Below, one piece after another: positions 1 through 64,000 of a stretch of DNA of 64,000 bases. Location: IMG/VR virus record IMGVR_UViG_3300028833_000002; one strand, written 5' to 3'. The DNA comes from a virus. Taxonomy: Duplodnaviria; Heunggongvirae; Uroviricota; Caudoviricetes. Numbering within the stretch: the first letter of the stretch is position 1; each line of letters starts with the position of its first letter. The notes beneath the pieces were generated by a model. That model ran no database searches and was not told where the DNA came from. It saw nothing but the letters and a program-made list of their open reading frames with translations. A program made the translations under genes and the position numbers.

Positions 1-1
1 T

Positions 2-1432
2 TTTGAAGCCGCTGTTGAGGAAGGTGCTACATACACATTCGACTGCGGAAACTATACATGGGTTGGTGTTCAGATGAAAAACGCATCTGGAGGCAACACT
101 CGTGCAGAATTAGGTCATGGACCTGACACTAGGTCAGTTACATTCACAGCAGCAGCAGGTGAAACACAGGCTGTAATGCGTTTCTATCCGGGCGGTGGCG
201 TTGAATTTGACCAAATTGATTGGACTAAGATTTCATACACTAAAGACGGGGAAACTGCTGGTGAATGTGCGGGCCGCAATGCCGCTGACATCGAACGACT
301 TGATGGGTCAGCAATAATACCACCGCTTGTTTCAACAAATATCGTAGATATACTTGCTAAGGGCACTCGTAATGACCCAATTTACTTAACTCTTATGGGA
401 GATTCAATTACCTATGGTTACTCAGCGAGCGATGGAAAGTCATGGGCAGCACGTCTTGCTTCTTATCTTTCTGAAAGATATTTGGCGGGGGTTGTTGTTC
501 AGAACACTGGTGTTTCAGGCTGGGTATCAACAGATGCTGTAAGAGATATTGAAACAGCAATGCCATCAAATTCAAATATCGTTATTGCAATGTTTGGTAC
601 AAATAACCGTAGAGGTTCAACAGAATTAAATGCTCTTTACGATGATTATACAACATTCTATAATCGTGCTCAGAGCATTGGCGCAAAATTCATTCCGGCT
701 TGTTGTACAGCAGAAACATTAGTTAACGAATCTCTTGGTCCTGCTGGTCCGGGCAAATACGTTACTGACATGAGTGAAATTCATAGAATCCTTTCAAGAT
801 GGGCGAAAGACCACAACCTTGAATTACTTGATTTGTATGAAGGATTACTTAAGTATTGTAATTATGACACAGATGCTTTTGATAAGCTCTTTAATCAAAC
901 TGAAACAACAAATGTGGGTGGTCAGAGCTACCCATTCCACATCCATCCTAACGATGATGGACATTACTTAATGTATAGACTTTTCTGTGAGAAGTTAGGA
1001 ATCGCGGCACCTGTTGAATACTTTTCTGCTCCTGTTGGCGGCGGCGGTGCAACAAAATACTTACACCGTATTTACCTTTATAGAAAAGGTTATTATTACA
1101 TTGGATTCGATTTGTTCACAAACTCAGATACATCGTTCCAAGGTGATACTTAGGAAGTATTCAATGCACTTGCAGCAGAATTCACAGCTCAAAACTTTAC
1201 CAACTTCTCATGGAGAAGTATTCCTCATGCAACTGGTTGGTATAGAGAAACATCTGATAGTACGGCTATTACAATCGGAGCAATATACTACGATGGTACT
1301 GACTTTGTTGGTATTCGTGAGGGTGTTTCATTATCAACATTTGCCGATGCAACGATTAAACTCACCAACATGAAGGCGTTCAGTTCTTCACCAAAGGGCA
1401 CAATATTTGACAACAACATCCAAGCTATTTAA
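2..1432 (+). CDS. SGNH/GDSL hydrolase-domain structural protein (5' partial; fibre or esterase); in-frame TAG at 1151-1153 read through to TAA at 1430
   Basis: The frame is open from the window edge. The GDSL block I motif MGDSITYGY and block III FGTNN are present. The ORF continues in the same frame past the TAG and ends at TAA. Confidence 0.6.
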
Positions 1433-1442
1433 ACATAATAAT

Positions 1443-1476
1443 GGGAGGGAGGAACCACCCTCTCTCCTTTTATTTT
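1443..1476 (+). terminator. rho-independent terminator
   Basis: Hairpin gggaggg/ccctctc followed by a T-run. Confidence 0.5.
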
Positions 1477-1514
1477 ATATTAAAGATTTCTACAAAATAA
1501 AAGAGGTGATTAAA

Positions 1515-1775
1515 ATGGCATGGCATACTTATGAATCCTCTGGTAATAGTATTATTGGCGCGAACGTTGAAGAATGTCCGATAACTCCAGACTTCTTAGG
1601 TCATAATACTATTGCTGTAAAGGCTAATGTTAATATAGAAGTCAATGGCAAAGTTTATCATTTAGATGGTATAGAGGGTAGCACAGACATAGATGTTGTC
1701 GGCCCATCTCTTAAAACTAATGATGACTTATATATATTAACCTACGACCAAAAATTTATTAATGTAAGGAGGTAA
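1515..1775 (+). CDS. hypothetical protein (87 aa)
   Basis: An AAAGAGGTGA ribosome-binding site lies 5 nt before the ATG. It follows a terminator. Confidence 0.5.
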   Translation: MAWHTYESSGNSIIGANVEECPITPDFLGHNTIAVKANVNIEVNGKVYHLDGIEGSTDIDVVGPSLKTNDDLYILTYDQKFINVRR

Positions 1776-4700
1776 TGTTAATGACATATGGTAGTGCACA
1801 TTATTGGGCTTCTGAAGACCTTAACACCACAGGTGAAAATGTCGGCATAACCCTTGATAGTATGTGTGATATTATCGCGGCGAATGACGTTACAAATGGT
1901 AATGCTGTTGTATTCATTCCGGGCGATATTGAACACGGACAGAAAGGACATTTTCGCCTTGGTGAAGGCGGTGGAAGTGGCGCAAACATTGATGCTAGTG
2001 CTTATTAGCTTGTTGTCGGTGACGGCGAAGGTAATGGTATTGGCGCACAAGGCGGTGCTGAAGCTTAGGAAGCCAATAAAATTTATTTAAAAAACAAGAG
2101 ATTAGGTCCAAATATTCCAACTCATGAAGATGATGGAACTCCATTGGAAAACGTTGATACTGGTTCTTTTACCATTTCTTCAAATGGTTTAGGTCATACT
2201 CATACTGAAACAGTTCATGATGAAGAACTTGATGAAGATGTAGAGGTATAGGTAGAGGATGATGGCTGGAAAGCTACGATTGAAGATTTAGCTAAAGTGC
2301 TTGCTACTGGTAAGAGTAAGGTTGAGATTGGTGAAAAGGATGCAGATTATAATTTAACTTTCTGGGGAGATACACTCAATGGTCCAGATATAAAAATTAA
2401 AGGTGCCGCAAAAATTGAAATGCTCGAAAAAGCAGTTGAAACTGACAATCCTGGCATTACAGCGATTTCAATGAGAGGTAATTCTCTTATTGATATGTCG
2501 AATGAGAAGGTCTATAATTATGACTGGAAAAATAGATATTTTCCAAATGGTAGTTCAGAACGACAAAATTATAGAAGATTAAGTCCTTTTATTAATAAAG
2601 ATGATGGCCCTATACTTCAACTTAAAGGTTCTCCGACTGTTATGTTTTAGGATGACGCCATCGTTAAAGTTGAAAATGGCTCTCTTGTTGAAGTGGGCGG
2701 TAACGCAAGAGTTCATATTGTTGGTGGCGAATGGATTAATAATGCAGCCCCAAATGCAATAAACGGACTCGAAGAGAAAAAAATAGTTAATATTATGGCT
2801 GGACCAGGTTTTTGGTCTGAGTTATATGGAAAAGATGATTTTTATAGTGTTTTAAACATGAATCCGGGTACACTAATATTAACAACGCAACTTCTAAAAA
2901 ATCAAATTCCAACATCTGGTGGCAGTGGTATTTATAGTTATCAATCATGTTTTTACGATACGGGCTATAGAGACACATATACACCGGGTTATTGTTTTGA
3001 TGCTTCAGATTGGAATGTTTTCCATCTTCGTAGAATAGCTCCGAAAAACTATGCTTCAAGCTCTGCCACAAAATATGATAATCAAAGGTTAAGAAGTAGA
3101 TTAGCTTCCCCAACTTTCAGTATGTCAAATGCAACTATGCTTAGCGTGACAGCAAGAGACGAGTCAGCAATTTGTTTAAATATTGGTGCTGCAGAGCACG
3201 GAACAATTGTAACAGATATAACTACAAATGGACATATCAATATCAAAGCCGGAATGGAACAGGGCGCTTCGTTCGTATACGATTTTGGTTCATAGCCAAA
3301 TGCAGATGCTGCGGTAAAGGTTGGATTTAGTGGTTGTTCAAGAATAGTTTTTCAGCCACAAGATGGCACAAGCATAAACTTTTCTCCAAGAGGGCCTTTT
3401 GGTTTTTTCATTAATGCAAAACATACAGAAATGAACTGGGAATGGGAAAAATTTTATGGTTTATTTGGCGGCCATGATGTTTTTGCTTAGGTTGACGGAA
3501 ATAGCCACTTTGAATCATGGAGCGGAACAGTTATTTTAAGAAACTCTAATAATTTAAGAGCTTATAATGGTTCTGATAACCCTAGATATGAATATTATCC
3601 TTACTTCCCATCTCCTGAAAAAAATCGTTCAGTTAATGGAACAATAACAGTAAATGCAGATTTGTCTGATACATCTATTGCTGATATTGAAAGTACATAT
3701 GGTAATCAGTTAAAGAGTGCAACTGCCTTAAATGCAGCAATAGCAAATGATTATACATGGACTGGTTTTTCTGGAACATCAAAATCAAAATTACCGGCAA
3801 TATATTATGAGACATTATCATGCTCTTCTTGTACTTGTGTGGGAACTATACCAAGTATAGTTCTTTATGGAGAATATGATACTTGGGATGAAATATATAA
3901 CTCGGAAGAATTTAAGCAGTGGGTAAAAACAAATTTAGGTTGCACTAATACTCCAACTTATAATTCTGTAACTGGAGGAGAGATTACTGGGAAATCCCAA
4001 TATAGCGATGGACGTTGGAGTTATAATGGCACTTTCCCTATAAATATAACTAATATTACTATAACAATTAGAAGTGGTAATTCAACAACTCCAATTGATG
4101 AGGCATATTCAAACTTTAAGATTATTTATAATGGTAGTAGTTCATATCCTGGCACAGTTGAAATGAGAAACAAAATTGTAAAAGACTTCTTAGATACTAA
4201 AGACTACTACCTAAGAAAAATCTTTAAACTTCCATCAAGCCCATATTTCTCTTATTCATCACTTACAGAAAATCAATATGAAGAATCAATTTCTTTAGAA
4301 GATATTACTTTTGACCAAACCGGTGGATATTATAATTATTATATAACTATTACAACTTCTACATATATAAATTTAAACAACACAACTGTAGAGCAGTTTT
4401 TACAAAATTCTTAGGTATTAGCTTCTTTAAGAAGTTCTTTTGGTAATTTTACATCAGTAGAGCCTTTGGAAAATGTAGACTTACAATATAGTCGTTATCA
4501 GTATAGCAGATATTACTATGCTATTAAAGGTATTAGGGTTCATTATGACAGCTGGCCATTAACTAATACATTCTACAGTAATAGCCCTAGCAGCGGCGGA
4601 ATGCTAAATTATCCGGGTGAAGATTTAAGTAGTTTAGACCCAGTAACACAGAATACTATAAAAAATAAAATTGAAACATCTTATACATCTAGTTATTATG

Positions 4701-5365
4701 GTGTCTGGGACTGGTCAAATGCAACTTTTGCTAACGACTATGCGGTTACAGAAACAGTAAGATACAGTGTTTCAACAACTTCTAATTATACAGGCAACAC
4801 AGAAACTCATCTTGGAAAGAGCTGGTATGGACCAATTCAAACAGCCGATAGAGTTGGCGATAAGGATTGGGATAGGTCTCCTATTATTCAAGCATACGGT
4901 CCAATAAACATCTGTGTAAGAGAGAAATATCAACCAGGTGTTGAATATAATACCACAATAACTACTAGTGAAAACGAATTTGATTTAACAGATATGAATC
5001 AAGCAATAAGAGATTTCGTAGCATCTAGTCATTACCAAGAATTACTGGATTACATTAGTAATAATTACTCTGGAAAAGAGCTTTATTACATTAATCGTAT
5101 CAATACTACTGCTTCTTCTACACAGTATGTAGTTTATTTCTTCCTTAAAGAAGATGATTGGGACTTAGAAGTGGCTTCAACTACTAATGTGCCTGTAGTT
5201 GATGTGACTGAAGGTTCAGAACTTCGTATGTATGGCGGCGCTAAGATTAAGGCCGTAACCAAGTATGGTGAAACAGTTTACGAATTTAGTAGTGCTGATT
5301 CAGATGAAGAATCTGTATCATTCACTCTTGCGGAACTTAAAGCACTTAAAAACTTATTATCTTAA
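1775..5365 (+). CDS. large tail-fibre-like structural protein (~1196 aa) with at least 7 in-frame TAG codons
   Basis: Track ORFs 1775, 2297, 2693, 3662 and 4466 are all in frame 2 and are separated only by TAG. There is no TAA or TGA for 3.6 kb. An AGGAGG ribosome-binding site precedes the start, and the gene ends at TAA. Confidence 0.6.
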
Positions 5366-5372
5366 TGAGAAT

Positions 5373-5400
5373 GGGGTCTACACAGGCCCCTTTCTTTATC
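5373..5400 (+). terminator. rho-independent terminator
   Basis: Hairpin ggggtc-tacaca-ggcccc followed by TTTCTTT. Confidence 0.55.
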
Positions 5401-5402
5401 TC

Positions 5403-5431
5403 TTTACTTTTTCCTCAAATTATGTTATAAT
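5403..5431 (+). promoter_or_regulatory. sigma70/sigmaA-type promoter, family copy 1
   Basis: TTTACT, 17 nt, TATAAT with extended TG (TATGTTATAAT), ahead of gene 5456. Confidence 0.5.
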
Positions 5432-5455
5432 AAAAATAAAAAAGGAGGAATTAAA

Positions 5456-6580
5456 ATGAATTTTGATAACACACTAGCAACATTCGGCTCAGACGGTGGC
5501 GGTGAATTCAAACGTGATATTGACCGTGAAGAATCCATTGGTTATTCAGATGGCTCTTTCGCCGCGAAATGGGAACCTTTCGCAACAGCCGAAGAGCCAA
5601 TCGTGCCGCAAATTGATGACAAAATCCGTGGTATGTCTTATGGTTACTTTGCTAATCGCGGCGAAATAACATCGAAGAACGGTCTTGCTTCTCAGAGAAC
5701 AATGTTCAATGTGGGATTTAATTGGACTTGTTTAACAGTGGTAAACTACCAAGAATCCTACCATTCTACAAACATCTTCGCAGACCATTTGCGCACTCCG
5801 TCAGACCATGACATCGAATCATTTGTCAACGCCGCACATGAACGAGGGGTTAAGGTATGTTTAAAGCCAATGGTTCATTCTCAGGACAATGTATGGCGTG
5901 CTTTCATAAGTTTTCCATCACACAACATGGATGACGTGGATGCTTATTGGAAGCCGTGGTTTGAATCCTATAAGAACTTCATTCTCCACTATGCTGAACT
6001 GGCGCAGAAACTCGGTGTTGAAATGTTTTGTATTGGATGCGAAATGCTTGGCGCAGAATATCGTGAAGCTGACTGGAGATACATTATCTCCGAAGTTCGC
6101 AGAGTTTATACTGGTATCGTAATCTACAACACTAACCATGACCACGAAGATACTCAGGGATGGTTTGACAGTCTAGACTACATCGGCACATCAGCATACT
6201 ACCCAGTAGGCGACCCAGACAACTCCTATGATGGCATGGTTAAAGCATGGACTGATATACGTTATCGTCTTGACGCAATCGCGGCGAGCCGTAATAAACA
6301 GTTCATCTTCATGGAAATTGGTTGCCGTTCTGTCAAAGGTGCATCAGCACATCCATGGGACTTTAACTATGACCTTCCATACAGCGAATATGAACAACTC
6401 ACATTCTACCAGTCATGTATGGACGTATTCTATGATGACCCATATTTCGCCGGCGTATTCTGGTGGGATTGGCCAACATATCTCCCAACATCCGTAGGCC
6501 GCGATTTCTACATCCACAACAAACTAACTGAAAAATACTTGTATGATTTTAATACGGCAAAGGGTTAGACAAAAACTTAA
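5456..6580 (+). CDS. TIM-barrel glycoside-hydrolase-like protein (possible depolymerase); TAG at 6566 read through
   Basis: An AAGGAGG ribosome-binding site precedes the start. The sequence has clan GH-A-like features (FMEIGC, CIGCEM). The assignment is by motif only. Confidence 0.5.
5558..5568. repeat. exemplar of the palindromic 11-mer TTCGCSGCGAA (TTCGCCGCGAA)
   Basis: Perfect palindrome inside a CDS. Confidence 0.6.
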
Positions 6581-6635
6581 TATCACTACATAAATAGAGA
6601 GGATAGAAATATTCTCTCTATTTTTATTTTATGAG

Positions 6636-7181
6636 GTGATTAATATGACAAGAAACGAATTAGTAAAGTCATTAGAGGCCGACCTTGGTAAACAGCTTGG
6701 CTCTAATTACAATTATGATTGGTGCGCTGCATATGTATCAGATAAACTTTTAAGACCAATTGGAGAAAAGTGGTTTAGTTCATGTACTCAGATGCGTGAT
6801 TACTTCAACCAGAAAGGTAGAGTAAACCATGATTATAGAACCGCTGAAATTGGTGATATTATCGAGTTTGACTGGGATTTAAGCGGCGATTGCGACCATG
6901 TAGGAATCATCGTAGATGTAGACTATGCTAAGGGTATTATCACAACAATTGAAGGCAACACAGACGGAAATCACTGGAAACTTTCAAAGGTTGCAAAGCA
7001 TACTTACAGCATGGATTACAAATACTTCGCAAACATTATCGACATGAGTTCTGTTTTCATGAATGAAGCACAGGAAAACAAACCAGCCGGCGGAGAACAG
7101 ACAGATACAGTTCTTAAGGCTGTAAAACTCATTATCGACGGCGAAGTAGTTTATGATGGCTACGCAAGAATTAAGAAGTAA
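6636..7181 (+). CDS. CHAP-domain peptidoglycan hydrolase (endolysin candidate)
   Basis: There is a conserved Cys in DWCAAYVS and a His in CDHVGIIV, typical of CHAP/NlpC-P60. A GAGGTGA ribosome-binding site is present. Confidence 0.65.
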   Translation: MINMTRNELVKSLEADLGKQLGSNYNYDWCAAYVSDKLLRPIGEKWFSSCTQMRDYFNQKGRVNHDYRTAEIGDIIEFDWDLSGDCDHVGIIVDVDYAKGIITTIEGNTDGNHWKLSKVAKHTYSMDYKYFANIIDMSSVFMNEAQENKPAGGEQTDTVLKAVKLIIDGEVVYDGYARIKK

Positions 7182-7194
7182 TGAGGTGAATTAA

Positions 7195-7518
7195 ATGGCA
7201 GAAGAATTAGTTAAAGAAGAAGTTGTTGAGGAAGCTCCTAAGAAAAAGAGGGGGCGTCCGAAGAAATCTGAAACTGCCGCAGAAACAGCAGTAGTAGAAG
7301 AAACAACTCCAGAAGTAGTTGCAGAAGAACCTGTAGCCGAAGAAGTTGCCGAAGTTGCCGTTGAACCTACTGTAGAAGTTCCTGTTGAAATCGTTACAGC
7401 AGAACCTACAAAGGCAGAAGTTGTTATTCCTTTCGCGGCGAAAGAAGCACCAAACTTCTACGCTGCTCGTGCAAACTCACCATTTAACGGCACAACAATT
7501 TCTTGTGTATTTAGATAA
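7195..7518 (+). CDS. acidic Glu/Val/Pro-rich protein with an AT-hook-like KKKRGRPKK
   Basis: A ribosome-binding site is present. The sequence is low-complexity. Confidence 0.45.
   Translation: MAEELVKEEVVEEAPKKKRGRPKKSETAAETAVVEETTPEVVAEEPVAEEVAEVAVEPTVEVPVEIVTAEPTKAEVVIPFAAKEAPNFYAARANSPFNGTTISCVFR
7432..7442. repeat. exemplar TTCGCGGCGAA
   Basis: Perfect palindrome inside a CDS. Confidence 0.6.
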
Positions 7519-7538
7519 TAACAACAGGCGGTGAGATT

Positions 7539-9146
7539 ATGGCACTTGATTATTCTATTGTTGATGGAATAATCAAAACTCTTATCTCCGGTATTGACGG
7601 TGATAAAAAAGTCACCGCAGAAAATTTCTCAGGAAAGGACTTAAAACAATTCATAGACCACCAAGATGTGTTCTGGGATGGACTTGTATAGTTCATGCAG
7701 AATGAAGATGTAAAGATGGGCAAGTATGGATTGAAGCAAGCTGATTTTCTCAATGAGGAAAACGCGGCAAGTGTTGTTGAATTTATCAATGACCATGCTG
7801 ACCTCATTGAGAATTTTCTTGATGATTGTCTTGAAAGAAAGACCGAACACTGGAACAAGAGTTTTGATAAGTTAATTGAAACTTTTAATGATATGGTTGT
7901 GGAAGATAAATAGATTGGTGAATCTATTTTTACAATAAATGATATTACTGCCGCAAATGCTGGTAATAGTTTTCGCGGCGGAGAATGGGTAAAGCCTTGG
8001 TAGAATGTTGGTGGTTATGATTATGCAGAGGTAAGAGGTAATGATAAGAACAGAGAAATTCTTGATAATCCTTAGTTCTTACAATACACACATAGAATTT
8101 TTGATAAGTTTATTAGACTTCTTATGCCGAAATATGATAGAACACTTGCTGTAGAAGACCTGAACAGAAACTTCTGGGTTATTGGTTAGGTTTTGGCGGC
8201 AATATTGGAGTTCTTGTTTAATGATGATAACCCTTATAAAGATGTGTTTGATGGGATATTAGATGAGATTGCTTAGTTGTGGGAGAATTTGTTATACCTT
8301 TGGATTGGATTTATTGCTATTTCTTAGAAGAAATAGATTGAAGATGTTTAGTTTATTGTTATGAGAGCCCCGGCTGATGATATTAGGAACTTTGAGAAAA
8401 GGGATGGGGCAATGATAAATGCAGGGGGTTTTGATTCTTTTTAGCAATTCTCAAATCTATTAAATTCTTTTAAAAGTAAGGTTGATTTTTTAAAAGATAT
8501 ATATACTAATAGTACAATCGTTGTATTGTTAGAAATTCCTATTTATAAAGCGGGTTATAACGATTGGCATTTTGCAAATTGCTTCGGATTATATGTTTAT
8601 AATAGGAGAGTTAGTAATGTAGGAAATTTCTTAACTGTTATGTATACAGCAAAAGATTTTGCAGTAGATACTTCTGAGCCAGAGTGGTAGTGTTATCCAA
8701 TAACATGTATTGCTTCGGCAAGAACTCATTACCGTTCGCCAAATAGTAATTTGGAAATTATTGATGATTAGGAGTCGTTAGTCGAAAACCCACCACTCAC
8801 AACCTTTATAAAAAATGGCAAAGAATACTCAATAATCACAGAAGTCCGTCCAGATAGAACAATCTGCGCGGCAAGAACCAAATACAACCTATCAATTACT
8901 TTTAGTGGCAAAGACATTACAGACTTAGGAATTACAATGGATTTCTATGATGTTGCTTATGAGTTGTTTGGTGCAGCATCATCAAAAGTATTAACGGTTA
9001 ACCTTGTTTTAGATAATAATGAAATGGTATATGACAGTCACCAAAGCTATACATTACCTTAGCTATCGGGGACTGTTAAAGTTGAAAAAGGAATATATTG
9101 GGGGGAAGTTTTAGCAGACTTTAACCAAAATATTCACTTTAATTAA
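7539..9146 (+). CDS. structural protein, paralogue A (~535 aa), about 13 in-frame TAG codons
   Basis: Frame 0 is open from ATG 7539 to TAA 9144 and is interrupted only by TAG. The region 7914-9146 has no track ORF because of TAG density. It aligns to 11188-13356 and 15246-15803 (LMP...VEDLNRNFWVIx[Q/TAG]). Confidence 0.55.
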
Positions 9147-9160
9147 AGAGGTGATAGAAA

Positions 9161-10153
9161 ATGGCAATAACAGGAACAGGAACATAGGGAGACCCTTTCG
9201 TAGTGCATAGTTACGAGGAATTTATATCGTTGTCTGGTCACGAACCAATAACTGGCACTAAGGCAGTTTATATCCAGTTTTTTGATACTCCAAATCGAAC
9301 CATAGATTGTAACGATTACGGTTCTGAATTTAAATGGGGTGAATTTACTGGTAATGCTCGTCTCTATGGAAACTGCACATATTATATAGACTTAAACGGA
9401 TGTACAATTAAGAACTTTTTAATTGAAGATGGGAAAACAATGTTTTTTGGAGAAGATCAGCATGAGTGGAATGGTTCATATACACGGATTGAAATTAGTA
9501 ACGGTGCAATAAGAAACGTATTCATGGGCTCAGCAACATCAAAGGTGTGCGGCGACTATGTAGAGTTTCATGATGTGTCGCTGTCAGTTAACGCTTCAGG
9601 AAGCACTGTTGTTCCGTTTGATGGCAATGGTCACATAATTATCGACAACACGGCTTTATATTTAGTCGCAAGCACTCTTAATACGTCGCTCATGAAAGGT
9701 GCCCGAATAACAGATACAGATATTGAACTGCATATAGCCAATCAGAATGAGAAAAATATATTCGATGCCACTCTTACGGATTGTCGTATACAGGGAAAAA
9801 TTAGTGGTAAAGGTATGCCTACAGGTCTGAATGCCGATACTTGCGTCTTGGACCACTGCGGTTTAAATTCAAAATCTCTTAATTACACAAATTGTGTAAT
9901 CGATTTGGATTTAACCGATAGTCGCATAATAAACTATGGCTTTGGCGGGTCAAGATACGATGTGTTCATCAACTATAATGGTTATGACTTCAACACAAAC
10001 GTAATTTGCAACTCGCATCATCCTAACGACACCGGACATGAATCATTTTATGGCTACCAGTCAGACTGGAACTTCATCTCACACACTCTCATGCGAAATG
10101 GGGCGTATTTAAACTCAAAAGGCTTTACAGTAGTTGAAGTGGTTGAAGGGTGA
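9161..10153 (+). CDS. hypothetical structural protein; TAG at 9185
   Basis: An AAAGAGGTGA ribosome-binding site precedes ATG 9161. The gene ends at TGA. Confidence 0.5.
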
Positions 10154-10158
10154 CCTGA

Positions 10159-10716
10159 ATGGCTGATTGGAAAATAGTAGACGGTAATCTACCGTTTAAA
10201 GACGGCTTTGCTGTAAGACCTACCGAGTTTGATGATTATCCTAACTGGATATGGCATAATGTAGCAGACGAGTTACCATACAAGGTTGTATTTCCTACTC
10301 TGTTTGCTATAGATGATGCGCCTAAAGCATTGTGGAAGATAAGCGATGATTTACCTTTTAAGTCATCGTTTGCTCCACGATTTATAATTGACGATGCACC
10401 AGCTTCGTTGTGGAAAATCATTGATGGGGATTTACCATTTAAAAGTTTGTTTCCAAAAAACTATGGAATTACAGATGTCCCTCTCGGCATTTGGGCAATA
10501 AAAGACGGGGACCTACCATATCGTAGAAACTTTCCACCAATGCCGGGGCCTCCAACAATGTGGGGTACCATCACAGAACTTACCCTTTCTCAAATGCACA
10601 ACTCCCCAATACTTCTCAAAACCCAAAAGTCCCAAGACGTACAAATTGGTGACACAACAATCCCACATCAAATCACAAAGCGCTTATTCGAAGGCATAGA
10701 TTGGGAATTAATATAA
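10159..10716 (+). CDS. tandem-repeat protein (5 copies of ~22-aa DDAPxxLWKIxDGDLPFKSxF)
   Basis: Internal repeats are visible in the translation. The gene ends at TAA. Confidence 0.55.
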   Translation: MADWKIVDGNLPFKDGFAVRPTEFDDYPNWIWHNVADELPYKVVFPTLFAIDDAPKALWKISDDLPFKSSFAPRFIIDDAPASLWKIIDGDLPFKSLFPKNYGITDVPLGIWAIKDGDLPYRRNFPPMPGPPTMWGTITELTLSQMHNSPILLKTQKSQDVQIGDTTIPHQITKRLFEGIDWELI

Positions 10717-10728
10717 GGAGGTAGTAGT

Positions 10729-13700
10729 ATGAACTACGGACAAGACAAGTTCTTTAATGGCGACAAAGGCCTTTATACTACCCTCATATCAGACCTACTT
10801 AACAAATATAAATCAGACAACGATTTCCGGAAGGACGTCCAAGTGGACTCCTTCTGGAACGAGTCTTTAGCCAGACTTTTAGAATTACTTAACCAAAAGA
10901 TTGACCCTAATGGTATTCGTAATTATGAATCGTCTGGCTTATTAGTAGAACTGATAGACGGTACAATAGATGATTCTGTGTTAAGAGCCGCACTTACCAC
11001 AAAGGATTCAAATGATAGATATGCCGCAATCCGCTTAATGGATGTTATGGACGCGGATGCTGGTGCTAATTTTTGCGGCGAAGACGACTTATATGAACAG
11101 ATGCGCTTTTATGAAACCATTACTATCAATGGTGCAGTTGGTAAAAACGTTTTATTTGATAGTTAGGCTTTTGGACCATTAGATAAATTGTTAGCTGGGG
11201 AAGACATTCTTCATGGCGCCTTTACCTATATAATAAGGGGAATTCGTTCAGGCGTAGATGCCGAAACTGGAAAAGCCTACTGGCCACCTTATGCTGAAGG
11301 TGAAAATTCAGCAACGGCTTCAACTCCAACAACTTATCGGGTAGTCAAGAAACCATGGGTAATTCCTTGGTTCAATCTCGATATGGAAAGTTATTCTAAG
11401 GTTCGCGGCGAAGACAAGAAACTCAGTGTTCTCGCAGACCCATCAGACTTAGGCTTTACCTGTATGCAAAGAGATGGACTTGCAGACGACATGGAATTTA
11501 GAATCCAAGCTATGCAAATCTATAACATATTAGTTGAAATTGGTCTTGAAAAAAATAAAGGAGAAACAGAGTTTGACAAATACAGAGCTTACGGCAAACA
11601 AATCGACTATACATCTCATAGCTTTGAAAATATTAACATGGACAAACGTCAAGTTCTCGAAGTAGACGATACTGTAGAAACTGTTCTCGGAAGTTCAATG
11701 GCTATACGTATAGGTGATGTAATACCACCGGAATCTACCGTAGACTTTAGTAGTATTGAAGACATGTATGTTTCAATCTGTTATAGCCCATTAGAACAAA
11801 CAGAAGGCATCTATCCAATACAACTAACCAACGAAGAAGTAACGCAATACTTCTCAGACATAATCTACAATATACTTGAACAAAGCACAACAGCTCCAGA
11901 CCCATCGGATATAGTATTTAAAGTTAAAAACACAGATAGGGCCGCTAAGAACTTACTCGCCGCCATTGAGGTCGTAGACGAAGACCACGTAGATGACAAT
12001 GCTCCAGTTGCCCTTGGTAGTTGCTTACACTATTGCGGCAAGTTCGGTTCAATCCAACTCATGGAAAAAGAAGCCACAAAAGTCGCAGAAAGAATTGGTG
12101 TGACCTACGAAAAATTTGAAAACATGGAATTTGACGACTTCTGCTCTCTATGGGCGCAAAAAGCAAATCGTTGGATTCGTCTTATCATGCCGCAAAATAA
12201 ACGCAGAGTTGAAGTTGAAGACCTTAATAGAAACTTTTGGGTTATCGCTCAGGTAATTGCCGGCGTTAGTGCTTACTTATTTGACGGGGACGGTCCAATC
12301 AGTGAGTTCCTTAAAGGCATGATTAAAGAAATTGGTCAACTTTGGGAGAATGTTATTTACCTTTGGATGACGCAAAGTTTAATTGGAGAGCCTCCACTTA
12401 TAACAGATACACACTGTGAAGTGCTTATGCCGAACGCAGCTCACGGGAAAGTTTCAATGACCTATGATGATTTCGTTTGCTCTCCAGAACTCAATTATCT
12501 CTTACAAAAATATCCAGACAAAAACCTTTGCATTTTGCCTTACATGAGAAAAAATAATTATGAGAACGATTATTACTCTAAGGTATCGTTCCCAGGTGTT
12601 TATATCTATGATAGAAACATGGATAACCCTTCCTGGGAGGTCTTACCACTAAATACCACAGGGTTGGAAATAGATTTGGGAGATTATGCCGACCATATAT
12701 ATGGTCTGATTAAATTACCGGAATACAACATCTCAACTGGCAAATACATGGTAGACGATTTCACAGCAGAAATGTTCCCTGAGCACTACAGAAATTACTT
12801 AACTTTCGCGCCGCTTAGTTCAGCACCATACATTGGTCTTGACCTTAAGAGATACTATGGTCTTGCAAGAGATATTATAGATTTTGACGGAAAACTCTAC
12901 AAGAAAAATTCTGAAGGTATTTGGGAAAAGAATCCACAAATTGACATTCACATTATCTTTAGAGATACAGTAAGAGAAATGATGACAGATAGGGTAGCTA
13001 ACCTTATGGAGTATAAGGGTGAGTATGAGGAAGGAGTAATCACAACAAAGAAATATAAAACAGCTCTTGACAATGGCCCTCTTGGTGAAGTAGCGCCTAC
13101 ATTAACACCTATTAAAAAGGGCTACTATCAGGGCGAAATGTTAAGCACATATGTTGATGTTGATGACCCTATGTACTCAATTATGGTTTTACCTACCATG
13201 AAAACAGAGCCATATTACGAAACTGAAGCACACTTCAAATCTCATTACAATTACACAGATTTACCTGACCTTGTGGCTTCTGATAAACAAATCTTACTTG
13301 CATATGCAAAGGCAAGCGAAGATTATTCAAATAACCCAGCGGCATTTAAGATGTAGAACTATAATGCATTAAAGGCTTTATACACAACAGAAGAAGTTAT
13401 GTATAAGAATACAGCCGCGGTTTATGATAAAACCACAAGAAGTGCATTAGCAAGTGATACGTCAGGTGAGGAACCAGTTCTTGTATATCCTACATTTGCG
13501 GATTATTTAGCAGAGCTTGTGTCGGTAATCAACAAAGACAAGTATATTTCTCCTTACTGCTTAATATTTGCAGAAGGCGAAAAGAACTTCAACTATCGCG
13601 CCGATACAGAAGAACCACATAAAATGATTAAGTATTTAGCATCAAAAGATGGTTTAGTTTCTCAGTATTATGAGTCAACACATCCGACCGACTTCACCAA

Positions 13701-14769
13701 TGCTAATGCTGTTATTTATTGCGGCAAAGAACATATTGCATCAGATTATCCGGGCCATCGCACAATAAAACCAACTAATGGACATAGTTTCCTAAGTGGT
13801 GTACTTTCTGTTCAGAGAGACGGCGAAAAGTTCAAATTTGGCTATGGTAATTACACTTGCGAGGAAGCACTACAACTCCCTATTGATACAACTGGTGAGG
13901 GACGCACTACAACTTCAATAATGGCCGGACAGCATGAACAATGGTTAACTTGTAAACAGACTGGTTAGGATTTCGGCCCATCAACATGGCTCGTAGTAAA
14001 GGTTGAAGCTCCATATGCTGTTAATACTAAGTTGATTAATGGTAGTAACGACACTATGGAAAAATATTGTTGGGGCACACTGAGAGATGAAATAGACCTA
14101 AATAGATAGTTCGCAAGAAATATCGCGGTGCAATGGTCTACTCGTGAAGAAGCAGACACTTATATAGATACATGGGGAGATGCTGTAAATGCTATCAAAG
14201 AGGCTTTCGCGGCGGAAGAAATGGATATATATGAGGATTCATGGTATTTAGAGCAGGCAATTATAGGTATATCAAATTCACCTTACTATGATGAATGGTA
14301 TATAGAACAGTGTGGCCTTTATGATGACGACCCTCAATGGGATACTAAGGTAAGGGCATGGCTACAAGATAAAGGCATCACGCCGCAGACATACACATCT
14401 CATGGTTTTGATACATGGACTGGTGAACGTATTTTCATCAACACTTCAATGCGTTCTGAAATAAGAGTTTATATGTTCGGTCCGAATGGTATGTATGGTC
14501 AAAAGATTTACAGTAGAAATGCCGATGGTGAATTTGACCAAACTCACATTGAAACGGGCGGCACACATGATGTAGACACAGTTCGTGCTGGCTACGAAGT
14601 TATTAACAACTCTAGCCGCAATCGCAACTATGAAAAATATAAAGACTTCGGTCATAAAACGGACACAACATACTATGACCCAGACCAGATGGATGATACT
14701 GTAGAAGGCCCGGCATGGTATGAACAACACATTACTTGGGTAGACCAAAACCCTCCGTGGGATAATTAA
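10729..14769 (+). CDS. giant structural protein, paralogue B (~1346 aa), 4 in-frame TAG
   Basis: Track ORFs 10729, 11188, 13399 and 14128 share frame 1 and are separated only by TAG (11167, 13354, 13966, ~14107). An AGGAGG ribosome-binding site is present. Confidence 0.55.
11402..11412. repeat. exemplar TTCGCGGCGAA
   Basis: Perfect palindrome inside a CDS. Confidence 0.6.
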
Positions 14770-14780
14770 GAGGTGAGATA

Positions 14781-17708
14781 ATGGAACGTTGGTTAGAATT
14801 TTTAAAAACAATTACTAACTTAAAGGTTCTTGTTCAAATGCTCGGTCTTACTCCTGAAAACGAGGAACGATTCTGGAAAGACCTCCTGGCTTTACTTAAA
14901 AGTCAGGAGCATCCAGTCGTTTTTGATGATGGAGAACTTACTGGATTGGTTGGATAGGTAATTAGTTCAGCAGACTTTGAAGACAGAGATGAAGAACCTT
15001 TTACAAGTGAACTTTACAACACACTTAAAGAGCTGATTTATAATGATACTAATGATAGTTTTTGGAATGAGTCAGTTCAGCAATTAATTAAATATTTCAT
15101 CAAGAACATTGAAGAAAGACCGGAGGACAAGATACTGATTCCAATAGGTGATGATAATGAACATAGTATTAGAATCAGTGATTTAAAGGCCGCAGATGCC
15201 GGCAATGGTTTTGATTATACACCTATTAATGATGAAGACTATTGGGTGCGTCCAAGGTATAATATAGATGATAGGGCTTACGATGAAGTAAGAGGTCACG
15301 ATGCTCTTAATGATGATTTATCAAATGATACGGCTGTACAATTCACAAAAGAAAAAGATATTGAAACATGGATTAGACTCCTTATGCCGCAATATGGTAG
15401 AAGAGTTTTAGTTGAGGATTTAGATAGAAACTTTTGGGTTATTGCTTAGACTATTAGTGCTATTTGCGCATACTTATTTGGCGACGAAAATCCAATAAAT
15501 AAAATGTGTGAAGGTATCGCAAGAGAAGTTTCTGAGATATGGGAAAATGTGTTATACCTTTGGTTAGAAATCGCGGCAATAACACAGAAGAAACAGAAAG
15601 GTATTAGAGTAATGAGTTTGTATGTGCCGCCAAGAGATAATGAACATGGCAGAAAATATGATGACTTTGAAAGTAAAAACAGTGCTATGTCATGGGATAT
15701 TGATGAATATGGTAATATGGTTATCACAGTTGAAGATTGGAATAGTTATAAGAATGAGATTGTGGATAGAATCGGTTATTTAACTGAGGATTTCGCAAAT
15801 TAGGACTTATGTGTTCTTCCAATTGTTAGACTTGATAATTATACAGTTGACTTCTATTCTACAGAATACTATCCTATGGTTTTATTCTATTCTAAAGATA
15901 CTAAGGAATGGACTTACAAGCGTATTAAGGAATAGATTGGTGATACATTAAAGGATTCTTTACTTATTTCGCCGCGATTTGAAGATAAGACAGACGGTAA
16001 GAAACGCTTTACTGATTAGATTATGGGACAGTTTAGAGTTTGTGATGGCGATATGGTAGTGTGGCCTTTCTCAAAAGTTCCAAGTCAAAGTAATGGTGAA
16101 GAAAATCCAACCTTAAAGTATATTGGTTGTTTACGTGTTAAACCAAACATTACTTTAAAGGAGAATGAAACAGAGATAGAAAATCTTGAATTATCTGTTT
16201 ATGATACATTTGCTATGATTTCTACTTCACATGAGGGAGAAATGGTAGACCGAGACTATAGTTTTATAGGTAAATATAGTTTAGTTCCTAGCAATGATGA
16301 CAGCCTTGTGCTTACTTATCAGGCTGATTCAGAACAGGCTGAACAGAGAGAAGAAGAATATGAAGATGACGCTATTCCTTGGCGAGAGCTAAAGGCTTGG
16401 TACGGCGGCGAAGTGGCATCATGGATGTTAGAAACTGCTTCTATCATTTCTTCTGATAATCTGTTTAACAATCAGGCTTATGTTCTTAAAATAGGAAATT
16501 ATCTACCAGAAAATGGCGATGATTTTATTATGGCTTCTGTTGATGATAGTGGCACTTTCAAATACACATCTATGTATGGAAACGTCACAAGAAAATCAGG
16601 AACGGGCCGCAACACCAAATACTATAGACTTAGATGGGACACTTACCAACCGGAAAATGATGGCGGGCCAGATGAAGCTGTTAAAAACAATAAAATTTGT
16701 TATGCAAAAGACCCGGAAAAACGACCATGCACATATCCAACAAAAGCTCATATAGAATATGATGGACTTATCGCGGCGAAGAATTTCATCAAAGCAAATG
16801 CAGGAACTGTAGGTAAGAACCCATGCTTCATTGCGACAACAATTGGCTTAACTCCGTGGTCAGGTACGGGAAGAACAGGTAGCGACGTTTTCTGGGATGT
16901 ATCATTCTTGCCGGCACTATATTTCTATATTCCTACCATAGAGTCATTAACTGGTATGCCATAGGAAACAGAGGGCTATGATTTTTCTCCATACATCAAA
17001 ACCTATACAGAGAATGAAGCCATTTATTTGGTTAATGATTAGCTTAATGCTGATGAAAGACCAGACGGGGACGGCACAGTCTATACCGAAGAAAATGGTC
17101 AAAAGAAAGAAATCGGCAAAATTATCGCTTGCTTACCTATGAATAGATATGAAAGTTACTTTAGAAAGCTGGGTCTTGAAGCTGATGATGGAACTTATAT
17201 GGGTGACTCGCACTGGAGACAATTCTACATTACCAATAATGATGAAAACAACGTATGCTCCAAAGAAGATGTTAATGGTGGTGCAAAAGTGCCGGGCGGT
17301 ACAACAATTTACCAAGCGACTTTTACACCTCGTTTTTGCGGCATGGTAGAATACTTTGACGTACTTCGCCACAACGCATCAAACAGAACAGCATTACTTT
17401 GGGAAGACCAAATTGCAAAAGTTTCAGAAGCAGTAGTTTAGATAGACCAAGACGGCTACGAACAAACAGAAGAAGGCTCAATTAGGTCAGCAAAAAATGT
17501 TGCGTTACCATGGGAAGATAGAGAAGCCTATGAAACACAAAGGTCAACTATGGCAACTGGTTTCCAACAGTTGATGAAAGAAGAAGATGGAGAATGGCAC
17601 GAACGTCCGGAAGACATTTATGGTAATATAGAAAAATGCATCGGGAAAAATGCAGAATACTTCCATGGTAATACAAAACTTAATGGCGGCTTGTGTATAT
17701 ATAGTTAA
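14781..17708 (+). CDS. structural protein, paralogue C (~975 aa), about 8 in-frame TAG
   Basis: Frame 0 is open from 14781 to TAA 17706. Track ORFs 15246, 16023 and 17139 are in the same frame. A GAGGTGA ribosome-binding site is present. Confidence 0.55.
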
Positions 17709-17717
17709 GTAAAACCC

Positions 17718-17746
17718 TTTACTTTTCTACAAAACTATGCTATAAT
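17718..17746 (+). promoter_or_regulatory. promoter family copy
   Basis: TTTACT-17-TATAAT (tatgcTATAAT). Confidence 0.5.
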
Positions 17747-17883
17747 AGATAATGTTCTTAGGAAATACTTTGAACATTATCTATTTTTTTCTACATTATC
17801 TTTGATGCTTGCTTTTTGCGAGTACAACTTACAGTAAAATCTCCCTAAGCGGCGATACTTCGCCAAATAAGGAGGAATTTTTT

Positions 17884-18792
17884 ATGAATAAGAAGAACTT
17901 AAACATGATGTGTGGCATCGTTATTGGCCTAGCGATGTGTTTTACAGTTGCAAGTTGCGGCTAGAACACAAAAGTAGACCTAGTAAACACAGATACTATT
18001 TATGCAGATGTCGCAGAAAGCACAGCAGAAACGACCATTGAAACAACTGTAATAACAACAGTTGCTACATCTAATTCCACAACAACTTCTGCCGCAATCA
18101 CCACAGCAGAAACAACAGTGGAAACAACTAATGCAGAAACAGAAGCTCCGGCAACAGAAGCTGAAGTAGTAATAGTGCCAGAAACAGAAGCACCAGCAGA
18201 ATATGTAGAACCAACACCGGAAACAGAAACTGAACCAGCACCAGTGGTTGAGCCAGTAGAAGAATACTTAGTTTATAAGCCAAGTACATATTACATCCAT
18301 CGTAGCACTTGCAGATGGAACAAAGATGACGCTTATCGTATAGACTCGGCTAATGGACTTACAGCAAGACTTTGTACTGAATGTTGCCCGGAATGTGATG
18401 GATTTGAAGAATACGTTCCGCCAGTGGAAGAAGCTCCAAGTTCTGATGGTTTAACATATTTTGGTTATTTCGGAAGAGTAACATATTACCCAGCAACAGC
18501 ATATTATGATGGTGTTTGCGGCGGTTCAGGTAGAACTCTTATGGGTTATGGTGATTATGGTAATGGCATAAGAGGTTCTGTAGCAAGCAGAACTTTATAT
18601 GAGACATATGGATATAATAGAAATGGTAGAACAACAGTTTATCTCGAATTTCCGGGGTATCCGGAGATGAATGGAACGTACTATTGTGATGATTGCTGTA
18701 GAGATTATGGTGTAATTGACGTTTTCGTATGGAGTGATTATAGCTGTCCATTCTATAATGCCGGTGTAATTACAGCAGACTGTTACATTTAA
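17884..18792 (+). CDS. lipoprotein with Thr/Glu/Pro linker and RlpA-like DPBB (lytic-transglycosylase-like) domain
   Basis: The signal peptide ends in the lipobox VASC. A TAG follows the Cys. The C-terminus reads GRVTYY...GGSG...VASRTL...NGRTTVYLEF. An AAGGAGG ribosome-binding site is present. Confidence 0.55.
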
Positions 18793-18913
18793 TTTTATAT
18801 CAATATCAAGTTTATTTTGTTAATGAACTTGTGTTAAGTTAATTGAATTGGCAACTCAATTGCGAAGGATAAGAAGATAAACACAAGGGAAGATTTTTAC
18901 TGTAAAAATGAAG

Positions 18914-18946
18914 GGATGTTCACAGAGATTGTGAGCATCCTTTTCT
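18914..18946 (+). terminator. rho-independent terminator
   Basis: 11-bp hairpin ggatgttcaca/tgtgagcatcc followed by TTTTCT. Confidence 0.6.
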
Positions 18947-18947
18947 A

Positions 18948-18976
18948 TTTACTTTTTTGAAAGCTTGTGTTATAAT
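18948..18976 (+). promoter_or_regulatory. promoter family copy
   Basis: TTTACT-17-TGTGTTATAAT, ahead of the helicase gene. Confidence 0.55.
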
Positions 18977-19005
18977 AAAAGAAAAAGAATTGGAGGCAGC
19001 AATAA

Positions 19006-20094
19006 ATGAATTTAAGTGAACCACAAAAGAAAATAGTAAAAGCACCTGAAAAGAACATTTTATGCATGGCTGGGGCGGGCTCGGGCAAGACCACCATTCT
19101 CACTCAACGTATCGAATATTTAGTTGAAACCGGTGTAGACCCAACAAAGATTGTGGCTTTTACCTTTACCAATGAAGCCGCAAACGAAATGCGTAGACGT
19201 TTATCAGAAAAGTGTAAAGACGTATTCGTTGGCACTATCCATGGTTATGCCGCGATAATTTGCGGCAGAGCCGGTATAGATGTTGCCGCACTTGTATTAA
19301 AGGAAAAGTTTGATGACATCATTACCAAGGCCTATGAAGCAGATATGACTTATTACTTACCAGTTGAACATCTGCTTTTAGATGAAGTGCAAGACACATC
19401 AGAAAAACAATACAACTTCGTTAAGAAAATCCCGGCAATAAATCGTTTCTATGCTGGAGATTTTAGACAGCAGATTTATGGCTTTAGACTCAAAGACCCA
19501 GACTTCATTTTCAATGAACTGGAACACACTACCTTTAAGACTTATCATCTTATTGATAACTACAGAAGTCCTCAGAACATCATTGATTTCGGTGAAAGAT
19601 TTATTTGTGATTTCATGGTTGACCACGGTTTGCCAAAGTCAAAGGCGGCATCAGGTAGAAAGTCTGCATACATTAATGAAATGGTAGGCTTTAATCAGAT
19701 ACTCGATTATCTTGCATATGATGTGGATAAGGATGACTATGTTAACTGGTCTGTTCTTTGCCGCACAAACATTGAGGTTGAATATGTTGAGGAAAAATTT
19801 AAGGAAAACGGTATTCCATGCTGCATAGTCAAGAGAGATAAAGACCATTACGAACAGGCACAGGAAGATATGTTAACTAACAAGGTTAAGATTATGACAC
19901 AGCATTCTTCAAAGGGTCTTACCCTTCCAAAGGTTGTTGCTATGGACGTAAGAGTTTATAACGACGAGGAACGTAGACTTGCTTATGTTGCTTCAACAAG
20001 AGCACAGGAAGAATTATACATATGTTCGCCGCCAAAAGGCATTAAAAATTGGGATAAGGAACGTAAAAATGCTGGGATGGTGAGTTTTGGATAA
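19006..20094 (+). CDS. UvrD/PcrA-family SF1 helicase (compact)
   Basis: Motif I is AGAGSGKT. FTNEAANEM and VASTRAQEELYI are also present. Confidence 0.65.
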   Translation: MNLSEPQKKIVKAPEKNILCMAGAGSGKTTILTQRIEYLVETGVDPTKIVAFTFTNEAANEMRRRLSEKCKDVFVGTIHGYAAIICGRAGIDVAALVLKEKFDDIITKAYEADMTYYLPVEHLLLDEVQDTSEKQYNFVKKIPAINRFYAGDFRQQIYGFRLKDPDFIFNELEHTTFKTYHLIDNYRSPQNIIDFGERFICDFMVDHGLPKSKAASGRKSAYINEMVGFNQILDYLAYDVDKDDYVNWSVLCRTNIEVEYVEEKFKENGIPCCIVKRDKDHYEQAQEDMLTNKVKIMTQHSSKGLTLPKVVAMDVRVYNDEERRLAYVASTRAQEELYICSPPKGIKNWDKERKNAGMVSFG

Positions 20095-20618
20095 TGTTTA
20101 GGATGATTTATAAAGATGAAACGCAAGAGGTTTGGCTTCCTACGCCTCTTATTGAAATGATGAATGATGTCTACAATAAGGCTTATTTTGAAGACCATAA
20201 TAAACTTAATGAACTTACTCAGATTGCTATGAATTATCTAAGGACAAAACTCAACGGCTTGGGAAAACCTGTTATTTCGGCGCAAATATTTAGAATTAAT
20301 CGTGATGATTGTGATGAAATAACAATGACAGAAACTGGAAAATGCTTGACTGATGCTTTAGAAATGATTAGAATAGCTTTTGATAATACAGAGGGGGAAA
20401 TAGATAAAAAATGGGCTGATGATTTGGAACGGTCTATTTATGAACATTATTACAACGAATATGATGTAAATTGTTATGCTCACTTCTTAGAAGAGCCTAT
20501 TGATAATATTAATTATTTTATTGCCATAAATAAAGAAAAAGAAACCCTTATTCTATTTTTGGAATTAAATGAAGATGGAATATTCCATGACATAGTGGAG
20601 GAGAGTAAACATGAATAA
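20094..20618 (+). CDS. hypothetical protein
   Basis: ATG overlaps the preceding TAA (ATAATG). Confidence 0.5.
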   Translation: MFRMIYKDETQEVWLPTPLIEMMNDVYNKAYFEDHNKLNELTQIAMNYLRTKLNGLGKPVISAQIFRINRDDCDEITMTETGKCLTDALEMIRIAFDNTEGEIDKKWADDLERSIYEHYYNEYDVNCYAHFLEEPIDNINYFIAINKEKETLILFLELNEDGIFHDIVEESKHE

Positions 20619-21171
20619 AACATATGTTATAGCAAACCTTAATCTGTTTGAGCATGGCGACGACACCAAAAGCAGTATCGTTGAGAACTGGAATAAAGTG
20701 GTAAGTGAAGATGATGTTGTTATTGTCATGGGGCCTGTAGGAGTTGGTAGCTTTGATGAAATGAAAAGTGTAATTAGCCAACTCAACGGTGAAAAACTTT
20801 TATATGATTATAGCATTAATCAAATGTTTACCAAAGAGGAATGGAAGGAAATCGGTTTTAAATATTGTTGGAATACACCAATGTTCAATGAATTACCAAA
20901 TGGTGAACTTGTGTTCTATGTACTAGCAGATGATTCTGTACATACTAGAGAAGATTGTGCTTTGTTCGTGACGAGTACAAATCATAATGTTGGTGACATT
21001 AAAAATTACTTTATTCCTGACGCAGATACTTTTGATTTTTGTCCTATAGATGCGGATGAGGTTCTAAATGTTTATAATAATATGATGGCTTTTGAAAGTA
21101 TGCCGGACACTGTTGAAACTCATAGTGAGGTTAAAGAGCTTGAATGGGGTGATGTTAAATGGGATTCGTAA
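20611..21171 (+). CDS. metallophosphoesterase-like protein with degenerate motifs
   Basis: The layout resembles the protein at 33623, but the metal ligands are altered (FEHGDD, IVMGPVG). Confidence 0.4.
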   Translation: MNKTYVIANLNLFEHGDDTKSSIVENWNKVVSEDDVVIVMGPVGVGSFDEMKSVISQLNGEKLLYDYSINQMFTKEEWKEIGFKYCWNTPMFNELPNGELVFYVLADDSVHTREDCALFVTSTNHNVGDIKNYFIPDADTFDFCPIDADEVLNVYNNMMAFESMPDTVETHSEVKELEWGDVKWDS

Positions 21172-22196
21172 TAGGTGCTATTTTCGCGGCAGCAATAATA
21201 CTTGGTTATTGTTTTTTCCATAACAAGTAGGTTAGGCATAAAGAGGCTATCATAGAAGCTGAATATGCACAGAGATTAATAGCCGAGATTTCCAACAATG
21301 TAGTTGCCGAAAAGAACAGACTAATTGATGAACAGGTTTCGGAACACCTAAGACAAGCAACTGAGGACGTTTCCAAATAGCTAAAAACGGTAACAGATGA
21401 ATTTGAAGCTCGTAAGACTCAAATCTATCAACAATTACAGTGTTTGGAAAATGAACTAAGCACAGCGATTGCTAACAAAAACGCTCGTATAAGGGAAATA
21501 ACTGAGGAACTTTCTCGACAATCAGCCGTGGTTGCAACTGAAAATACTGAGAAACTTAATGAGTTAAAGCAACAGTTTCTTGCCGCGAAAGAACAGATAC
21601 AATCAGAGTTCACAACATTCTCTGATGACATCGCGGCGAAAAAGGAAACTCTTCAAAAGGAGCTTGCGGCGCAAGAAGCAAAACAAAAAGAAATTATAGA
21701 GCAATACAAGCGTGCCGAACAAATCAGAGAACAAGAAAACTTCTATCGTATTGTTCTCACTGACAATGAAAAAGAAGATGTTTGTAAACTCCGTAAAATG
21801 GCAGAGGACTTACATGACCCTACCGCCCTTTATAAACTTATCTATGAACAATATTACAAGCGTCCATTCAATGAACTTATGGGGCGCATCATTGGTGAAG
21901 ATACTAGCGTAGGTATCTATAAAATCACCAACATAGAAAACGGCAAATGCTACATAGGTCAAACTAAACAAGAATTTAAAACACGTTTTCTTCAGCACGT
22001 AAAGAGAGGTCTTAAGGTAGAACCATCTACTAAAAATAAACTCTATGCGGCAATGTGGGAAGATGGTGTGGAAAACTTTACCTTTGAAATCTTGGCGCAT
22101 TGTGAAGCAGAAGACCTTAATACTAAGGAAAAAGAATTTATAAACTTCTATAAAGCCAATGAGTGGGGATACAATTCCACTACCGGCGGCTCATAA
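21159..22196 (+). CDS. N-terminal TM helix, coiled coil and C-terminal GIY-YIG nuclease domain; 2 in-frame TAG
   Basis: ATG 21159 is in frame with track ORF 21444. GIYKITNIENGKCYIGQT, R and H are present. A TM helix lies at the N-terminus. Confidence 0.55.
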
Positions 22197-22281
22197 TCTT
22201 AGACACTTCATTATATTTTCTACAAATAATAGTAGAGGGACTTAACCCTCTGCTATTTTCTTTTTAAAGAGGTGAAAATAT

Positions 22282-22908
22282 ATGACACAGAAGAAAACAG
22301 GAATTGATGGTTATGATTATGCTTGGCCAATAAGACCAACTATTCTTCCATACCCATCAGCACCACCAATGCCTCCAATTAAGCCACCATGTCCAGTGCC
22401 GGTATATCCATTCTATCCACCAGTAGGACCAGGCCCAGTGCCAACTCCTTTCATTCCTGGATATATCCCACAGCCTCCAGTTCCTCCATGTCCTCCACCA
22501 CCTTACTTCCCACCAAAGCCAAGTAAGACTGATGCAAGACTTAAGAAGCTTCAGGCAGACATCAAGAGACTTGAACTTGTTCAGACTTTAATCACAAAGT
22601 TCGAGCAGAAGAATGAAGTGGCTATTCTTACAATTGGCGGCGAAAGCTATCAGTTTGGTACAGATAGAATTACAAACTCTGAAAAGGAAGTTGTGGATGG
22701 CACATATGCAAATGTAATTTGTGCTAACGAAGCAGTTCCTCCAACATCAGATTATTTCGATGTTGACCCTGAAGAACTTAGCGTTATACCTAAGAATCCA
22801 ACAGACCTTTTACAGACAGAAAAGAGCAGACTTTCTTTAGAAATTTAGATTATTACAAGTGCTCTTTATGATGATGAGGTGTCTCCCATATCAGAGTCCC
22901 TCGGATGA
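22282..22908 (+). CDS. Pro-rich N-terminal and coiled-coil protein; TAG at 22846 read through to TGA
   Basis: A ribosome-binding site is present. Confidence 0.5.
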
Positions 22909-22933
22909 CACAGTAACTAAATAATCTTATCTT

Positions 22934-22966
22934 GGAGGAATTACCTATGTGATTCCTCCTTTTCTC
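22934..22966 (+). terminator. rho-independent terminator
   Basis: Hairpin ggaggaat/attcctcc followed by TTTTCTCTTT. Confidence 0.6.
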
Positions 22967-22995
22967 TTTACTTTTTAGAAATTTTATGTTATAAT
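22967..22995 (+). promoter_or_regulatory. promoter family copy
   Basis: TTTACT-17-TATGTTATAAT, ahead of gene 23029. Confidence 0.55.
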
Positions 22996-23028
22996 ATAAA
23001 CATAAGATAAAGAAAGGAAGAAAGACGT

Positions 23029-23991
23029 ATGAAGCATAACTTCTCAATATATGATGAAAGACCAATTTTTACAATGCTTATGGGTTTACCGGGCAGTGGT
23101 AAGTCTACATTTGCAAATGAAGTAGTAACTGCTGACAGCCTTACATCTGTTCTTATATCTTCTGATTCTCTTAGAGAGGAATTGTTTGGAGATGTAAATG
23201 ACCAGACACATAACACAGAAGTATTTGAAGAAATGCATAGAAGAACTATTGTTGCACTTAAAGAAGGTAAGGACGTATTCTATGATGCGACAAATCTTTC
23301 CGGCAAGCGTAGAAAGGCTTTCCTTAATTCTCTTAATGGTTTAAAGAATAAGGTTCATAAGAGAATTATGGTATTTGCTACTCCAGTAGAACTTTGTATT
23401 GCAAGAAATCACCGTAGAGAACGTAAGGTTCCTACAGAAGTAATTGAAAGAATGTATAAAACACTTACAATGCCGCGATATACTGAAGGATGGGATAGTA
23501 TTGTTTACTGGAGAGATGATTCCGTAAATATTACACCAGACTTCTATTACGTAGACAGCATTGATAATGACCACGATAGCCACTGGCACCCAAGAAATAT
23601 CGCAGACCACATGGATGCTGTTTATGATTACGTAAGCAAGAATTGTGAGGAACGTGGTCTTAAATGTGATACAATTCTTAGAGCCGCAAAGTATCATGAC
23701 GTAGGTAAGCCTTACGTTAAGTCAAGAATCAACAATCGCGGCGAAGTTGATATAGAATCACACTATTACAACCACGAAAATGTAGGTGCATATATCCTTG
23801 CTTGTTGCGGCGAAAGCGACTACACAGTTGCTCTTGTTCAGTATCACATGGATATTATGCGTGAATCACATGATAAGAATGACTTCGACCCAAGAGCTAC
23901 AAAGGCTTATAAGGATTTCGTAGATGGCTATGGTGAAAAGATGGCTGAATGTTTAGTGCTTATCAATGAAGCAGATAGGAAAATGGCATAA
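23029..23991 (+). CDS. P-loop polynucleotide-kinase-like N-domain fused to an HD phosphohydrolase domain (Pnkp-like RNA/DNA end-healing enzyme)
   Basis: A Walker A motif GLPGSGKST is present. The C-terminal half carries an HD motif (KYHDVGKP) and additional His/Asp residues. Confidence 0.6.
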   Translation: MKHNFSIYDERPIFTMLMGLPGSGKSTFANEVVTADSLTSVLISSDSLREELFGDVNDQTHNTEVFEEMHRRTIVALKEGKDVFYDATNLSGKRRKAFLNSLNGLKNKVHKRIMVFATPVELCIARNHRRERKVPTEVIERMYKTLTMPRYTEGWDSIVYWRDDSVNITPDFYYVDSIDNDHDSHWHPRNIADHMDAVYDYVSKNCEERGLKCDTILRAAKYHDVGKPYVKSRINNRGEVDIESHYYNHENVGAYILACCGESDYTVALVQYHMDIMRESHDKNDFDPRATKAYKDFVDGYGEKMAECLVLINEADRKMA

Positions 23992-24004
23992 GAGGTGAAA
24001 GAAA

Positions 24005-24388
24005 ATGAAAGATGGACCAATAACGCTCAATCGAGCAATAAAATGTTATACTCCGCTGCGAAGTCATAATAAAAAGGCATCTGAGGATTTTCTTAAAAAG
24101 TGGAATTTCCATTATGAAGATGCTTGGAACTTAGACTATGAAATTGCATACTTTATTCTTGTGCGGCTAGTGTTATACAAAGAAAACAAGCATGGTATTC
24201 CGGGACGCCTTGGGGAGGGAGATTTTAGAGCCCTTGAAAGAAAATGGGACACTATATTAGACAAGATGATTCGAGCCTTCTATTTCTATATAGCTATAGA
24301 TGACTATGACCGCACTCCTCGAATGACAAAGGTTATTGAAAAAGGTTTTAAACTTTTTTCTGATTACTACTACAGTTTATGGGATTAA
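24005..24388 (+). CDS. hypothetical protein
   Basis: A ribosome-binding site is present. Confidence 0.5.
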   Translation: MKDGPITLNRAIKCYTPLRSHNKKASEDFLKKWNFHYEDAWNLDYEIAYFILVRLVLYKENKHGIPGRLGEGDFRALERKWDTILDKMIRAFYFYIAIDDYDRTPRMTKVIEKGFKLFSDYYYSLWD

Positions 24389-24397
24389 GTGAAACTC

Positions 24398-24426
24398 TTT
24401 ACTTTTAGTGAGAGATATGTTATAAT
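24398..24426 (+). promoter_or_regulatory. promoter family copy driving the suppressor tRNA (about 290-nt leader)
   Basis: TTTACT-17-TATGTTATAAT. Confidence 0.55.
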
Positions 24427-24713
24427 ATAAATATAGTAAAAAGCACGAGTCAGTCGTGTAACAGTTATATAGCGAAGGTTCAGACTTCAATAAGTAGGGC
24501 GTAAGCCGCGAAAACATTGGCTTCTGTTCAAAAAAGAGTCGCTGGTTGTACATACAAGATATGTACATGTAAGGGAAGAAGATGTTGGGTGCGCAGAGCA
24601 TGGGATACCTTCTCAACATCCAGACCTACTACAAGCTCTGTTTAGGCTGTCACTATCTTGCCCATGTGATAGCCGGTCGAAGGGATTCCGATGGCAATAG
24701 GAATTCCATATGC

Positions 24714-24788
24714 TTCCACGTCGTCAAGAGGCTCAAGACACCGCTCTCTAAAAGCGGCATTTCGAAGGTTCGAATCCTTCCGTGGAAA
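24714..24788 (+). tRNA. amber suppressor tRNA, anticodon CUA (reads UAG); Gln-like body with U1:A72
   Basis: The acceptor is ttccacg/cgtggaa. The anticodon arm is ccgct-ctCTAaa-agcgg. The T-arm is gaagg-ttcgaat-ccttc. It has its own promoter at 24398. Confidence 0.7.
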
Positions 24789-24834
24789 TCGCGGCAATCC
24801 GCAAATAAAATATTTTAAAAAGAGGTAATAATTT

Positions 24835-25191
24835 ATGTACAAATGTCCAGTATGCAATTTTTCAACAGATGATATTGTTGCTTACAGCGAACACATCGCA
24901 AAGGAAGCTGACAAGGAAGTAAAGGCTCAGAAGGATAAGGAGCTGAAGATTAAGGAAAAGGCAGAACAGGAAATCACAGATGGTATCAAGGCTATCAATG
25001 CTAAGATTAAGGCTTACAATGACAAGTATGGTAAGACCGACAACATTAAGGAACTTAGATTCTGTAAGGAAGGTAAAGTTGTTTTTCGCGGCGCAAGGTC
25101 TGATTGCCCTGTAGTAGAAGACCCACTTGCCGACATAAGCACAGAAGACTTTGAAAAGCTCATTAATAGCGTATTTGACCTTACAAACTAA
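24835..25191 (+). CDS. zinc-finger-like (CPVC) coiled-coil protein
   Basis: A GAGG ribosome-binding site is present. Confidence 0.5.
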   Translation: MYKCPVCNFSTDDIVAYSEHIAKEADKEVKAQKDKELKIKEKAEQEITDGIKAINAKIKAYNDKYGKTDNIKELRFCKEGKVVFRGARSDCPVVEDPLADISTEDFEKLINSVFDLTN

Positions 25192-25200
25192 GGAGCAGCC

Positions 25201-25365
25201 ATGAAAAGATATAAGGACTATTCAAAAGATTTTGACAAGGCTGAACCAATGGATGTCATACCAAACGAGTACAAGAAGAAGAAAGAAAAGGATTCAGAGC
25301 GCAGACGTTCTAAGCGCAAGAGAGATAATTATTACGATGATGATGACGAGGAGGACTACGAATGA
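25201..25365 (+). CDS. small highly charged protein (54 aa)
   Basis: An AAGGAG ribosome-binding site is present. It is not in the track because it is shorter than 60 aa. Confidence 0.35.
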   Translation: MKRYKDYSKDFDKAEPMDVIPNEYKKKKEKDSERRRSKRKRDNYYDDDDEEDYE

Positions 25366-25682
25366 TAGTTAACGGTAAAATTGGTGCAACAGCACTCGCA
25401 GGCAATGGCGGTGTAATTGCAGTAGCTACAAAGATTGATGGTAATAAGGCAGAAGCTCAGATTCCGGTTAAGCTGGAGGACATTGGCAAGGTTCTTGCAA
25501 TTGCAGAAGTTCCTGTTTGGGAAAACCTTGTTGGGGCTTCAATTAGAATTAATTATGTTCAGAATGAGGATGGCGATTATGCTATTACCAATATCCTGAA
25601 CTATCTTGAAGACAATGTGTCTATTGAGATTGATAATTCAGAACCAGAGCCGGAAGCTGTAGAAGCAGAACCAGCTGAATAA
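25362..25682 (+). CDS. hypothetical protein
   Basis: Overlapping stop and start. Confidence 0.5.
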   Translation: MIVNGKIGATALAGNGGVIAVATKIDGNKAEAQIPVKLEDIGKVLAIAEVPVWENLVGASIRINYVQNEDGDYAITNILNYLEDNVSIEIDNSEPEPEAVEAEPAE

Positions 25683-25698
25683 TTTCCATAAAATACCA

Positions 25699-25736
25699 AA
25701 AGTGTCAGTGTTTATAAAGCATTGACACTTTTTTTA
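25699..25736 (+). terminator. rho-independent terminator (overlaps the -35 of the next promoter)
   Basis: Hairpin aaagtgtca/tgacacttt followed by TTTTTTT. Confidence 0.55.
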
Positions 25737-25750
25737 ATTTGTGATATAAT
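25723..25750 (+). promoter_or_regulatory. promoter family copy
   Basis: TTGACA-16-TGTGATATAAT followed by TTATAGAAAGTTAAGAAAGGAG. Confidence 0.55.
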
Positions 25751-25781
25751 TATTATAGAAAGTTAAGAAAGGAGTAAGACA

Positions 25782-26072
25782 ATGGCAAGGATAACACAGG
25801 AACAAATTGAACAGATTAATGAACTTTATCTTATTCATAAGAATAAATCGTTGGTTGCAAGACTGGTTGGTGTATCTGTTGCTTCGGTAAATAAGTATTT
25901 AATACCCGGATATGCCGGCAAAGATAGCGTAGAAGTGAACACAGACTTTGATGAAAGCAAAATTACCGGCCCGGCAGAATATGAAACATGGCAGAGTTTT
26001 CTTGATGGCTGTAGACTTACACCGGAAGAATGGGCAATGCTTAAGGAATTACAGAATGAGGTGCTTATATGA
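25782..26072 (+). CDS. HTH DNA-binding protein (sigma-region-4/resolvase-like helix-turn-helix)
   Basis: The helix-turn-helix is SLVARLVGVSVASVNKYL. An AAGAAAGGAG ribosome-binding site is present. Confidence 0.5.
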   Translation: MARITQEQIEQINELYLIHKNKSLVARLVGVSVASVNKYLIPGYAGKDSVEVNTDFDESKITGPAEYETWQSFLDGCRLTPEEWAMLKELQNEVLI

Positions 26073-26377
26073 AGTACATACCAAGAGAAATGTTTACCGA
26101 CGGACAATATCTTGCCGCGATTGATAGCATTGATTTTATTTCTGACAATGGATTAATCTTTGATGGAAGTTTTCATGTTATCGGCGCAAGACTTATGGGT
26201 TTATCTTACCCAGACTATCTTAGGTATCTTCGTTCAAAGGGAGCTACCTTAAAAGGTAAGACTGGATATACTTATGCTTATTTTAAGGATAAAGATAAGT
26301 GTCAGAAGGTTTGTGATGTATTAAATACAAAGGCAATAGAATTAACTAATAAAATGAAGGGGAAGGCATATGTTTAA
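26069..26377 (+). CDS. hypothetical protein
   Basis: Overlapping stop and start. Confidence 0.5.
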   Translation: MKYIPREMFTDGQYLAAIDSIDFISDNGLIFDGSFHVIGARLMGLSYPDYLRYLRSKGATLKGKTGYTYAYFKDKDKCQKVCDVLNTKAIELTNKMKGKAYV

Positions 26378-26606
26378 GAAAATACCAAAATATTTTTATT
26401 TAGGCAAGGCATGGATTGTAGCAAAGGAAGGCGGCTATTGTGAAACTACTTTGGCTGTAGATTCGGGCGAAATTATTAACTGGGAAAATGAAGTCTTTGG
26501 TAGAAATGCCGAGGAAGTTATAATTGAATATTATGAACTGCTTGGCGGAAAGATGGTATATCAGGGCAAGGAAGTCATAACAAGAGAAACTTGGAGTGAG
26601 AGATAA
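26370..26606 (+). CDS. hypothetical protein Confidence 0.45.
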   Translation: MFKKIPKYFYLGKAWIVAKEGGYCETTLAVDSGEIINWENEVFGRNAEEVIIEYYELLGGKMVYQGKEVITRETWSER

Positions 26607-27178
26607 TGAAGCGTTTGTCTTTTTATATGTTGCTTGCCGCGTTCTTGTCCGGCTTATTCTATTCCGCATCGTATCCTTATATCTATGCAGAAACAGTAAA
26701 GGCGGTAACCCAAGGTTATATTAGCTTTGAGTCTGTTTTTGCTTGCTTGGGTAGCATTGTATTTTGCGGCTTATGGAATAAGTATAGTGATAAACTATTT
26801 CGCGGCTATCGAATCATACTTTGGTTGGAAGTTTTGTTTGACGTGATATTGTTTGTTGATGTGTTGATACGAGGTGATTTGAAATTTTACTTTGTGTTTA
26901 ATATTATTATCTATAGTATTATCACTAAGAACTTAGCTTGTGGCGGCACGAAGATGCGAGCAATTGTTAATCCAACAGAAAAGCAAAGAGAGTGGTATGA
27001 TAACTCATGTAATATTGTATGTTCCGCTGCGACCCTTATAGGCGTTGGTATGACAACGATTTTAAAGCCGAGTTTGACTATGCTTTTTGTATTGGCTCTT
27101 TGCGGCAATATAATAGATAATTTTATATATTTAGGTATCTATGGTAAGATTATAAAGGAGAGAAAATGTAATGTGTGA
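26606..27178 (+). CDS. multi-pass membrane protein
   Basis: Several hydrophobic segments are present. Confidence 0.5.
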   Translation: MKRLSFYMLLAAFLSGLFYSASYPYIYAETVKAVTQGYISFESVFACLGSIVFCGLWNKYSDKLFRGYRIILWLEVLFDVILFVDVLIRGDLKFYFVFNIIIYSIITKNLACGGTKMRAIVNPTEKQREWYDNSCNIVCSAATLIGVGMTTILKPSLTMLFVLALCGNIIDNFIYLGIYGKIIKERKCNV

Positions 27179-27419
27179 AGAAAAAATGAATGAGAAACTT
27201 GTATTCTCTTACTATGAAATAGTTAATAGTGTAAGTGAAATGCGGTCAAGAGTTTCGGGAAGGTATATTACGCTAGAAGATGCAGAAGAAGCATTAAAAG
27301 ACTGTTGTGACTGGTATCGCCCGAAAGGTACTGGTACAATTAATATAGTAGAGTTTTATCTTAATCCAAAAACAAATTGTATAAATAAGACTAAACGAAA
27401 AATTCTTAGTGTCTTTTAA
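27171..27419 (+). CDS. hypothetical protein Confidence 0.45.
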   Translation: MCEEKMNEKLVFSYYEIVNSVSEMRSRVSGRYITLEDAEEALKDCCDWYRPKGTGTINIVEFYLNPKTNCINKTKRKILSVF

Positions 27420-27432
27420 AGGAGAAATAATT

Positions 27433-27699
27433 ATGAATAAACTAAAGTGGAGTAAGAAAGAAGATTGTACGTGGATTCCGGGCTTTATAGCAACAGTTGC
27501 AATAATTTTGGTGCTTATTGCTGTGGGCATGAGAATTAACCAAGGTAAAAAAACTAATGCAATTATGTATTGCGGCGATAAAACTTATTATATTGATACA
27601 TATTCAATTCCGGGAATCTATATTATAGCCACTGATATATATGGTCAAAAATTATATCTTCCAGTAAACAATACAATAATTAAAAAAGTTAGCAATTAA
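27433..27699 (+). CDS. small membrane protein
   Basis: A GGAG ribosome-binding site precedes the ATG at 27433, which lies within the track ORF starting at 27409. Confidence 0.45.
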   Translation: MNKLKWSKKEDCTWIPGFIATVAIILVLIAVGMRINQGKKTNAIMYCGDKTYYIDTYSIPGIYIIATDIYGQKLYLPVNNTIIKKVSN

Positions 27700-27710
27700 G
27701 GAGTGACATT

Positions 27711-28052
27711 ATGGAAAAGCGTCAGGCTTTCTATCTCTATCTTGATGATATACGTGAGATAGACCCTATATGCAACCAATTTAAATATTACAAGCATTGT
27801 CATGTGGTTGATGAAGCAAAGTTTTTTGTTCAGTCAGCTATTAGTATTGGAGCGACTGAAATTTGGTTTGACCTTGACCACGACCTTGGCGACTATGCCC
27901 CATATGGTGGGGATGGTATTGAGTTAGTTAATTGGCTTGTTGAGATGTATCATGACAAGAACGTTGACTTCAAATTCCATTTCCATTCTATGAACCCTGT
28001 CGGCGTTCAGAATATGAGAAATGCAATTGAAAAGTATTGGGAGGAATTTTAA
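27711..28052 (+). CDS. hypothetical protein
   Basis: A ribosome-binding site is present. Confidence 0.5.
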   Translation: MEKRQAFYLYLDDIREIDPICNQFKYYKHCHVVDEAKFFVQSAISIGATEIWFDLDHDLGDYAPYGGDGIELVNWLVEMYHDKNVDFKFHFHSMNPVGVQNMRNAIEKYWEEF

Positions 28053-28534
28053 TGATTTATGTAAAAGGTAATCTTTTGGAATCACCTGTTCATATTATCG
28101 CCCATCAGGTAAACTGTCTGGGCATCATGGGTGGCGGCATTGCTCTTCAGATTAAGAATAAGTGGCCAAGGGTATTTGAGGACTATAAGGAATTTATTGA
28201 GGATTGGGAATACTGTAATGATGGAGAGCTTCCGCTCGGTCATTGTTTACCAGTAAGACTTAATAATGAACAAAGAACTGTTATTAATATCTTTGGTCAG
28301 AATGGAATTGGCGGCATGGCAACAGACTACGATGCTGTAAGAAAGGCTTTTATTGAACTTAAAGAATATCTCGTTACCGATAAAATATATAGGCATGACT
28401 CACAAATTCCAGTTGGTATCCCATACAAAATGGGTTGTGGACTTGGCGGCGGAGATTGGGACACTTATCGCAAAATGCTTCAGGAGCTTGAAGACGAATA
28501 CAATTTCCTTTTTATTGCTCACGTTTTGGGATAA
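28052..28534 (+). CDS. Macro domain protein (ADP-ribose / Appr-1''-p processing)
   Basis: The macro signature is HQVNCLGIMGGGIALQI. The start is at ATG 28052 after a GGGAGGA ribosome-binding site. Confidence 0.6.
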   Translation: MIYVKGNLLESPVHIIAHQVNCLGIMGGGIALQIKNKWPRVFEDYKEFIEDWEYCNDGELPLGHCLPVRLNNEQRTVINIFGQNGIGGMATDYDAVRKAFIELKEYLVTDKIYRHDSQIPVGIPYKMGCGLGGGDWDTYRKMLQELEDEYNFLFIAHVLG

Positions 28535-28545
28535 ACTGGTAGGTC

Positions 28546-28574
28546 TTTACTTTTATCTTAACTTGTGTTATAAT
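28546..28574 (+). promoter_or_regulatory. promoter family copy
   Basis: TTTACT-17-TGTGTTATAAT followed by ATATACAGAAAGTTAAGAGAGGAG. Confidence 0.6.
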
Positions 28575-28605
28575 ATATACAGAAAGTTAAGAGAGGAGAA
28601 AAGAA

Positions 28606-28902
28606 ATGTTTACTTGTAAAGAGTGCGATTTCTACCTTCAGAAATTTAAAGGACAATGCTCCGACCCTAGTGAAAACTGCGGACACAAGAGTGATTGCTA
28701 TGGTTGGTGCGATAAATATGACATAGATGTCTGTGGCTACGGTTCTCGTGATTGTGTTACAATAACATCTTGCGGCGAATGCAAGAACTTTAAACTCTAT
28801 GAGGACGGTCCTCATAATGAGTATGAAGGCTATTGTACAGTAGATGGTATGTGTAGACATGACGGAGCGGGAGCGGGGTGTGAAGATTTTGAAGAAAGAT
28901 GA
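28606..28902 (+). CDS. Cys-rich small protein
   Basis: Its own promoter copy lies upstream. Confidence 0.5.
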   Translation: MFTCKECDFYLQKFKGQCSDPSENCGHKSDCYGWCDKYDIDVCGYGSRDCVTITSCGECKNFKLYEDGPHNEYEGYCTVDGMCRHDGAGAGCEDFEER

Positions 28903-28906
28903 AAAT

Positions 28907-29113
28907 ATGCTTGATAATTGGAAAACCAATATACTTGACAATTGGAGAGCTGTAGATATAGAAGGTATTAAATCCGTAATAGCATATCGCGGTCATATTT
29001 TTCTCGACATTGAGGAATTACATCAATGGAAAATAGAAAATGAGTGGAATGGTATTGATATTGCTGTAACCAAAGAAGATATATTAAGAGAAGGAGAAAT
29101 ATATAATGACTAA
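28907..29113 (+). CDS. hypothetical protein Confidence 0.4.
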   Translation: MLDNWKTNILDNWRAVDIEGIKSVIAYRGHIFLDIEELHQWKIENEWNGIDIAVTKEDILREGEIYND

Positions 29114-29918
29114 AGATTCATTAGGTAATAGAATGAAAACTTATGAGGCTGTTCCAAAGAATTTCCTCATGAGAAAAAACCCTGTTATCATTAGGCTGGA
29201 TGGCAAGGCCTTTCATACGTTCACTCGTGGTTTTGAAAAGCCGTTCGATAAAATCATTGAAACAGCCATGACACAAACCATGCTTTATCTTTGTAAAAAC
29301 ATACAGGGTTGTGTTCTTGGCTACACCCAGTCTGACGAGATTACTCTTATTCTCTGTGACTATCAGAAAGTTGATACAGCCGCATGGTTTGATTACAATG
29401 TTCAGAAAATGGTTTCTATCTCTGCGGCCATGGCGACATATGCTTTTAACATGGTTCTTGAAAATATCGCGGCGGATTTATTTGCCGAAGCTGGTAATCA
29501 GACAACTGAGATGACCGACCTCCTCATGAGAAAGATAGACAAGGGCGCATTCTTTGATGCACGTGCGTTCTCACTTCCTCGTAATGAGGTAATAAATTGT
29601 CTTATCTGGCGCCAGCAGGATGCAACTCGCAACTCAATTCAAGGCCTTGCGCAGTCGCTCTATTCTCACAAGGAACTTCAGGGCATTAGTTGTAATGAAC
29701 TTCAGGACAAGATGTTTACTGAAAAGGGTGTAAACTGGAATGACCTTACGACTTATCAGAAGCGTGGAGCGTGTGCTGTTCGTAAGATGGTAAACAAAAT
29801 ATCACCTACAAATGCAGTTGTCCCAAGATGTGATTGGGTTATAGATGATGACATTCCTATATTCACGCAAAACAGGGACTATGTTGAAAGTAGGATTAAT
29901 TTTTCTGAAGGAGAATAA
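29106..29918 (+). CDS. Thg1-like protein (tRNA 3'-5' nucleotidyltransferase / tRNA-His guanylyltransferase family)
   Basis: The sequence reads RMKTYEAV...PVIIRLDGKAFHTFTRGFEKPFD...GYTQSDEITLIL. This matches Thg1/TLP signature motifs. Confidence 0.75.
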   Translation: MTKDSLGNRMKTYEAVPKNFLMRKNPVIIRLDGKAFHTFTRGFEKPFDKIIETAMTQTMLYLCKNIQGCVLGYTQSDEITLILCDYQKVDTAAWFDYNVQKMVSISAAMATYAFNMVLENIAADLFAEAGNQTTEMTDLLMRKIDKGAFFDARAFSLPRNEVINCLIWRQQDATRNSIQGLAQSLYSHKELQGISCNELQDKMFTEKGVNWNDLTTYQKRGACAVRKMVNKISPTNAVVPRCDWVIDDDIPIFTQNRDYVESRINFSEGE

Positions 29919-29923
29919 AATTC

Positions 29924-29952
29924 TTTACTTTCTTTTAAAATTATGTTATAAT
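29924..29952 (+). promoter_or_regulatory. promoter family copy
   Basis: TTTACT-17-TATGTTATAAT. Confidence 0.55.
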
Positions 29953-29984
29953 AATTATAGAAATTAAGAAAGGGAGAATGTCAA

Positions 29985-30311
29985 ATGGCTTTCAAAAAAG
30001 GACGTTGGCCGATTATACTTCGTCATAGAGAAGAAGACGGTTCAGAATCTATAATCGTAAAAGTAGTTGATGGTTATTTTTCTTCAGGTGATGTTTTCTA
30101 CCATAAAAACTACCCTAGCGAACGCTACTGGGTATTAACTGATAAAATGACTGGTAGAAGAATCTACGATGCTAAAACACGTAGAGATTGTGCCGACTGG
30201 TATGAATGGAACTATCAAAAGGTACTTGACAAAAGATTAACAGAAGAATATACAGAATGGTGTAATCAGTTCAACGAACTTGTGAAAGAAAGTGAGGTTC
30301 TCCATGAATAA
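29985..30311 (+). CDS. hypothetical protein
   Basis: Its own promoter copy lies upstream. Confidence 0.5.
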   Translation: MAFKKGRWPIILRHREEDGSESIIVKVVDGYFSSGDVFYHKNYPSERYWVLTDKMTGRRIYDAKTRRDCADWYEWNYQKVLDKRLTEEYTEWCNQFNELVKESEVLHE

Positions 30312-30447
30312 AAAGGATAAAAAGAAAATCCTTGAATCAGTTAAGGGTGGCGAGCGTAAGCCGCCAATGCCTTCACCTAAGAGATTCGTGGATAGAAAAC
30401 GTCAGGCAGATAAGGATAAGTGTAGAAAGAAAGGTGAAGATGAATGA
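30304..30447 (+). CDS. small basic protein (47 aa)
   Basis: An AGTGAGG ribosome-binding site is present. The ORF overlaps its neighbours. Confidence 0.3.
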   Translation: MNKKDKKKILESVKGGERKPPMPSPKRFVDRKRQADKDKCRKKGEDE

Positions 30448-30845
30448 GAACAAGGTTTTCGGCTAAAGAACTTACTGAATATGAAAGACTCACAGACGAA
30501 ATAAAAATCGCGGCAAGAGATATAACAAGGAAATTCCGTCCTAGTCTTCCTATGTATGAACCTTGGGCATTTGATTTATATGTTGGTGATTCAACCGTTA
30601 CGATAAAGTGGAGTGGAAGTTGCGATTGTGACCCCGATGAATTTGATGTTCGCTATGAGTGGTTTGACATGACAGATGAAGAACTCGATGAACTTATAGA
30701 TGAAGAAGAAAAGAGAAAAAAGCGGCTAGAAAAATATAAAGAACTCGATAAATTAAAGGTTGATTTAAAGATAAAAACAGCCGCGATTGCTAGAATGGAA
30801 GAACAGATTAAGGATTTACAGGAACAGTTAGGAGAGAGCGAATAA
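30444..30845 (+). CDS. coiled-coil protein Confidence 0.5.
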   Translation: MRTRFSAKELTEYERLTDEIKIAARDITRKFRPSLPMYEPWAFDLYVGDSTVTIKWSGSCDCDPDEFDVRYEWFDMTDEELDELIDEEEKRKKRLEKYKELDKLKVDLKIKTAAIARMEEQIKDLQEQLGESE

Positions 30846-31336
30846 TGGACGGAATGGATGAATGGAGATTTGCCGACGCAAATTGTGATGCAGATGAAGC
30901 CAGATATGAACAGCAGAGAAAAGTGGAAAAGAAAAACGCATACTGTAACATCATTCGTGATTATGGAAAGCTACGTGAAATCGCGGCGAAGATAATTAAT
31001 GCCTTGGATGTTAAGGATGAAGAAGCTGACGAGATAACACAGCATAACATAACAGCATTATATGTGGACAATTCTCATACTACAATTGATATAGAATGGA
31101 TGCAAGTATTTGACGGACGTAGGACAGCCACTGGTTATGTTGAAACAGTTCCAGCAGAGTGGTTTGCGTTAGATGACAGCAGTCTTCGAAGCGTAGTAAA
31201 ATCGTATAAAAAGCAGATACAAGAATTAGTTGAAGGCCTTAAAAAAGATTTAGACACTGCAATAGAAGCCAAAAAGGCGGCCGATGAACGCATTGCTGAG
31301 ATAAAAAGACAACTTTCAAATCTGGAGGGGTACTAA
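30845..31336 (+). CDS. hypothetical protein Confidence 0.5.
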   Translation: MDGMDEWRFADANCDADEARYEQQRKVEKKNAYCNIIRDYGKLREIAAKIINALDVKDEEADEITQHNITALYVDNSHTTIDIEWMQVFDGRRTATGYVETVPAEWFALDDSSLRSVVKSYKKQIQELVEGLKKDLDTAIEAKKAADERIAEIKRQLSNLEGY

Positions 31337-31539
31337 TGGACTATGGTCATGACACCATCCTAAAAATCCTCATGGAACGTGATGGATTATCAGAACTTAA
31401 TGCCGAAAATATTATCGAAGATGTTTCGCGGCAAATCGAGGAATGTATACACCACGGCGACCTAGACGTGCTCGAAGATATAATTGCAGATGAATTAGGT
31501 TTAGAGCCTGATTTCTTAGAATATTTTTTACCAATTTGA
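31336..31539 (+). CDS. hypothetical protein Confidence 0.45.
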   Translation: MDYGHDTILKILMERDGLSELNAENIIEDVSRQIEECIHHGDLDVLEDIIADELGLEPDFLEYFLPI

Positions 31540-31553
31540 GGAGGACATTTTAA

Positions 31554-32450
31554 ATGGGTTTTTTCACAAGAGAACTGAAGAACGGTTCAACAGAAGTAAG
31601 AGTAGGTAGAATTGTAGGCGTATCAATTGCCGGCATTGTCGGACTGATTACATTATTCTCGTCATTCACTAAGGTAAACACCGGTTATACTGGTGTAAGA
31701 GTAATCCTTGGTGCAGTACAGGAATCTACATTCGAGCCGGGCTTCCATCTTATGACACCTTACGTAGAAACAGTTGTTAAGATGGATAATAAGGTCAGAA
31801 AGATTGAGGTTAATGCGGCTTCAACATCAAAAGACCTTCAGGCGGTAAGTTCTACACTCGCAATCAACTATCATCTTTCAAAGGAAAAGTCTGTTGATAT
31901 GTTTAAGTCAGTAGGTCTTTCATATGAAGACACACTTCTCCAGCCGGCAATTCAGGAAGCTACAAAGTCTATTATGGCGCAGTATAAGGCTGAGGAACTT
32001 ATTAAGAACAGAGCCGAAGTTTCTGTTGCCATCATGGATGAGATTAGCCGCAAGATGAATGGCTATGGTATTATGATTGATGAATTCAACATCACAAACT
32101 TTGACTTCTCACAGGCGTTTAATGATGCTATTGAGCAGAAGCTCGTGGCAGAACAGAATAAGATTAAGGCGGCAACAGAAAATGAACAGAGAGTTGCAGC
32201 CGCTGAAGCTGATGCCGCAGAAGCAAAGGCTAGAGCAGAAGGTGAAGCCGAAGCCGCAAGAGTTAAGGCTGAAGGCGAAGCCGCAGCAATTAGGGCAAGG
32301 GCCGCTGCAGAAGCAGAAGCTAACGAACAGATTAGAAAGTCTATTACTAATGAACTTATTGATTATAATAGAATTGAAAAGTGGAACGGTGAACTTCCTA
32401 ATATTATGACTGGTTCAGACGGCAATGTAATTGTTAATGCTACAAAGTAA
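31554..32450 (+). CDS. SPFH/Band-7 (stomatin/HflC-like) membrane protein
   Basis: An N-terminal TM helix is followed by an SPFH core and an Ala/Glu-rich coiled coil. Confidence 0.65.
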   Translation: MGFFTRELKNGSTEVRVGRIVGVSIAGIVGLITLFSSFTKVNTGYTGVRVILGAVQESTFEPGFHLMTPYVETVVKMDNKVRKIEVNAASTSKDLQAVSSTLAINYHLSKEKSVDMFKSVGLSYEDTLLQPAIQEATKSIMAQYKAEELIKNRAEVSVAIMDEISRKMNGYGIMIDEFNITNFDFSQAFNDAIEQKLVAEQNKIKAATENEQRVAAAEADAAEAKARAEGEAEAARVKAEGEAAAIRARAAAEAEANEQIRKSITNELIDYNRIEKWNGELPNIMTGSDGNVIVNATK

Positions 32451-32462
32451 AGGAGTAATGAT

Positions 32463-32675
32463 ATGAGTTTAGGTTGGACTATTGTTTGTTTAGTTGTAAG
32501 TGTTGTATTTATGTTTTTAAATTATTTAAATTATTATGTTTATATTGATATGAATGATTTAGATAAAACAATATCAGAGAAAATCTTTAAAAAGGGACAG
32601 GTAAACGGCGTTATAATTACAATCATGTTTTGTCTTGTTATGTATTTATTTAAATTAACGGGGTTAACGATATGA
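32463..32675 (+). CDS. small membrane protein Confidence 0.4.
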   Translation: MSLGWTIVCLVVSVVFMFLNYLNYYVYIDMNDLDKTISEKIFKKGQVNGVIITIMFCLVMYLFKLTGLTI

Positions 32676-32848
32676 GTTTAGCACAAATTCTTTGGCTTAT
32701 ACTTTTAAATACTATTCTTCTCACCTATAACATCGCCATGCAATTAAACAACAAAGATTCAAGCGGAACAAGATGTTTTGGCAGAGGTTTCTGTGTTGGT
32801 GTAACAAGCCTAATGATTACGCTTCTTATTTCAGGTGTATTTAGATAA
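32672..32848 (+). CDS. small membrane protein (58 aa)
   Basis: Overlapping ATGA. It is followed by a terminator. Confidence 0.35.
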   Translation: MSLAQILWLILLNTILLTYNIAMQLNNKDSSGTRCFGRGFCVGVTSLMITLLISGVFR

Positions 32849-32853
32849 CATTC

Positions 32854-32883
32854 GAGCGACACAATACGTGTCGCTCTTTTTGT
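32854..32883 (+). terminator. rho-independent terminator
   Basis: Hairpin gagcgacac/gtgtcgctc followed by TTTTTG. Confidence 0.6.
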
Positions 32884-32902
32884 TGGAAAATTTTATAAAA
32901 CC

Positions 32903-32931
32903 TTGACTTTTTCATTAAACTATGTTATAAT
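32903..32931 (+). promoter_or_regulatory. promoter family copy
   Basis: TTGACT-17-TATGTTATAAT followed by ATATATAGAAAATGAAAGAGAGG. Confidence 0.6.
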
Positions 32932-32961
32932 ATATATAGAAAATGAAAGAGAGGTGTGAAT

Positions 32962-33630
32962 ATGTATTATTACTATACTGACCGTTATCCGGATAATCGG
33001 TTTCATGAATACAAGTATCCGATTAAACTCGATGAAGAAGGTTTAATTCATGTGCTTGCTAGGATACTTGATTTCAGCAGACCTGGTGTGGTAAATCCAT
33101 ACTATGATGTGGATTTTAGCGGCACAGATTTGAGAATAGAATCAGAAAAGTTTTATTGTTTTTGTGAATATTCTGTAGTCAATTATGTTCCAAAGCGCTA
33201 TATCTTTACTAATGAAAATGGCGGCATAGTAGATATTCGTCAGTTTGAAGATAGGGTTAGAAAATACAGACATAAAAATATACCTCTTTATTGGCAGCAC
33301 TTAGGCACACCAAATCGCGGCGAAAAATGTATAACAAGCTATAGAGAACCATTTCGTTTCAGAGAGGGGCCAGTGCCGGGCCGACACCACCATCGAGGAT
33401 GGAATTACACACCTACCACACACTACTTTCAGAATTTTAAAAACAAAGAAAATCTTAGACCTGGCACAGTTCCAAACTCATGGGATTCTGCTGACACTAG
33501 ATGGTATAGACATTGCGATAAGTCTTGGAAGTCAAGCTACAAGTGCCGCCATCAGTGGGAGAAACATTTAATCAGAAGAAATAAAACAAATAATGCATAT
33601 GTAGATATGGAGGAAGATATAGATGAATAA
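32962..33630 (+). CDS. hypothetical protein with a His/Arg-rich C-terminus
   Basis: ATG 32962 follows a GAGAGGTG ribosome-binding site. The track start at 32956 is a GTG. Confidence 0.5.
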   Translation: MYYYYTDRYPDNRFHEYKYPIKLDEEGLIHVLARILDFSRPGVVNPYYDVDFSGTDLRIESEKFYCFCEYSVVNYVPKRYIFTNENGGIVDIRQFEDRVRKYRHKNIPLYWQHLGTPNRGEKCITSYREPFRFREGPVPGRHHHRGWNYTPTTHYFQNFKNKENLRPGTVPNSWDSADTRWYRHCDKSWKSSYKCRHQWEKHLIRRNKTNNAYVDMEEDIDE

Positions 33631-34201
33631 GACATTTTTTATTAGTGATACACATTTTAATCACAATAAGCCTTTTGTTTATGCGGCAAGAGGTTTTAAG
33701 ACAATTGAAGATATGAATGAAGCGATTATCACCAACTGGAACAGAGTGGTTGAAGATGGTGATAAGGTGTTTGTGCTTGGAGATTTTGCTCTTGGGATGG
33801 ACCTTGCAAATATTGAGGATATTCTTCTTGAACTTCACGGCGAAAAGCACTTTATCAGAGGAAACCATGATACGGACAGTAAGTGGGAATTCTATAAGAA
33901 TATGGATAGCGATGCTAATGTCTATGTTCATGACTGGACTTACATTACTAAAATGGGTAAGAACATGGTTTACATGAGCCATTTTCCTACTATGGTAAAT
34001 GACCACAGCCTTAAACCACTTAACAAGGCTATCATTAACCTTTTCGGACATACTCACAGCAAGGATAAGTTCTTTAAGGTTGGTGGTTATACTAATTACT
34101 TTATGTATAATGTAGCATGTGATGCTCATGACTGTACTCCGGTAAGTTGGGAAGACATCTATGCTGACATTAAAGGAGCTTTGGAAAAAGGAGGGGATTA
34201 A
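33623..34201 (+). CDS. calcineurin-like metallophosphoesterase
   Basis: DTHFNH, GDFALG, GNHD and GHTH are present. Confidence 0.7.
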   Translation: MNKTFFISDTHFNHNKPFVYAARGFKTIEDMNEAIITNWNRVVEDGDKVFVLGDFALGMDLANIEDILLELHGEKHFIRGNHDTDSKWEFYKNMDSDANVYVHDWTYITKMGKNMVYMSHFPTMVNDHSLKPLNKAIINLFGHTHSKDKFFKVGGYTNYFMYNVACDAHDCTPVSWEDIYADIKGALEKGGD

Positions 34202-34879
34202 ATGTTTGAACATATCTATATTACGGGCGATACGCATCACGATGTTGATATAGGAAAATTCATACCTTTTATGGATAAATGTGACACCACGCCGGAAAAA
34301 GACCTTATGATTATATTGGGCGACTGGGGCGGTGTTTGGTATGGTGATAAAAGGGATGATGCTGCATTAAAGATGTATGATAATTTTCCTTGGACGACTT
34401 TTGCTACCGCCGGCAACCATGAAAATTTCGATGCCCTCAGAAAATATCCTTTTGTTGATTTTTGCGGCGGAAGAGCGCGTAAGATTGGTGAACGTTGTTA
34501 CGTTGGTGTGACAGGAGAAATATACGATTTTTGCGGCAAAACATTTCTTAATGTCAATGGCGCAGATTCAACAGATAAGGCTTTTCGTATAGAAGGTGAA
34601 TCTTGGTGGCCACAGGAAAGAATTAAACAAGGACAAGTAGATTGTGCAATAGAAAACCTTAAAAAGTATGACAGAAAGGTAGACACAATAATATCTCATA
34701 CGGGCGGCAGTTTTGTTGTGTCTTGTCTTGGTTTTGAGATTACTCCATCTGACAAAATGCTTGACCAAATACTTGATAACTGTGATTATACATATCATTT
34801 TTGCGGCCATTATCACGTAGACATGAGATTGTCTTCTCAGGAAAGAATTTTTTATAATGACATTGTGGAGTTAAGATAA
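34202..34879 (+). CDS. calcineurin-like metallophosphoesterase (second, tandem)
   Basis: GDTHHD, LGDWGG, GNHENF and GHYH are present. Confidence 0.7.
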   Translation: MFEHIYITGDTHHDVDIGKFIPFMDKCDTTPEKDLMIILGDWGGVWYGDKRDDAALKMYDNFPWTTFATAGNHENFDALRKYPFVDFCGGRARKIGERCYVGVTGEIYDFCGKTFLNVNGADSTDKAFRIEGESWWPQERIKQGQVDCAIENLKKYDRKVDTIISHTGGSFVVSCLGFEITPSDKMLDQILDNCDYTYHFCGHYHVDMRLSSQERIFYNDIVELR

Positions 34880-35097
34880 TGAGTTACGATAATACAAAAT
34901 ATTATATTGATGATTCCTTTGATGAATTTTGTTTTGGTGAAGCTATGAGCCTTACCTTAATTAAAAAAGGCATGAAATGGCACAGAAAAGATAAAGTCTT
35001 TGAAGATTACCGTGGTGTGTTTTGGTCTGAAGAGATTGTGTTTGGTTTAATAGACAAAATAATTCATCAGACAATATTAAAGGAAGATTCTATCTAG
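34879..35097 (+). CDS. hypothetical protein Confidence 0.45.
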   Translation: MSYDNTKYYIDDSFDEFCFGEAMSLTLIKKGMKWHRKDKVFEDYRGVFWSEEIVFGLIDKIIHQTILKEDSI

Positions 35098-35183
35098 ACA
35101 TGGCTAAAAGATTTAGCTTTTCGCCGTGAAAGTTTGCTGGAATCAGTCACCAAACCAAGATTAAATTTACGGAGGGAAAACTA

Positions 35184-35519
35184 ATGAATGATTTACATAT
35201 TCTAAAGTCGGGAAATCCCGACATCATCGACAAGAAATATGCGAAGTTTAGATGCCTATGCGGCTGTGAATGGGAAGCTAGCGAAAATGCATATTTAGAG
35301 GACTGGAGCCAACATTCAATACCAATATATTGTGCGTGTCCTACGTGTCACAGACTTGTTTATTGTGTAAGTGATGTAAAACCTCAGAACACTAATGGAT
35401 ATGTTGATTACACCGTTCGTGAAACATCGGGTTATAATACATATTGTGACCTGTTAGAAGCGTGGAATGAGCATTTTCCGAACAATCCAGCACTCGACGA
35501 ATGGGAGGGAAAAGAATGA
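35184..35519 (+). CDS. zinc-ribbon protein
   Basis: CLCGCEW...CACPTCH. Confidence 0.5.
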   Translation: MNDLHILKSGNPDIIDKKYAKFRCLCGCEWEASENAYLEDWSQHSIPIYCACPTCHRLVYCVSDVKPQNTNGYVDYTVRETSGYNTYCDLLEAWNEHFPNNPALDEWEGKE

Positions 35520-35737
35520 CATATAAAGGATTTTTAAAATGGGCAAATGACAGAGCTTGTGATGGACGATGGGGTCTTGATGTTGCAATGGCATGCACTC
35601 AGATGGCAACACTCTTATATTCTGTTCCATGGTTTCGGCGCAAGAAATTATGGCAAGAAATGCAAGGTGATGAATTTGTAGAACAAGTAGTTGTTCCTAC
35701 CAATACCAGATACCAAATAACTGACAAATATCGCTAA
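35516..35737 (+). CDS. hypothetical protein
   Basis: The ATG overlaps the preceding stop. Confidence 0.45.
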   Translation: MTYKGFLKWANDRACDGRWGLDVAMACTQMATLLYSVPWFRRKKLWQEMQGDEFVEQVVVPTNTRYQITDKYR

Positions 35738-35757
35738 CTGGAAATATCTGGTAGGCA

Positions 35758-35786
35758 TTTACAAAAACCTAATTTTATGATATAAT
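35758..35786 (+). promoter_or_regulatory. promoter family copy
   Basis: TTTACA-17-TATGATATAAT followed by ATATATAGAAAGTTAAGAGAAAGGA. Confidence 0.6.
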
Positions 35787-35819
35787 ATATATAGAAAGTT
35801 AAGAGAAAGGATGTTATTT

Positions 35820-36383
35820 ATGGGACTTGACCAGTACATATATTTTAAAAGAAAGATTACTGACCCGATTAAGGTAAGTGTGTCAATAGCAAAAGACATT
35901 AAGGAGCTTATCGAATTTAAAAAGGAACTTATAGATAGTATAGAGGACGATGCTACAAGAGGTTTTCGCGCGGAAAAGGCACTCAATGATTTTATTAAGA
36001 TGACTGGGAAAAAAGTAGAAACGTGCTCTATGGAGGAAAGCGAAGAGGTAATGTATTGGCGCAAAGGCTACGAATTTCAGGAGTGGTTTGTAAATAACAC
36101 TAATTATCCGTCAGGCGCTAACCTCTACGAACACCCAATCACAAGAGAAGACCTTGAACAGTTAGTAGACAACTGCAAAGAAGTTTCTAATGTCTATGCA
36201 GATGTTGTGGACGACAAGTTGGGAGTTACTGAGTTTATACAGAATTACTTCCCAAGCTATCGTGAAAGAGATTTAGGTTTTTTCATTGACGTAGATAGAA
36301 CGATAGAAACTCTAGAGAGCGTTCTTGGTGACGAAAATTATAGTGCAGATAAAGGAGAGTTTGTTTACTATGAGTGGTGGTAA
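35820..36383 (+). CDS. hypothetical protein
   Basis: The second ATG is used. The first ATG, 3 codons upstream, lies inside the conserved leader. Confidence 0.5.
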   Translation: MGLDQYIYFKRKITDPIKVSVSIAKDIKELIEFKKELIDSIEDDATRGFRAEKALNDFIKMTGKKVETCSMEESEEVMYWRKGYEFQEWFVNNTNYPSGANLYEHPITREDLEQLVDNCKEVSNVYADVVDDKLGVTEFIQNYFPSYRERDLGFFIDVDRTIETLESVLGDENYSADKGEFVYYEWW

Positions 36384-36633
36384 TAAAAAGCGTAGCAAAG
36401 AGGACTTAATAAAAGATATTAAAAATGGTATTGTAGTTCCACTTGAAGGCGCAGATATTATACAGTATGATGACCTTGGTAAGAAATTTGTAAACCCCGG
36501 CCTTGTTGAGCTTCTTCAGAACAATGGCTTCTATGTTTGTTCAGCGGAGTTGGCAAACCGCTTTATGAAAGAAAGTCTTGAACTTGCTCAGTTAAAGGCA
36601 ACTTATGCAACAACAGTATCGAAGGGAGACTAA
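36370..36633 (+). CDS. hypothetical protein Confidence 0.45.
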   Translation: MSGGNKKRSKEDLIKDIKNGIVVPLEGADIIQYDDLGKKFVNPGLVELLQNNGFYVCSAELANRFMKESLELAQLKATYATTVSKGD

Positions 36634-36634
36634 T

Positions 36635-37024
36635 ATGACCGGACGTGAGTTCTTTGAATATATACGTTTTTTATTTAACAATTACGGCAACTCTATAAGA
36701 ATTTGGATAGATGAAGATAACTGGGAAGAGGAAGTGAAAGAACGCTTCCCAGAGATTGCTGAAATTCTCATTGCCGCGATTTTAGGTAAATGTCCATGTT
36801 CTCCGAATTATAAAGACGAAGACTATGCTGATTTCTATATTAGCGGACTGGCAAACTATCTTGCTTTTATTTATCACATTGGCGTAGAGTTCCTTAACAT
36901 AAAGGAAATTGAAGTAGGGTTCGGCTCATGGGATAAGTATATATATGTACTTTCTATGTGTGTATTTGATGGCGACGAAAGCTATATAACCATAAACGAA
37001 GTAAATGATTCTTTAGATTCTTAA
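36635..37024 (+). CDS. hypothetical protein
   Basis: An AAGGGAG ribosome-binding site is present. Confidence 0.5.
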   Translation: MTGREFFEYIRFLFNNYGNSIRIWIDEDNWEEEVKERFPEIAEILIAAILGKCPCSPNYKDEDYADFYISGLANYLAFIYHIGVEFLNIKEIEVGFGSWDKYIYVLSMCVFDGDESYITINEVNDSLDS

Positions 37025-37041
37025 TGAAATGGAGGCTAACA

Positions 37042-37272
37042 ATGAGTAGACTTGAAACCGCAAAGAAGATTATTAAGGAACATATGGACACAATTATGTG
37101 GGGCATTTTCGATACTCGTAACATATTGGGAGATTTTACGAGAACCGTTTTTAATGAAAATGGTTTAACAATAGATATTTGTGATGATTGGCGCTACTTT
37201 GAAGTTTTTGGCTTAACAGATGAGGAATTTCTTGAACTCAAAAAGTTTTATGAAAGTTTGGGTGGTATCTAA
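37042..37272 (+). CDS. hypothetical protein
   Basis: A GGAGG ribosome-binding site is present. Confidence 0.45.
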   Translation: MSRLETAKKIIKEHMDTIMWGIFDTRNILGDFTRTVFNENGLTIDICDDWRYFEVFGLTDEEFLELKKFYESLGGI

Positions 37273-37275
37273 TAA

Positions 37276-37488
37276 ATGAAAGTATTACGAAGCGGCATTG
37301 ACCTTTATGTGCAGAAATGTAGTTGCGGTTGTATCTTTGCTTATAGTAAAACTGACACTACATCTGTTCAGAGCGGCATACAAGAATGGGACACGGAAGT
37401 TGAATGCCCGGAATGTCATTTAGCAGAACACGCGTTCTTTTTCACTAGGAATAAGTTTAAAGAGGAATTGGAACCAGAGCAAAATTGA
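37276..37488 (+). CDS. zinc-ribbon protein
   Basis: CSCGC...CPEC. Confidence 0.45.
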   Translation: MKVLRSGIDLYVQKCSCGCIFAYSKTDTTSVQSGIQEWDTEVECPECHLAEHAFFFTRNKFKEELEPEQN

Positions 37489-37509
37489 TTTACCAGAATA
37501 TGGTAGGTG

Positions 37510-37538
37510 TTGACTTTCTCTTAAAAATATGCTATAAT
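37510..37538 (+). promoter_or_regulatory. promoter family copy
   Basis: TGGTAGGTGTTGACT-17-TATGCTATAAT followed by the conserved leader. Confidence 0.6.
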
Positions 37539-37572
37539 ATATATAGAAAGTTAAGAGAAAGGACATCATAAC

Positions 37573-37905
37573 ATGAGAGTAAAAACTCACTTAATAGTTA
37601 CCGACCAATGGGATGAATATGGTGTAAAATGGTGCGGCAAGATAGCTGACAGCAATCCTCTTTTCAAAAACAATCTTCCTGTTTTTGTTATCATAACAAA
37701 ACAGGGACGAGTTGAGTTAAACACGCTTAATCTTAAAGAGGTTGAAAAAGTGGCAAAACGAATGGCTTTTCCGAGAGGAAGAGGTTCAATCACAACAGAT
37801 AAGGCTTATATCTATATTAAAGAAGAAAATGGCGGCGAAAAGATTATGGGAGTGGTTGAACGCTGTCACGTAAGAAAATATGCTCCAATGTTTGATGAGG
37901 TGTAA
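37573..37905 (+). CDS. hypothetical protein
   Basis: A promoter copy lies upstream. Confidence 0.5.
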   Translation: MRVKTHLIVTDQWDEYGVKWCGKIADSNPLFKNNLPVFVIITKQGRVELNTLNLKEVEKVAKRMAFPRGRGSITTDKAYIYIKEENGGEKIMGVVERCHVRKYAPMFDEV

Positions 37906-37908
37906 AAT

Positions 37909-38502
37909 ATGAAGAATAAAAAGTGGGGAACAATCAGTTCCGATGCTCCGGTTTACGTTATTTTATTTGTTTCAAGAAATAAAGATAACGCAGATGTTGA
38001 AGGCTTTACTGAACGCCGCAAATCATTTATTTCTCAGCAGTCTGCTGAGGAACTTATGCCGGCTTTCCGTGATTTTGTTGAAAAAGGTGTAGCCGGTGAA
38101 TTTTGCCGCTTCTATAGAAGTGTAAACGCAAGAGATATGGGCGTTATCAGGAAAAAGCTCCTTCATTTCTTAATTGAGGAGGATGATTTTAACCTTTGTT
38201 GCATTAGGTCTAAGGTTGCTGGTTTCGCGGCTCAGAAGGAATGTGCCGCAGAGAAGAAGTGGCTGATTGATTTTGATACTACAGACTCCGTGAAACTTAA
38301 TGAGTTCTTAGAGTACATTTCAGAAAAGGATGAAACCATTGAAGCGACAGTAAACGATACTCCACATGGGCGTGCAATCGTTCTTAGTCATGGTTTCAAC
38401 TCTCAGGACTTTGCTCAGAAGTGGGGAGAGATTGCTACAATCAAGAAAGATGATTTACTTTTCATTGATGGACGTGCAAAACCGGAATTTGTACCATGGT
38501 AA
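37909..38502 (+). CDS. hypothetical protein Confidence 0.5.
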   Translation: MKNKKWGTISSDAPVYVILFVSRNKDNADVEGFTERRKSFISQQSAEELMPAFRDFVEKGVAGEFCRFYRSVNARDMGVIRKKLLHFLIEEDDFNLCCIRSKVAGFAAQKECAAEKKWLIDFDTTDSVKLNEFLEYISEKDETIEATVNDTPHGRAIVLSHGFNSQDFAQKWGEIATIKKDDLLFIDGRAKPEFVPW

Positions 38503-38515
38503 AATATGGTAGGTG

Positions 38516-38544
38516 TTGACTTTTAGAGAAAACTGTGTTATAAT
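38516..38544 (+). promoter_or_regulatory. promoter family copy
   Basis: TGGTAGGTGTTGACT-17-TGTGTTATAAT followed by the leader. Confidence 0.6.
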
Positions 38545-38575
38545 ATATATAGAAAGTTAAGAGAGAGGTAAATAT

Positions 38576-38815
38576 ATGTCAGAATCTAAGAAGGGAAAAT
38601 GGATATATTCAAGAGACCCTTATACCGATGATTTGAGGATTACTTGTGAATGTTGTGGATTTTTTCTCGAAGGTGATAACTTACCAAAGAAATTTAAAAG
38701 AGAAGTTCAACATTATTCTGATGGTTTTGGAGCGTTTGAACAGCATAGGGTAAGGATTATATATGAACCACCATGTCAGTGCCCTTCTTGTGGAGCAGAA
38801 TTAGAAAGGAAGTAA
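38576..38815 (+). CDS. zinc-ribbon protein
   Basis: CECCGF...CQCPSCG. Confidence 0.45.
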   Translation: MSESKKGKWIYSRDPYTDDLRITCECCGFFLEGDNLPKKFKREVQHYSDGFGAFEQHRVRIIYEPPCQCPSCGAELERK

Positions 38816-38819
38816 GAAT

Positions 38820-39710
38820 ATGGAATTCAAGAAATATATTGATATTGAACGCTTAAAAGAAAAATATGCTATGGCTTTTAAGCCTGGTGAAATGATTACA
38901 GTTTCCGAGAAAATTGATGGCAGCAATGCCTCGTTTGACGGTAATCTTAATGCCTTCTCTCGTCGTAAGGTATTAGACGAAACAAATACCCTTAATGGCT
39001 TTTATGATTTTGTGAAAACACTTGATGCCACAAAGGTTATGGAGGTTCTTGGTGAGAACTTTATTGTCTTTGGTGAATGGTTGTGCAAGCATACTGTAAA
39101 ATACCCAGAAGATAAGATGCATAAGTTCTACGCCTTTGACGTATGGAATAAGGAAACAGCACAATACCTTCCTTGGAGTGAAGCAAAAAAGATTATCGCA
39201 GAACTTGGTCTTAACACAGTACCAATTTTTTATGAAGGCCCATTCACATCTTGGGATGACATTAATAAATTGGTTGGACAGACAAAAATGGGGGCTTCTC
39301 CTTGCGGGGAAGGACAGGTCGTAAAATCACAGGACAGACTTGACAACAAGTCCTCAAACACCCCGGCATATGTAAAAATTGTTGATGCACGTTTCTCTGA
39401 GGTAAAGGGTCAGAAGGAACAGAAGATGGTTGACCCTGAAAAAATTGCTGCAAAGCATGCTCAGGAAGCTCTTGCTGCAACTATCGTAACAGAAAGACGA
39501 GTAGAAAAACTCATACAGAAAATAATAGAAGACGGTCTTATTCCAGCAGAATGGGATGAAAAGGACCTTGGTACAATTGCAAAGCATCTTCCAAAGGCTG
39601 TATATGCGGACTGCGTAAAGGAAGAACCGGAAACAGTTGCTCAGATTGAAAACTTTGGTAAGATTGCGGCTGGCATTGCAATGAAGCTTGCAAGAGGACT
39701 GGTAAAATGA
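38820..39710 (+). CDS. ATP-dependent RNA ligase, Rnl2-like
   Basis: Nucleotidyltransferase motifs are present: I EKIDGSN, III FGEWL, IV EGQVVK, V YVKIV. Confidence 0.65.
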   Translation: MEFKKYIDIERLKEKYAMAFKPGEMITVSEKIDGSNASFDGNLNAFSRRKVLDETNTLNGFYDFVKTLDATKVMEVLGENFIVFGEWLCKHTVKYPEDKMHKFYAFDVWNKETAQYLPWSEAKKIIAELGLNTVPIFYEGPFTSWDDINKLVGQTKMGASPCGEGQVVKSQDRLDNKSSNTPAYVKIVDARFSEVKGQKEQKMVDPEKIAAKHAQEALAATIVTERRVEKLIQKIIEDGLIPAEWDEKDLGTIAKHLPKAVYADCVKEEPETVAQIENFGKIAAGIAMKLARGLVK

Positions 39711-39907
39711 AATTTTTAAAAGGAATAATTTTCGCGGCGAAAGTAGTGGGGGCATTAGCGGTAATAGCTATGGGATTGTTTGTATTATATATTACCTTTA
39801 TATTCTTAGGAATTTTATGGACCGAATGTGGTCCCGTTCCTACGATTCTTGCCGCGATTTACATAATTTCTTTTGTTGTTTTTATAAGCGATACGAACAA
39901 ATCTTGA
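39707..39907 (+). CDS. small membrane protein Confidence 0.4.
   Translation: MKFLKGIIFAAKVVGALAVIAMGLFVLYITFIFLGILWTECGPVPTILAAIYIISFVVFISDTNKS
39721..39731. repeat. exemplar TTCGCGGCGAA
   Basis: Perfect palindrome inside a CDS. Confidence 0.6.
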
Positions 39908-39929
39908 CTTTTTTAAAGTTGTGTTATAA
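39903..39929 (+). promoter_or_regulatory. promoter family copy (15-nt spacer)
   Basis: TTGACT-15-TGTGTTATAAT. Confidence 0.5.
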
Positions 39930-39965
39930 TTAATATATAATAAAAATTCTAAGGAGGAATTTCTA

Positions 39966-40568
39966 ATGGAAATGGGTAATTTTATGAAGGGTATGTTTGG
40001 ACCGGTTAAGGGTGGTCTTTGTCGTCTGACTATTGATGGCAATATCGCAGTAAAGGTTAATGGTGGTTATAAGGCTTATAATCCAACCGAGAAGGCTTTT
40101 GTTAACTGTGACAACTTCGTATTTGATGTTGGTGATGAAATGTTCTTCGTTATTCCTACAAATACTGTTACGGCTGGTGATATTATCCTTGCTGGCGGAA
40201 GTGAACCGGCTCCTCGTTACGTTCTCAAAGTTGCAGATGACATGATTACTTGCATTAACTACAAGAACGGTACAGTTGAGAACATCATGCCTGAACGTCA
40301 TATGTTTATGGGCAATACTTATTTCTATGGAAAGATTACAAGCCTGTTTGGCAACATGGGCGGTATGTTCGGTGCAAGCGCTGATGGCGCACAGAACGTT
40401 ATGAAGTTCATGATGATGAAGCAGTTAATGGGTGGCATGACTGGCACAGACGGTGGCAATCCGATGCTCATGATGATGATGATGAACGGTGGCGGTATGA
40501 ATATGTTTGATAATCTTTTCAAGGCTGTAAATCCTGTTGCACCAGCAGAAACAAAGGAGGGTGAATAA
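39966..40568 (+). CDS. hypothetical protein with a Met/Gly-rich C-terminus
   Basis: An AAGGAGG ribosome-binding site is present. Confidence 0.5.
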   Translation: MEMGNFMKGMFGPVKGGLCRLTIDGNIAVKVNGGYKAYNPTEKAFVNCDNFVFDVGDEMFFVIPTNTVTAGDIILAGGSEPAPRYVLKVADDMITCINYKNGTVENIMPERHMFMGNTYFYGKITSLFGNMGGMFGASADGAQNVMKFMMMKQLMGGMTGTDGGNPMLMMMMMNGGGMNMFDNLFKAVNPVAPAETKEGE

Positions 40569-40571
40569 TCT

Positions 40572-41453
40572 ATGGGAGGGGGCTCATGGACGACTGAAAA
40601 GTTTAAGAGTTATTCTACATCAATGAGCAGAGGGGTTGACTCTACAGGTAGAGCCCTTCTTAGCGATGATGTAACCCAGAACTATACTCAGCGTGGTCTG
40701 GCAAAGGAACTTAATCCTTTTAATGTAAAGAGAGAATGTAGGGACAGTGAGGAACACCCAAATACTGTTCCTGTAATCCTCGCCCTTGACGTTACTGGTT
40801 CTATGGGTAAGGCGGCCAACGAAGTTGCCGCAGAACTTAATAACATCATGACTGAACTTTATGAAAAGGTAGCAGACGTTGAGTTTATGATTGCGGCTAT
40901 TGGTGACTTCTCTTATGATGATGCACCACTTCAGGTATCGCAGTTTGAATCTGATATTCGTATCGCTGAACAGCTTGATAAGGTTTATTTTGAACGTGGC
41001 GGCGGTCCGAATGATTGGGAATCTTATTCAGCCATTTGGAAGTTCGCGGCGGAAAGAACTGAACTTGACTGTTGGAAGAGGGGCAAGAAGGGTATTATCA
41101 TAACAATGGGTGATGAAATTCTTAATCCTTATATTGATAGTGATAAGTATGAAGAAGTAGTTAATCAGGGTTCTTTAGCTTGTGGCTTTGATACAAAGAA
41201 GATTTATGAAGCCGTAAAGGATAAGTATGACCTCTATCATATAAACGTTGACCACAGAAGCTATAAGCCAAGCCTGTCTACTTGGTATAAGACTCTTGGT
41301 AAGGACCATGTATTTGATTGCTCAGTAAAGGAAATTGCTCAGATTATTCCTCAGATTATTACTACCCATGAAAGCGAAGGCTTTATAGTTGGTGTAGACG
41401 TGGCGCCAAAGCCAGATAGTATAATCGAATTTACAAACGAAATTTCTTGGTAA
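40572..41453 (+). CDS. von Willebrand factor A domain protein
   Basis: The MIDAS motif is DVTGSMG. Confidence 0.6.
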   Translation: MGGGSWTTEKFKSYSTSMSRGVDSTGRALLSDDVTQNYTQRGLAKELNPFNVKRECRDSEEHPNTVPVILALDVTGSMGKAANEVAAELNNIMTELYEKVADVEFMIAAIGDFSYDDAPLQVSQFESDIRIAEQLDKVYFERGGGPNDWESYSAIWKFAAERTELDCWKRGKKGIIITMGDEILNPYIDSDKYEEVVNQGSLACGFDTKKIYEAVKDKYDLYHINVDHRSYKPSLSTWYKTLGKDHVFDCSVKEIAQIIPQIITTHESEGFIVGVDVAPKPDSIIEFTNEISW

Positions 41454-41465
41454 AAGGAGAGCAAA

Positions 41466-42602
41466 ATGACGGACGTAAAAATTGTAACTGGATTAAATTA
41501 TGGTGATGAGTCAAAAGGACTCGTTGCCAATGCAGTAAGCACACCTACTTGCCTGAATATCTTACCATCTAATTCTTGTCAGAGAGCACACACAGTAGTT
41601 GAAAATGGAGTGAGAAAAGTGTTCCGTCATTTTGGTAGTGGTACACTTAAAGGAGCGGCTACCTATTTCACAGATAAGTTTCTTGTAAATCCTGCTATGT
41701 TTAGACAGGAATGGGAAGAACTTGCTGCAATGGGTATCACTCCGAAGGTGTATGTACGTTTAGGGGCTATGTGTGTAACTCCTATTGATATGTTTGCAAA
41801 TGTGAATGTTGAGGAACGTCGCGGCGAAAAATCTCATTCATCTACTGGTTGCGGTGTTTGGGAAACTATATGCCGTCATAAGACTTTAGCATTTTCACAG
41901 GGTATGTATGCGTGTGAAGATATAGTTGCATATTATGAAGAAGTCTTAAAAGATAAAAATGGCATTCTGCCGGAAAATGTAAAAGAGTTCTTGCATGGTG
42001 ATTGTCTTAAAGATAATATAAATGAAGACTTTACGTGGTTCTATGAACACGTTACCGTAATTAAAGACCAGTGGGAAGAAACACAACTTCTCCACTCTTA
42101 TCCACTTCTTGTGTTTGAGAATGGTCAGGGATTACTTCTTGATGATAGATATAGCTGCGATATTAACCATAATACCCCGGCATGTGTTGGCATGATAGAA
42201 GCTGAAAGAATACTTAATCAGAATTTTCTTAGAACAGAAGTTAATGTTGAAGCACTTTATGTAACACGTTCATATTACACTCGTCATGGTAAGGGACAGA
42301 TAGGCCTATGGAGTAATTGTGAATGTGATAAGGACGAAATTAATCCATGTATGTTTGATGCCACAAATGTGCCGAACCCAAATCAGGGCACTCTACGTTA
42401 TGGTAAAATTGATGAACTTGAAGCCAAGACAATCGCGGCGAGAGCGGTCAATGATAGTATAAGTCCATTCTTTGATGTTACCACTTCTATGGTGGTTACT
42501 CATTGTAATGAATATATGAATAATTATTTAATTGATGCCGCAAACGACCAGAAATTAAATCTTTATGTTTCTTATGACGAAACTAATATTCGTAAAGTTT
42601 AA
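41466..42602 (+). CDS. adenylosuccinate synthetase family protein (PurA/PurZ-like)
   Basis: GLNYGDESKG, QRAHTV, FENGQGLLLDDRYSCDINHNTP and YYTRHGKGQ match PurA blocks. The protein is short (378 aa). Confidence 0.7.
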   Translation: MTDVKIVTGLNYGDESKGLVANAVSTPTCLNILPSNSCQRAHTVVENGVRKVFRHFGSGTLKGAATYFTDKFLVNPAMFRQEWEELAAMGITPKVYVRLGAMCVTPIDMFANVNVEERRGEKSHSSTGCGVWETICRHKTLAFSQGMYACEDIVAYYEEVLKDKNGILPENVKEFLHGDCLKDNINEDFTWFYEHVTVIKDQWEETQLLHSYPLLVFENGQGLLLDDRYSCDINHNTPACVGMIEAERILNQNFLRTEVNVEALYVTRSYYTRHGKGQIGLWSNCECDKDEINPCMFDATNVPNPNQGTLRYGKIDELEAKTIAARAVNDSISPFFDVTTSMVVTHCNEYMNNYLIDAANDQKLNLYVSYDETNIRKV

Positions 42603-42604
42603 AT

Positions 42605-42634
42605 CTTTACTTTTTTTGAAAAAAGTGATATAAT
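42605..42634 (+). promoter_or_regulatory. promoter family copy driving the tRNA-Leu/His/UAA operon
   Basis: TTTACT-18-GTGATATAAT. Confidence 0.5.
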
Positions 42635-42677
42635 ATATACATAATATGAAAGAGAAATAAAAATCTCTTTCAGTTAT

Positions 42678-42757
42678 GCTCTCGTGGTGGAATTGGTAGA
42701 CACGTATGCCTTAGGAGCATATGTTAATTCGTGTGGGTTCGAGTCCCACCGGGAGCA
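42678..42757 (+). tRNA. tRNA-Leu(UAG), type II
   Basis: The loop is ctTAGga, the variable arm is long, and the T-loop is GTTCGAGTC. Confidence 0.7.
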
Positions 42758-42759
42758 CT

Positions 42760-42831
42760 GTGTACGTAGTGTAATGGTTAACATGGAAGGATGTGGCCCT
42801 TCCGATGTGGGTCCAATTCCCGCCGTACACC
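42760..42831 (+). tRNA. tRNA-His(GUG); CCA encoded at 42832-42834
   Basis: The acceptor is gtgtacg/cgtacac. The loop is atGTGgc. Confidence 0.6.
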
Positions 42832-42835
42832 CCAC

Positions 42836-42909
42836 CCCCCTGTAATCCAACCGGCAGAGATAGCGCTCTTAAACAGCGTCCAGTACCAGTTCAAATCTGG
42901 TCAGGGGGA
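42836..42909 (+). tRNA. type-I (short variable arm) tRNA with anticodon UAA; Gln-like D-arm
   Basis: The acceptor is ccccctg/caggggg. The anticodon arm is gcgct-ctTAAac-agcgt. The T-arm is accag-ttcaaat-ctggt. Confidence 0.5.
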
Positions 42910-43249
42910 CTTTGATATGACAATGTATGCGAAACATGGACTCGATTAATATAGGCGTTAATTCCTCCGCGGGAGCTGCTTCTCCATGTGCTGTAGGCTC
43001 CTCATTGTCACACAAACGCTCCACAGCGAAAGGTGGCGTAATTCATTCTAGGCAACGTCAAAGCCAAATCAGGAGCTTGGTGAATGTCATTAGAGGACAA
43101 GAAAAGAGCATACCTTTTCTATCCCATTCTTAGCCGAATCTTAAACCAAGGCGTGGATGTGGAAGGGCTTGGCCCGGATGGCAACGCAGACCAACTCACG
43201 AGTGTCTAGGCGTTGAGTAGGTTTAACTTCGGTGAAAATGATTATAACG

Positions 43250-43277
43250 GGGCGAGAATTTATCTCGTCCTTTTTTA
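43250..43277 (+). terminator. rho-independent terminator
   Basis: Hairpin gggcgaga/tctcgtcc followed by TTTTTTATTTT. Confidence 0.55.
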
Positions 43278-43299
43278 TTTTGGAAAATTTTAGTTTCTA

Positions 43300-43328
43300 T
43301 TGACTTTTACTTTAAATTGTGTTATAAT
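43300..43328 (+). promoter_or_regulatory. promoter family copy
   Basis: TTGACT-17-TGTGTTATAAT followed by the leader. Confidence 0.6.
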
Positions 43329-43377
43329 ATATATAGAAAGTTAAGAGAAAGATAAAAACAGAAAGGACGTATCGCTT

Positions 43378-43746
43378 ATGTTAGAATACTTTAACTACGA
43401 AAACTTAGAATTCAAGGGTTTAATCTACAGCCAGAACGTTCCACTTGCCGCAGTTAATGAAGATGAACACATCTGTTGCGGTAGACTTACAGCGTTTGTT
43501 AAGGCTTTTAACAGCAAGGGTAGTTTATCAATTGAATACGGTTTCAGCGATGATGACGACTGGGAACAGTTCCGTGGTTTCAGATGCGAAAACGAAGTAG
43601 AACAGAAGCGTATGTTCGAGGAAATCGTTAGAATTACAAAAGACTTTTGTTCGTTCTACAAGGTAGGTTTTATTCCGGACTTCTACGAAGACTGGTCAAA
43701 GGTCGTAGATTCTACTCTCGGTAAGGCTTCAAAGTATGATTATTAA
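43378..43746 (+). CDS. hypothetical protein
   Basis: A promoter copy lies upstream. Confidence 0.5.
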   Translation: MLEYFNYENLEFKGLIYSQNVPLAAVNEDEHICCGRLTAFVKAFNSKGSLSIEYGFSDDDDWEQFRGFRCENEVEQKRMFEEIVRITKDFCSFYKVGFIPDFYEDWSKVVDSTLGKASKYDY

Positions 43747-43765
43747 TTGAAAGGAATATGAAATT

Positions 43766-44053
43766 ATGAAAATGTGTAAGAATTGCAGAAAAGAATATGG
43801 TTGGAGCAGATATGATGAATATTGCTGCAAGGAATGTTGGGAAGCCAATTATTGGGAGAAGGCTCTTGATAGCAAGGCTATTATAATTGGCGGTCATTGT
43901 TATCATGCTTATGGCGGCAAGTTTGATAAGTCAAAGAAGATTAAGATTAGAATGAATGATGGTACGCTTATTGAAACCTATGAACTGTTCGATGGCGGCA
44001 AGATACCGAGAAAGTTCCATATGAAAGATAATGCAAAGTTTGTTAAGTGGTGA
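43766..44053 (+). CDS. Cys-rich protein Confidence 0.45.
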   Translation: MKMCKNCRKEYGWSRYDEYCCKECWEANYWEKALDSKAIIIGGHCYHAYGGKFDKSKKIKIRMNDGTLIETYELFDGGKIPRKFHMKDNAKFVKW

Positions 44054-44068
44054 GCAATCACCACATAT

Positions 44069-44142
44069 GCTCTCGTAGTCCAATGGCAGTAGACAGTGCA
44101 CTCAAAATGCATCCAGTGTGGGTTCGAATCCCATCGAGAGCA
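44069..44142 (+). tRNA. type-I tRNA with anticodon CAA; Gln-like D-arm (paralogue of 42836)
   Basis: The acceptor is gctctcg/cgagagc. The anticodon arm is gtgca-ctCAAaa-tgcat. The T-arm is gtggg-ttcgaat-cccat. Confidence 0.5.
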
Positions 44143-44163
44143 CTTGGAAAAATCTGGTAGGTG

Positions 44164-44192
44164 TTGACTTTTACTTTAGATTGTGTTATAAT
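44164..44192 (+). promoter_or_regulatory. promoter family copy
   Basis: CTGGTAGGTGTTGACT-17-TGTGTTATAAT followed by the leader. Confidence 0.6.
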
Positions 44193-44203
44193 ATATATAG
44201 AAA

Positions 44204-44410
44204 ATGAGAAAGGAAGTAAAAAATATGTTTATTATGAATAATGGCGACCCAAAGAAGAACGCGGCCTCATATCTTTTTTCTTGTAAGAATTGTGGATGTG
44301 AATGGATGGCAGAACGAAAAGAGGTTTCAATTACACCGCCTTGTTTACCATATGCGATTTATATGAAGTGTCCGAATTGTAGAAAGACGGTAGAAGCAAA
44401 GGAGAGATAA
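44204..44410 (+). CDS. zinc-ribbon protein
   Basis: CKNCGC...CPNCRK. Confidence 0.45.
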   Translation: MRKEVKNMFIMNNGDPKKNAASYLFSCKNCGCEWMAERKEVSITPPCLPYAIYMKCPNCRKTVEAKER

Positions 44411-44412
44411 AA

Positions 44413-45534
44413 ATGTTAAAGATTCAGGAGTTTATTTTTGCACATGAAAATTGGCGTGAACTTTTGTCTGCCGCACCATATAATCTTAAAATTACAGAAG
44501 ATGATGGTTTCGTTATCTTTAAGTATAATCAGATAGATTCTGACTTTAACGAAGAAATTTGCAAAGAAGCTCGTGGTCTTATTCTTGACTCTACTGACAA
44601 CTTTAAGGCTGTTAGAATGGCGTTTAAAAAGTTCTTTAATCTCGGGGAATCTCATGCCGCAAAAATTGATTGGAATACTGCGACAGCCGGAGAAAAACTT
44701 GACGGTAGCCTTATGTCTGTATGGTATGCTCGCGGCGAATGGCATTTAAGCACCAATGGTACCATTGATGCCTTTAAAGCTCCACTTAACGGTGTTGGTC
44801 CATACAAGAACTTCGGTGAGTTATTTACTTCTGTAATGCCATTAGATTTCTTCGAAGGTGAACACTTCGGTAAGAACTGGGCAGACTTAAACTTATGTTT
44901 CACTTTCGAGTTAGTTTCTCCTTATAACAAGGTTGTTATAGACTACCCTGAAACAAAGGTATACTTACTTTCTATGCGTGAGATGGACACACTTCACGAA
45001 ATTAGCGGTGATGTAGTTAGAACTTTTGGTAAGATTAACGGCCTCAACCTTCCACAAGAATACAAACTCAGTAATGAAAAGGAATTTTGTGAGCTTGTAG
45101 AGTCTATGCCGGACGGCCATGAAGGTATCGTAGTTCGTGATATGTACAATGAACGTGTAAAGATAAAGACAAAGAGATACTTTGAACTTCATCGTATGGT
45201 TAACAATGGTGTAATTACTATTGAAAGAATTGTAGAATTAATCAAAGCAAATGACTATGAAGAGCTTTTAGCCTACTATCCGGAGATGACAGAAAAATTC
45301 ACAAAAATTATGTATCAGATACAATCCGCTGATGCTTACATCAAAAGAGTAAAGGCAGAAGTTAACACTTGTAAGAAATTTCAGGCCAACCGTAAAGATT
45401 TTGCCGAGTTCGCAAAACAGCAGAAAATCCCGGCATTATACTTCGCCGCGCTGGATGGAAAGATAGACAATTTTGTTGAGAAATTAACCACAAATCAGTT
45501 CATTAAGATGTTTAAGATAGGAGAAGACATATGA
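44413..45534 (+). CDS. RNA-ligase-like nucleotidyltransferase (Rnl1-like)
   Basis: Motif I is GEKLDGS, motif IV EGIVVRD, motif V VKIKTKR. Confidence 0.6.
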   Translation: MLKIQEFIFAHENWRELLSAAPYNLKITEDDGFVIFKYNQIDSDFNEEICKEARGLILDSTDNFKAVRMAFKKFFNLGESHAAKIDWNTATAGEKLDGSLMSVWYARGEWHLSTNGTIDAFKAPLNGVGPYKNFGELFTSVMPLDFFEGEHFGKNWADLNLCFTFELVSPYNKVVIDYPETKVYLLSMREMDTLHEISGDVVRTFGKINGLNLPQEYKLSNEKEFCELVESMPDGHEGIVVRDMYNERVKIKTKRYFELHRMVNNGVITIERIVELIKANDYEELLAYYPEMTEKFTKIMYQIQSADAYIKRVKAEVNTCKKFQANRKDFAEFAKQQKIPALYFAALDGKIDNFVEKLTTNQFIKMFKIGEDI

Positions 45535-45773
45535 CAAAAACAGAATATTACATTTCACTCATTTGCTCGACATTTCTATTAAGCCTTAAAACAATTGGTA
45601 TTCCTTTTATTATCGCCGCGATATGCTTCTTTATCTTCGGCTTTAAGGAATTTCCAATGTGGATTTGGTTTTTAAGTTATGGATTAATGGAGAATTGGAA
45701 AAGCTGTAGGTCAGCATTGAATTTGATGCTGGTTGGTATGAGTAGGATGGATGATAAGGATGGGAAAAATTAA
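45531..45773 (+). CDS. small membrane protein Confidence 0.45.
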   Translation: MTKTEYYISLICSTFLLSLKTIGIPFIIAAICFFIFGFKEFPMWIWFLSYGLMENWKSCRSALNLMLVGMSRMDDKDGKN

Positions 45774-45779
45774 CACCAC

Positions 45780-45808
45780 TTTACAAAAACCTTAATTTAT
45801 GCTATAAT
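45780..45808 (+). promoter_or_regulatory. promoter family copy
   Basis: TTTACA-17-TATGCTATAAT followed by the leader. Confidence 0.55.
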
Positions 45809-45840
45809 ATATATAGAAAATCAGGAAGGAACTAAAAACT

Positions 45841-46146
45841 ATGATGTCATTTGAAAATTTCGACAATTTTATGAACAAACTTATTGATAAGTTTCAGACA
45901 GCAGAAGATTTCTACAATAAAATTGATGCGGCACTTGGTAATTGTGCTTGTGAGCCGATTATCGAGCATAGTGGTCTTTATCTTGCAGTTCAGATTCTTG
46001 CGGCAGCCGTTGGTGATAAGAATGAATGGGTTGAATATTTCTTTTATGAAGCAAACATGAAGCCATTCACGGCCGAGGTAGATGATAGGAAAATTGTAAT
46101 TTGCAATAATCAAGACCTTTATCAGTTAATTTTGGGAGTGATTTAA
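45841..46146 (+). CDS. hypothetical protein Confidence 0.5.
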   Translation: MMSFENFDNFMNKLIDKFQTAEDFYNKIDAALGNCACEPIIEHSGLYLAVQILAAAVGDKNEWVEYFFYEANMKPFTAEVDDRKIVICNNQDLYQLILGVI

Positions 46147-46214
46147 TGAATACGCCGCGATTTCCTTTATATGAATTTATTTCATTTCATTTCATTTAAT
46201 ATTTCTCCTATAAA

Positions 46215-46350
46215 TTTTTTCCAAAGTTGGAAATTTTTTTCCAAGGTATTGAGGAATCATATGGTAATTTTTTTCCAAGGTTGGAAATTTTTTTCCAAGG
46301 TCTTGAAAAATCATATGGAAAATTTTTTCCAAGGTTGGAAATTTTTTTCC
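46215..46350. repeat. iteron array: about 2.5 direct repeats of a ~54-bp unit, each with the inverted repeat TTTCCAAGGTTGGAAA (candidate replication origin)
   Basis: Units run 46215-46267, 46268-46322 and 46323-46350. They are flanked by (ATTTC)x3 and a further TTGGAA...TTCCAA inverted repeat at 46384-46401. Confidence 0.55.
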
Positions 46351-46425
46351 TGTAGTATTTTTATTCCAAAACTACATTATTTTTGGAAGAAAATTTCCAA
46401 ATGATTTTTCGAGAGAGGTGATATA

Positions 46426-46965
46426 ATGACCTACCCAAATCAATTTGAAATGAAAATTATCAAAAAGAGAGAAGAGGAGGTTTTTCTTATGATAGATTGG
46501 AAAGATATTACAACGGCGGGAAATGTTCTATCTGCTTCTGCCTTTAAGTTATTTCTGTATTTATCAAAAAATAAGGACGGATATAACTTTTATTTTAGCC
46601 CTAAAGACTTTATAAATAACTTTGAAATGAGTGACAAGACGTATCGAAACGCACGTTTGGAACTTATAGAAAAAGGATATTTGGTTCAGAATGGAAATAC
46701 GCTGACATTTAATTCTAAAGGGGGATTAAATATAGACCCGGAAAGATTGCGTGAACAAATTCTTGAATTGGATAAAGAATTGGAAGCTATAGATATGCAA
46801 GCGGAAATGGAATATAAAGAATATTTAACCAAAAAGAACCTTAAACAGTTTAAAGAAGATAATATTCCAATCTCTTTATATATCGCGGCATTAAAGGAAG
46901 CCTTAAACCACGGTTATGAAATTAAAAACAAATATAGTTCTGTTGAATTAAAGGATATTATTTAA
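46426..46965 (+). CDS. candidate replication initiator / replisome-organiser N-domain protein
   Basis: It lies immediately downstream of the iteron array. A winged-helix-like segment reads FKLFLYLSKNKDGY...TYRNARLELIEKGYL. Confidence 0.5.
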   Translation: MTYPNQFEMKIIKKREEEVFLMIDWKDITTAGNVLSASAFKLFLYLSKNKDGYNFYFSPKDFINNFEMSDKTYRNARLELIEKGYLVQNGNTLTFNSKGGLNIDPERLREQILELDKELEAIDMQAEMEYKEYLTKKNLKQFKEDNIPISLYIAALKEALNHGYEIKNKYSSVELKDII

Positions 46966-46977
46966 GGGAGGTAAGTA

Positions 46978-47541
46978 ATGATAATTGGGATAGACATCGA
47001 CAACGTTCTAGTCAACACCACAGAGTGTGTGCTGGAATACCTAAACGAACGAACGGGACTTAATCTTAAACTGGAAGACATCAAGACCTACAGCATCGAA
47101 GATTATGTTCCGCCCGAAAACAGATTGCTTGTTCCCGAAGCCTTTGAATCAAAACATATGTGGAAAAAGGTTGACTTCATCGAGGGCGCAACAGAAGCAA
47201 TAAAGAAACTGGTTGAAGATGGTCATGAGATTTATTTTGCTACGGCTACCTTGCCGGAAAACCTTAAAAAGAAAATGAACCATCTTTCAAGGAATCTCGA
47301 TTTTCTTGGACTCGATTACATCAAAAGCCACACAATATGTATCACCAATAAACAGTTGCTTAGGTTTGATGTGATGATAGATGATTTTCTTGGTAATCTT
47401 CGCGGCGAAAGAACGTATGAATCTATTTGTTTGGCTTATCCGTGGAATGAGTTTACAGAAGAAGATGATAAAGATGAACGTCTTTATAGGGTAGATAATT
47501 GGCGTGAAATTTATTTGTTAATAAAGATATTTTTAGGTTAA
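46978..47541 (+). CDS. HAD-family 5'(3')-deoxyribonucleotidase-like
   Basis: The N-terminal motif is GIDIDNVL (DxD). Confidence 0.55.
   Translation: MIIGIDIDNVLVNTTECVLEYLNERTGLNLKLEDIKTYSIEDYVPPENRLLVPEAFESKHMWKKVDFIEGATEAIKKLVEDGHEIYFATATLPENLKKKMNHLSRNLDFLGLDYIKSHTICITNKQLLRFDVMIDDFLGNLRGERTYESICLAYPWNEFTEEDDKDERLYRVDNWREIYLLIKIFLG
47399..47409. repeat. exemplar TTCGCGGCGAA
   Basis: Perfect palindrome inside a CDS. Confidence 0.6.
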
Positions 47542-47553
47542 AGGAGTATTAAT

Positions 47554-48069
47554 ATGTTTGAATATAAAGGCAAAACTTACAAAGGTGCACAGGAATTACT
47601 TGACAACTATCGCAAACTTGATGAGGAGTTTTGGGACTATCATGAAGAAGAAGGCCTTGAAGAAAAACGGCAAAAAGCAGAAGAAGCATGGGACGCTGTG
47701 TTTGCATATTGGATGAAACTTCTTAAAGATGCCACAGTTGGTATGAAGGATGTTTCAGAAGATGAGTATGATGAGGTTTACTACGGTCTGCTTGATGAAA
47801 TTGAGATTCTGGTAGAAGATATAATTGAAGCAGATAGTGCTACTGATTATAAAGTTACATATCGTGATTTGGAAAAGACTTATGAAAATCGCACTTATTA
47901 CTTTGAAGATTTTGCACCTAGTAAGCTCATTTTTGGTATTGATGCTACTTATTCTCCATATTACGGCTGTGAGTTTGATAGATTAAACCCAAAAGCATAC
48001 CTTAAAGTACCAGTAACAAAATATGAATACAGACCAATAGGCACAATGGAGAGTGATGAAGATGAGTGA
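47554..48069 (+). CDS. hypothetical protein Confidence 0.5.
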   Translation: MFEYKGKTYKGAQELLDNYRKLDEEFWDYHEEEGLEEKRQKAEEAWDAVFAYWMKLLKDATVGMKDVSEDEYDEVYYGLLDEIEILVEDIIEADSATDYKVTYRDLEKTYENRTYYFEDFAPSKLIFGIDATYSPYYGCEFDRLNPKAYLKVPVTKYEYRPIGTMESDEDE

Positions 48070-48553
48070 TGAAATTCGTATACCAAAAGCTCTAAAGAGT
48101 CCGGATTATTATATGCATCTTAAAGAAAAGCTAAAGGAACAGCAAGCTAAGATAAAAAACGAAGAAGCGATTGCATATGAAATTCGCGGCGAAATAGAAA
48201 CATATCAGCAAGAAAGATTAAAGTCGCTTGTTGGTAGATATTTTAAGACCAAAGATGGTGATGTATTTGTTGTTGTTGGAGTTCCAAAAGTAAGCTATAC
48301 AATGACAAGTAAACTCTTTAATCCTTATCAGATACCGGTTTTAATAGCCACTTTAGGTCAGAAAAGAGGTATCGTTGTCGGAACAGAAATGTATGTTGAA
48401 GCTGAAACCGTTTTTAGTAGGGCGGTTGATGCAGAAGACCCAGAAGCTAAATTTCTTTCAGAATATACCGAGATAACCAAAGATGAGTTTTTCGCCGCGA
48501 TAATTGATAACTTAACCGGCATTGTTGACGCACTGGAGGAAGACCATGGATAA
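48053..48553 (+). CDS. hypothetical protein Confidence 0.5.
   Translation: MMKMSDEIRIPKALKSPDYYMHLKEKLKEQQAKIKNEEAIAYEIRGEIETYQQERLKSLVGRYFKTKDGDVFVVVGVPKVSYTMTSKLFNPYQIPVLIATLGQKRGIVVGTEMYVEAETVFSRAVDAEDPEAKFLSEYTEITKDEFFAAIIDNLTGIVDALEEDHG
48183..48193. repeat. exemplar TTCGCGGCGAA
   Basis: Perfect palindrome inside a CDS. Confidence 0.6.
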
Positions 48554-48926
48554 ACTAACACATTGCGATAAGATGTTTTATTGTTGTTTAGGCGCAGTAG
48601 CAGATAAAAATAGTTATCGCTTATACAAAGAATATCTTAAATCAAAAGGCGGCACATTAGACCATAAATATGGACACACCTTTGCATACCTAAACATATC
48701 AACAGCCACCGATGATATGTCCTTTGTAAATTCATTTATCAATATGTGCGGAGGCCTACTCCATGATGGACTCATAGTAATGGAAATCCACATTGACGGA
48801 GATTTCTCTGATGCAGTCCACGAATCTATTGTAGACTTTGCTGAATATTGGCTTGGTGAATTTATGGACTATATCGGCACAATTCACAATTCTATTATTT
48901 TTGGTTTGAAGCCTGAAAATATTTGA
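48546..48926 (+). CDS. hypothetical protein
   Basis: ATG 48546 follows a GGAGGA ribosome-binding site. Confidence 0.5.
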   Translation: MDKLTHCDKMFYCCLGAVADKNSYRLYKEYLKSKGGTLDHKYGHTFAYLNISTATDDMSFVNSFINMCGGLLHDGLIVMEIHIDGDFSDAVHESIVDFAEYWLGEFMDYIGTIHNSIIFGLKPENI

Positions 48927-48997
48927 GGGCTTTTCAAAATAAATTACATATTAGTATCGCGGCGAAAACCGTGAAATAAAAATCGAGGTGAATTTGA

Positions 48998-49246
48998 ATG
49001 AAGAAGATTGCACTTGCTGCACTTGTTGCTGTAATGGCAGTTGCTTGCTTCGCTTGCACCGCTCCTGGTTCTGAATCAAGCGATAAGGTAGAAGAAACAA
49101 CTGTAGTATCTGAAACTGTTCTCGAAACAGAAGCAGAAACAACTGTTGAATCTACTGAAGCTGAAACAGAAGCAGAAACAACAGAAGCTGAGACAGTTCT
49201 CGAAACAGAAGCAGAAGTATCTGAATCTGTTCTCGAAACAGAATAA
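48998..49246 (+). CDS. small lipoprotein with Glu/Thr repeats
   Basis: The lipobox is AVAC. ETEAETT repeats are shared with the protein at 17884. Confidence 0.5.
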   Translation: MKKIALAALVAVMAVACFACTAPGSESSDKVEETTVVSETVLETEAETTVESTEAETEAETTEAETVLETEAEVSESVLETE

Positions 49247-49444
49247 TAGCCTAAGAAGGACAACTTTACTCAACTAAACCCCACGTGGAAGTGGTGAAAC
49301 TCCCCGATTGGGATGGTATGGCATCCTAGGAGTGTTGGCTCCACCATACATATTTTGCGGCTTGGTGAAAATAGTTATCACATATCCCTCATAAGGATAA
49401 GTTCAGGGCGCACTTCCCTGAGCCGCGATTTCGAGGTGTATTAT

Positions 49445-49615
49445 ATGAAACAAGACCTTATTGAAATTGAAGCATTTTGTCAAGTAGAAGACTGTTGTTT
49501 TGGCTGTCCTTATGAAGATGAATGTTTTGACCAATTTCTCATGTATGGTTTTATACACGCAAAGGATTGGATGGAACACTTTACCTGTATATTCTATGCG
49601 GAAGGAGAAGTCTAA
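49445..49615 (+). CDS. small Cys-rich protein (56 aa)
   Basis: An internal ATG with a GAGGTG ribosome-binding site. The upstream part of track ORF 49313 looks non-coding. Confidence 0.35.
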   Translation: MKQDLIEIEAFCQVEDCCFGCPYEDECFDQFLMYGFIHAKDWMEHFTCIFYAEGEV

Positions 49616-49635
49616 TTGGAAAAATTTATAAAATA

Positions 49636-49664
49636 TTGACTTTTTCTTAATTTTATGATATAAT
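49636..49664 (+). promoter_or_regulatory. promoter family copy
   Basis: TTGACT-17-TATGATATAAT. The 20 nt upstream are identical to the copy at 54792. Confidence 0.6.
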
Positions 49665-49698
49665 ATATATAGAAAGTTAAGAGAAAGGACTTGAAAGT

Positions 49699-50469
49699 AT
49701 GACACTTAAAGAAAAAGCTACAAGATTTCTTAATGAAAAGGCATTTGACCTCTTTGAAATGCTCAAAACTACAGAGCTTACAAATGATGAACAGATTGGT
49801 TTAGTTGAATCATTTCAGTTCGAGAAAGCTGGTTATCACCCAGTTTGTGGTATGACTAAGGTTTGCTTTGTTTTTGATGATTTTGTAATCAAGACAAGTT
49901 TTGACTATAAGGTTATGTATCCACTTACTGGCGATGGTGTTTCAAAGAAAGTTATAGAACTCGAAGATGCTTGCGAAACAGAATATCTTGCATACAAAAA
50001 GGCTGTTGAGGAAGGTCTTGGCGACTTCTTCTTTGAAACAGATTATCTTGGTTGTGGTATCTACGTTCAGGAAAGATGTGAAGAATCACTTCAGGACGCT
50101 AGATATTCTAGAGATGAATTTGATTCTGCTACAAAAGAGTATAACGAATATGAAAAAGAGTGCGCAATTGATGCACTTGTAGATTCCATCCCAGAAGAAG
50201 AAGCTGAGATAGATGTTGACGAGTATACAACAGTTGGCGATTCTGTAAGATACGTTGACTCTTATCTTAAAGAAGACTGCGTGACAAACTTCATTCAGAC
50301 ATATGACAGTGGTTCAATGGTTAAACTTGCAAGATTCCTTTTTAATTATGACATCACTGACATTCACGATGGAAACGTTGGCTTCGATAAGGTTGGTAGA
50401 CTTAGAATTTTTGATTTTAGCGGTTTCTGCTCTTCTACAAGAGAGCTGGTGAAAGGAGTAAAGGCATGA
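49699..50469 (+). CDS. hypothetical protein
   Basis: A promoter copy lies upstream. Confidence 0.5.
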   Translation: MTLKEKATRFLNEKAFDLFEMLKTTELTNDEQIGLVESFQFEKAGYHPVCGMTKVCFVFDDFVIKTSFDYKVMYPLTGDGVSKKVIELEDACETEYLAYKKAVEEGLGDFFFETDYLGCGIYVQERCEESLQDARYSRDEFDSATKEYNEYEKECAIDALVDSIPEEEAEIDVDEYTTVGDSVRYVDSYLKEDCVTNFIQTYDSGSMVKLARFLFNYDITDIHDGNVGFDKVGRLRIFDFSGFCSSTRELVKGVKA

Positions 50470-50831
50470 TTTGGTTGATTTTAATGGGTATTACGATTGT
50501 GATAATGATTATTAGTTGTATCAAAACCAAATATTTATGGGCTTTTGTTCTAATATTGTTTGGTTTTGAACTTATAATAGCCGGACATGTTAGATATGAT
50601 GATAAGCCATCTGACATGAATGTGGTAGAAATAACGGCTAAACTTGAATGTGATTCGGATTATCTTAACGTTATGGGTTATACAGAAGCTGTTGAATATA
50701 ATAAACGAGTTGAAATGACACAGAAACTTAGTGATTCTGTATGGTTCGGCGCGATTGTTAGAGGAAAAGATAAAATGGCAGACCCAATACCTCTTGAAAA
50801 CTATAAAATTACCAAAAATTGTAAGGATTAA
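50466..50831 (+). CDS. membrane protein Confidence 0.45.
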   Translation: MIWLILMGITIVIMIISCIKTKYLWAFVLILFGFELIIAGHVRYDDKPSDMNVVEITAKLECDSDYLNVMGYTEAVEYNKRVEMTQKLSDSVWFGAIVRGKDKMADPIPLENYKITKNCKD

Positions 50832-50843
50832 GTTTCTTAACTC

Positions 50844-50872
50844 TTTACAAAATCTGAAATCTATGTTATAAT
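50844..50872 (+). promoter_or_regulatory. promoter family copy
   Basis: TTTACA-17-TATGTTATAAT. Confidence 0.55.
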
Positions 50873-50903
50873 AAATATAGAAAATAAAGAAAGGATGTTG
50901 TTT

Positions 50904-51449
50904 ATGGGACAGGAATTAATAGTTAACTTAGAATTTAAATCCGAAAAAACAAATAAGGTTAATGAGTTTCTTGTTTGCTATTGGAGAAAAGGTTGGAGCA
51001 TGACAGATAAAATCATGAGCACCTTTAAGAAGAGTAAACATAAGATTAGCGAAAGTGAAGATGGTCAGGAGATTGTTCTTCGTGCGAATAGCATTTATGA
51101 CCTTAGAGATTTGCTTTATAAGGAACTCGGTGATACCGAAGCTGATAGTTTCCAGCACTCTTTTTGGGGCGCATATAGATGTTATCAGCAGACCATTTCT
51201 CAGTTCGGAAATGTAAGTGCATGGATTCAGTTTTGGGAAAATCGTTTTAATGTGCTTGATGAACTTGAAAATGCTCAGGCCGATGGCGAATCTCCATGTT
51301 TTGATGGATGTTTTGACCCGGATGCCCTTAATGATATGTTTACACTTTATACAGATAGTGAAGCGACAGATAAGGAAAAGGAATTCATTTGGGTTCTTCA
51401 TCACCTTGATGAAATGGAAGTAACTTTAAAAATTGGAAATTATTTTTAA
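50904..51449 (+). CDS. hypothetical protein
   Basis: The second ATG is used. The first ATG lies inside the conserved leader. Confidence 0.5.
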   Translation: MGQELIVNLEFKSEKTNKVNEFLVCYWRKGWSMTDKIMSTFKKSKHKISESEDGQEIVLRANSIYDLRDLLYKELGDTEADSFQHSFWGAYRCYQQTISQFGNVSAWIQFWENRFNVLDELENAQADGESPCFDGCFDPDALNDMFTLYTDSEATDKEKEFIWVLHHLDEMEVTLKIGNYF

Positions 51450-51452
51450 GTC

Positions 51453-51481
51453 TTTACAAAAACAAAAAATTATGGTATAAT
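51453..51481 (+). promoter_or_regulatory. promoter family copy driving tRNA-Gln(UUG)
   Basis: TTTACA-17-TATGGTATAAT. Confidence 0.55.
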
Positions 51482-51518
51482 AGATATAGAAAGTGAGAGA
51501 GAAATCTCTCACAGATAC

Positions 51519-51591
51519 TGCTCCATAGTGGCAATTGGTAAAACAGCGGAATTTGACTCCGTATTTCCAGGTTCGAATCCTGGTGGGGCAA
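51519..51591 (+). tRNA. tRNA-Gln(UUG)
   Basis: The loop is atTTGac. U1:A72 is present. It has its own promoter at 51453. Confidence 0.65.
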
Positions 51592-51624
51592 TCGAATTTT
51601 TTAATTCAGAAAGGATTTTTAATT

Positions 51625-52035
51625 ATGGGTTATTACACAAATTTTCATATGACAGTAGCAAAGGTTATAGACGGAAGAACAGTAATTCTTGATAAAGAAG
51701 ATGCCGATTATGACAAAATCGCTTGTGCCTTTTATGACATTTGGGAATGTCCAAGTGAAGATGTTCGCAAATCAGAATGGTATCTTGATGAAGCAAGAGA
51801 ACTCTTTGAGGAAATTACCGTTGACGATAAGGAAGGCAAGTGGTATGAATATGAAGAAGATATGATTCGTCTTTCTAAGGAATTCCCGGACTTCACTTTT
51901 GTACTTGAAGGTCGTGGCGAAGAGCGTCCAGACTGGTGGGTAGGAAGTTGGGAAAATGGAATTGGTTCAGTTCACTATGCTAAAATTGTTGAGCCAGAGT
52001 GCCCAATTTGGTATAACCTCCATCCGGATTTCTAA
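51625..52035 (+). CDS. hypothetical protein
   Basis: ATG 51625 follows an AAAGGA ribosome-binding site. The track ORF start at 51535 lies inside tRNA-Gln. Confidence 0.5.
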   Translation: MGYYTNFHMTVAKVIDGRTVILDKEDADYDKIACAFYDIWECPSEDVRKSEWYLDEARELFEEITVDDKEGKWYEYEEDMIRLSKEFPDFTFVLEGRGEERPDWWVGSWENGIGSVHYAKIVEPECPIWYNLHPDF

Positions 52036-52048
52036 GAAACCTTAATTC

Positions 52049-52077
52049 TTTACAAATTCTAAAAATTATGTTATAAT
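52049..52077 (+). promoter_or_regulatory. promoter family copy
   Basis: TTTACA-17-TATGTTATAAT. Confidence 0.55.
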
Positions 52078-52101
52078 AATTATAGAAAATGAGAAAGGAA
52101 C

Positions 52102-52284
52102 TTGATTATGACAAGATGGAATGTAGTTAGAATAAATCCTGAAACAAAGGAAAGAATTCCTCTTCCTGCTTCTTACTCTGATAAGAAATATGCTGAGGAT
52201 TTAGCTAGAGCATTTAATTATGAATGGAAGCATCCTGAAACTGGTTTAGTTTTTAAACTTGAAGTTGAGAGCCGTGAAGTTTAA
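52102..52284 (+). CDS. small protein Confidence 0.4.
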   Translation: MIMTRWNVVRINPETKERIPLPASYSDKKYAEDLARAFNYEWKHPETGLVFKLEVESREV

Positions 52285-52287
52285 TTC

Positions 52288-52316
52288 TTTACAAATTCTA
52301 AATTTTATGGTATAAT
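52288..52316 (+). promoter_or_regulatory. promoter family copy driving the 52.4-53.6 kb tRNA island
   Basis: TTTACA-17-TATGGTATAAT. Confidence 0.55.
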
Positions 52317-52440
52317 AAATATAGAAATTGAGAAAAGAGTATTTCAAAACATTTGTGAAACTTCGGTCCGATTCCGGGGTAGAGTCGCTCTAAGGGGCGA
52401 ACTGCTGGTTGCAATACCAAAGTCAATTTCTTAAATATAT

Positions 52441-52512
52441 AGGTCTTTGGTGTAACGGGAGCATATTCGCCTCCAAAGCGATAAGGTGTGGGTTCAAATC
52501 CTACAGGACCTG
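52441..52512 (+). tRNA. tRNA-Trp(CCA)
   Basis: The loop is ctCCAaa. Confidence 0.6.
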
Positions 52513-52835
52513 TTAATCGTCGTAGGTTCAAGTCCTACCCCCAAAGAATAAAATCTCTGAGGGGACAATCGGAGAGACGAGAGGAGATAACCTCTATAAA
52601 AGAACCATGTTTGCCGACTACACGTTAATATAAGCCGGGAAATTCGCCATCAGCACCACCCATTAAGGTGGATGGACGTGGAAGTAATGGTCCACCTTGG
52701 CACCCAACGTGTCAAGTAGCCGAGAGAATAAATGGCGGAGTAACTCAGACGGCTCTGAGCACTATCTTGAAAATAGTTGGTACCGTGAAGAGCGGTATGG
52801 GGCTCGACACCTCACCTCACTTCGCCGCCAAATAA

Positions 52836-52906
52836 TGCTCCTTAGTGAAGCGGTAACACAGTAGGCCCTGACCCTATAATCGAAGGTTCGAATCCTTCAG
52901 GAGCAA
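52836..52906 (+). tRNA. tRNA-Gln(CUG)
   Basis: The loop is ccCTGac. U1:A72 is present. Confidence 0.6.
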
Positions 52907-52912
52907 TTAAAT

Positions 52913-52986
52913 GCCGTTGTAGCTCAGTTAGTAGTAGCGCGTGTCTGAAGAACACGAGGTCGAAGGTGCAATCCCTTCCGGCGGCA
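52913..52986 (+). tRNA. tRNA-Phe(GAA)
   Basis: The loop is ctGAAga. Confidence 0.65.
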
Positions 52987-53086
52987 CTTAAAGTAATTAT
53001 AAGGATAACCTAGAGTCCTCAGAGTGCGCACCAAGTTCAGAATAAGGTTTCGGTGAAGTCTGAATGTCCTTTGTAATTACTTAGTA

Positions 53087-53159
53087 TGCGACAGTGGCCT
53101 AATGGATAGGGCAGCATCCTTCTAAGATGTTTGGTGAAGGTTCGATTCCTTCCTGTCGC
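53087..53159 (+). tRNA. tRNA-Arg(UCU)
   Basis: The loop is ctTCTaa. Confidence 0.65.
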
Positions 53160-53165
53160 GTTTGA

Positions 53166-53255
53166 TGGTCACATAAGCCTAATGGTAAGGCAGTTGTTTG
53201 CTAAACAATGAGTAATCGGTTATTCCGGTGTTTAGGTTCAAGTCCTAATGTGACC
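53166..53255 (+). tRNA. tRNA-Ser(GCU), type II
   Basis: The loop is ttGCTaa. The variable arm is long. Confidence 0.65.
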
Positions 53256-53265
53256 GCTTTATAAA

Positions 53266-53339
53266 TGACGGTGTGGTGAAGTGGTTTAACGCGGCCGGCC
53301 GCAACCCGGTTATTCGTAGGTTCAAATCCTACCACCGCC
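53266..53339 (+). tRNA. tRNA-Cys(GCA) (tentative)
   Basis: The loop is ccGCAac. There is one acceptor mismatch. Confidence 0.5.
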
Positions 53340-53534
53340 TTATGGGTTCCTTATGATATACAGAGCTATATAGCTATTCATAAGGTTGGATAAAGTGTTA
53401 GATTATTAGCACCGAAAATAAAATTCGATATAAGCCGAAATGTATAATACTAGTCAAAGATTTCGGTGTGCCAGTTTCCAAAGAATTTTGTTAAGTCTTC
53501 GGACGGAACTTTTTAGGGTGAGGGGCACAATTAT

Positions 53535-53618
53535 CGGCGTGTGGCGGAATTGGCAGACGCGCCAGCCTAAGGAGCTGGTGTCCTTCGGGACGTGTGGGTT
53601 CGAGTCCCACCACGCCGA
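53535..53618 (+). tRNA. tRNA-Leu, type II, anticodon AAG as folded (A34 is unusual)
   Basis: The loop is ctAAGga. The variable arm is long. Confidence 0.55.
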
Positions 53619-53639
53619 CTTTATCTTGAAAACTTAATA

Positions 53640-54236
53640 AAAAGTATGTTGTAACCATGTGTTAAAATGAGGGACTAATCATCTCTGCATGGGCGCGGCG
53701 GAACGGCTGAGAGGTCGGGTCAAGGGATACCTTGACAGGGTTTCTTTTCTGATGTTGAAAGGCTGAGGAACAAGATGGTATACCAGCCATCAAGAGAGAA
53801 GTCGCGGCACAAGGACAACGTGAGTAATGGCACACCTAACCTGGTTGCTCCAACAATAGACGCTCTCTGTGAGAGAATAACCCCGTAGACCACATCCGCA
53901 AGATGTGAGTAAATGCTGGGAACGCAAAATAATGGAGTTGAGCCGAGAACGGCTTGAAAAAGCTGGAATAAACCCGATGGTGGTGCGAGTAGCCCAAGGC
54001 TTAGACTGGTTATTAGATTTCTATAATTTAAGGAAAATCTGAACGATGGGTGAAAGTTGGAGGTAAACAAATCCTCTCAGTGCTTTAGGTTCTTCGGAAC
54101 TGCGGTAAGAAGTTTTAGAGCGACGGCTTTAAGGCTCAGACTTATCGTCACTGTGGCTGAATAATACGTAGCGTTGTTTAAGTATGGCGAACAAAAACCA
54201 GCAATGTATTTTTTATTAGGTTTTCAAGATAGATAT
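53640..54236 (+). ncRNA. ~600-nt non-coding, GC-enriched, structured region inside the tRNA island (unknown RNA; candidate group-I-intron-like or Y-RNA-like element)
   Basis: Stops are dense in all three + frames. Many complementary segments are present (for example gggatacc...ggtataccagcc). The only ORF is a minus-strand one (53720-54070) with no ribosome-binding site. Confidence 0.3.
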
Positions 54237-54309
54237 GCCCTCATAGCTCAGTTGGCAGAGCACCGTCTTGATAAGGCGGGTGTCGAAGGTTCAATCCCTT
54301 CTGAGGGCA
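54237..54309 (+). tRNA. tRNA-Ile(GAU)
   Basis: The loop is ttGATaa. Confidence 0.7.
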
Positions 54310-54312
54310 CTG

Positions 54313-54393
54313 TGCCGGAGGCCGAATAGTGTAGTGGTTAGCACGCCAAGAGATACAGACTTGGAAACAGCGGTTCAAATCCGCTTTGGGTGG
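54313..54393 (+). ncRNA. tRNA-like element with canonical D- and T-arms, unpaired acceptor and a 9-nt anticodon-position loop
   Basis: tagtgtagtggttagcac and agcgg-ttcaaat-ccgct are present. I could not close an acceptor helix. Confidence 0.3.
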
Positions 54394-54791
54394 ACCGGAC
54401 TTAAAAGCGCTAGTCCAGTAAGTGCATTGCTGCCATATTAATGCTTAATATGGTTCGAGCCATAGAAATATGGTGAAAGTCCCTTTGATGATACAGCCAG
54501 AAGGGCGGAGAGCGAGTAAGTCTTATAGGTCGCGGCCTATAAGTACCGAGGACATGCAAAACTGATGTTATGGAATATCCCGGCACCGTGTTGTCGTTAG
54601 AGATGCATCAGGCTCACACACGGATATGTGCCTATAATTCAATGGTAGAATAGCGGTCTTTGTGAAAATAGTTTAATGTAAAACTTTGAACCGAATGGTT
54701 TGAAATATGAGTTCGATTCTCATTTTTCGCGCTAAACCGTCTATCCCAGTTCAACTCTGGGTGGGCGCACTTTGGAAAAATTTATAAAATA

Positions 54792-54820
54792 TTGACTTTT
54801 ACTAAAAACTATGTTATAAT
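54792..54820 (+). promoter_or_regulatory. promoter family copy (ahead of the candidate R-M pair)
   Basis: TTGACT-17-TATGTTATAAT followed by the leader. Confidence 0.6.
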
Positions 54821-54851
54821 ATATATAGAAAATCAAGAAAGGAAGATTTTA

Positions 54852-55382
54852 ATGGAAAGGCAAGCGCACGGATTCTCTTTTGAACAATATGCCACAAAGA
54901 AATATGGAATTGAATTAAACAGTGATTATACTGGAAAATGGGATGGCTTATATTGTGGAGAACCAATCTCAATTAAAATTGAGAAAAAGGGTAGCGATAT
55001 AGAAATGGCAGATATATTTAGAAACATGGATATAGATAGCAATTTCTATTTACTTGTTGGGTTTTGGGACGGAACAAAAGATAATGTCACTGATGAATTT
55101 TTGCTTCACGTTGACTGCAATGAATATGCAAGTTTGTTTAATAAGGAAATGAGTTATAAATTTAAAACCTTACTTAATAGTATTACCAATGACCACGGCG
55201 ATGATGAAAAATGGAAAAAAGAAATTTCAATCTTAAAAAGAGAATGGAAAGACTCTACTCCAAATCTTATTCGTCCACGTTTTAAGCGTGACCACAAGAC
55301 TCAAAAAAGAATACAGTGTGCGATTAATAATAAAGACTTTTATAATTATTTTATTCCAAAATATGAGGTGAACCAAATATGA
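54852..55382 (+). CDS. small PD-(D/E)xK-like protein (candidate restriction or nicking nuclease)
   Basis: ATG 54852 follows an AAAGGAAG ribosome-binding site. The segment WDGLY...IEKK fits D...ExK. It overlaps the MTase gene by 4 nt. Confidence 0.4.
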   Translation: MERQAHGFSFEQYATKKYGIELNSDYTGKWDGLYCGEPISIKIEKKGSDIEMADIFRNMDIDSNFYLLVGFWDGTKDNVTDEFLLHVDCNEYASLFNKEMSYKFKTLLNSITNDHGDDEKWKKEISILKREWKDSTPNLIRPRFKRDHKTQKRIQCAINNKDFYNYFIPKYEVNQI

Positions 55383-56200
55383 GTGGAGAGACCAAAAGTC
55401 TTGGTCAAAAAGATTTAGCAGACCGCTTTTATACGAAAGATTCAGTAGCCAAACAGTGTGTAGATTATTTAAACACATTGGTTGATACAACAAATGCCCA
55501 TTTTATAGAACCAAGTGCAGGGGCGGGAGCATTTTTACCTTATCTTAATAAATATGATGCTTTTGATATTCTTCCAGCCTCTGATAATATAATTAAGGCT
55601 GATTGGCTTAAACTTGATAAGACAAAATTGTATAGCGATGATTATCTAAACATAATCATTGGCAATCCGCCTTTTGGAGTCCAAGGCAATATGGCGATTA
55701 AATTTTTTAATGCGTCAAAAGAAGCGGACTATATTGCTTTTATACTTCCAAAATCTTTTAGAAAGCCTTCTATTCAAAATCAACTTGACCCTTATTTCAA
55801 GTTAATTGGAGAAATTGACATTCCCGAAAAAAGCTTTATCTTTAATGGAAAAGATTATGGTGTCAATTGCACTTTTCAAGTCTGGAAAAAGGAAGAGGTT
55901 CCTCGTAAAAAAGTAAAGGGGAAAATTGTTTCTAAATACTTTGATTTTACAAAAGACAAAAGTAAAGCAACTTGTTCAGTAAGAAGGGTTGGAGCTTCAG
56001 CCGGGAAAGCAAGTAAAAACTTAGAATATTCAGAACAAAGTAATTATTTTATAATCAATAAAACTTCAATGAATGATGAGGACTTCATTGATTTTCTTAA
56101 TAATCTTGCACACGAAAGGGCAGAAAATGCTGTTGGCCCCAAATCATTATCAAAAACTGAATTTATTGAAGACTTTGAAGCTTCTTATAACGGTTCGTAA
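55379..56200 (+). CDS. DNA N6-adenine (amino) methyltransferase
   Basis: Motif I is EPSAGAGAF. Motif IV is GNPPF. Confidence 0.65.
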   Translation: MSGETKSLGQKDLADRFYTKDSVAKQCVDYLNTLVDTTNAHFIEPSAGAGAFLPYLNKYDAFDILPASDNIIKADWLKLDKTKLYSDDYLNIIIGNPPFGVQGNMAIKFFNASKEADYIAFILPKSFRKPSIQNQLDPYFKLIGEIDIPEKSFIFNGKDYGVNCTFQVWKKEEVPRKKVKGKIVSKYFDFTKDKSKATCSVRRVGASAGKASKNLEYSEQSNYFIINKTSMNDEDFIDFLNNLAHERAENAVGPKSLSKTEFIEDFEASYNGS

Positions 56201-56229
56201 AAATTGCTTTTCCAAAAAATTAGGAAAAC

Positions 56230-56258
56230 TTGACTTTTTCCAAAACTTATGTTATAAT
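56230..56258 (+). promoter_or_regulatory. promoter family copy
   Basis: TTGACT-17-TATGTTATAAT. The leader is identical to the 54792 copy. Confidence 0.6.
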
Positions 56259-56289
56259 ATATATAGAAAATCAAGAAAGGAAGATTTTA

Positions 56290-56541
56290 ATGTATATTTC
56301 AGTACAGTTTAGAAACAAATTCAATGATTTTTCCGGCAAAGAGTATGATTTTGAAGTTGTCGGTGGCGTTCCTAAAATGGGTTCAGTTATCCGAATGGTT
56401 TCAGAAGACATGACTAAAAAGGTATGTAATGGCACGAGAGTTAAGGTTGTCGGTGTTAAAACCGTTTCTTCAACTTCTCAGGAAAGGGTAAGATGTATTT
56501 TGGCATCAATGAATGAGCCATCTATTAGTAAGGAGAGATAA
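56290..56541 (+). CDS. hypothetical protein
   Basis: ATG 56290 follows the leader. The track start lies inside the promoter. Confidence 0.45.
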   Translation: MYISVQFRNKFNDFSGKEYDFEVVGGVPKMGSVIRMVSEDMTKKVCNGTRVKVVGVKTVSSTSQERVRCILASMNEPSISKER

Positions 56542-56542
56542 T

Positions 56543-56872
56543 ATGTATTTAATAACTCTTGAATATATTGATTCTATTGGTTCTCCATTAGAAACTTATC
56601 TTTTCAGAAATCGCGGCGAAGCATGGAGATTTTTTAAGGATAAAATGCTTGAAATACTTACCGAGGAAATTCTCTATGGAGATACCGCAAACGATTGTGA
56701 CGGCGTTCGATTAAAGGATAATCTTGATGATGAAGTTTATTACCTTATTGGTAAGGATGGCGCAAGATTAGATATGTTACCAAAAGAGCTTGATGAAGAC
56801 TTTGGTTATATTGAATTCTATGTTTCAAATTACATTTCTATAATTATTAGAGATATAGAGTTTGAAGATTGA
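56543..56872 (+). CDS. hypothetical protein
   Basis: An AAGGAG ribosome-binding site is present. Confidence 0.45.
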   Translation: MYLITLEYIDSIGSPLETYLFRNRGEAWRFFKDKMLEILTEEILYGDTANDCDGVRLKDNLDDEVYYLIGKDGARLDMLPKELDEDFGYIEFYVSNYISIIIRDIEFED

Positions 56873-56885
56873 AAAAGTGAAAGAC

Positions 56886-56914
56886 TTTACAAAATCTGAA
56901 ATTTATGTTATAAT
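56886..56914 (+). promoter_or_regulatory. promoter family copy
   Basis: TTTACA-17-TATGTTATAAT followed by the leader. Confidence 0.55.
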
Positions 56915-56945
56915 AAATATAGAAAGTTAAGAGAGGAGAAAACAA

Positions 56946-57149
56946 ATGGAACAGATTTCTTGGGAAAAGGCAAAAGAGATTGTTGATGAAGTTTACGGTA
57001 GTGGCTGGAGTTTGGTTGATGAAGATGAGGACGAATTCATTTGTCCGGAATGCGAAGACCCAATTCTCAGAGAAGATTATCCAATCTTAGATTTTTGCCG
57101 CGAAAATAAGACATTCATTTGTCCGGTTTGTGAAAATGAAATCGGTTAA
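56946..57149 (+). CDS. zinc-ribbon protein
   Basis: CPECEDP...CPVCENE. Confidence 0.45.
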   Translation: MEQISWEKAKEIVDEVYGSGWSLVDEDEDEFICPECEDPILREDYPILDFCRENKTFICPVCENEIG

Positions 57150-57159
57150 AGTGAAAGGC

Positions 57160-57188
57160 TTGACTTTTCTTGAAAGTTATGTTATAAT
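57160..57188 (+). promoter_or_regulatory. promoter family copy (first of a tandem pair)
   Basis: TTGACT-17-TATGTTATAAT. Confidence 0.55.
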
Positions 57189-57243
57189 TAATACATAATA
57201 AATACAAAGAAAGTTCAAATCGAAAACTTAAAAAGTGAAAGGC

Positions 57244-57272
57244 TTGACTTTCTTTGAAGATTATGTTATAAT
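57244..57272 (+). promoter_or_regulatory. promoter family copy (second of the tandem pair; ahead of the GIY-YIG gene)
   Basis: TTGACT-17-TATGTTATAAT. Confidence 0.55.
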
Positions 57273-57320
57273 TAATACATAATAAATACAAAACAATAAA
57301 TAAAAAGGAGCTGATTAGTT

Positions 57321-57950
57321 TTGGCATACATTTATAAAATCACAAATCTTATCAATGGCAAACTTTATATAGGTAAAACTTATAATTCTATTTAGGAAAG
57401 ATTTAAAGAGCATTGTAAAGATAGTCAAAGAGAACGATGCGAAAAAAGACCTTTATATAGTGCCATGAGAAAATATGGAACTGAAAATTTCACAATAGAA
57501 TTAATTGAGGAAACTTCTGTTCCAGAGGAGAGAGAAAAATATTGGATTGAATATTATGGTTCTTTCAAAAATGGTTATAATGCAACAATAGGCGGTGACG
57601 GGAAACCTTATATAGATAGAGATTTGGTAGTTGCCACTTATAAAGCTACATTAAATCAGGCAGAGGTTGCAAGAATTATGAATATTTCTACTGATAGCGT
57701 TAGTTTAATTCTTAAAGAAAAAGATGTAGACACAATTCCCTCTACTCTAGTTAGCCAAAGAGTTAATGGTAAAGTTGTAAATCAATATTCTCTTGATGGT
57801 GAATATATACAATCTTTTCCGTCAGCTTTAGCGGCGGCAAGAGCTTTAGGGAAAATAACTCCAACATCTAAAGGTGCTTCTTCTCAAATCTCTTCAGTTT
57901 GTAGAGGTAAAAGGAAAAGTGCTTATGGATACAAGTGGAGTTGGGGATAA
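57321..57950 (+). CDS. GIY-YIG homing-endonuclease-like protein; TTG start; 1 in-frame TAG
   Basis: YIYKITNLINGKLYIGKT...R...E...N are present. An AAGGAG ribosome-binding site lies 11 nt before TTG 57321. The gene is next to the tRNA island. Confidence 0.55.
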
Positions 57951-58092
57951 ATTATTCCCAACAAATATACGGGGCGCGGGACTGCAAGGGGTGGTCATCT
58001 GTCTTGCAAACAGAAAATCAGCTGGATTCGATTTCCAGGCGCTCCACTTATCATCCGGCTTGGTGAAGCCTTTGAATTCACCGTCCTTTCTT

Positions 58093-58164
58093 GGCCCTAT
58101 CGTCTAGCGGTTAGGACGTCAGCTTTTCACGCTGAAAACCCCAGTTCGATTCTGGGTAGGGTCA
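58093..58164 (+). tRNA. tRNA-Glu(UUC)
   Basis: The loop is ttTTCac. Confidence 0.7.
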
Positions 58165-58253
58165 TCAGATTGAAGCAGACTTGACGCTTACTTCGTAAGT
58201 TTTTGGGTACTTATACAGAAAAAATCAGCGTCATACATATTCTCAATCTTTAT

Positions 58254-58327
58254 GGGAGATTAGCTCAGCTGGTCAGAGCGGAACCCTGTTAAGGTTACGG
58301 TCATAGGTTCAAATCCTATATCTCCCG
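58254..58327 (+). tRNA. tRNA-Asn(GUU)
   Basis: The loop is ctGTTaa. Confidence 0.6.
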
Positions 58328-58331
58328 CTAT

Positions 58332-58402
58332 GGTCTATTCGTTCAACGGTAGGACGGCCGACTGTCTATCGGCAGATAGGGGTTCGATTCCCCTATGGAC
58401 CG
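58332..58402 (+). tRNA. tRNA-Asp(GUC)
   Basis: The loop is ctGTCta. Confidence 0.65.
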
Positions 58403-58493
58403 CTTAGTATCCGATTCGTTACTTGGACGTATTCCAAGCCAATTCCACAAATTACGACGGACGGCTCTACTAATCCATTAATTTAATTTATAT

Positions 58494-58564
58494 AGAGGAT
58501 GTGGTGTAATGGGAGCATACTTCATTTGGGGTGAAGGGGAGCAGTTCAAATCTGACATCTTCTA
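58494..58564 (+). tRNA. tRNA-Pro(UGG)
   Basis: The loop is ttTGGgg. Confidence 0.6.
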
Positions 58565-58570
58565 TCGTAT

Positions 58571-58639
58571 GAAGTGAGGGCAAATGGTAAGTCATTTAGT
58601 TACAAACTAAAAGGAGTGGGTTCGATTCCCATCGCTTCT
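58571..58639 (+). tRNA. atypical tRNA, anticodon ACA as folded (3-bp D-stem)
   Basis: The acceptor is gaagtga/tcgcttc. The loop is ttACAaa. Confidence 0.35.
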
Positions 58640-58642
58640 TTC

Positions 58643-58712
58643 GCGGCGAGGACAAATGGAAAGTCGCCGTCCTCATAAGTCGGAGATAGTAGGTTCGATT
58701 CCTACCGCCGCA
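58643..58712 (+). tRNA. tRNA-Met/fMet/Ile2 (CAU)
   Basis: The loop is ctCATaa. The 5' acceptor is formed by a copy of the TCGCGGCGA motif. Confidence 0.6.
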
Positions 58713-59014
58713 ATCGGTCGTCGCAGACCAAGTATTGGTTGCTATTAACCAATTTAGAGTGTAGATGGTGAATGGTCTTCTACATAGTCCATCATACTCT
58801 ACCAGACACAGTAGAAGAGTGGGTTGGAAGTTTTTTATCATGTTTCTTACAAAAATACATGGTTGACAGGTAGACCAAAGAGAGCCTACTGCTGAACGAG
58901 GAGAGAGGACGTTCCGGTTTTCCCACTAGCACCGTAACGTTAGTAGGGAGCGGAGCACTGCTCAGTGTGTGGTCGTTGGCGGGATGGAGTCATCGTGAAC
59001 AAGAATTCCATCCA

Positions 59015-59098
59015 AATTTATGGACAAGTGTGGAAAGCGGCGAAACCAGCGGACTGTAAATCCGTGACATTAGAAACACCGAAGGTTCGAGTCCTTCC
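59015..59098 (+). tRNA. tRNA-Tyr(GUA), type II
   Basis: The loop is ctGTAaa. Confidence 0.7.
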
Positions 59099-59342
59099 TT
59101 GTCCATTATGTTGAAGCAGTTTAATGAGATACTTCATAACAGAATTTAAGGATGACACATTCTATTATATTTGATTTCTCGTCAAGAAATCGCGGCTAGC
59201 CCAAGGCAGAAATTGGGCATTTACTTCTCATTAAGACATTCTCAACAGTTATTTTTTAAAATTGACAGAAGCAGTATGAACACTTACTTCATTAGACATG
59301 CAATCTGATTTTTAGTCGTGTTCGTTATATTCTCTGTCCTCA

Positions 59343-59413
59343 GCAGATGTAGTTTAATGGTAAAACCTCCGGCCTCCACCCGGAAAATATGAGTCCGATT
59401 CTCATTATCTGCT
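59343..59413 (+). tRNA. tRNA-Gly(UCC)
   Basis: The loop is ccTCCac. Confidence 0.65.
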
Positions 59414-59429
59414 TTAGCCGAAGCATTAG

Positions 59430-59507
59430 AAAACGGTTACTTCAATTGGTTTGAAAATTTCTTTGCTCAGAAATAGTGCGGTTCGAGTCCGTTTAACCCG
59501 TTTTCAC
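59430..59507 (+). ncRNA. tRNA-like element: perfect 7-bp acceptor (gaaaacg/cgttttc), T-arm-like GGTTCGAGTCC, non-canonical anticodon region (6-bp stem with 6-nt loop, or 8-nt loop)
   Basis: Hand fold. Confidence 0.3.
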
Positions 59508-59604
59508 CTTTCTCGGTCATTAGTTTTAAGTCGATGCAATATATACGGTTACTTCGACAGCCTGTTAACCTGTAATTGATACCTTCCGTATATAATTTTC
59601 TCGA

Positions 59605-59677
59605 CTATATGCTCCTGTAGCACAATTGGTAGTGCGCGAAACTTGTAATTTCGAGGTTCTCGGTCCGAGTCCGAGTG
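59605..59677 (+). tRNA. tRNA-Thr(UGU)
   Basis: The loop is ctTGTaa. Confidence 0.7.
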
Positions 59678-59685
59678 GGAGCTTA

Positions 59686-59716
59686 AATAATGACCGGATA
59701 GTTTAACTGTCCGGTC
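59686..59716 (+). terminator. rho-independent terminator closing the tRNA island
   Basis: Hairpin gaccgga/tccggtc followed by TTTTTT. Confidence 0.6.
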
Positions 59717-59726
59717 TTTTTTATTC

Positions 59727-59755
59727 TTTACTTTTAAAAGAAATTATGTTATAAT
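59727..59755 (+). promoter_or_regulatory. promoter family copy (ahead of 59788 and Ro60)
   Basis: TTTACT-17-TATGTTATAAT followed by TTATAGAAAGTTAAGAGAGGAAAAG. Confidence 0.55.
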
Positions 59756-59787
59756 AATTATAGAAAGTTAAGAGAGGAAAAGTGAGT

Positions 59788-60081
59788 ATGACAACACCAC
59801 AATGTTTTGAAATAATCTCAGAAGAAAAACTCAGATTAATGCCCACGAAAAATCTTATAGACCTTATGAGAGTTTATGATTATATTCGCCCCGATTACAC
59901 ATATGACTGCTATTGGAGCAATTGCAGATGCCAAAAGGCTTGTAAGGCTCTTCGCCGCGAAATGGCAATGAGAATTTACACAATTCTCAAAACAAGACCT
60001 CACATCCCAAATAAGGCAGAAGCTAAGAAAATAAGACAAGAACGTGCGGCAAAGAGATTTAAGACAACATCCGCAAGATAA
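59788..60081 (+). CDS. basic Cys-containing protein immediately upstream of the Ro60 gene
   Basis: A ribosome-binding site and a promoter copy are present. Confidence 0.45.
   Translation: MTTPQCFEIISEEKLRLMPTKNLIDLMRVYDYIRPDYTYDCYWSNCRCQKACKALRREMAMRIYTILKTRPHIPNKAEAKKIRQERAAKRFKTTSAR
59951..59961. repeat. exemplar TTCGCCGCGAA
   Basis: Perfect palindrome inside a CDS. Confidence 0.6.
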
Positions 60082-60098
60082 TTAAGGAGGACGATATT

Positions 60099-61754
60099 AT
60101 GAGCAGAATAGCAAGAGAAATTAAGGCAGAAAACAAGACAAAGAACACAGTAACAAACTTTATGGGCGGCAAGTCTTATACAATTAATCCGATTGATACG
60201 CTTAAATTAGTTGCGGCTTCATCAATCTTTGGTGAACCATCTTATTACCGTTCAAATGTAAGAGAAGCAAGATACCGTTGCGACAGACTGGTTGAAAACT
60301 TCTTTCCAGATTACATTGGTAAGACAACAACAGAAATCTTTGAAGATGTAATTGACAATGCTCTTTCTTATGATTTCGGCGCAACACTCGAATTTGCCGC
60401 AGAACTTAGAAATACCTATAATATGAGATTAAACCCACAGGTAATCATGGTTCGTGCCGCAATCCACGAGGGTAGAGCAAAGTTCACATCTGAAAACCCT
60501 GGTCTTTTCGCGGCAATAAATGATAAGGTAATGGCAAGAGCAGATGAACCAGCAACTCAGCTTGCATATTACATCTACAAGAACGGCGGCAAGTCAAAGC
60601 TCCCATCTGTATTAAAGAGAAGCATTGCTGATAAGCTCTCAAAGCTCGATGCATATGCGGTTAATAAGTATAAAAATGCTGAAATCGGCATGATAAATGC
60701 CGTTCGTCTTACACACGCAAATTCTCCAGTGTTAGATGACCTCTTAAATGACAATTTAAAGGTTTCAGATGCCGACGAAACATGGGAACAGAAGCGCTCA
60801 CGCGGCATGGGTTGGAAGGAAATCTTCAACTCAACAAACATGGGACACATGGCACTTTTAAGAAACCTTAGAAACGTTTTCGAGGAAGTTGAAGATATTA
60901 ACTTCGCTAAGAAATACCTTAAGAAGTTAAAGGATGGTGTACTTCGCGGCAAGCAGTTCCCATTCAGATACTACACAGCAATGGGTGTTATCGAAGCATC
61001 AAGAGTTAACTACAAGTCCCTTATCCTCGATACTCTTGAAGAATGTATGGATATTGCTATCGACAATATGCCAAAGTTAAAGGGTAAGACAATGTGCTTA
61101 TCTGATAACAGTGGTTCTGCTTGGGGCGGTATCACATCAGAGTATGGTAGCGTTGTAGTCGCCGAAATCGACAACCTTTCTTCTGTAATTGCTGGAAAGC
61201 TCTCAGACGAAGGTTATGTTGGTAAGTTCGGTGATAAGTTAAAGGTCTTCCCAGTTTCCAAGAGAAATGGATGCTTAATTCAGGCAAAGGAAATCAGCAG
61301 AGATAAGTCTCACGATGTTGGTGGTTCTACTGAAGGCGGCATTTGGGAGTTCCTTATCAACGCAATCAATGATGGTGAGTTCTACGATAATATCTTTATC
61401 TTCTCTGATATGCAGGCTGGACACGGTGGCCTTTACGGCACATCGGTTCAGATGAGCAGATACAGCAGCAAGTATGGTGTTGATGGTGGACGTTATATCG
61501 ACGTTTACAAGTTAGTTAAGGAATACCGTCAGAAGGTAAACCCAAAGGTCAATGTCTTCATGGTGCAGACTGCCGGCTACAACAACGTAATCTTACCAGA
61601 ATACTCTTACAGAACTGCTATCCTCTCCGGATGGACAGGTAAGGAAGTTAGCTTCGCGGCAGACTTCATTAAGAGATGGGATGATATTGAGGACAGACAG
61701 AACGCCCCAAGGCAGAAGTCAAGGTCAAATCTTCCACCAGTAAGATATAGATAA
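60099..61754 (+). CDS. rsr: Ro60/Rsr orthologue (TROVE domain plus vWA/MIDAS)
   Basis: The TROVE signature is GGKSYTINPIDTLKLVAASSIFGEPSYY. The C-terminal MIDAS is DNSGSAW. The size is about 551 aa. An AAGGAGG ribosome-binding site is present. Confidence 0.75.
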   Translation: MSRIAREIKAENKTKNTVTNFMGGKSYTINPIDTLKLVAASSIFGEPSYYRSNVREARYRCDRLVENFFPDYIGKTTTEIFEDVIDNALSYDFGATLEFAAELRNTYNMRLNPQVIMVRAAIHEGRAKFTSENPGLFAAINDKVMARADEPATQLAYYIYKNGGKSKLPSVLKRSIADKLSKLDAYAVNKYKNAEIGMINAVRLTHANSPVLDDLLNDNLKVSDADETWEQKRSRGMGWKEIFNSTNMGHMALLRNLRNVFEEVEDINFAKKYLKKLKDGVLRGKQFPFRYYTAMGVIEASRVNYKSLILDTLEECMDIAIDNMPKLKGKTMCLSDNSGSAWGGITSEYGSVVVAEIDNLSSVIAGKLSDEGYVGKFGDKLKVFPVSKRNGCLIQAKEISRDKSHDVGGSTEGGIWEFLINAINDGEFYDNIFIFSDMQAGHGGLYGTSVQMSRYSSKYGVDGGRYIDVYKLVKEYRQKVNPKVNVFMVQTAGYNNVILPEYSYRTAILSGWTGKEVSFAADFIKRWDDIEDRQNAPRQKSRSNLPPVRYR

Positions 61755-61761
61755 TATAAAG

Positions 61762-61791
61762 GGAGTAGGAAAAATTTTCCTACTCCTTTTT
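61762..61791 (+). terminator. rho-independent terminator after Ro60
   Basis: Hairpin ggagtagga/tcctactcc followed by TTTTT. Confidence 0.6.
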
Positions 61792-61828
61792 CATTTTTTC
61801 AAAAAAATTTTTTGAGATTCGACTAAAA

Positions 61829-61839
61829 TTCGCCGCGAA
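61829..61839. repeat. exemplar TTCGCCGCGAA (intergenic)
   Basis: Perfect palindrome. Confidence 0.6.
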
Positions 61840-61953
61840 AAGAGGGTGATTTTTCTCCTCTAGGTAATTTTTAAGATAAGGTTATTAAAAAAAGTTAGAG
61901 GATTTAGGAAGGCATAATTTGCCTTCTGAGATTGTCATACAAATGAATAGATT

Positions 61954-61964
61954 TTCGCGGCGAA
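61954..61964. repeat. exemplar TTCGCGGCGAA (intergenic, just upstream of a promoter)
   Basis: Perfect palindrome. Confidence 0.6.
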
Positions 61965-61983
61965 AGGAAATATCTGGTAGACA

Positions 61984-62012
61984 TTTACTTTTCTTAAAAA
62001 GTATGATATAAT
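61984..62012 (+). promoter_or_regulatory. promoter family copy
   Basis: CTGGTAGACATTTACT-17-TATGATATAAT followed by the leader. Confidence 0.6.
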
Positions 62013-62058
62013 ATATATAGAAAGTTAAGAGAGAGATAAGATAGAAAGGACTAAAATT

Positions 62059-62481
62059 ATGAACGCTATTGTTTTTGAGAGAGTTAAAGAATATTACGGT
62101 GGTATTCCAAGTTGTAATGTACATATTTTAAGTGAAAAGGATTTCATTGATTGCGTTTATCCAAACCCTGACACTCTTGGTTATGAACCATGCTATGAAC
62201 GTCATTACTTCATAGATGGTAAAGACAGTGGAGTTAGTGAAGAAGCTCAGATTCGATTTGCAAATTGGTGCGATATGACTATTGTTCTTACCTTAAAGAA
62301 CATAGATGAGCACATTGCTAACTTTGAGGAGAAGGTGGGATTTATCAGAGAAACACTTGAAAAGGGTAATTTCCCTCGTATAGTTATAGTTTATTGGGAT
62401 AGACCGGAATACTGGGAAGAAGAACTGAAATTCTTCACAATGGTAGTTGATACTCTTAAAGAGATTAAGGAGGCATTATAA
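62059..62481 (+). CDS. hypothetical protein
   Basis: A promoter copy lies upstream. Confidence 0.5.
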   Translation: MNAIVFERVKEYYGGIPSCNVHILSEKDFIDCVYPNPDTLGYEPCYERHYFIDGKDSGVSEEAQIRFANWCDMTIVLTLKNIDEHIANFEEKVGFIRETLEKGNFPRIVIVYWDRPEYWEEELKFFTMVVDTLKEIKEAL

Positions 62482-62804
62482 TGGGAATACCTAAATACAC
62501 TTATATAGTTAGTTTAAGGGGCGGCAACGAGAAATCCTTTGATAATTATTATGAAGCCTTTGAATATGTGCTTTCTATAAGCACGATTGATTTTGTTGTG
62601 GATTGTTTAAATACTGTAATGGGAAAATGTATTTTTACTCGTGAAACAGTTGGTAGTATGTTCGATTCAAAGAATGTGGCAGATGAACTTACTGAGAAAA
62701 CCTTTGACTATCTTGTAATGAGTTATTGTAGAGATAAGTTTCAACTTCTTACCGAAAATATGTGGTATTTGGGTCATGGCTGGACATTAAGAAAGAAGGC
62801 ATAG
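62481..62804 (+). CDS. hypothetical protein Confidence 0.5.
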   Translation: MGIPKYTYIVSLRGGNEKSFDNYYEAFEYVLSISTIDFVVDCLNTVMGKCIFTRETVGSMFDSKNVADELTEKTFDYLVMSYCRDKFQLLTENMWYLGHGWTLRKKA

Positions 62805-62805
62805 T

Positions 62806-63267
62806 ATGAATGAGATAAAAAGGCTAAAGGCTTGGTATAAGAAGAGAATAGAAGATTGGGAAAATACAGTTTGTGCATTGGGTTTTATCAGTATGATTTT
62901 AAATTTTCTTCTCATGACATTTTTCCTTGTAACAAAAGGGAAAATAGGTTTACTGTTTTTACTTAGTGTGGTAGTACAAGGATTTGGTATTACTTTTCTG
63001 ACTCATGAATATGAGATTGAGAGTGAAGAGGAAAATCTTAAAATCTTTATGAAAAGAGTTGGCGAGTGTTATAAAATGATGGATACTTTTGGCGCGGCAA
63101 TAGAAATTAGTTCTCATAATTATCAGAAAATTTCTTATGATGTGTTAATGAAGGCTTTAGGTGACTATGGTTTTTGTGCAACAAATTCGTCTTCAAACCC
63201 TTTTACATTAAAAGACTATGAGATGAGTAAGATACTTTATTTAACACGTTCTCACGGTAATGTTTAA
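62806..63267 (+). CDS. membrane protein Confidence 0.5.
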   Translation: MNEIKRLKAWYKKRIEDWENTVCALGFISMILNFLLMTFFLVTKGKIGLLFLLSVVVQGFGITFLTHEYEIESEEENLKIFMKRVGECYKMMDTFGAAIEISSHNYQKISYDVLMKALGDYGFCATNSSSNPFTLKDYEMSKILYLTRSHGNV

Positions 63268-63284
63268 TAAAAGGAGAGATTAGT

Positions 63285-63614
63285 ATGGCAGTAATACTTG
63301 CAAGTTTTGAGAAAGCTAAATGGGATTTTACAGAGGGAGATTCTGGCAACATTGATGTCTTTCTTAACGACAACAGTGATATAGATTTTAATTCAAAACT
63401 TATATTAAGTGAAATGCCCAAGAGCCGCGAAAGTCGTTATGACTTTGATATAGAGGGTAGTCCAAGAGGTAAATTCTTTAGTGCTTAGGTTTACATAGAC
63501 ATTGATGATTTGACTGTGGGTGATGGCTTGATTACAGGTGATATTACTGGTGTTTTTGAAAGATGTTTTAATAATTTTGCGGCGGATGAAGACCCTCATA
63601 TTAATCTATACGTA
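63285..63614 (+). CDS. hypothetical protein; TAG at 63486 read through to TAA
   Basis: An AAGGAGAG ribosome-binding site is present. Confidence 0.45.
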
Positions 63615-63627
63615 AGGAGGACAAAGT

Positions 63628-64000
63628 AATGAAAAATTTTTTCTTGTATGATAACTTAAAAACAGAAGATGAAATAAGAAAATATATAAAAGATACTGTT
63701 GAATGGGATGATGTGGCAATAAAAATGGGCGAGCCTTATACCCAAACCAGAGAAGATAATTTCTGTAGAGATTATGAAGAAGCAAGAACTGATTTAACTC
63801 TCTCAGAAATGGAAGAGTGCTTTGAAGAATATGTGGATGACATAGTAGAAGCTGTTAAAATGGGAGAAGAAAAATTCAGTATTACCTACAAAGAAGTAAA
63901 ACATAAACTTATATTGGAAGACTCCGAGGCATTTATTCAAAACTCCAAAATTCTGTTAATTACCGACTGGACGAAAGTTCATGAGGAAAAAATTGGTGCG
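63628..64000 (+). CDS. hypothetical protein (3' partial, runs off the window)
   Basis: An AGGAGG ribosome-binding site is present. The frame is open to the window end. Confidence 0.4.

What the first reader, a model, noticed from the sequence alone, without database searches (positions are those of the whole stretch)
17718..62012. About 29 copies of one promoter plus a conserved 25-nt leader; strictly unidirectional transcription units
Nearly every early or middle gene cluster, and each tRNA island, is preceded by TTGACT or TTTACT, a 17-nt spacer and TGnTATAAT, which is a near-consensus sigmaA/sigma70 promoter with an extended -10.

This is followed by ATATATAGAAAGTTAAGAGAAAGGA, which contains the ribosome-binding site. 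The conserved leader extends well beyond what promoter function needs. It hints at a shared post-transcriptional control, such as an RNase, a translational regulator or a 5' structure.

One unit is tandemly duplicated as 84 bp x2 at 57139-57306. Two copies (49636 and 54792) share a further 20 identical upstream nucleotides.
Basis: seen in the sequence. Interest (0 to 1): 0.6.

Follow-up and report, generated by a model that had tools for sequence, protein, structure and literature searches.

The report
Repeated early promoter–leader cassettes of phage
A large uncultivated rumen phage carries 29 near-identical copies of a very strong host-type promoter fused to a short ribosome-binding leader; this is the usual way big lytic phages switch on their early genes, so it is a well-documented but ordinary feature.

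Summary
TTKACW-N14-TGNTATAAT occurs 28 times, all on the + strand (0.02 expected). A PWM finds exactly 29 units: 28 in 17.7-62 kb and one at 5403. The "25-nt leader" is overstated. It is exact in 3 copies and within 3 mismatches in 6. Twenty copies share only TATAAT-wwwTATAGAAA plus a purine-rich Shine-Dalgarno.

The units read as sigma-A (Gram-positive type, TRTG extended -10) early promoters, with an inferred start at the A of TAG and an unstructured 5'UTR of about 25 nt.

The leader is under strong constraint. It is 97% identical between orthologous sites, against 81-83% for the flanks. It also recurs in phages sharing only 30-60% protein identity, and a similar design occurs in Lactococcus phage 949.

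Its 5' block occurs only behind promoters. It persists before tRNAs, where it is folded into a 5' hairpin. I attribute it to start-site and promoter-escape constraints plus ribosome binding or 5'-end protection, not to a dedicated phage regulator.

Copies also act as recombination joints for gene cassettes, like T4 PeSLs but mostly without the stem-loop.

Side finds: TAG-to-Gln recoding of the late genes, a suppressor tRNA behind one of these promoters, and a ROOL RNA.

No transcript data exist; function is inferred.

The parts
5403..5455 (+). Promoter unit outside the reported range. -35 TTTACT, 17-nt spacer, TGTTATAAT, A-rich leader with AAAGGAGG, ATG at 5456. Preceded by a short hairpin plus T-run.
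   Evidence: (49 bits)
17718..17780 (+). Promoter unit, weakest full member at 26 bits. Non-TAGAAA leader. Followed by a long structured leader of about 130 nt before an AAGGAGG.
18948..19005 (+). Promoter unit with a non-TAGAAA leader. ATG at 19006 (helicase-like gene). Terminator-like hairpin 18910-18944 just upstream.
22967..23028 (+). Promoter unit with a CATAAGA-type leader. ATG at 23029 (polynucleotide-kinase-like gene). Hairpin 22934-22959 upstream.
24398..24460 (+). Promoter unit lying 281 nt upstream of the amber-suppressor tRNA(CTA) at 24714-24788. No ORF lies in between.
25722..25781 (+). Promoter unit (TTGACA) with a TAGAAAG leader. ATG at 25782. Hairpin 25698-25732 overlaps the -35.
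28546..28605 (+). Promoter unit with a cAGAAAGTTAAGAGAGGAG leader. ATG at 28606.
29924..29984 (+). Promoter unit with a TAGAAAT leader. ATG at 29985.
32903..32961 (+). Promoter unit with a TAGAAAATGAAAGAGAGG leader. ATG at 32962. Terminator 32854-32876 upstream.
35758..35819 (+). Promoter unit carrying the exact 25-nt leader. ATG at 35820 (or 35811).
37510..37572 (+). Promoter unit carrying the exact 25-nt leader. ATG at 37573. The whole 104-bp unit is absent at this position in relative L001.
38516..38575 (+). Promoter unit whose leader has 2 mismatches to the 25-mer. ATG at 38576.
39904..39965 (+). Promoter unit with a 15-nt spacer (17 nt in relative L145). Leader TAATATATAATA...AAGGAGG. ATG at 39966. 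The leader is duplicated around a 728-bp insert in L145.
   Evidence: 17 bits
42606..42677 (+). Promoter unit before tRNA-Leu/His/Leu. The leader folds into a 5' hairpin, GAAAGAGA..TCTCTTTC (-11.8 kcal/mol, z -5.2).
43300..43377 (+). Promoter unit. The 5' block AGAAAGTTAAGAGAAAGA is kept, but a second downstream AGAAAGGAC serves as the SD. ATG at 43378. Terminator 43249-43271 upstream.
44164..44224 (+). Promoter unit with a TAGAAAATGAGAAAGGAAG leader. ATG at 44225.
45780..45840 (+). Promoter unit (TTTACA) with a TAGAAAATCAGGAAGGA leader. ATG at 45841.
49636..49698 (+). Promoter unit carrying the exact 25-nt leader. ATG at 49699. Shares 20 upstream nt with the unit at 54792.
50844..50903 (+). 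Promoter unit with a TAGAAAATAAAGAAAGGA leader. ATG at 50904 (or 50895).
51453..51518 (+). Promoter unit before tRNA-Gln. The leader AGAAAGUGAGAGAG pairs with UCUCUCAC in a 5' hairpin (-12.8 kcal/mol, z -3.6).
52049..52107 (+). Promoter unit before a 60-aa ORF. Left repeat of a cassette that relative L006 lacks.
52288..52439 (+). Promoter unit plus a 117-nt non-coding leader before tRNA-Trp and the tRNA/ROOL island. Right repeat of the same cassette.
54792..54851 (+). Promoter unit. Identical to the unit at 56230 from TGTTATAAT through the ATG. Left repeat flanking a two-gene cassette absent from relative L097.
56230..56289 (+). Promoter unit. Right repeat of the 54852-56289 cassette. ATG at 56290.
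56886..56945 (+). Promoter unit with a TAGAAAGTTAAGAGAGGAG leader. ATG at 56946.
57160..57215 (+). First copy of the tandem promoter pair (84-bp period). CATAATA-type leader. No gene lies before the second copy.
57244..57300 (+). Second copy of the tandem pair. Followed by a homing-endonuclease gene (57315/57465-57950) and then the tRNA island 57971-59683.
59727..59787 (+). Promoter unit with a TAGAAAGTTAAGAGAGGAAAAG leader. ATG at 59788.
61984..62058 (+). Promoter unit. The 5' block AGAAAGTTAAGAGAGAGA is kept, and a second AGAAAGGAC serves as the SD. ATG at 62059.

Best explanation
**What each unit is.** Each unit is a compact early-expression cassette that fills one intergenic gap.
- It starts right after the upstream stop codon with about 20 nt of upstream element.
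- Then come a -35 TT(G/T)AC(T/A), a 17-nt spacer ending in T-R-T-G, and TATAAT.
- Then come an A/T-only discriminator and an inferred start at the A of T-A-G.

**How it is used.** The host sigma-A RNA polymerase uses the unit without any phage factor, so the 44-kb standard-code region is transcribed immediately after infection. That region holds small orphan genes, RNA-repair and nucleotide enzymes, tRNA arrays and the amber-suppressor tRNA.

**The transcript.** It begins AGAAAG... and reaches an AUG after only about 25-28 nt.
- The first 10-14 nt, a pyrimidine-free purine run, are conserved because a near-consensus promoter is limited by escape and by start-site choice.
- As RNA, this block is an SD-like sequence at the very 5' end.
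- In mRNAs it stays single-stranded and, together with the AGAAAGGA Shine-Dalgarno, loads a 30S subunit that covers the whole leader. This gives high translation and protects the 5' end.
- In tRNA or non-coding transcripts the same block is instead paired with a custom downstream pyrimidine run, forming a 5' hairpin.

**A second consequence.** Because about 55-60 nt are nearly identical in many copies, the units also act as sites of homologous recombination that insert, delete and swap gene cassettes.

**Shown:** the sequence architecture, its conservation, the contrast in predicted folding, and the recombinant junctions.

**Inferred:** the sigma factor, the start site, early timing, promoter-escape and stability effects, and the host.
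For: **Motif statistics.** 28 matches against 0.02 expected, all on the + strand. PWM scores are bimodal, with 29 sites at 17-55 bits and nothing else above 2 bits on the + strand.

**Gram-positive signature.** TRTG precedes TATAAT in 28 of 29 units.

**Constraint on the leader.**
- The leader is 277/286 identical in orthologous pairs. Flanks are 81-83% identical and the -35 to -10 stretch is 87.6%. For sites not used to find the loci, the figure is 149/156.
- In 81 non-ascertained sites of related viral contigs, the bases after TATAAT read A-T-W-T-A-T-A-G-A-A, with T6 0.88, A7 0.89 and G8 0.72.
- Those contigs share only 30-60% protein identity with the window. For most of them the promoter unit is the only alignable DNA.

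**The 5' block is tied to the promoter.**
- GTTAAGAGA occurs 9 times, every time directly behind a promoter and never at an internal RBS.
- AGAAAGG is the SD of 13 of 22 promoter-proximal genes but only 4 of 82 internal genes, which use GGAGG or GAGG.
- The units at 43300 and 61984 keep the block yet use a second SD further downstream.

**Folding.**
- Coding leaders: mean MFE -1.8 kcal/mol, 5' block paired in 7% of cases.
- Non-coding leaders: mean MFE -6.5 kcal/mol, block paired in 43% of cases, with many different complementary partners.
- The differences give p = 1e-15 and 6e-9.

**Published work on initial transcribed sequences (PMC5961368).** The ITS can change promoter strength more than 10-fold. 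Purine content correlates with productive yield. YG steps near +6 slow escape. G at +2 favours fast escape in lacUV5.

**Same design in a cultured Gram-positive phage.** Lactococcus phage 949 has the same architecture.

**Recombinant junctions.**

**Match to coding.** The promoter field coincides with the standard-code region. Recoded TAG codons are concentrated in 1-17.7 kb.
Against: - No transcript 5' ends, no host and no expression timing are available. The sigma-A assignment and the +1 position rest on consensus alone.
- The leader is more conserved than the promoter spacer. A pure promoter-plus-SD account explains this only by adding the promoter-escape or 5'-protection arguments, which were not tested here.
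- The SD type differs from that of internal genes. This could equally reflect common descent of the cassettes or a specific binding factor.
- Related loci were found by exact match to the motif, so the prevalence figures are biased. I corrected for this only by using sites not used for retrieval.
- The 16S rRNA 3' end used for SD pairing is a generic Bacillota sequence, not the host's.
- Indel boundaries lie next to a promoter in about 8 of 17 events, against a baseline of about 28% of gene junctions. That enrichment is not significant.
Confidence: 0.62

Rival explanations
1. Concerted evolution only. The leader is uniform because the cassettes are paralogous copies that keep being homogenised and moved by recombination, as with PeSL-like mobile cassettes. 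Beyond a working promoter and any SD, the exact leader sequence has no function of its own.
For: - Three indels between the window and its relatives have promoter copies at both ends, with hybrid flanks.
- A 104-bp unit is present or absent as a block.
- There is a tandem promoter duplication.
- The units at 54792 and 56230 are identical over more than 40 nt.
- The SD type is specific to the cassettes, as expected from common descent.
Against: - Homogenisation within one genome does not explain the same word in phages that share only 30-60% protein identity, or the similar design in Lactococcus phage 949.
- Within orthologous pairs the spacer changes freely (87.6% over -35 to -10) while the leader does not (96.9%). 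This points to selection on the leader itself.
- Non-coding leaders have evolved many different complements to the block.
Confidence: 0.2
2. A phage-encoded post-transcriptional regulator recognises the shared leader to shut off or tune early expression. It would be a RegB-like nuclease cutting in the SD region, or a RegA-like translational repressor.
For: - The leader is more conserved than the promoter needs.
- The 5' block is exclusive to promoter-proximal transcripts.
- The window encodes many unannotated small early proteins and several RNA-handling enzymes.
Against: - There is no fixed 25-nt site. The middle of the leader varies in sequence and length.
- The same block heads tRNA transcripts, where it is base-paired.
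- The motif is shared by phages and mobile elements with little or no gene content in common, so a common dedicated factor is unlikely.
- GGAG, the RegB target, is mostly absent from the leaders.
- No regulator or nuclease family was detected in the proteins scanned.
Confidence: 0.1
3. The conserved stretch from -6 to about +15 is a DNA operator. A phage or host DNA-binding protein would sit over the start site to switch off early transcription at the early-to-late transition.
For: - Conservation is continuous across the start site.
- The block is kept whether the RNA is single- or double-stranded, which fits a DNA-level role.
- A subset of units also has a conserved G-rich element, TGGTAGG, just upstream of the -35.
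Against: - The sequence has no dyad or direct-repeat symmetry.
- The middle of the leader varies by indels.
- The design is shared across hosts and elements.
- No DNA-binding regulator was identified.
Confidence: 0.06
4. The units are promoters for a phage-encoded polymerase or sigma factor rather than for host sigma-A. The conservation from -10 to +6 and the TATAG start would resemble single-subunit polymerase promoters such as SP6.
For: There is a superficial resemblance between ...TATAGAA and the SP6 promoter end CTATAGAAG (from memory). Conservation is unusually sharp and class-like.
Against: - The -35, the exact 17-nt spacer, the TRTG motif and TATAAT are all present.
- The genes served use the standard code, consistent with expression before any phage product exists.
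- No polymerase or sigma gene was seen in the window.
Confidence: 0.02

Closest known systems
PeSL (promoter-early stem-loop) cassettes of T4-type phages (Arbiol et al. 2010, PMC2839356; Comeau et al. 2014, PMC4122927)
   Same: - Tens of repeated intergenic cassettes per genome.
- Each runs from the stop codon of the upstream gene, through an upstream element and a consensus host-sigma early promoter, to the SD and start codon of the next gene.
- They are concentrated before orphan genes in plastic regions.
- Recombination between copies creates insertions, deletions and replacements. Three such junctions were seen here.
   Different: - The defining stem-loop terminator is present at only 6 of 29 units.
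- The host type is Gram-positive, with a TRTG extended -10.
- The transcribed leader itself is conserved.
- Mini-circles were not tested.
Early promoters of coliphage T5 (PN25, P25, P26, P28 and others), whose transcribed region influences strength (Gentz & Bujard 1985 and Kammerer et al. 1986, recalled from memory; ITS effects reviewed in PMC5961368 and PMC12464699)
   Same: - A family of very strong host-sigma promoters in a large tRNA-rich lytic phage.
- Conservation extends upstream of the -35 and downstream of +1.
- The initial transcribed sequence is purine-rich and leads straight into an SD.
   Different: - Different host and different consensus; T5 has no TG extension as a rule.
- The downstream role in T5 was shown by experiment. 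Here it is inferred.
5' mRNA stabilisers of Bacillus: the SP82 early-RNA polypurine sequence (Hue et al. 1995) and STAB-SD (Agaisse & Lereclus 1996), both listed in PMC3997798; ribosome protection from RNase J1 (PMC5737220)
   Same: - An SD-like polypurine block lies close to the 5' end and need not be the SD of a start codon. At 43300 and 61984 a second SD is used.
- The alternative solution, a 5'-terminal hairpin, appears in the non-coding leaders.
   Different: No half-life data exist. The host 16S 3' end and its RNases are unknown. Membership is a functional analogy only.
Intergenic promoters of Lactococcus phage 949 and related large phages of Bacillota
   Same: The design is TTGACT-14-TGATATAAT-atatattataaAGTTAAGGAGaaacgtaaATG, repeated before clusters of small early genes and before tRNAs. 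Identity to the window unit is 79-85% over about 56 nt.
   Different: The SD is GGAG-centred. The TAG start context is less fixed. The phages are unrelated at the protein level. No promoter analysis of phage 949 turned up in the searchable library.
T4 RegB / RegA control of early mRNAs (recalled from memory)
   Same: A set of early mRNAs shares a sequence in the translation-initiation region that can be targeted to end early expression.
   Different: The RegB target GGAG is mostly absent from these leaders. No homologue was detected. The shared block also heads tRNA transcripts.

Membership tests
Housekeeping sigma-A/sigma-70 promoter, Gram-positive type | A -35 hexamer close to TTGACA | tested here: met
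   TTGACT, TTTACT, TTTACA or TTGACA in all 29 units
Housekeeping sigma-A/sigma-70 promoter, Gram-positive type | A 17 +/- 1 nt spacer and a -10 TATAAT | tested here: met
   The spacer is exactly 17 nt in 28 units and 15 nt in one. TATAAT is perfect in all
Housekeeping sigma-A/sigma-70 promoter, Gram-positive type | The -16 region TRTG (extended -10) | tested here: met
   T-[A/G]-T-G precedes nTATAAT in 28 of 29 units. The motif definition is recalled from Voskuil & Chambliss 1998.
Housekeeping sigma-A/sigma-70 promoter, Gram-positive type | Transcription starts 6-8 nt downstream and depends on the host holoenzyme | not testable with these tools
   No transcript data and no known host
PeSL cassette (T4-type phages) | A strong host-sigma early promoter with an AT-rich upstream region, bounded by the upstream stop codon and the downstream SD and start codon | tested here: met
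   The definition is taken from PMC2839356, section 13.
PeSL cassette (T4-type phages) | A stem-loop acting as terminator or attenuator inside or next to the promoter | tested here: not met
   Only 6 of 29 units have a terminator-like hairpin: 5403, 18948, 22967, 25722, 32903 and 43300
PeSL cassette (T4-type phages) | Recombination between copies produces cassette indels between related genomes | tested here: met
   - The single L006 promoter combines the upstream flank of 52049 with the downstream part of 52288.
- The L097 promoter combines the upstream flank of 54792 with the gene downstream of 56230.
- In L145 an insert is flanked by a duplicated leader.
- The overall enrichment of boundaries at promoters is not significant (about 8 of 17 against a 28% baseline).
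PeSL cassette (T4-type phages) | Excised mini-circles | not testable with these tools
   Needs PCR or read-level data
STAB-SD / polypurine 5' stabiliser | An SD-like purine block near the 5' end that is not necessarily coupled to a start codon | tested here: met
   AGAAAG lies at the inferred +1. The block is retained at 43300 and 61984 even though a separate SD is used there. It never occurs at internal RBSs.
STAB-SD / polypurine 5' stabiliser | Increases mRNA half-life through 30S binding | not testable with these tools
RegB-type nuclease target | GGAG within the SD of early mRNAs, together with a RegB homologue | tested here: not met
   GGAGG occurs in 3 of 22 leader SDs and AGGAG in 5 of 22. 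No nuclease family was found among the proteins scanned, although not every ORF was scanned.

The most novel reading that the evidence does not exclude
The word TATAAT-ATATAT-AGAAAG(T)..purines may be a shared early-expression signal of a very broad set of phages and integrative elements of gut and rumen Bacillota, not just a good promoter. It would be kept because a specific host or element factor reads the 5' end of these transcripts or the DNA across +1. In TAG-recoded phages it would define the host-code 'first wave', which includes the suppressor tRNA that unlocks the recoded late genes. The same cassettes would double as the recombination joints that shuffle early genes among these phages.
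Probability: 0.12. Interest if true: 0.65.

Novelty: new member of a known kind. Interest (0 to 1): 0.35.

Why it matters
- It gives a complete, sharply defined map of the early transcription units of an uncultivated rumen phage of about 180 kb, from a clade that recodes TAG.
- It shows that the host-readable part of the genome is exactly the part wired with host-type promoters. That part includes the suppressor tRNA, the tRNA arrays and a ROOL RNA.
- The cassettes are compact, portable promoter-plus-RBS modules. They could serve as expression parts for gut and rumen Bacillota, which are hard to engineer.
- The junction evidence extends promoter-mediated cassette shuffling, described so far for T4-type phages of Gram-negative hosts, to phages of Gram-positive-type hosts.
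- None of this overturns current understanding.

Tried and rejected
The spacer includes the TGn.
- TRF did not report the 84-bp duplication. The repeat finder did.
- Megablast of 10 kb and tblastn of a 722-aa protein against 50,697 phage records found nothing. The phage has no close cultured relative.
- A single-protein related-loci search returned only one close relative, so I obtained no unbiased sample of distant relatives. I used sites not involved in retrieval instead.
- Rfam found no known RNA family in the leaders or downstream of the bacterial-genome hits.
- A literature search for the motif string found nothing. Papers on recoded gut phages do not mention promoters. No promoter analysis of phage 949 was found.
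- PHROG and Pfam scans of ten first genes behind TAGAAA-class promoters gave no function, apart from one homing endonuclease. No candidate regulator emerged.
- The amino-acid identity of the suppressor tRNA could not be read from similarity to other tRNAs; the best match was 65%. Paralogue alignment pointed to Gln instead.
- I tested whether host housekeeping genes use the same word. The one isolate-genome locus I examined lies in a mobile element, so the question stays open.
- 46419 (TGATATAAT with no -35) was rejected as a member.

Full report

Yes for the promoter.
- TGNTATAAT occurs 31 times in the window, against 5.4 +/- 2.5 in shuffles. Thirty of these are on the + strand.
- Written correctly, TTKACW-N14-TGNTATAAT has 28 matches, all on the + strand, against 0.02 expected. 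The first begins at 17718 and the last -10 ends at 62012. One extra copy lies at 5403, outside the range.
- A PWM built from the copies and scanned on both strands gives a strictly bimodal result. There are 29 sites at 17-55 bits. The next + strand score is 2 bits. The - strand reaches at most 9.5 bits, all from AT-rich self-overlap at the same loci.
- The site at 39904-39930 is a real member with a 15-nt spacer; its counterpart in relative L145 has 17 nt.
- TGATATAAT at 46419 has no -35 and is not a member.

The leader claim is overstated.
- The 25-mer is exact three times and within three mismatches six times.
- What 20 copies share is TGNTATAAT-WWWTATAGAAA with at most one mismatch. A variable 4-8 nt follows (GTTAAGAG, ATCAAG, ATGAG or GTGAGAG), then a GAAAGGA-type Shine-Dalgarno.
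- The other nine copies carry a different start region, mostly ..CATAATA...

The remaining details hold.
- The tandem duplication is real: 57133-57208 and 57217-57292, 84-bp period, 86% identity.
- So are the 20 identical upstream bases of the units at 49636 and 54792.
- All units, all 27 tRNA genes and the one ROOL RNA are on the + strand.

**2. Anatomy**

Information content runs from about -55 to about +16 relative to the inferred start.
- The -35 is TTGACT, TTTACT, TTTACA or TTGACA.
- 28 of 29 units have T-[A/G]-T-G before nTATAAT. From established knowledge, this is the -16 signature of Gram-positive sigma-A promoters.
- The six bases after TATAAT are A/T only.
- The most invariant downstream letters are ATAG at +5 to +8 after the hexamer. 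This places a T(-1) A(+1) G(+2) start 7 nt after the -10. The placement is inferred.
- The typical 5'UTR is 25-28 nt, with AGAAAGGA lying 8-10 nt before the ATG (several start codons reassigned by eye).
- Only six units are preceded by terminator-like hairpins, so most units must be read through from upstream.
- The units lie on average 1.5 kb apart and fill the whole gap between a stop codon and the next start.

**3. Is the leader constrained?**

The exact 26-mer TATAATATATATAGAAAGTTAAGAGA occurs in 40 stretches of IMG/VR viral contigs, many of them 140-190 kb long.
- For most of these, the roughly 55-bp unit is the only DNA alignable to the window.
- Shared proteins are 30-60% identical.

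In the close relatives (79-90% DNA identity) I compared orthologous sites.
- The 26 nt after TATAAT are 277/286 identical (96.9%).
- The -35 to -10 stretch is 87.6% identical, and 300-bp coding flanks are 81-83%.
- Restricting the count to sites that were not used to retrieve the loci gives 149/156.

In 81 promoter-like sites of the viral loci that do not match the retrieval pattern, the bases after TATAAT read A-T-W-T-A-T-A-G-A-A, with T6 at 0.88, A7 at 0.89, G8 at 0.72 and A9 at 0.86. The leader is therefore under purifying selection across a wide clade, and more strongly so than the promoter spacer.

**4. What the leader is not**

It is not a 5' RNA structure in mRNAs.
- Four coding leaders fold no better than shuffles, with z-scores of -0.4 to +1.4.
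- Across 137 unique coding leaders of this class, from the window and all loci, the mean MFE of the first 45 nt is -1.8 kcal/mol. The 5' block is paired in 7% of them.

It is not simply the phage's usual RBS.
- GTTAAGAGA occurs nine times, always directly behind a promoter.
- AGAAAGG is the SD of 13 of 22 promoter-proximal genes but only 4 of 82 internal genes, which use GGAGG or GAGG.

It is not a fixed 25-nt site, because its middle varies in sequence and in length.

**5. What the leader is most likely doing**

Three observations separate the 5' block (+1 to about +14) from the SD proper.
- The units at 43300 and 61984, and their counterparts in relatives, keep AGAAAGTTAAGAGA but use a second AGAAAGGAC further down as the SD.
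- Units that drive tRNAs keep the block as well.
- In those non-coding leaders the block is paired with a tailor-made pyrimidine run. Examples are GAAAGAGA..TCTCTTTC at 42647-42672 (z -5.2) and GTGAGAGAG..TCTCTCAC at 51493-51512 (z -3.6).

Across 112 non-coding or long leaders, the mean MFE is -6.5 kcal/mol and the block is paired in 43%. The partners are many and different: GUUAAGAGAGCG/CGCUCUCUUA, AAAGUGAGAAA/UUUCUCACUUU, AAAGAGAGGG/CCCUCUCUUU. The difference from coding leaders has p = 1e-15 for MFE and 6e-9 for pairing.

The block is kept whether the RNA is single- or double-stranded, so a DNA-level or initiation-level role is the simplest common denominator.
- Near-consensus promoters are escape-limited.
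- Published work shows that the initial transcribed sequence can change strength more than 10-fold, that purine content correlates with productive yield, that YG steps near +6 slow escape, and that G at +2 can favour fast escape (PMC5961368).
- AGAAAG has no pyrimidine in +1 to +6.

At the RNA level the block is complementary to the extreme 3' end of a generic Bacillota 16S rRNA (my assumption; the host is unknown). It is thus an SD-like element at the 5' end. This is the arrangement known from the SP82 polypurine stabiliser and from STAB-SD (references listed in PMC3997798) and from ribosome protection against RNase J1 (PMC5737220). A 5' hairpin is the classical alternative for RNAs that are not translated. 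These functional steps are inferred, not shown.

**6. Recombination joints**

Comparison with close relatives shows cassette differences with promoter copies at both ends.
- Relative L006 has one promoter. Its upstream flank matches the window unit at 52049 and its downstream part matches the unit at 52288. The window has a 239-bp promoter-plus-60-aa-ORF cassette between the two.
- Relative L097 has one promoter. Its upstream flank matches the unit at 54792 and the gene after it matches the one after 56230. The window has a two-gene cassette between these two units, which are identical over more than 40 nt.
- L145 carries a 728-bp homing-endonuclease-like insert flanked by a duplicated copy of the 39922 leader.
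- L001 lacks the 104-bp unit at 37470-37572 and has one a gene earlier.

By my count about 8 of 17 indel events touch a promoter unit, against a baseline of about 28% of gene junctions. That enrichment is not significant. The hybrid junctions are nevertheless direct evidence of exchange between copies.

This is how PeSL cassettes of T4-type phages behave (PMC2839356, PMC4122927). The defining stem-loop, however, is present in only 6 of 29 units, so I do not file these as PeSLs.

**7. Wider distribution**

- The contigs come mostly from gut and rumen MAGs of many Bacillota families.
- Several are 130-190 kb contigs that look like binned phages.
- One is a 180,054-bp contig binned with a Eubacterium sp. 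from yak reticulum. It is the closest relative of the window. As a hint to the host this is weak.

Two of the hits were examined further.
- An isolate-genome hit (Colidextribacter, L117) lies before a PriCT-2 primase-like gene next to an SprT-like gene. That context is a mobile element.
- Another hit (L075) lies before a second ROOL-plus-tRNA array.

Among cultured phages, the unit aligns at 79-85% over about 56 nt to intergenic regions of Lactococcus phage 949 and other large phages of Bacillota. Phage 949 shows the same design, TTGACT-14-TGATATAAT-atatattataaAGTTAAGGAGaaacgtaaATG, before small early genes and tRNAs.

The design is therefore common to strong early promoters of low-GC Gram-positive phages and elements. 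This argues for constraints set by host polymerase and ribosome rather than by a factor private to this phage. I could not establish whether host housekeeping genes use it.

**8. Context**

- The window has no close relative among 50,697 phage records.
- The promoter field encodes the following:
  - two RNA ligases, a Thg1-like enzyme, a polynucleotide-kinase-like protein and a Ro-like protein;
  - a nucleotidase and an adenylosuccinate-synthetase-like protein;
  - homing endonucleases and many orphans.
- Region 1-17.7 kb has only one unit and is TAG-recoded (see "noticed in passing").
- The promoter field is thus the part of the genome that a naive host can both transcribe and translate. It includes the amber-suppressor tRNA, 281 nt behind the unit at 24398.
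- This fits the published model for recoded phages (bioRxiv 10.1101/2021.08.26.457843). Neither that paper nor the phAss-1 paper (PMC10607447) mentions promoters.

**9. Verdict**

This is a real, sharply defined family of 29 early promoter-leader cassettes.
- Its kind is known: repeated host-sigma early promoters of large lytic phages, with PeSL-like shuffling.
- The specific consensus, the conserved initial transcribed block with its two RNA fates, and the link to a TAG-recoded phage clade are new details.
- Every functional statement awaits 5'-end mapping and reporter tests.

Noticed in passing
window 1-17700 (ORFs 1763-5365, 7488-9146, 10717-14769, 14766-17708): The late or structural part of the window is TAG-recoded.
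- Reading TAG as sense raises the coverage by open frames of at least 80 aa from 0.873 to 0.998.
- It also fuses fragments into ORFs of 1200, 552, 1350 and 980 aa, containing 7, 14, 4 and 8 in-frame TAGs.
- Apparent TAG 'stops' account for 24 of 40 ORFs here, against 11 of 107 in the rest of the window.
- In conserved motifs of three paralogous proteins (NFWVIAQV, EIGQLWEN, ITQKKQ), TAG aligns with Gln. The code is therefore probably code 15.
   Followed up: partly
window 24714-24788: An amber-suppressor tRNA with anticodon CTA, which ARAGORN labels 'Pyl'. It lies 281 nt behind the promoter unit at 24398. The stretch between them has no ORF and is 95% identical in relative L011, more than the surrounding DNA, so it may hold an undescribed non-coding RNA.
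   Followed up: partly
window 53631-54219: A full-length ROOL RNA (RF03087, 285 bits) lies inside the tRNA island, between tRNA-Leu and tRNA-Ile. A second ROOL-plus-tRNA array, behind the same kind of promoter, occurs in a Faecalibacillus contig (L075 6402-6984).
   Followed up: partly
window 21159-22196 and 57315-57950; L145 2990-3760: Homing-endonuclease genes (GIY-YIG and HNH-like) sit inside the otherwise standard-code early region and carry in-frame TAG codons. The other early genes do not, with 17806-18792 a possible exception. This matches the published idea that recoding delays endonuclease expression.
   Followed up: partly
window 41466-42602: An adenylosuccinate-synthetase-like gene whose best PHROG match is phrog_1211, annotated as the PurZ-type enzyme of 2-aminoadenine (Z-base) genomes. 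Gene calls on other contigs give Pfam Adenylsucc_synt. Whether it is PurZ or an ordinary PurA was not tested.
   Followed up: no
window 23029-23991, 29106-29918, 38820-39710, 44413-45534, 60099-61754: A dense set of tRNA and RNA repair or maturation genes: a polynucleotide-kinase-like protein, a Thg1-like tRNA-His guanylyltransferase, two RNA ligases and a Ro/TROVE-like RNA-binding protein. They sit next to 27 tRNA genes.
   Followed up: no
window 35738-35757, 37490-37509, 38503-38515, 44144-44163, 61965-61983, 28527-28545: Six units have a G-containing element, (C)TGGAAAWAT(C)TGGTAGGYR, directly upstream of the -35, where an A/T-rich UP element would be expected. It is conserved in close relatives (L033, L120, L121, L144, L145). 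Other lineages have a different upstream word, for example TTCACARAAARTTTAC in L009. It may be a factor-binding site. This remains unexplained.
   Followed up: no
window 52323-52439: The 117-nt leader between the unit at 52288 and tRNA-Trp is 93.6% identical in L006, higher than its surroundings, and contains a T-arm-like GGUCCGAUUCCGG. It has no Rfam match. It could be a degenerate tRNA or a small RNA.
   Followed up: no
window 54320-54393 and 54662-54732: Rfam calls an extra tRNA at 54320-54393 that ARAGORN misses. ARAGORN calls an odd tRNA at 54662-54732 with a two-base anticodon loop assignment.
   Followed up: no
window 5403-6568: The only promoter unit inside the recoded late region precedes a 370-aa gene that has no internal TAG and no PHROG match. 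This would be a host-readable gene embedded among recoded ones.
   Followed up: no

What the first reader, a model, noticed from the sequence alone, without database searches (positions are those of the whole stretch)
23029..45534. Dense RNA-repair / tRNA-maintenance toolkit co-located with at least 23 tRNA genes
Within about 22 kb the phage encodes the following:
- a Thg1-like 3'-5' polymerase (29106)
- a P-loop kinase fused to an HD domain (23029), likely a 5'-kinase / 2',3'-phosphatase end-healing enzyme
- an Rnl2-like ligase (38820)
- an Rnl1-like ligase (44413)
- two metallophosphoesterases (33623, 34202)
- a Macro domain (28052)

Further downstream is a Ro60 orthologue (60099).

T4 uses only a kinase plus Rnl1 to undo anticodon-nuclease damage. 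This set covers end healing, sealing, 5'-end rebuilding and RNA quality control. It suggests a broad counter-defence against host tRNA-targeting nucleases such as PrrC, RloC and VapC-like toxins.
Basis: partly seen in the sequence, partly recalled or inferred. Interest (0 to 1): 0.8.

Follow-up and report, generated by a model that had tools for sequence, protein, structure and literature searches.

The report
Phage tRNA repair gene toolkit
A large, tRNA-rich phage of gut Firmicutes carries an unusually complete set of enzymes for mending broken RNA ends, probably to keep tRNAs working when the host attacks them; every enzyme type in it has already been catalogued in other large phages.

Summary
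Profile searches confirm every family call:
- a polynucleotide kinase fused to an HD(IG) phosphohydrolase
- a bacterial-type Thg1-like 3'-5' polymerase (E=5e-64 to Bacillus thuringiensis TLP)
- a T4 Rnl1-type ligase with all catalytic motifs
- a PF09414 ligase whose model best matches full-length T4 Rnl2
- two metallophosphoesterases
- a Macro domain
- a TROVE+vWA Ro60 homologue

The window holds 26-27 tRNA genes, but only 5 lie inside the stated interval.

In distantly related phage contigs the kinase-HD gene abuts Rnl1 or the PF09414 ligase. Thg1-MPE-kinase-HD form tight clusters there. This supports a shared end-healing, sealing and 5'-rebuilding function.

A counter-defence role is inferred, not shown. 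The Macro/cREC pair, the MPEs and Ro60 could serve other conflicts. The Thg1-like enzyme may also add G-1 to the phage's own tRNA-His, which has T at -1 and C73.

Such repertoires are already described for jumbo phages (Iyer et al. 2021). A similar set is annotated in the cultured Bacillus phage PK-3. Verdict: a new member of a known kind, of moderate interest.

The parts
23029..23991 (+). Pnk-HD: an N-terminal P-loop 5'-OH polynucleotide kinase (GLPGSGKST; Asp46 and Arg49) fused to a C-terminal HDIG phosphohydrolase (YHDVGK). Predicted end-healing enzyme.
   Evidence: Own sigma-70-like promoter at 22967-22995, behind a terminator. The gene abuts Rnl1 or the PF09414 ligase in L006, L017, L020, L022, L025-27 and phage PK-3.
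27711..28052 (+). cREC (cyclic-phosphate processing receiver-like) protein. Its stop codon overlaps the Macro ATG by one base.
   Evidence: PF20274 5.9e-16; PHROG 1479 1.4e-16. Asp pairs at 12/13 and 54/56. The function is a published prediction only (PMC7824862, PMC9503650).
28052..28534 (+). Macro domain protein (ADP-ribose derivative hydrolase or phosphatase type).
   Evidence: Pfam Macro 21.5 bits against a cut-off of 22; PHROG 335 2e-35. NxxxxxxGGG and GxGxGGG motifs present.
29106..29918 (+). Bacterial-type Thg1-like protein (TLP), a templated 3'-5' RNA polymerase.
   Evidence: PF04446 2.2e-30; BtTLP 4KGK 4.7e-64 against about 1e-9 for eukaryotic Thg1. RLDG and SDE carboxylates present. 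A promoter motif lies at 28566.
31554..32450 (+). SPFH/Band-7 protein. It is a recurrent neighbour of the toolkit genes; its role is unknown.
   Evidence: PF01145 4e-31. Contiguous with MPE1-Thg1 in L101 and with MPE2...Pnk-HD in L008.
33623..34201 (+). Metallophosphoesterase 1 (DxH, GD, GNHD, H, GHxH motifs). Candidate 2',3'-cyclic or 3'-phosphoesterase.
   Evidence: Adjacent to Thg1 in L101, and lying between Thg1 and Pnk-HD in L078. The operon promoter is at 32923.
34202..34879 (+). Metallophosphoesterase 2; starts at the base directly after MPE1's stop codon (no gap).
   Evidence: Lies about 3 kb upstream of Pnk-HD in L003, L008, L009, L012/13 and L028.
38820..39710 (+). PF09414 ATP-dependent RNA ligase of Rnl2-like build: an NTase domain with K31 in KIDG, plus a C-terminal helical domain.
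   Evidence: AlphaFold model pLDDT 75. Best Foldseek hits are full-length T4 Rnl2 2HVR/2HVQ at 9e-7. Homologues occur in Staphylococcus, Listeria, Bacillus and Lactobacillus phages.
39966..42602 (+). Conserved block downstream of the ligase, role unknown: p200 (beta-rich domain plus Met/Gly tail), a 293-aa protein with a vWA-like DxTxS motif read by eye, and a divergent PurA-like enzyme.
   Evidence: The block is conserved in L010, where Pnk-HD follows about 630 bp downstream with room for a short ORF, and in L111, L114 and L115. PurA-like: PF00709 1.8e-14, far below the PurA equivalog cut-offs, and no PurZ structure matched. p200 fold search uninformative.
42678..42910 (+). tRNA-Leu(TAG), tRNA-His(GTG) and tRNA-Leu(TAA), spaced 1 nt apart. 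tRNA-His has T at -1, C73 and an encoded CCA.
44413..45534 (+). T4 Rnl1-family tRNA ligase.
   Evidence: PF09511 8.8e-17; PHROG 562 4e-51. Aligned to T4 Rnl1 over residues 33-320, with the residues aligned to R54, K75/F77, K99, E159, E227/G228 and K240/K242 conserved. Promoter motif at 44184.
49355..59683 (+). Main tRNA arrays (21-22 genes) interspersed with small ORFs, homing-endonuclease-like genes and a ROOL RNA (53631-54219).
60099..61754 (+). Ro60-like TROVE + vWA RNA-binding protein (MIDAS motif DNSGS).
   Evidence: 54% identical to Bacillus phage G gp540. Promoter motif at 59747.
61826..61968 (+). Candidate Y-RNA-like structured element downstream of Ro60. Weak evidence.
   Evidence: Fold z = -4.76. 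CGAA-containing closing stem. 86% conserved in L109, with two hairpins identical. However, the stem arms are palindromes (TTCGCNGCGAA), the L109 3' arm is degenerate, and there is no Rfam hit.

Best explanation
This is the early-expressed RNA-maintenance region of a roughly 180-kb, tRNA-rich phage of gut Firmicutes that reads TAG as a sense codon.

Core pathway (inferred from homology and gene neighbourhood):
1. [quoted passage not shown] The HD domain, possibly helped by cREC and the metallophosphoesterases, opens and removes the 3' phosphate. The kinase domain phosphorylates the 5'-OH.
2. The Rnl1-type ligase seals breaks in anticodon loops.
3. The Rnl2-like ligase seals nicks in base-paired regions.
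4. The Thg1-like polymerase refills nucleotides missing from the 5' strand of the acceptor stem, using the 3' strand as template. It needs the 5'-monophosphate that the kinase makes.
5. The same polymerase probably also adds G-1 opposite C73 to the phage's own tRNA-His, whose gene has T at -1.

The 26-27 phage tRNAs supply replacements. The Ro60-like protein binds damaged or misfolded RNA or captures host PNPase.

The likely purpose is to keep translation running when host nucleases attack tRNA. That purpose is inference.
For: - Family assignments and intact catalytic motifs for every enzyme.
- The TLP is 5e-64 to BtTLP. BtTLP prefers 5'-truncated tRNAs, adds templated G-1 to C73-tRNA-His, and in those assays acted on 5'-monophosphorylated tRNA activated with ATP (PMC3061083).
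- The Rnl2-like model best matches full-length T4 Rnl2, and only RNA ligases score well.
- Independent juxtapositions in contigs only 35-50% identical: Rnl2L-Rnl1-PnkHD in tandem (L006); PnkHD and Rnl1 overlapping or adjacent (L017, L022, L025-27; phage PK-3); Rnl2L-PnkHD (L020); Thg1-MPE1-PnkHD (L078); Band7-MPE1-Thg1 (L101).
- The characterised Runella HD-Pnk also sits beside a ligase gene (PMC6097658).
- One promoter motif (20 copies, 0.07 expected) precedes Thg1, the MPE operon, the Rnl2L operon, Rnl1, the tRNA arrays and Ro60.
- PK-3 has a separate DNA ligase.
- Staphylococcus phage PMBT8 has a TLP but no tRNA genes, so TLPs in phages are not only for phage tRNA-His.
- The published comparative work predicts exactly this logic (PMC7824862, PMC9503650).
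Against: - No enzyme here or in any phage homologue of the Pnk-HD, TLP, cREC or MPEs has been assayed.
- No host nuclease is visible.
- In this window the genes are spread over 38 kb among about 50 unrelated small ORFs, under many separate promoters, so 'one system' is an overstatement.
- Synteny among related phages partly reflects common descent.
- I found no KptA/Tpt1, RtcB, RlaP, 2H or CCA-adding enzyme in the ORFs scanned, so the Macro/cREC link to RNA repair lacks its usual partner.
- The PF09414 ligase falls far below the NCBIfam Rnl2 cut-off (31 bits against 197), and its clade is uncharacterised.
- T4 Rnl2's own biological role is unknown (my knowledge).
Confidence: 0.62

Rival explanations
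1. Housekeeping for the phage's own tRNAs rather than counter-defence. The Thg1-like enzyme exists to add G-1 to phage tRNA-His. The gene has T at -1, so RNase P would leave a 7-bp stem lacking the main HisRS identity element. The other enzymes tidy the ends of the tightly packed, co-transcribed tRNA arrays.
For: - Window tRNA-His: G1:C72, C73, T at -1, only 1 nt from the upstream tRNA. The same holds in the close relative L111.
- BtTLP adds G-1 efficiently opposite C73 (kcat/KM 5500 M-1 s-1; PMC3061083).
- In L029/L030 tRNA-His lies about 300 nt upstream of the Thg1 gene.
- tRNA-His appears to be co-transcribed with the Rnl2L...PurA-like operon, since no promoter motif lies between 38536 and 43320.
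Against: - L029/L030 encode G at -1 yet keep the TLP.
- Phage PMBT8 has a 47%-identical TLP and no tRNA gene at all.
- BtTLP prefers 5'-truncated tRNAs 5-160-fold over -1 addition.
- Ordinary tRNA processing (RNase P, RNase Z) leaves 5'-P and 3'-OH ends that need neither a kinase nor a ligase (established knowledge).
- This rival explains one enzyme, not the set.
Confidence: 0.3
2. A mixed bag. Only Pnk-HD plus the ligases (and the TLP) repair RNA. The peripheral genes act in other conflicts:
- Macro/cREC destroy ADP-ribose-derived immune signals or remove ADP-ribose adducts.
- The metallophosphoesterases degrade cyclic-nucleotide signals or act as protein phosphatases.
- Ro60 with a Y-like RNA sequesters host PNPase.
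- The PurA-like enzyme supports nucleotide pools.
For: - The published analyses give these alternative roles for phage Macro, cREC and calcineurin-like enzymes (PMC7824862, PMC9503650).
- Phage phiLo Ro60, the nearest solved relative, attenuates host PNPase (PMC12135203).
- No KptA/Tpt1 was found in the window.
- An NT5C nucleotidase and the PurA-like gene show that the region also holds nucleotide-metabolism genes.
Against: - MPE1 sits directly between Thg1 and Pnk-HD in L078 and next to Thg1 in L101.
- cREC is reported to be operonically linked to RNA ligases elsewhere (PMC7824862).
- In Salmonella, Ro60 is encoded in the rsr-yrlBA-rtcBA RNA repair operon (my knowledge). PMC7790460, seen only as a title and abstract, describes the RtcB/RtcA repair operon.
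Confidence: 0.4
3. DNA end processing. The kinase-phosphatase and ligases heal and seal DNA breaks or Okazaki fragments during replication, recombination or homing-endonuclease traffic.
For: - Runella HD-Pnk is described as a DNA/RNA end-healing enzyme (title of Munir & Shuman 2017, seen).
- T4 Pnkp also acts on DNA (my knowledge).
- Some homologues of the PF09414 ligase in Staphylococcus phages are annotated 'DNA ligase' or 'Lig'.
- GIY-YIG/HNH homing-endonuclease-like genes are nearby.
- I found no dedicated DNA ligase in this window.
Against: - The Rnl1 family is tRNA-specific, and this one aligns with T4 Rnl1 into its C-terminal domain.
- The PF09414 model hits RNA ligases at 1e-6 to 1e-4 and DNA ligases only at 5e-3 or weaker.
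- PK-3 has a separate ATP-dependent DNA ligase in the same neighbourhood.
- The partner TLP acts on RNA.
- The window is only about a third of the genome, so a DNA ligase may lie elsewhere.
Confidence: 0.08

Closest known systems
T4 Pnkp + Rnl1 tRNA restoration pathway (counter to the PrrC anticodon nuclease)
   Same: It combines a P-loop 5'-OH polynucleotide kinase with a fused 3'-phosphoesterase and an Rnl1-family ligase that has the same catalytic motifs. The predicted logic is the same: heal, then seal.
   Different: - The phosphoesterase here is an HD(IG) domain, not the DxDxT HAD domain of T4.
- The genes are 20 kb apart in this window.
- It is accompanied by a TLP, a second ligase, cREC/Macro, MPEs and Ro60.
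- No activity has been tested.
Runella slithyformis HD-Pnk repair cluster (Munir & Shuman 2017; PMC6097658)
   Same: An HD phosphoesterase and a Pnk kinase share one polypeptide. A ligase gene lies directly beside it in the relatives L006 and L020 and in phage PK-3.
   Different: - The domain order is reversed (Pnk N-terminal, HD C-terminal). PHROG 6931 matches in the HD-then-kinase order.
- There is no Tpt1 or MTase-HIT partner here.
- This one is phage-encoded.
RNA-repair repertoires of jumbo phages catalogued by Iyer, Anantharaman, Krishnan, Burroughs & Aravind 2021 (PMC7824862) and the 2022 NAD+/ADPr survey (PMC9503650)
   Same: The parts list matches: Rnl1, Rnl2, Pnk, HD- or calcineurin-like phosphoesterases, cREC, Macro, Thg1, ROT/TROVE and many tRNAs. 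The proposed purpose is also the same.
   Different: - This phage is about 180 kb, below their roughly 200-kb jumbo range, and is an uncultured, TAG-recoded gut Firmicutes phage.
- It lacks RtcB, RlaP, KptA, 2H and a CCA-adding enzyme, at least in this window.
- It combines Thg1 and TROVE, which that survey called sporadic and rare.
Bacillus phage PK-3 and the Tsamsa-like Bacillus siphoviruses (FADO, Kirov, PBC2)
   Same: PK-3, a cultured phage, has the full-length Pnk-HD protein overlapping an RnlA-family ligase, a PF09414 ligase nearby and a Thg1-like gene. FADO, Kirov and PBC2 were shown to carry only the full-length Pnk-HD, and FADO also a Thg1-like gene.
   Different: - Protein identity is only 33-47%.
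- No Ro60, cREC/Macro or large tRNA array was seen in the region I fetched.
- These genes are annotated there merely as 'AAA family ATPase' or 'polynucleotide kinase'.
Bacillus thuringiensis Thg1-like protein (BtTLP, PDB 4KGK)
   Same: Similarity is 5e-64 over the whole length, and the catalytic carboxylates are conserved.
   Different: The phage protein has a roughly 28-residue insertion (residues 120-147). It is phage-encoded and untested.
Thermus phage phiLo Ro60 with Yrl RNAs (PMC12135203); bacterial Rsr/YrlA (PMC4201824)
   Same: The architecture is TROVE ring plus vWA, and phiLo Ro60 is the nearest solved relative (1e-12). A structured element with a CGAA motif lies next to the gene.
   Different: - Sequence similarity is low.
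- No Rfam-detectable YrlA is present.
- The candidate RNA lies downstream of the gene, and its stem arms are palindromes that could instead be DNA operators.

Membership tests
T4-type Pnkp/Rnl1 tRNA repair pair | 5'-OH polynucleotide kinase domain with a P-loop and a catalytic Asp/Arg | tested here: met
   AAA_33 1.2e-23. PDB hits include the CthPnkp kinase, Pnkp1 and T4 Pnk. GLPGSGKST, D46 and R49 are present.
T4-type Pnkp/Rnl1 tRNA repair pair | 3'-phosphatase of the DxDxT (HAD) acylphosphatase type, fused to the kinase | tested here: not met
   The C-terminal domain is HD/HDIG (PF01966 3.4e-7; TIGR00277 31.6 bits against a cut-off of 27.6), not HAD.
T4-type Pnkp/Rnl1 tRNA repair pair | Rnl1-family ligase with nucleotidyltransferase motifs I, III, IV and V plus the C-terminal tRNA-specificity domain | tested here: met
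   PF09511 8.8e-17. The alignment to T4 Rnl1 covers residues 33-320, with the residues aligned to K99, E159, E227/G228 and K240/K242 conserved. TIGR02308 is matched to position 329 of 373, but at 63 bits, below the 242-bit equivalog cut-off.
T4-type Pnkp/Rnl1 tRNA repair pair | Restores anticodon-nuclease-cleaved tRNA | not testable with these tools
   This needs biochemistry or genetics.
HD-Pnk (Runella type) | An HD phosphoesterase and a Pnk kinase in one polypeptide | tested here: met
   (PHROG 6931 8e-41, two stretches).
HD-Pnk (Runella type) | Domain order: HD N-terminal, Pnk C-terminal | tested here: not met
   The kinase is at residues 15-150 and the HD at residues 190-317. In PHROG 6931 the kinase matches profile positions 178-337 of 343.
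HD-Pnk (Runella type) | Polynucleotide ligase gene immediately adjacent | tested here: inconclusive
   Not adjacent in this window, where the ligases lie 15 and 21 kb away. Adjacent or overlapping in L006, L017, L020, L022, L025-27 and phage PK-3.
Bacterial/archaeal Thg1-like proteins (TLP) | Thg1 catalytic domain above the Pfam threshold, with the metal-binding carboxylates | tested here: met
   105.7 bits against a cut-off of 29.2. RLDG (D32) and SDE (D77/E78) are present.
Bacterial/archaeal Thg1-like proteins (TLP) | Closer to characterised TLPs than to eukaryotic Thg1 | tested here: met
   BtTLP 4.7e-64, against 1e-9 to 1e-7 for Candida and human Thg1.
Bacterial/archaeal Thg1-like proteins (TLP) | Templated 3'-5' addition to 5'-truncated tRNA | not testable with these tools
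   Biochemical assay needed.
Rnl2 (T4 Rnl2 type) | PF09414 nucleotidyltransferase domain with the motif I lysine | tested here: met
   88.6 bits against a cut-off of 27. KIDG K31, and the motif III, IIIa and IV equivalents can be read.
Rnl2 (T4 Rnl2 type) | Rnl2-type C-terminal helical domain (two-domain match to T4 Rnl2) | tested here: inconclusive
   The model has a confident helical C-domain (pLDDT above 90). The best Foldseek hits are full-length T4 Rnl2 (351-354 columns, E 9e-7), but TM is about 0.3 because the domain orientation differs and residues 162-204 are poorly modelled.
Rnl2 (T4 Rnl2 type) | Reaches the NCBIfam Rnl2 equivalog score | tested here: not met
   TIGR02307 31 bits against a cut-off of 197. 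The scores for the DraRnl and Pab1020 models are similarly weak. It is a separate PF09414 clade shared with Staphylococcus, Listeria, Bacillus and Lactobacillus phages.
Ro60/Rsr ribonucleoprotein | TROVE (HEAT-repeat ring) domain plus a vWA domain with MIDAS | tested here: met
   TROVE 34 bits against a cut-off of 23 (partial). PHROG 850 8e-49 over residues 1-523. phiLo Ro60 1.1e-12. DNSGS motif present.
Ro60/Rsr ribonucleoprotein | Y RNA (YrlA-like) encoded within a few kb on the same strand | tested here: inconclusive
   No Rfam hit at E<=1. A structured CGAA-bearing element lies at 61826-61968 (z -4.76) and is conserved in L109. Its arms are palindromes, and they do not co-vary.
KptA/2H/Macro NAD+-dependent 2'-phosphate removal route | A KptA/Tpt1 2'-phosphotransferase that generates the ADP-ribose cyclic phosphate the Macro/cREC/2H enzymes would process | tested here: not met
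   No KptA or 2H family appeared among the 50 window ORFs scanned against Pfam. Smaller ORFs and the rest of the genome were not scanned.
PurZ (2-aminoadenine 'Z-genome' synthase) | Specific similarity to PurZ rather than to PurA | tested here: not met
   Only PurA structures were hit, weakly (1e-7). No PurZ entry was hit at E<=0.01. All NCBIfam PurA models scored far below their cut-offs. The PHROG 1211 label is inherited.

The most novel reading that the evidence does not exclude
Two linked ideas.

(1) The recurrent Thg1-like / metallophosphoesterase / Pnk-HD clusters (L078, L101 and this window) may be a dedicated pathway that rebuilds the 5' strand of tRNA acceptor stems. The steps would be kinase, then adenylylation, then templated 3'-5' fill-in. 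Its purpose would be to counter host nucleases that clip tRNA 5' ends or acceptor stems. No such phage counter-defence has been shown experimentally.

(2) The conserved block between the Rnl2-like ligase and Pnk-HD may be a new RNA-repair or purine-pool-rescue module. The block is p200, a vWA protein and a divergent PurA-like enzyme, contiguous from ligase to PurA-like in L010, with Pnk-HD about 630 bp further downstream. It would then be something other than ordinary nucleotide metabolism.
Probability: 0.2. Interest if true: 0.7.

Novelty: new member of a known kind. Interest (0 to 1): 0.4.

Why it matters
tRNA cleavage is now recognised as a common end-point of bacterial immunity (PrrC, RloC, PARIS, retrons, OLD, Cas12a3). 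Even so, T4 Pnkp/Rnl1 remains almost the only phage repair answer that has been tested experimentally.

This window is a compact, well-delimited example of the expanded repertoire predicted by comparative genomics. It comes from an abundant, uncultured gut phage lineage, and the catalytic motifs of its enzymes are intact.

It nominates concrete proteins for biochemistry:
- the Pnk-HD, whose domain order is reversed relative to Runella HD-Pnk
- a phage TLP
- cREC
- two MPEs

It also offers a clean test case for whether phage TLPs mature tRNA-His, repair 5' ends, or do both, because this phage's tRNA-His lacks an encoded G-1. It does not reveal a new kind of system.

Tried and rejected
- Near-identical DNA in cultured phages: none found.
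- PurZ / Z-genome reading of the PurA-like gene: rejected. No PurZ structure or model was matched. It resembles the 'PurA-like' genes of cluster-C-type mycobacteriophages and of Rhizobium and Vibrio phages.
- Y RNA by Rfam at E<=1: nothing. The attractive long stem downstream of Ro60 arises from two copies of the palindrome TTCGCNGCGAA, and the relative L109 breaks rather than compensates the pairs. I kept it only as a weak candidate.
- vWA293 as a paralogue of the Ro60 vWA domain: no similarity.
- p200 structure: model pLDDT 64. Foldseek gave no match below E 0.018, only vague SH3/KOW/Tudor-like barrels.
- Search for RlaP, KptA, 2H, RtcB, PTH and CCA-adding enzymes among 50 ORFs (Pfam) and 20 ORFs (PHROGs): none found. 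ORF 49699-50469 has only a 0.0086 hit to an adenylyltransferase family.
- Survey of tRNA-His -1 bases in Thg1-carrying phages: blastn of the tRNA-His against cultured phages found nothing. Only two lineages among the fetched loci had tRNA-His within reach, one with T at -1 and one with G. This is too few for a correlation.
- PHROG search of the TAG-read-through 1346-aa ORF: no family.
- The Burroughs & Aravind 2016 NAR paper could not be opened. Its content is cited only through the 2021 and 2022 papers.

Full report
**Observation.** The window (64 kb, 37.6% G+C) is almost entirely transcribed on the + strand.

Pfam, PHROGs, NCBIfam and PDB sequence searches confirm the assignments:
- 23029-23991 is a P-loop kinase of the polynucleotide-kinase type. 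AAA_33 scores 1.2e-23. The nearest solved relatives are PSTK, the Clostridium thermocellum Pnkp kinase domain, Pnkp1 and T4 Pnk. It is fused to an HD/HDIG domain.
- 29106-29918 is a Thg1-family protein (2.2e-30).
- 38820-39710 is a PF09414 RNA ligase (6.9e-25).
- 44413-45534 is a T4 Rnl1-family ligase (8.8e-17).
- 33623-34201 and 34202-34879 are metallophosphoesterases. All five signature motifs are present in both.
- 28052-28534 is a Macro domain. Pfam scores 21.5 bits, just under the 22-bit cut-off, but PHROG 335 scores 2e-35.
- 60099-61754 is a TROVE + vWA protein.

ARAGORN finds 26 tRNA genes and Rfam finds one more. Only five lie inside 23029-45534. The main arrays are at 49.3-59.7 kb.

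- Immediately upstream of Macro lies a cREC gene (27711-28052, PF20274 5.9e-16). Its stop codon overlaps the Macro ATG by one base. The Aravind group defined this "cyclic-phosphate processing receiver" domain and linked it by gene context to RNA ligases and NAD+/ADP-ribose processing (PMC7824862, PMC9503650). Its activity is untested.
- A Band-7/SPFH gene (31554-32450) recurs beside the toolkit genes in relatives.
- A block runs from 38820 to 42602: Rnl2-like ligase, a 66-aa ORF, p200, a vWA-like protein, and a PurA-like enzyme. It is conserved in L010, L111 and L114/115. In L010 the Pnk-HD gene follows the block about 630 bp downstream of the PurA-like gene.

**Anatomy of the core enzymes.**
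- Kinase domain: GLPGSGKST, plus the Asp/Arg pair aligned with the catalytic residues of T4 and Cth Pnk.
- HD domain: carries the HDIG signature YHDVGK.
- Rnl1-like protein: aligns with T4 Rnl1 from residue 33 to 320. The residues aligned to R54, K75/F77, K99, E159, E227/G228 and K240/K242 are conserved.
- Thg1-like protein: a bacterial TLP. It scores 4.7e-64 to Bacillus thuringiensis TLP (4KGK), against about 1e-9 for eukaryotic Thg1. BtTLP prefers 5'-truncated tRNAs, adds templated nucleotides, adds G-1 efficiently opposite C73, and in those assays acted on 5'-monophosphorylated tRNA activated with ATP (PMC3061083).
- PF09414 ligase: not a close relative of T4 Rnl2 by sequence. It scores 31 bits against the 197-bit equivalog cut-off, and no T4 Rnl2 hit appears in the PDB sequence search. 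An AlphaFold model (pLDDT 75, with a confident C-terminal helical domain) finds full-length T4 Rnl2 as its best structural match (E 9e-7, 351 columns). NgrRnl and Pab1020-type RNA ligases follow, matching over the nucleotidyltransferase domain only. DNA ligases score 5e-3 or worse. Its sequence clade is shared with Staphylococcus, Listeria, Bacillus and Lactobacillus phages.

**Evidence that the genes work together.**

In this window the genes are dispersed among about 50 small unknown ORFs, so clustering here is weak evidence on its own. Stronger evidence comes from contigs whose proteins are only 35-50% identical to the window's:
- Pnk-HD overlaps or abuts Rnl1 in L017, L022 and L025-27.
- Pnk-HD forms an Rnl2L-Rnl1-PnkHD tandem in L006.
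- Pnk-HD abuts the PF09414 ligase in L020.
- Thg1-MPE1-PnkHD are clustered in L078.
- Band7-MPE1-Thg1 are contiguous in L101.
- Pnk-HD lies about 2.5 kb upstream of Thg1 in some 25 contigs of about 180 kb, though these may all be one lineage.

In the cultured Bacillus phage PK-3, an RnlA-family ligase overlaps the Pnk-HD gene, which is annotated "AAA family ATPase". A PF09414 ligase and a nucleotidyltransferase lie nearby, and a separate ATP-dependent DNA ligase is present. The only characterised HD+Pnk fusion, Runella HD-Pnk, also sits beside a ligase gene (PMC6097658).

Within the window, a 21-nt promoter motif (TGnTATAAT-AnATATAGAAAG) occurs 20 times between 25.7 and 62 kb, against 0.07 expected. 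It precedes Thg1, the MPE operon, the Rnl2L operon, Rnl1, the tRNA arrays and Ro60. Pnk-HD has a similar extended -10 promoter. The set is therefore probably one temporal class read by host RNA polymerase.

**Mechanism.**
- Shown: family membership, intact catalytic motifs and conserved neighbourhoods.
- Inferred: the HD domain (with possible help from cREC and the MPEs) opens and removes 2',3'-cyclic or 3' phosphates, and the kinase phosphorylates 5'-OH. Rnl1 seals anticodon-loop breaks. The Rnl2-like ligase seals nicks in duplex regions. The TLP refills missing 5' nucleotides of acceptor stems from the 5'-monophosphate that the kinase provides. The phage tRNAs act as spares.
- Further inference: a counter-defence purpose. 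This matches the published interpretation of such repertoires (PMC7824862).

**Rival for the TLP.** The phage tRNA-His (42760-42834) has G1:C72, C73, an encoded CCA, and T at -1. It starts two bases after the discriminator base of the upstream tRNA-Leu. G-1, the main HisRS identity element, is therefore not encoded, and a BtTLP-like enzyme could add it opposite C73. The close relative L111 is the same. In L029/L030, however, G is encoded at -1 and the TLP is still present. Staphylococcus phage PMBT8 has a 47%-identical TLP and no tRNA genes at all. So maturation of tRNA-His is a plausible extra job here, but it cannot be the general reason phages keep TLPs.

**Peripheral genes.**
- Macro/cREC would fit the KptA route for 2'-phosphate removal. 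I found no KptA or 2H enzyme among the 50 ORFs scanned. They may instead destroy ADP-ribose-derived signals (PMC9503650).
- The nearest solved relative of the TROVE protein is Ro60 of Thermus phage phiLo. That protein binds Y-like RNAs and attenuates host PNPase (PMC12135203).
- A structured element downstream of the gene folds well (z -4.76) and carries CGAA motifs. Its closing stem is made of two copies of a palindrome, and a relative breaks the pairs rather than compensating them. Rfam finds no Y RNA.

**Identity of the phage.** There is no close DNA match among cultured phages. Protein relatives sit on contigs of about 180 kb, including one that is 93% identical over the PurA-like protein and fully syntenic. 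One relative is named from a Eubacterium MAG, and others come from human faecal viromes. Between 2.3 and 17.7 kb, TAG is clearly read as sense: three reading frames of 1022, 1346 and 734 codons are free of TAA and TGA but contain 4-6 TAGs each. An amber-suppressor tRNA(CTA) lies at 24714-24788. The toolkit region itself uses the standard code.

**Comparison and novelty.** Every component, and the idea that such components together counter tRNA-targeting immunity, was set out in the jumbo-phage survey. That survey covered Rnl1, Rnl2, Pnk, HD and calcineurin-like phosphatases, cREC, Macro, Thg1, TROVE and tRNAs. A similar gene set is annotated in the cultured Bacillus phage PK-3, and the full-length Pnk-HD occurs in other Tsamsa-like Bacillus phages. 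The differences here are:
- the lineage, an uncultured, recoded gut Firmicutes phage
- the Pnk-then-HD domain order, reversed relative to Runella HD-Pnk
- the co-occurrence of the sporadic Thg1 and TROVE genes
- the absence of RtcB, RlaP and KptA, at least in this third of the genome

This is a new member of a known kind, with moderate interest. Its main value is as a source of testable enzymes and a clean tRNA-His/TLP test case.

Noticed in passing
window 2297-17708 and 24714-24788: TAG is read as a sense codon in the upstream block, probably virion or late genes. Three frames of 1022, 1346 and 734 codons are free of TAA/TGA but contain 4, 4 and 6 in-frame TAGs. An amber-suppressor tRNA(CTA) lies at 24714-24788. 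Genes from 19 kb onward use the standard code. This fits the stop-codon recoding known in gut phages.
   Followed up: partly
window 53631-54219 (+): A full-length ROOL RNA (Rfam RF03087, 285 bits, E 3e-64) sits inside the tRNA array, between tRNA-Leu(AAG) and tRNA-Ile. ROOL is known to occur in phages near tRNA islands and to form an RNA nanocage; its function is unknown (PMC12286853).
   Followed up: partly
window 42759-42834: The phage tRNA-His has T, not G, at position -1, with C73 and an encoded CCA. It starts two bases after the discriminator base of the upstream tRNA-Leu. The G-1 identity element would have to be added after transcription, and the Thg1-like enzyme is the obvious candidate.
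   Followed up: partly
L029 9523-9597 and L030 9524-9598: In two related contigs of about 94 and 186 kb, tRNA-His lies about 300 nt upstream of the Thg1-like gene. It has G at -1 but two mismatches (positions 4 and 5 against 69 and 68) in the acceptor stem. This recalls the substrates of protist mitochondrial tRNA 5'-editing.
   Followed up: no
window 54662-54732 (+) and 54320-54393 (+): At 54662-54732 there is an A+T-rich tRNA-like gene with a 6-nt anticodon loop (ARAGORN 'tRNA-?(Phe|Ile)(aa)', Rfam tRNA 39.9 bits). At 54320-54393 there is a second tRNA seen only by Rfam (38.8 bits). These may be non-canonical or decoy tRNAs.
   Followed up: partly
window 25742-62024 (20 sites, e.g. 35778, 38536, 43320, 49656, 62004): A highly conserved promoter-like motif, TGnTATAAT-AnATATAGAAAG, usually has TTGACT/TTTACT 17 nt upstream. 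It occurs 20 times on the + strand in this range (a 21st, 3-mismatch match lies at 5423), against 0.07 matches expected in the whole window, and also in the relative L109. It is probably the phage's early or middle promoter class.
   Followed up: partly
window 39966-42602; L010 6500-9356; L111 800-3676: A conserved block of p200 (beta-rich domain plus a Met/Gly-rich tail), a 293-aa protein with a vWA-like DxTxS motif (read by eye; no family hit), and a divergent PurA-like enzyme. The PurA-like enzyme keeps the catalytic Asp and His but lacks the guanine-specificity TKLD motif. The block is wedged between the RNA ligase and, in L010, the Pnk-HD gene, which follows about 630 bp downstream. PurA-like genes also occur in cluster-C-type mycobacteriophages such as ET08. 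ET08 is one of the mycobacteriophages for which Chen et al. 2014 report a Ro60 orthologue and a YrlA-like RNA.
   Followed up: partly
window 61826-61968: Two copies of the palindrome TTCGCNGCGAA, about 125 bp apart, flank two perfectly conserved hairpins downstream of the Ro60-like gene. This is either a Y-RNA-like transcript or a pair of operator sites.
   Followed up: partly
window 21444-22196 and 57465-57950: GIY-YIG and HNH-like homing-endonuclease genes lie next to, or inside, the toolkit and tRNA regions. Homologues are scattered in several related loci.
   Followed up: no
L112/L113 (Staphylococcus phage PMBT8, MK893987.1): An 88-kb siphovirus carries a 47%-identical Thg1-like gene but no tRNA gene and none of the other toolkit genes. 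This would be a useful minimal system for asking what a phage TLP does.
   Followed up: partly
window 74-1153 and 5456-6568: A GDSL-family lipase/acylhydrolase (1.4e-22) and a GH113 glycoside hydrolase (3.9e-94) sit among the recoded upstream genes. They are possibly virion-associated depolymerases.
   Followed up: no

What the first reader, a model, noticed from the sequence alone, without database searches (positions are those of the whole stretch)
24398..24788. Phage-encoded amber suppressor tRNA (anticodon CUA) with its own promoter and a ~290-nt leader
A cloverleaf can be drawn with a perfect 7-bp acceptor (ttccacg/cgtggaa). The anticodon stem ccgct/agcgg encloses the loop ctCTAaa. The T-arm is gaagg-ttcgaat-ccttc.

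The D-arm and the U1:A72 pair resemble the two Gln tRNAs at 51519 and 52836. This fits a Gln-derived suppressor.

It sits behind a copy of the early promoter (24398-24426). The standard-code ORFs overlapping it (24582-24818 +, 24642-24857 -) are therefore spurious.
Basis: seen in the sequence. Interest (0 to 1): 0.8.

Follow-up and report, generated by a model that had tools for sequence, protein, structure and literature searches.

The report
Phage amber-suppressor tRNA with structured leader
A rumen phage that writes many glutamines as the stop codon TAG carries the tRNA that reads TAG, which is a known trick, but here the tRNA is transcribed behind a conserved, folded 280-base RNA of unknown function that matches no catalogued RNA family.

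Summary
ARAGORN and Rfam both call a tRNA with anticodon CUA at 24714-24788 (+). It lies about 280 nt downstream of one of 27 same-strand copies of a sigma-70-type extended -10 promoter.

The window is part of a roughly 190-kb phage from ruminant gut that reads TAG as a sense codon. Genes at 1-18.8 kb carry 36 in-frame TAGs. In orthologues, 34% of the sense codons opposite TAG are CAA or CAG, against a 1.8% background, so TAG means Gln. This kind of feature is already known (genetic code 15 phages; Borges, Peters).

Two things appear undescribed.
- **Structured leader.** The leader (24433-24713) is a structured RNA, not a spacer. It has 11 helices, and 8 base pairs show compensatory changes across 9 distinct sequences. 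It matches no Rfam family and is single-copy. It stays linked to a CUA tRNA even where the tRNA body has been swapped.
- **Interrupted relatives.** In several relatives that also use TAG as sense, the same tRNA is interrupted in its anticodon loop. The interruption is either a 49-nt structured insertion or a 781-nt homing-endonuclease insertion. Neither can hold a group I ribozyme, and default tRNA finders miss these genes.

The function of the leader is inferred, not shown.

The parts
24398..24426 (+). Sigma-70/sigma-A-type promoter: -35 TTTACT (24398-24403), extended -10 TG (24418-24419), -10 TATAAT (24421-24426).
   Evidence: It is one of 27 + strand copies, against 0.07 expected (also listed). 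The hexamers are conserved in all relatives. The start site near 24433 is inferred from spacing.
24433..24713 (+). Structured leader RNA of about 281 nt and 44% GC. Predicted helices: 24443-48/24454-59; 24460-64/24638-42; 24470-75/24539-44; 24478-90/24517-29; 24497-500/24505-09; 24547-54/24560-67; 24572-74/24625-27; 24581-89/24612-20; 24600-03/24608-11; 24645-53/24666-74; 24682-92/24697-707.
   Evidence: RNAalifold consensus structure. Across 9 distinct sequences, 98.4% of cells are paired. Eight pairs change on both sides, against 3.9+-1.2 in shuffles (0/500) and 0-2 in slid controls. No Rfam family matches at E<=10. A covariance model finds only this one copy.
24714..24788 (+). Amber suppressor tRNA with anticodon CUA at 24748-24750, U1:A72, discriminator A73, and no encoded CCA.
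   Evidence: ARAGORN; Rfam 54.5 bits. Orthologues show compensatory changes in the acceptor, anticodon and T stems.
24789..24834 (+). Conserved 3' trailer. It holds a small hairpin GCGG-CAAT-CCGC (24791-24802) and then the ribosome-binding site of the next gene. UCGCGGC (24789-24795) is complementary to leader GCCGCGA (24505-24511).
   Evidence: Conserved in all relatives, including the one with a swapped tRNA. The long-range pairing appears in the MFE and centroid folds but has no covariation, so it is undecided.
24835..25682 (+). Three small ORFs (24835-25191, 25201-25365, 25362-25682) lying downstream of the leader-tRNA, in the same inferred transcription unit. The first has a zinc-finger-like N terminus.
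   Evidence: ORF list. There is no terminator-like site on the + strand between the tRNA and 25698. PHROG and Pfam give only weak zinc-finger hits.
25698..25732 (+). Intrinsic-terminator-like hairpin (16 pairs followed by a T run) that would end the transcription unit.
1778..18792 (+). TAG-recoded tail and lysis gene block that the suppressor serves. In-frame TAG counts: 1778-5365 has 7, 7539-9146 has 13, 10729-14769 has 4, 14781-17708 has 8.
   Evidence: Reading TAG as sense fuses fragments into ORFs of up to 1351 codons. The block includes an endolysin and a tail-fibre-like esterase. TAG aligns with CAA/CAG in orthologues and with Q in paralogues.
21159..22196 (+). GIY-YIG-domain gene in the otherwise TAG-free region. 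It has 2 in-frame TAGs (21228, 21378) in its N-terminal part.
   Evidence: The orthologue in L124 has 6 in-frame TAGs.

Best explanation
**The tRNA (shown).** The element is a functional phage-encoded amber suppressor tRNA (anticodon CUA). It lets the host ribosome read the phage's in-frame UAG codons as glutamine (genetic code 15). These codons are concentrated in tail and lysis genes at 1-18.8 kb.

**Transcription and processing (inferred).** A host-type extended -10 promoter (24398-24426) drives one precursor: a roughly 280-nt structured leader, then the tRNA, then a short trailer, then three small ORFs up to the terminator at 25698. RNase P would cut at 24713|24714, freeing the tRNA 5' end and releasing the leader as a discrete RNA. 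RNase Z-type trimming and CCA addition would finish the 3' end, because no CCA is encoded.

**Charging (inferred).** Host enzymes would charge the tRNA with Gln. C34 and U35 of the anticodon, G10 and the weak U1:A72 pair are elements recognised by GlnRS, and U1:A72 is the mark used by the GluRS/GatCAB route.

**The leader (structure shown, function inferred).** My best guess, at about 45%, is that it is a stable non-coding RNA. The flanking tRNA would serve as its processing signal, as the tRNA-flanked ROOL RNA in the same genome suggests. Its role would be tied to the code switch. The next option, at about 35%, is a cis-acting element that sets the rate or timing of suppressor maturation.
For: **tRNA.**. 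Orthologues keep the cloverleaf through compensatory changes.

**Recoding.**
- The longest ORF grows from 730 to 1351 codons when TAG is read as sense.
- There are 36 in-frame TAGs in late genes and essentially none after 19 kb.

**TAG means Gln.**
- Of the sense codons opposite TAG in four orthologues, 21 of 62 are CAA or CAG, against a 1.8% background. Glu accounts for 10 of 62.
- Paralogue motifs show the same pattern, FWVIA[TAG] against FWVIAQ.
- Among the window's tRNAs, the combination U1:A72 + A73 is shared only by the two Gln tRNAs.
- In relative L050 the tRNA-CUA at the same locus has the Gln-type acceptor UGCUCCG/CGGAGCA.

**Promoter.**. Suppressor tRNAs in distant relatives L005 and L030 also have their own promoter of this type, but with short leaders.

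**Leader.** Covariation. The substitution pattern is not protein-like and indels break the frame. It is single-copy.

**ROOL precedent.** ROOL at 53631-54219 sits 12 nt after one tRNA and 18 nt before the next.

**Literature.**
- Code-15 phages and their suppressor tRNAs: bioRxiv 10.1101/2021.08.26.457843, PMC9523058, PMC12386605.
- ROOL and GOLLD lying near tRNAs: PMC5737381.
Against: - No expression, processing or charging data exist.
- The tRNA body is not overall closest to the phage's Gln tRNAs (63-65% identity). It also lacks the G2:C71, G3:C70 and G73 elements used by E. coli GlnRS.
- Glu is the second most common residue opposite TAG, so partial Glu insertion is not excluded.
- Only 64 kb of a roughly 190-kb genome is visible, so a second suppressor could exist.
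- The leader family is narrow (88-99% identity). Six of 11 helices are invariant and therefore untested.
- Nothing indicates what the leader binds or does.
- Several relatives carry this tRNA interrupted, so the locus is not always directly functional.
Confidence: 0.8

Rival explanations
1. The leader is a cis-acting brake or timer rather than an independent RNA. Its folded structure ends 6 nt before the tRNA, and it may pair with the 3' trailer. This would slow RNase P/Z maturation, so that active suppressor and read-through of TAG-containing tail and lysis genes appear only later, even though the promoter is of the constitutive host type.
For: - The other promoter-proximal tRNAs of this phage have leaders of only about 30-120 nt.
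- The leader is always linked to a CUA tRNA, even when the tRNA body is swapped.
- The last helix ends at 24707, 6 nt before the tRNA.
- There is 7-nt complementarity between the leader and the trailer.
- Borges et al. propose that delayed code change regulates lysis (10.1101/2021.08.26.457843).
Against: - There is no terminator or antiterminator alternative, and no covariation supports the leader-trailer helix.
- Predicted folding leaves the cloverleaf intact.
- Suppressor tRNAs of distant relatives do without such a leader.
Confidence: 0.35
2. The leader is a ribozyme or guide RNA, for example a degenerate or split group I-like core. It would serve removal or mobility of the insertions that interrupt the anticodon loop of this tRNA in relatives.
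For: - Relatives carry a 49-nt or a 781-nt insertion that has no ribozyme of its own. The 781-nt insertion encodes a PD-(D/E)XK homing endonuclease.
- The leader is about the size of a small group I intron and has many helices.
- Insertion-bearing phages still use TAG as a sense codon.
Against: - No group I, RNase P or small self-cleaving ribozyme model matches the window leader region, the L003 tRNA with its 49-nt insertion, or the L035 leader-to-tRNA region, even at E<=10.
- The leader is equally conserved in phages whose tRNA is uninterrupted, including this window.
- The insertion junctions (C34|G...U|U35 and A36|C...G|A37) do not follow the group I pattern of a 5' exon ending in U.
Confidence: 0.07
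3. The tRNA inserts glutamate or a Glu/Gln mixture, or its main role is not decoding. Possible other roles are a decoy or replacement against host anticodon nucleases, or general harm to the host through read-through.
For: - The D arm and anticodon stem look like the Asp/Glu type.
- Glu is the second most common residue opposite TAG.
- The phage carries an unusually rich tRNA repair set: a kinase+HD protein, two RNA ligases, a Thg1-like protein and a Ro/TROVE protein.
- PMC12386605 discusses suppressor tRNAs in phages that show no recoding.
Against: - Gln is enriched 19-fold opposite TAG, against about 2.4-fold for Glu.
- The 36 in-frame TAGs in long conserved genes require efficient decoding.
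- U1:A72 is the mark that separates tRNAGln from tRNAGlu for GatCAB (established knowledge).
Confidence: 0.08
4. The 24427-24713 stretch encodes a small protein (the 78-codon ORF 24582-24818, or a minus-strand ORF), and the conservation reflects coding.
For: An AG-rich stretch precedes the ATG at 24582. One relative has a 95-codon minus-strand ORF called by a gene finder.
Against: - Indels of +1, +2/3, -2 and +49 nt, and a swapped tRNA, break every frame among relatives.
- Substitutions are paired stem changes, not synonymous changes.
- The minus-strand 'protein' has no homologues beyond its own cluster.
- The exact translations of the window's three ORFs overlapping the leader and tRNA are not in the protein collection.
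Confidence: 0.02

Closest known systems
Suppressor tRNA(CUA) of TAG-recoded (genetic code 15) gut phages: crAss-like, Lak and the Firmicutes-infecting clades of Borges et al. (10.1101/2021.08.26.457843), with proteomic proof in Peters et al. (PMC9523058)
   Same: - A phage-encoded tRNA-CUA.
- In-frame TAG concentrated in structural and lysis genes, with replication genes in the standard code.
- TAG means Gln.
- The host appears to use the standard code.
   Different: - Here the tRNA is the 3' part of a promoter-leader-tRNA unit whose 280-nt leader is a conserved structured RNA. I found no such leader described.
- The tRNA sits alone, 18 kb from the phage's tRNA arrays.
- Relatives carry it interrupted in the anticodon loop.
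E. coli supE (glnV44), tRNAGln with anticodon CUA
   Same: Anticodon CUA, a U1:A72 first pair, and Gln insertion at UAG in competition with RF1 (established knowledge).
   Different: supE is a point mutant of a cellular tRNAGln with G2:C71, G3:C70 and G73. The phage tRNA has U2:A71, C3:G70 and A73, and its body is not clearly Gln-derived.
ROOL and GOLLD RNAs (PMC5737381, PMC12286853) and the T4 small stable RNAs C and D: large or stable structured RNAs encoded next to phage tRNA genes
   Same: A structured non-coding RNA of unknown function that abuts a tRNA in a phage genome, so tRNA processing would define its end. A genuine ROOL RNA (285 bits) lies between two tRNAs in this same window.
   Different: There is no sequence or structure match to ROOL, GOLLD or any other Rfam family. 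It is half the size of ROOL, is confined to one narrow phage group, and is specifically tied to the suppressor tRNA.
The 'code change module' of Jade phages (suppressor tRNA + aaRS + release factor upstream of the lysis cassette; Borges et al.)
   Same: A dedicated, separately expressed unit, written in the standard code, that would switch on decoding of recoded late genes.
   Different: No aaRS or release factor was found in the 45 kb scanned. The partner of the tRNA here is an RNA, not a protein.
Group I introns with homing endonucleases in bacterial tRNA anticodon loops (cyanobacterial tRNALeu and tRNAfMet with I-Ssp6803I; Patescibacteria, PMC13011429)
   Same: Relatives have insertions in the anticodon loop. 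One (L035) encodes a PF11645 PD-(D/E)XK endonuclease of the I-Ssp6803I family (weak match to 2OST). Default tRNA finders miss these genes.
   Different: - The insertions are 49 nt, or 781 nt of which 735 nt is ORF, so there is no room for a ribozyme core.
- No Rfam group I match was found.
- The window's own tRNA has no insertion.

Membership tests
tRNA (Rfam RF00005) | Cloverleaf with a 7-bp acceptor, D arm with G18G19, 5-bp anticodon stem, 7-nt loop with U33 and purine 37, and a T arm with GTTCRANYC. Score must be above the family threshold. | tested here: met
   54.5 bits against a gathering score of 29. ARAGORN call. The features can be read.
Amber suppressor tRNA of a TAG-to-Gln (code 15) phage | Anticodon CUA. 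| tested here: met
   The anticodon lies at 24748-24750.
Amber suppressor tRNA of a TAG-to-Gln (code 15) phage | The genome carries in-frame TAG in long, conserved genes, and TAG is rare as a terminator. | tested here: met
   There are 36 in-frame TAGs in genes at 1-18.8 kb. Of 83 ORFs after 18.9 kb, all can end in TAA (62) or TGA (21), and at most 4 could use TAG as a stop.
Amber suppressor tRNA of a TAG-to-Gln (code 15) phage | TAG positions correspond to Gln in homologues. | tested here: met
   Of the sense codons opposite TAG, 21 of 62 are CAA or CAG, against a 1.8% background. Paralogues agree.
Amber suppressor tRNA of a TAG-to-Gln (code 15) phage | The tRNA is expressed, charged with Gln and used at UAG. 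| not testable with these tools
   This needs RNA sequencing or Northern blots, charging assays and proteomics.
tRNAGln identity (GlnRS, or non-discriminating GluRS + GatCAB) | U1:A72 first pair. | tested here: met
   Among the window's 25 compared tRNAs, the combination U1:A72 + discriminator A73 is shared only by the two Gln tRNAs.
tRNAGln identity (GlnRS, or non-discriminating GluRS + GatCAB) | E. coli-type GlnRS elements G2:C71, G3:C70 and G73. | tested here: not met
   The tRNA has U2:A71, C3:G70 and A73. The phage's own Gln tRNAs also have A73, so the E. coli rule may not apply to this host.
tRNAGln identity (GlnRS, or non-discriminating GluRS + GatCAB) | The body is derived from a tRNAGln. 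| tested here: inconclusive
   Identity to the two phage Gln tRNAs is 63-65%, no higher than to Ile or Phe. In relative L050 the tRNA-CUA at this locus does have a Gln-type acceptor.
tRNAPyl (the label ARAGORN gave) | Atypical fold: 6-bp anticodon stem, tiny D loop without G18G19, no TPsiC consensus, and pyl genes present. | tested here: not met
   The tRNA has a normal 5-bp anticodon stem, GG in the D loop and TTCGAAT in the T loop. The label reflects the anticodon only.
Known structured-RNA families for the leader (T-box, group I intron, RNase P, 6S, tmRNA, Y RNA/YrlA, ROOL, GOLLD, riboswitches) | A match to the family covariance model. | tested here: not met
   cmscan of 24300-24900 at E<=10 returns only the tRNA and chance-level hits. 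The whole window at gathering thresholds returns only tRNAs and ROOL.
Group I intron in a tRNA anticodon loop (for the insertions in relatives) | A ribozyme core P3-P9 of about 200 nt or more, a 5' exon ending in U and an intron ending in G. | tested here: not met
   The 49-nt insertion is too short. The 781-nt insertion is 735 nt of ORF plus 33 and 13 nt of flank. The junctions are C|G...U|U and A|C...G|A. No Rfam hit was found.

The most novel reading that the evidence does not exclude
The suppressor tRNA is made as an inactive precursor, and its activation gates the phage's switch of genetic code.
- The conserved leader RNA would be one part of an RNA-level control.
- In many relatives, structured insertions that split the anticodon loop would be another part.
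- Removal of the insertions would depend on phage-encoded RNA-processing and repair enzymes: the kinase+HD gene two genes upstream, two RNA ligases and a Thg1-like enzyme.

If true, this would be the first protein-catalysed, non-group-I tRNA splicing in a bacterial virus. It would also help explain why most TAG-recoded phages seem to lack a suppressor tRNA.
Probability: 0.12. Interest if true: 0.9.

Novelty: new variant of a known kind. Interest (0 to 1): 0.55.

Why it matters
Phage suppressor tRNAs are the accepted means by which recoded phages read a stop codon as sense. Two questions remain open.
- How is the switch timed?
- Why do only about 40% of TAG-recoded genomes show a detectable suppressor (Borges et al.)?

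This locus bears on both.
- **Timing.** It offers a compact promoter-leader-tRNA unit in which a conserved structured RNA, not a protein, is the fixed partner of the suppressor. That unit can be tested directly with deletion reporters, RNA sequencing and structure probing.
- **Detection.** The comparison with relatives shows one concrete way suppressor genes escape detection. Anticodon-loop insertions make default ARAGORN return nothing. With its intron option, ARAGORN assigns the wrong anticodon.

The leader also adds a new candidate to the small set of unexplained structured RNAs that travel with phage tRNAs, such as ROOL and GOLLD.

Tried and rejected
**Searches for a known identity or for homologues of the leader**
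- Rfam at permissive thresholds on the window leader region, the L003 tRNA with its 49-nt insertion, and the L035 leader-to-tRNA region gave nothing beyond the tRNA. I therefore dropped the T-box, group I, RNase P, Y RNA and small-ribozyme readings that I had considered from motif resemblances.
- Blastn against 50,697 phage records found no match.
- nhmmer and blastn of the leader against all fetched loci found only close relatives.
- I searched the protein database with the spurious ORF that gene finders call across the leader, hoping to reach distant copies. It returned only its own cluster.
- A metagenome pattern scan returned 72 loci, of which only 3 were real relatives.
- A genome scan found one real relative, a 180-kb contig binned with a yak-rumen Eubacterium MAG.
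- A covariance model of the leader found no second copy in the window or in 27 other loci.

**Other dead ends**
- An IMG/VR search with a late protein found nothing.
- Neighbouring small proteins gave no informative family.

**Ideas corrected or left open**
- From the first pairwise comparison (99% identity), I thought the leader evolves more slowly than the flanking genes. Across all relatives its identity (88-91%) is similar to that of the coding flanks.
- The UAG triplet in the leader, the complementarity between the leader and the insertion, and the leader-trailer pairing are all invariant and within chance expectation, so I left them undecided.
Full report
**1. The observation**

ARAGORN reports 26 tRNAs in the window. 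One of them, at 24714-24788 (+), has anticodon cta. Rfam's tRNA model scores it 54.5 bits against a threshold of 29, in the middle of the range for this phage's tRNAs (38.8-67.4).

- acceptor TTCCACG/CGTGGAA;
- anticodon stem CCGCT/AGCGG;
- loop CTCTAAA with U33 and A36-A38;
- T arm GAAGG-TTCGAAT-CCTTC;
- GG in the D loop;
- discriminator A, and no encoded CCA.

ARAGORN's 'Pyl' label only reflects the anticodon, because the fold is an ordinary one.

The promoter at 24398-24426 (TTTACT, 17-nt spacer with TG, TATAAT) is one of 27 matches to that pattern. All 27 are on the + strand, against 0.07 expected by chance. The distance from the -10 element to the tRNA is 287 nt.

**2. The context is a TAG-recoded phage**

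The window is 37.6% GC and almost all of its genes are on the + strand.

Reading TAG as sense raises the longest ORF from 730 to 1351 codons. It also joins fragments at 1-18.8 kb into long genes with 7, 13, 4 and 8 in-frame TAGs. From 19 kb onward, real ORFs have essentially none. The recoded block includes an endolysin and a tail-fibre-like esterase.

After 18.9 kb, all 83 ORFs can end in TAA (62) or TGA (21), and at most four could use TAG as a stop. One gene in the otherwise TAG-free region, the GIY-YIG gene at 21159-22196, has two in-frame TAGs.

The phage genome is about 191.6 kb. Relatives come from ruminant gut samples, and one 180-kb contig is binned with a yak-rumen Eubacterium MAG. 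The nearest annotated phage proteins are at most 36% identical and come from Firmicutes phages.

**3. Which amino acid TAG encodes**

Proteins in the public collection were called with code 15, which would make a protein-level test circular. I therefore compared codons directly.

In four orthologues of gene 7539-9146 there are 26 alignment columns where at least one orthologue has TAG. The sense codons in those columns are CAA or CAG in 21 of 62 cases (34%). Gln from CAA/CAG is only 1.8% of these proteins overall. Glu is second, at 10 of 62 against a 6.8% background.

Three paralogues within the window show TAG opposite Q in their best conserved motifs. TAG therefore means Gln, as in known code-15 phages (10.1101/2021.08.26.457843; PMC9523058).

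**4. Is the tRNA a Gln tRNA?**

The evidence is only partial. Overall identity to the two phage Gln tRNAs is 63-65%, no better than to Ile or Phe.

The combination of U1:A72 with discriminator A73 is shared only with the two Gln tRNAs among the 25 compared. From established knowledge, U1:A72 is an identity mark for GlnRS and for GatCAB.

In relative L050, the tRNA-CUA at the same locus has a different body with the Gln-type acceptor UGCUCCG/CGGAGCA. Charging with Gln is therefore inferred, not shown.

**5. The leader is a structured RNA**

I obtained nine distinct versions of the leader. They came from relatives found through the downstream gene, a metagenome pattern scan and IMG/VR.

RNAalifold predicts 11 helices with 75 pairs. 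On the nine sequences:
- 98.4% of cells form standard pairs;
- 8 pairs show changes on both sides, against 3.9+-1.2 in shuffles (0 of 500 reach 8);
- controls with the partner slid by 1-3 columns give 0-2 such pairs.

Five helices carry this covariation and six never vary. An example is 24547-54/24560-67, where UGUAC/GUACA becomes UGUGU/ACACA.

Long unpaired stretches are invariant, including AAAAAAGAGUCGCUGG, UAAGGGAAGAAGAUGUUGG, GCAGAGCAUGGGAUACC and CCAGACCUAC.

The interval is not coding. Indels of +1, +2/3 and -2 nt, a 49-nt insertion and a swapped tRNA break every frame.

No Rfam family matches at E<=10. A covariance model built from the alignment finds only this one copy in the window and in 27 other loci. 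All searches found the leader only in this narrow phage group.

Its identity to relatives (88-99%) is similar to that of the neighbouring genes. It is constrained, but not exceptionally so.

**6. The transcription unit**

No terminator-like site lies on the + strand between the promoter and 25698. The unit is therefore promoter, leader, tRNA, a conserved trailer with a small hairpin, three small ORFs, and then the terminator.

The last leader helix ends 6 nt before the tRNA. In a fold of the whole precursor the cloverleaf is kept, and leader GCCGCGA (24505-24511) pairs with trailer UCGCGGC (24789-24795). Both segments are invariant, and a 7-nt match is about what chance predicts, so I leave that pairing open.

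Other tRNAs that directly follow a promoter in this phage have leaders of only about 30-120 nt. Suppressor tRNAs of distant relatives (L005, L030) also have their own promoter of the same type, but with leaders of about 90 and 35 nt that are not homologous to this one.

The promoter motif also occurs inside the recoded block, at 5403 and 17718, so calling it 'early' is unverified.

**7. What relatives show at the same locus**

The tRNA at this locus is far more changeable than the leader. Four forms occur.

| Form | Loci |
|---|---|
| Uninterrupted, as in the window | L037, L038, L044, L079 |
| Same body with a 49-nt insertion between C34 and U35 | L003/L061, L031, L033, L034, L123-L127 |
| Same body with a 781-nt insertion after A36 | L035 |
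| Uninterrupted, Gln-like body | L050 |

In L035, 735 nt of the insertion is an ORF for a PF11645 PD-(D/E)XK endonuclease. It gives a weak match to I-Ssp6803I (2OST).

The 49-nt insertion folds into two hairpins on a closing stem. One of its pairs changes on both sides, from GUGA/UCAC to GUAA/UUAC.

Default ARAGORN finds no tRNA in the interrupted loci. With introns allowed, it proposes a different splice and anticodon CGU. That reading would give G37, which is atypical for a tRNA that reads ACG.

The insertion-bearing phage L124 has 7 in-frame TAGs in its orthologue of 14781-17708 and 6 in its GIY-YIG gene, so it still needs suppression. Either the insertions are removed at the RNA level, or another suppressor lies elsewhere in genomes I could not see in full.

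Neither insertion can hold a group I core, and none is detected.

The window encodes several RNA repair proteins:
- a P-loop kinase + HD protein two genes upstream of the tRNA (23029-23988);
- a Thg1-like protein (29106-29915);
- two RNA ligases (38805-39707 and 44383-45531);
- a TROVE/Ro protein (60099-61751).

Together with an endonuclease, this is the enzyme set needed for protein-catalysed tRNA splicing. That link is a hypothesis only.

**8. Interpretation**

Shown:
- there is a real tRNA-CUA;
- the phage is TAG-recoded and TAG means Gln;
- the promoter is a real copy of the phage's recurrent promoter;
- the leader is a conserved structured RNA that matches no catalogued family.

Inferred:
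- the transcription start site;
- RNase P and RNase Z processing and CCA addition;
- charging with Gln by host enzymes.

The function of the leader is unknown. I rank the options as follows.
1. An independent stable RNA whose 3' end is made by RNase P at the tRNA, functionally tied to the code switch (about 45%). The tRNA-flanked ROOL RNA in the same genome is the precedent (PMC5737381).
2. A cis-acting brake or timer on suppressor maturation (about 35%).
3. A ribozyme or guide for the anticodon-loop insertions (about 7%).
4. Something else.

**9. Novelty and score**

A phage amber suppressor tRNA in a code-15 phage is a known kind. Two things go beyond what the papers I read describe:
- the fixed partnership with a 280-nt structured RNA;
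- the interrupted alleles in recoded relatives.

Borges et al. explicitly note that 60% of TAG-recoded genomes lack a detectable suppressor. I rate the finding as a new variant of a known kind, with interest 0.55.

Noticed in passing
window 53631-54219 (+): A full-length ROOL RNA (Rfam RF03087, 285 bits, E=2.7e-64). It lies 12 nt after tRNA-Leu(aag) and 18 nt before tRNA-Ile(gat), inside the phage tRNA array. Processing of the flanking tRNAs would excise it.
   Followed up: partly
window 23029-23988, 27711-28052, 29106-29915, 38805-39707, 44383-45531, 60099-61751: A dense set of RNA repair and tRNA-related genes.
- P-loop kinase (AAA_33) + HD protein: 23029-23988
- cREC_REC cyclic-phosphate domain, placed by synteny with L124: 27711-28052
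- Thg1-like 3'-5' polymerase: 29106-29915
- RNA ligase PF09414: 38805-39707
- T4 Rnl1-like ligase: 44383-45531
- TROVE/Ro60-like protein: 60099-61751

No Y RNA was detected near the Ro gene.
   Followed up: partly
L003/L061, L031, L033, L034, L123-L127 (e.g. L003 2762-2883): In these relatives the orthologous suppressor tRNA carries a 49-nt structured insertion between C34 and U35. Default ARAGORN finds no tRNA there. With introns allowed, it calls tRNA-Thr(cgt). L124 still has 7 and 6 in-frame TAGs in two genes.
   Followed up: partly
L035 1637-2417: Here the orthologous tRNA has a 781-nt insertion after A36. It is almost entirely a 244-codon PD-(D/E)XK (PF11645, I-Ssp6803I-like) homing-endonuclease ORF with a zinc-finger/HTH tail. 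There is no ribozyme around it.
   Followed up: partly
L050 753-825: The leader and trailer are the same, but the tRNA-CUA has a different body with the Gln-type acceptor UGCUCCG/CGGAGCA. The tRNA behaves as a replaceable cassette between conserved flanks.
   Followed up: partly
window 54320-54393, 54662-54732, 58569-58642: Odd tRNA-like genes.
- 54320-54393 has a 9-nt anticodon loop (Rfam 38.8 bits; missed by default ARAGORN).
- 54662-54732 is called with a 2-nt 'anticodon'.
- 58569-58642 is a tRNA-Cys with the unusual anticodon ACA.
   Followed up: no
window 7539-9146, 10729-14769, 14781-17708: Three large paralogous late proteins share a conserved core (RLLMPxYxRxxxVEDLNRNFWVI...LWENxxYLW). 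No PHROG or Pfam family matched the 7539-9146 paralogue; the other two were not scanned. In 7539-9146, TAG codons (13) outnumber CAA/CAG codons for Gln.
   Followed up: partly
window 5403 to 62012, 27 sites: The promoter motif TT(T/G)AC(T/A)-N14-TG-N-TATAAT is hugely over-represented. All 27 copies are on the + strand, against 0.07 expected, and some lie inside the recoded late block. No separate early or late promoter class is visible.
   Followed up: partly
L005 7537-7630: A distant relative (about 40% identity in the kinase+HD protein) has a 94-nt tRNA-CUA with a long variable arm (class II). It sits behind its own promoter and a hairpin leader of about 90 nt. This suggests a suppressor of a different tRNA type in that phage. 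An upstream ORF there contains an in-frame TAG.
   Followed up: no
L003 994-2037 and L035 622-918: Relatives have extra DNA between the kinase+HD gene and the next gene: 1044 nt in L003 and a 98-codon ORF in L035. This is another variable spot just upstream of the suppressor unit.
   Followed up: no
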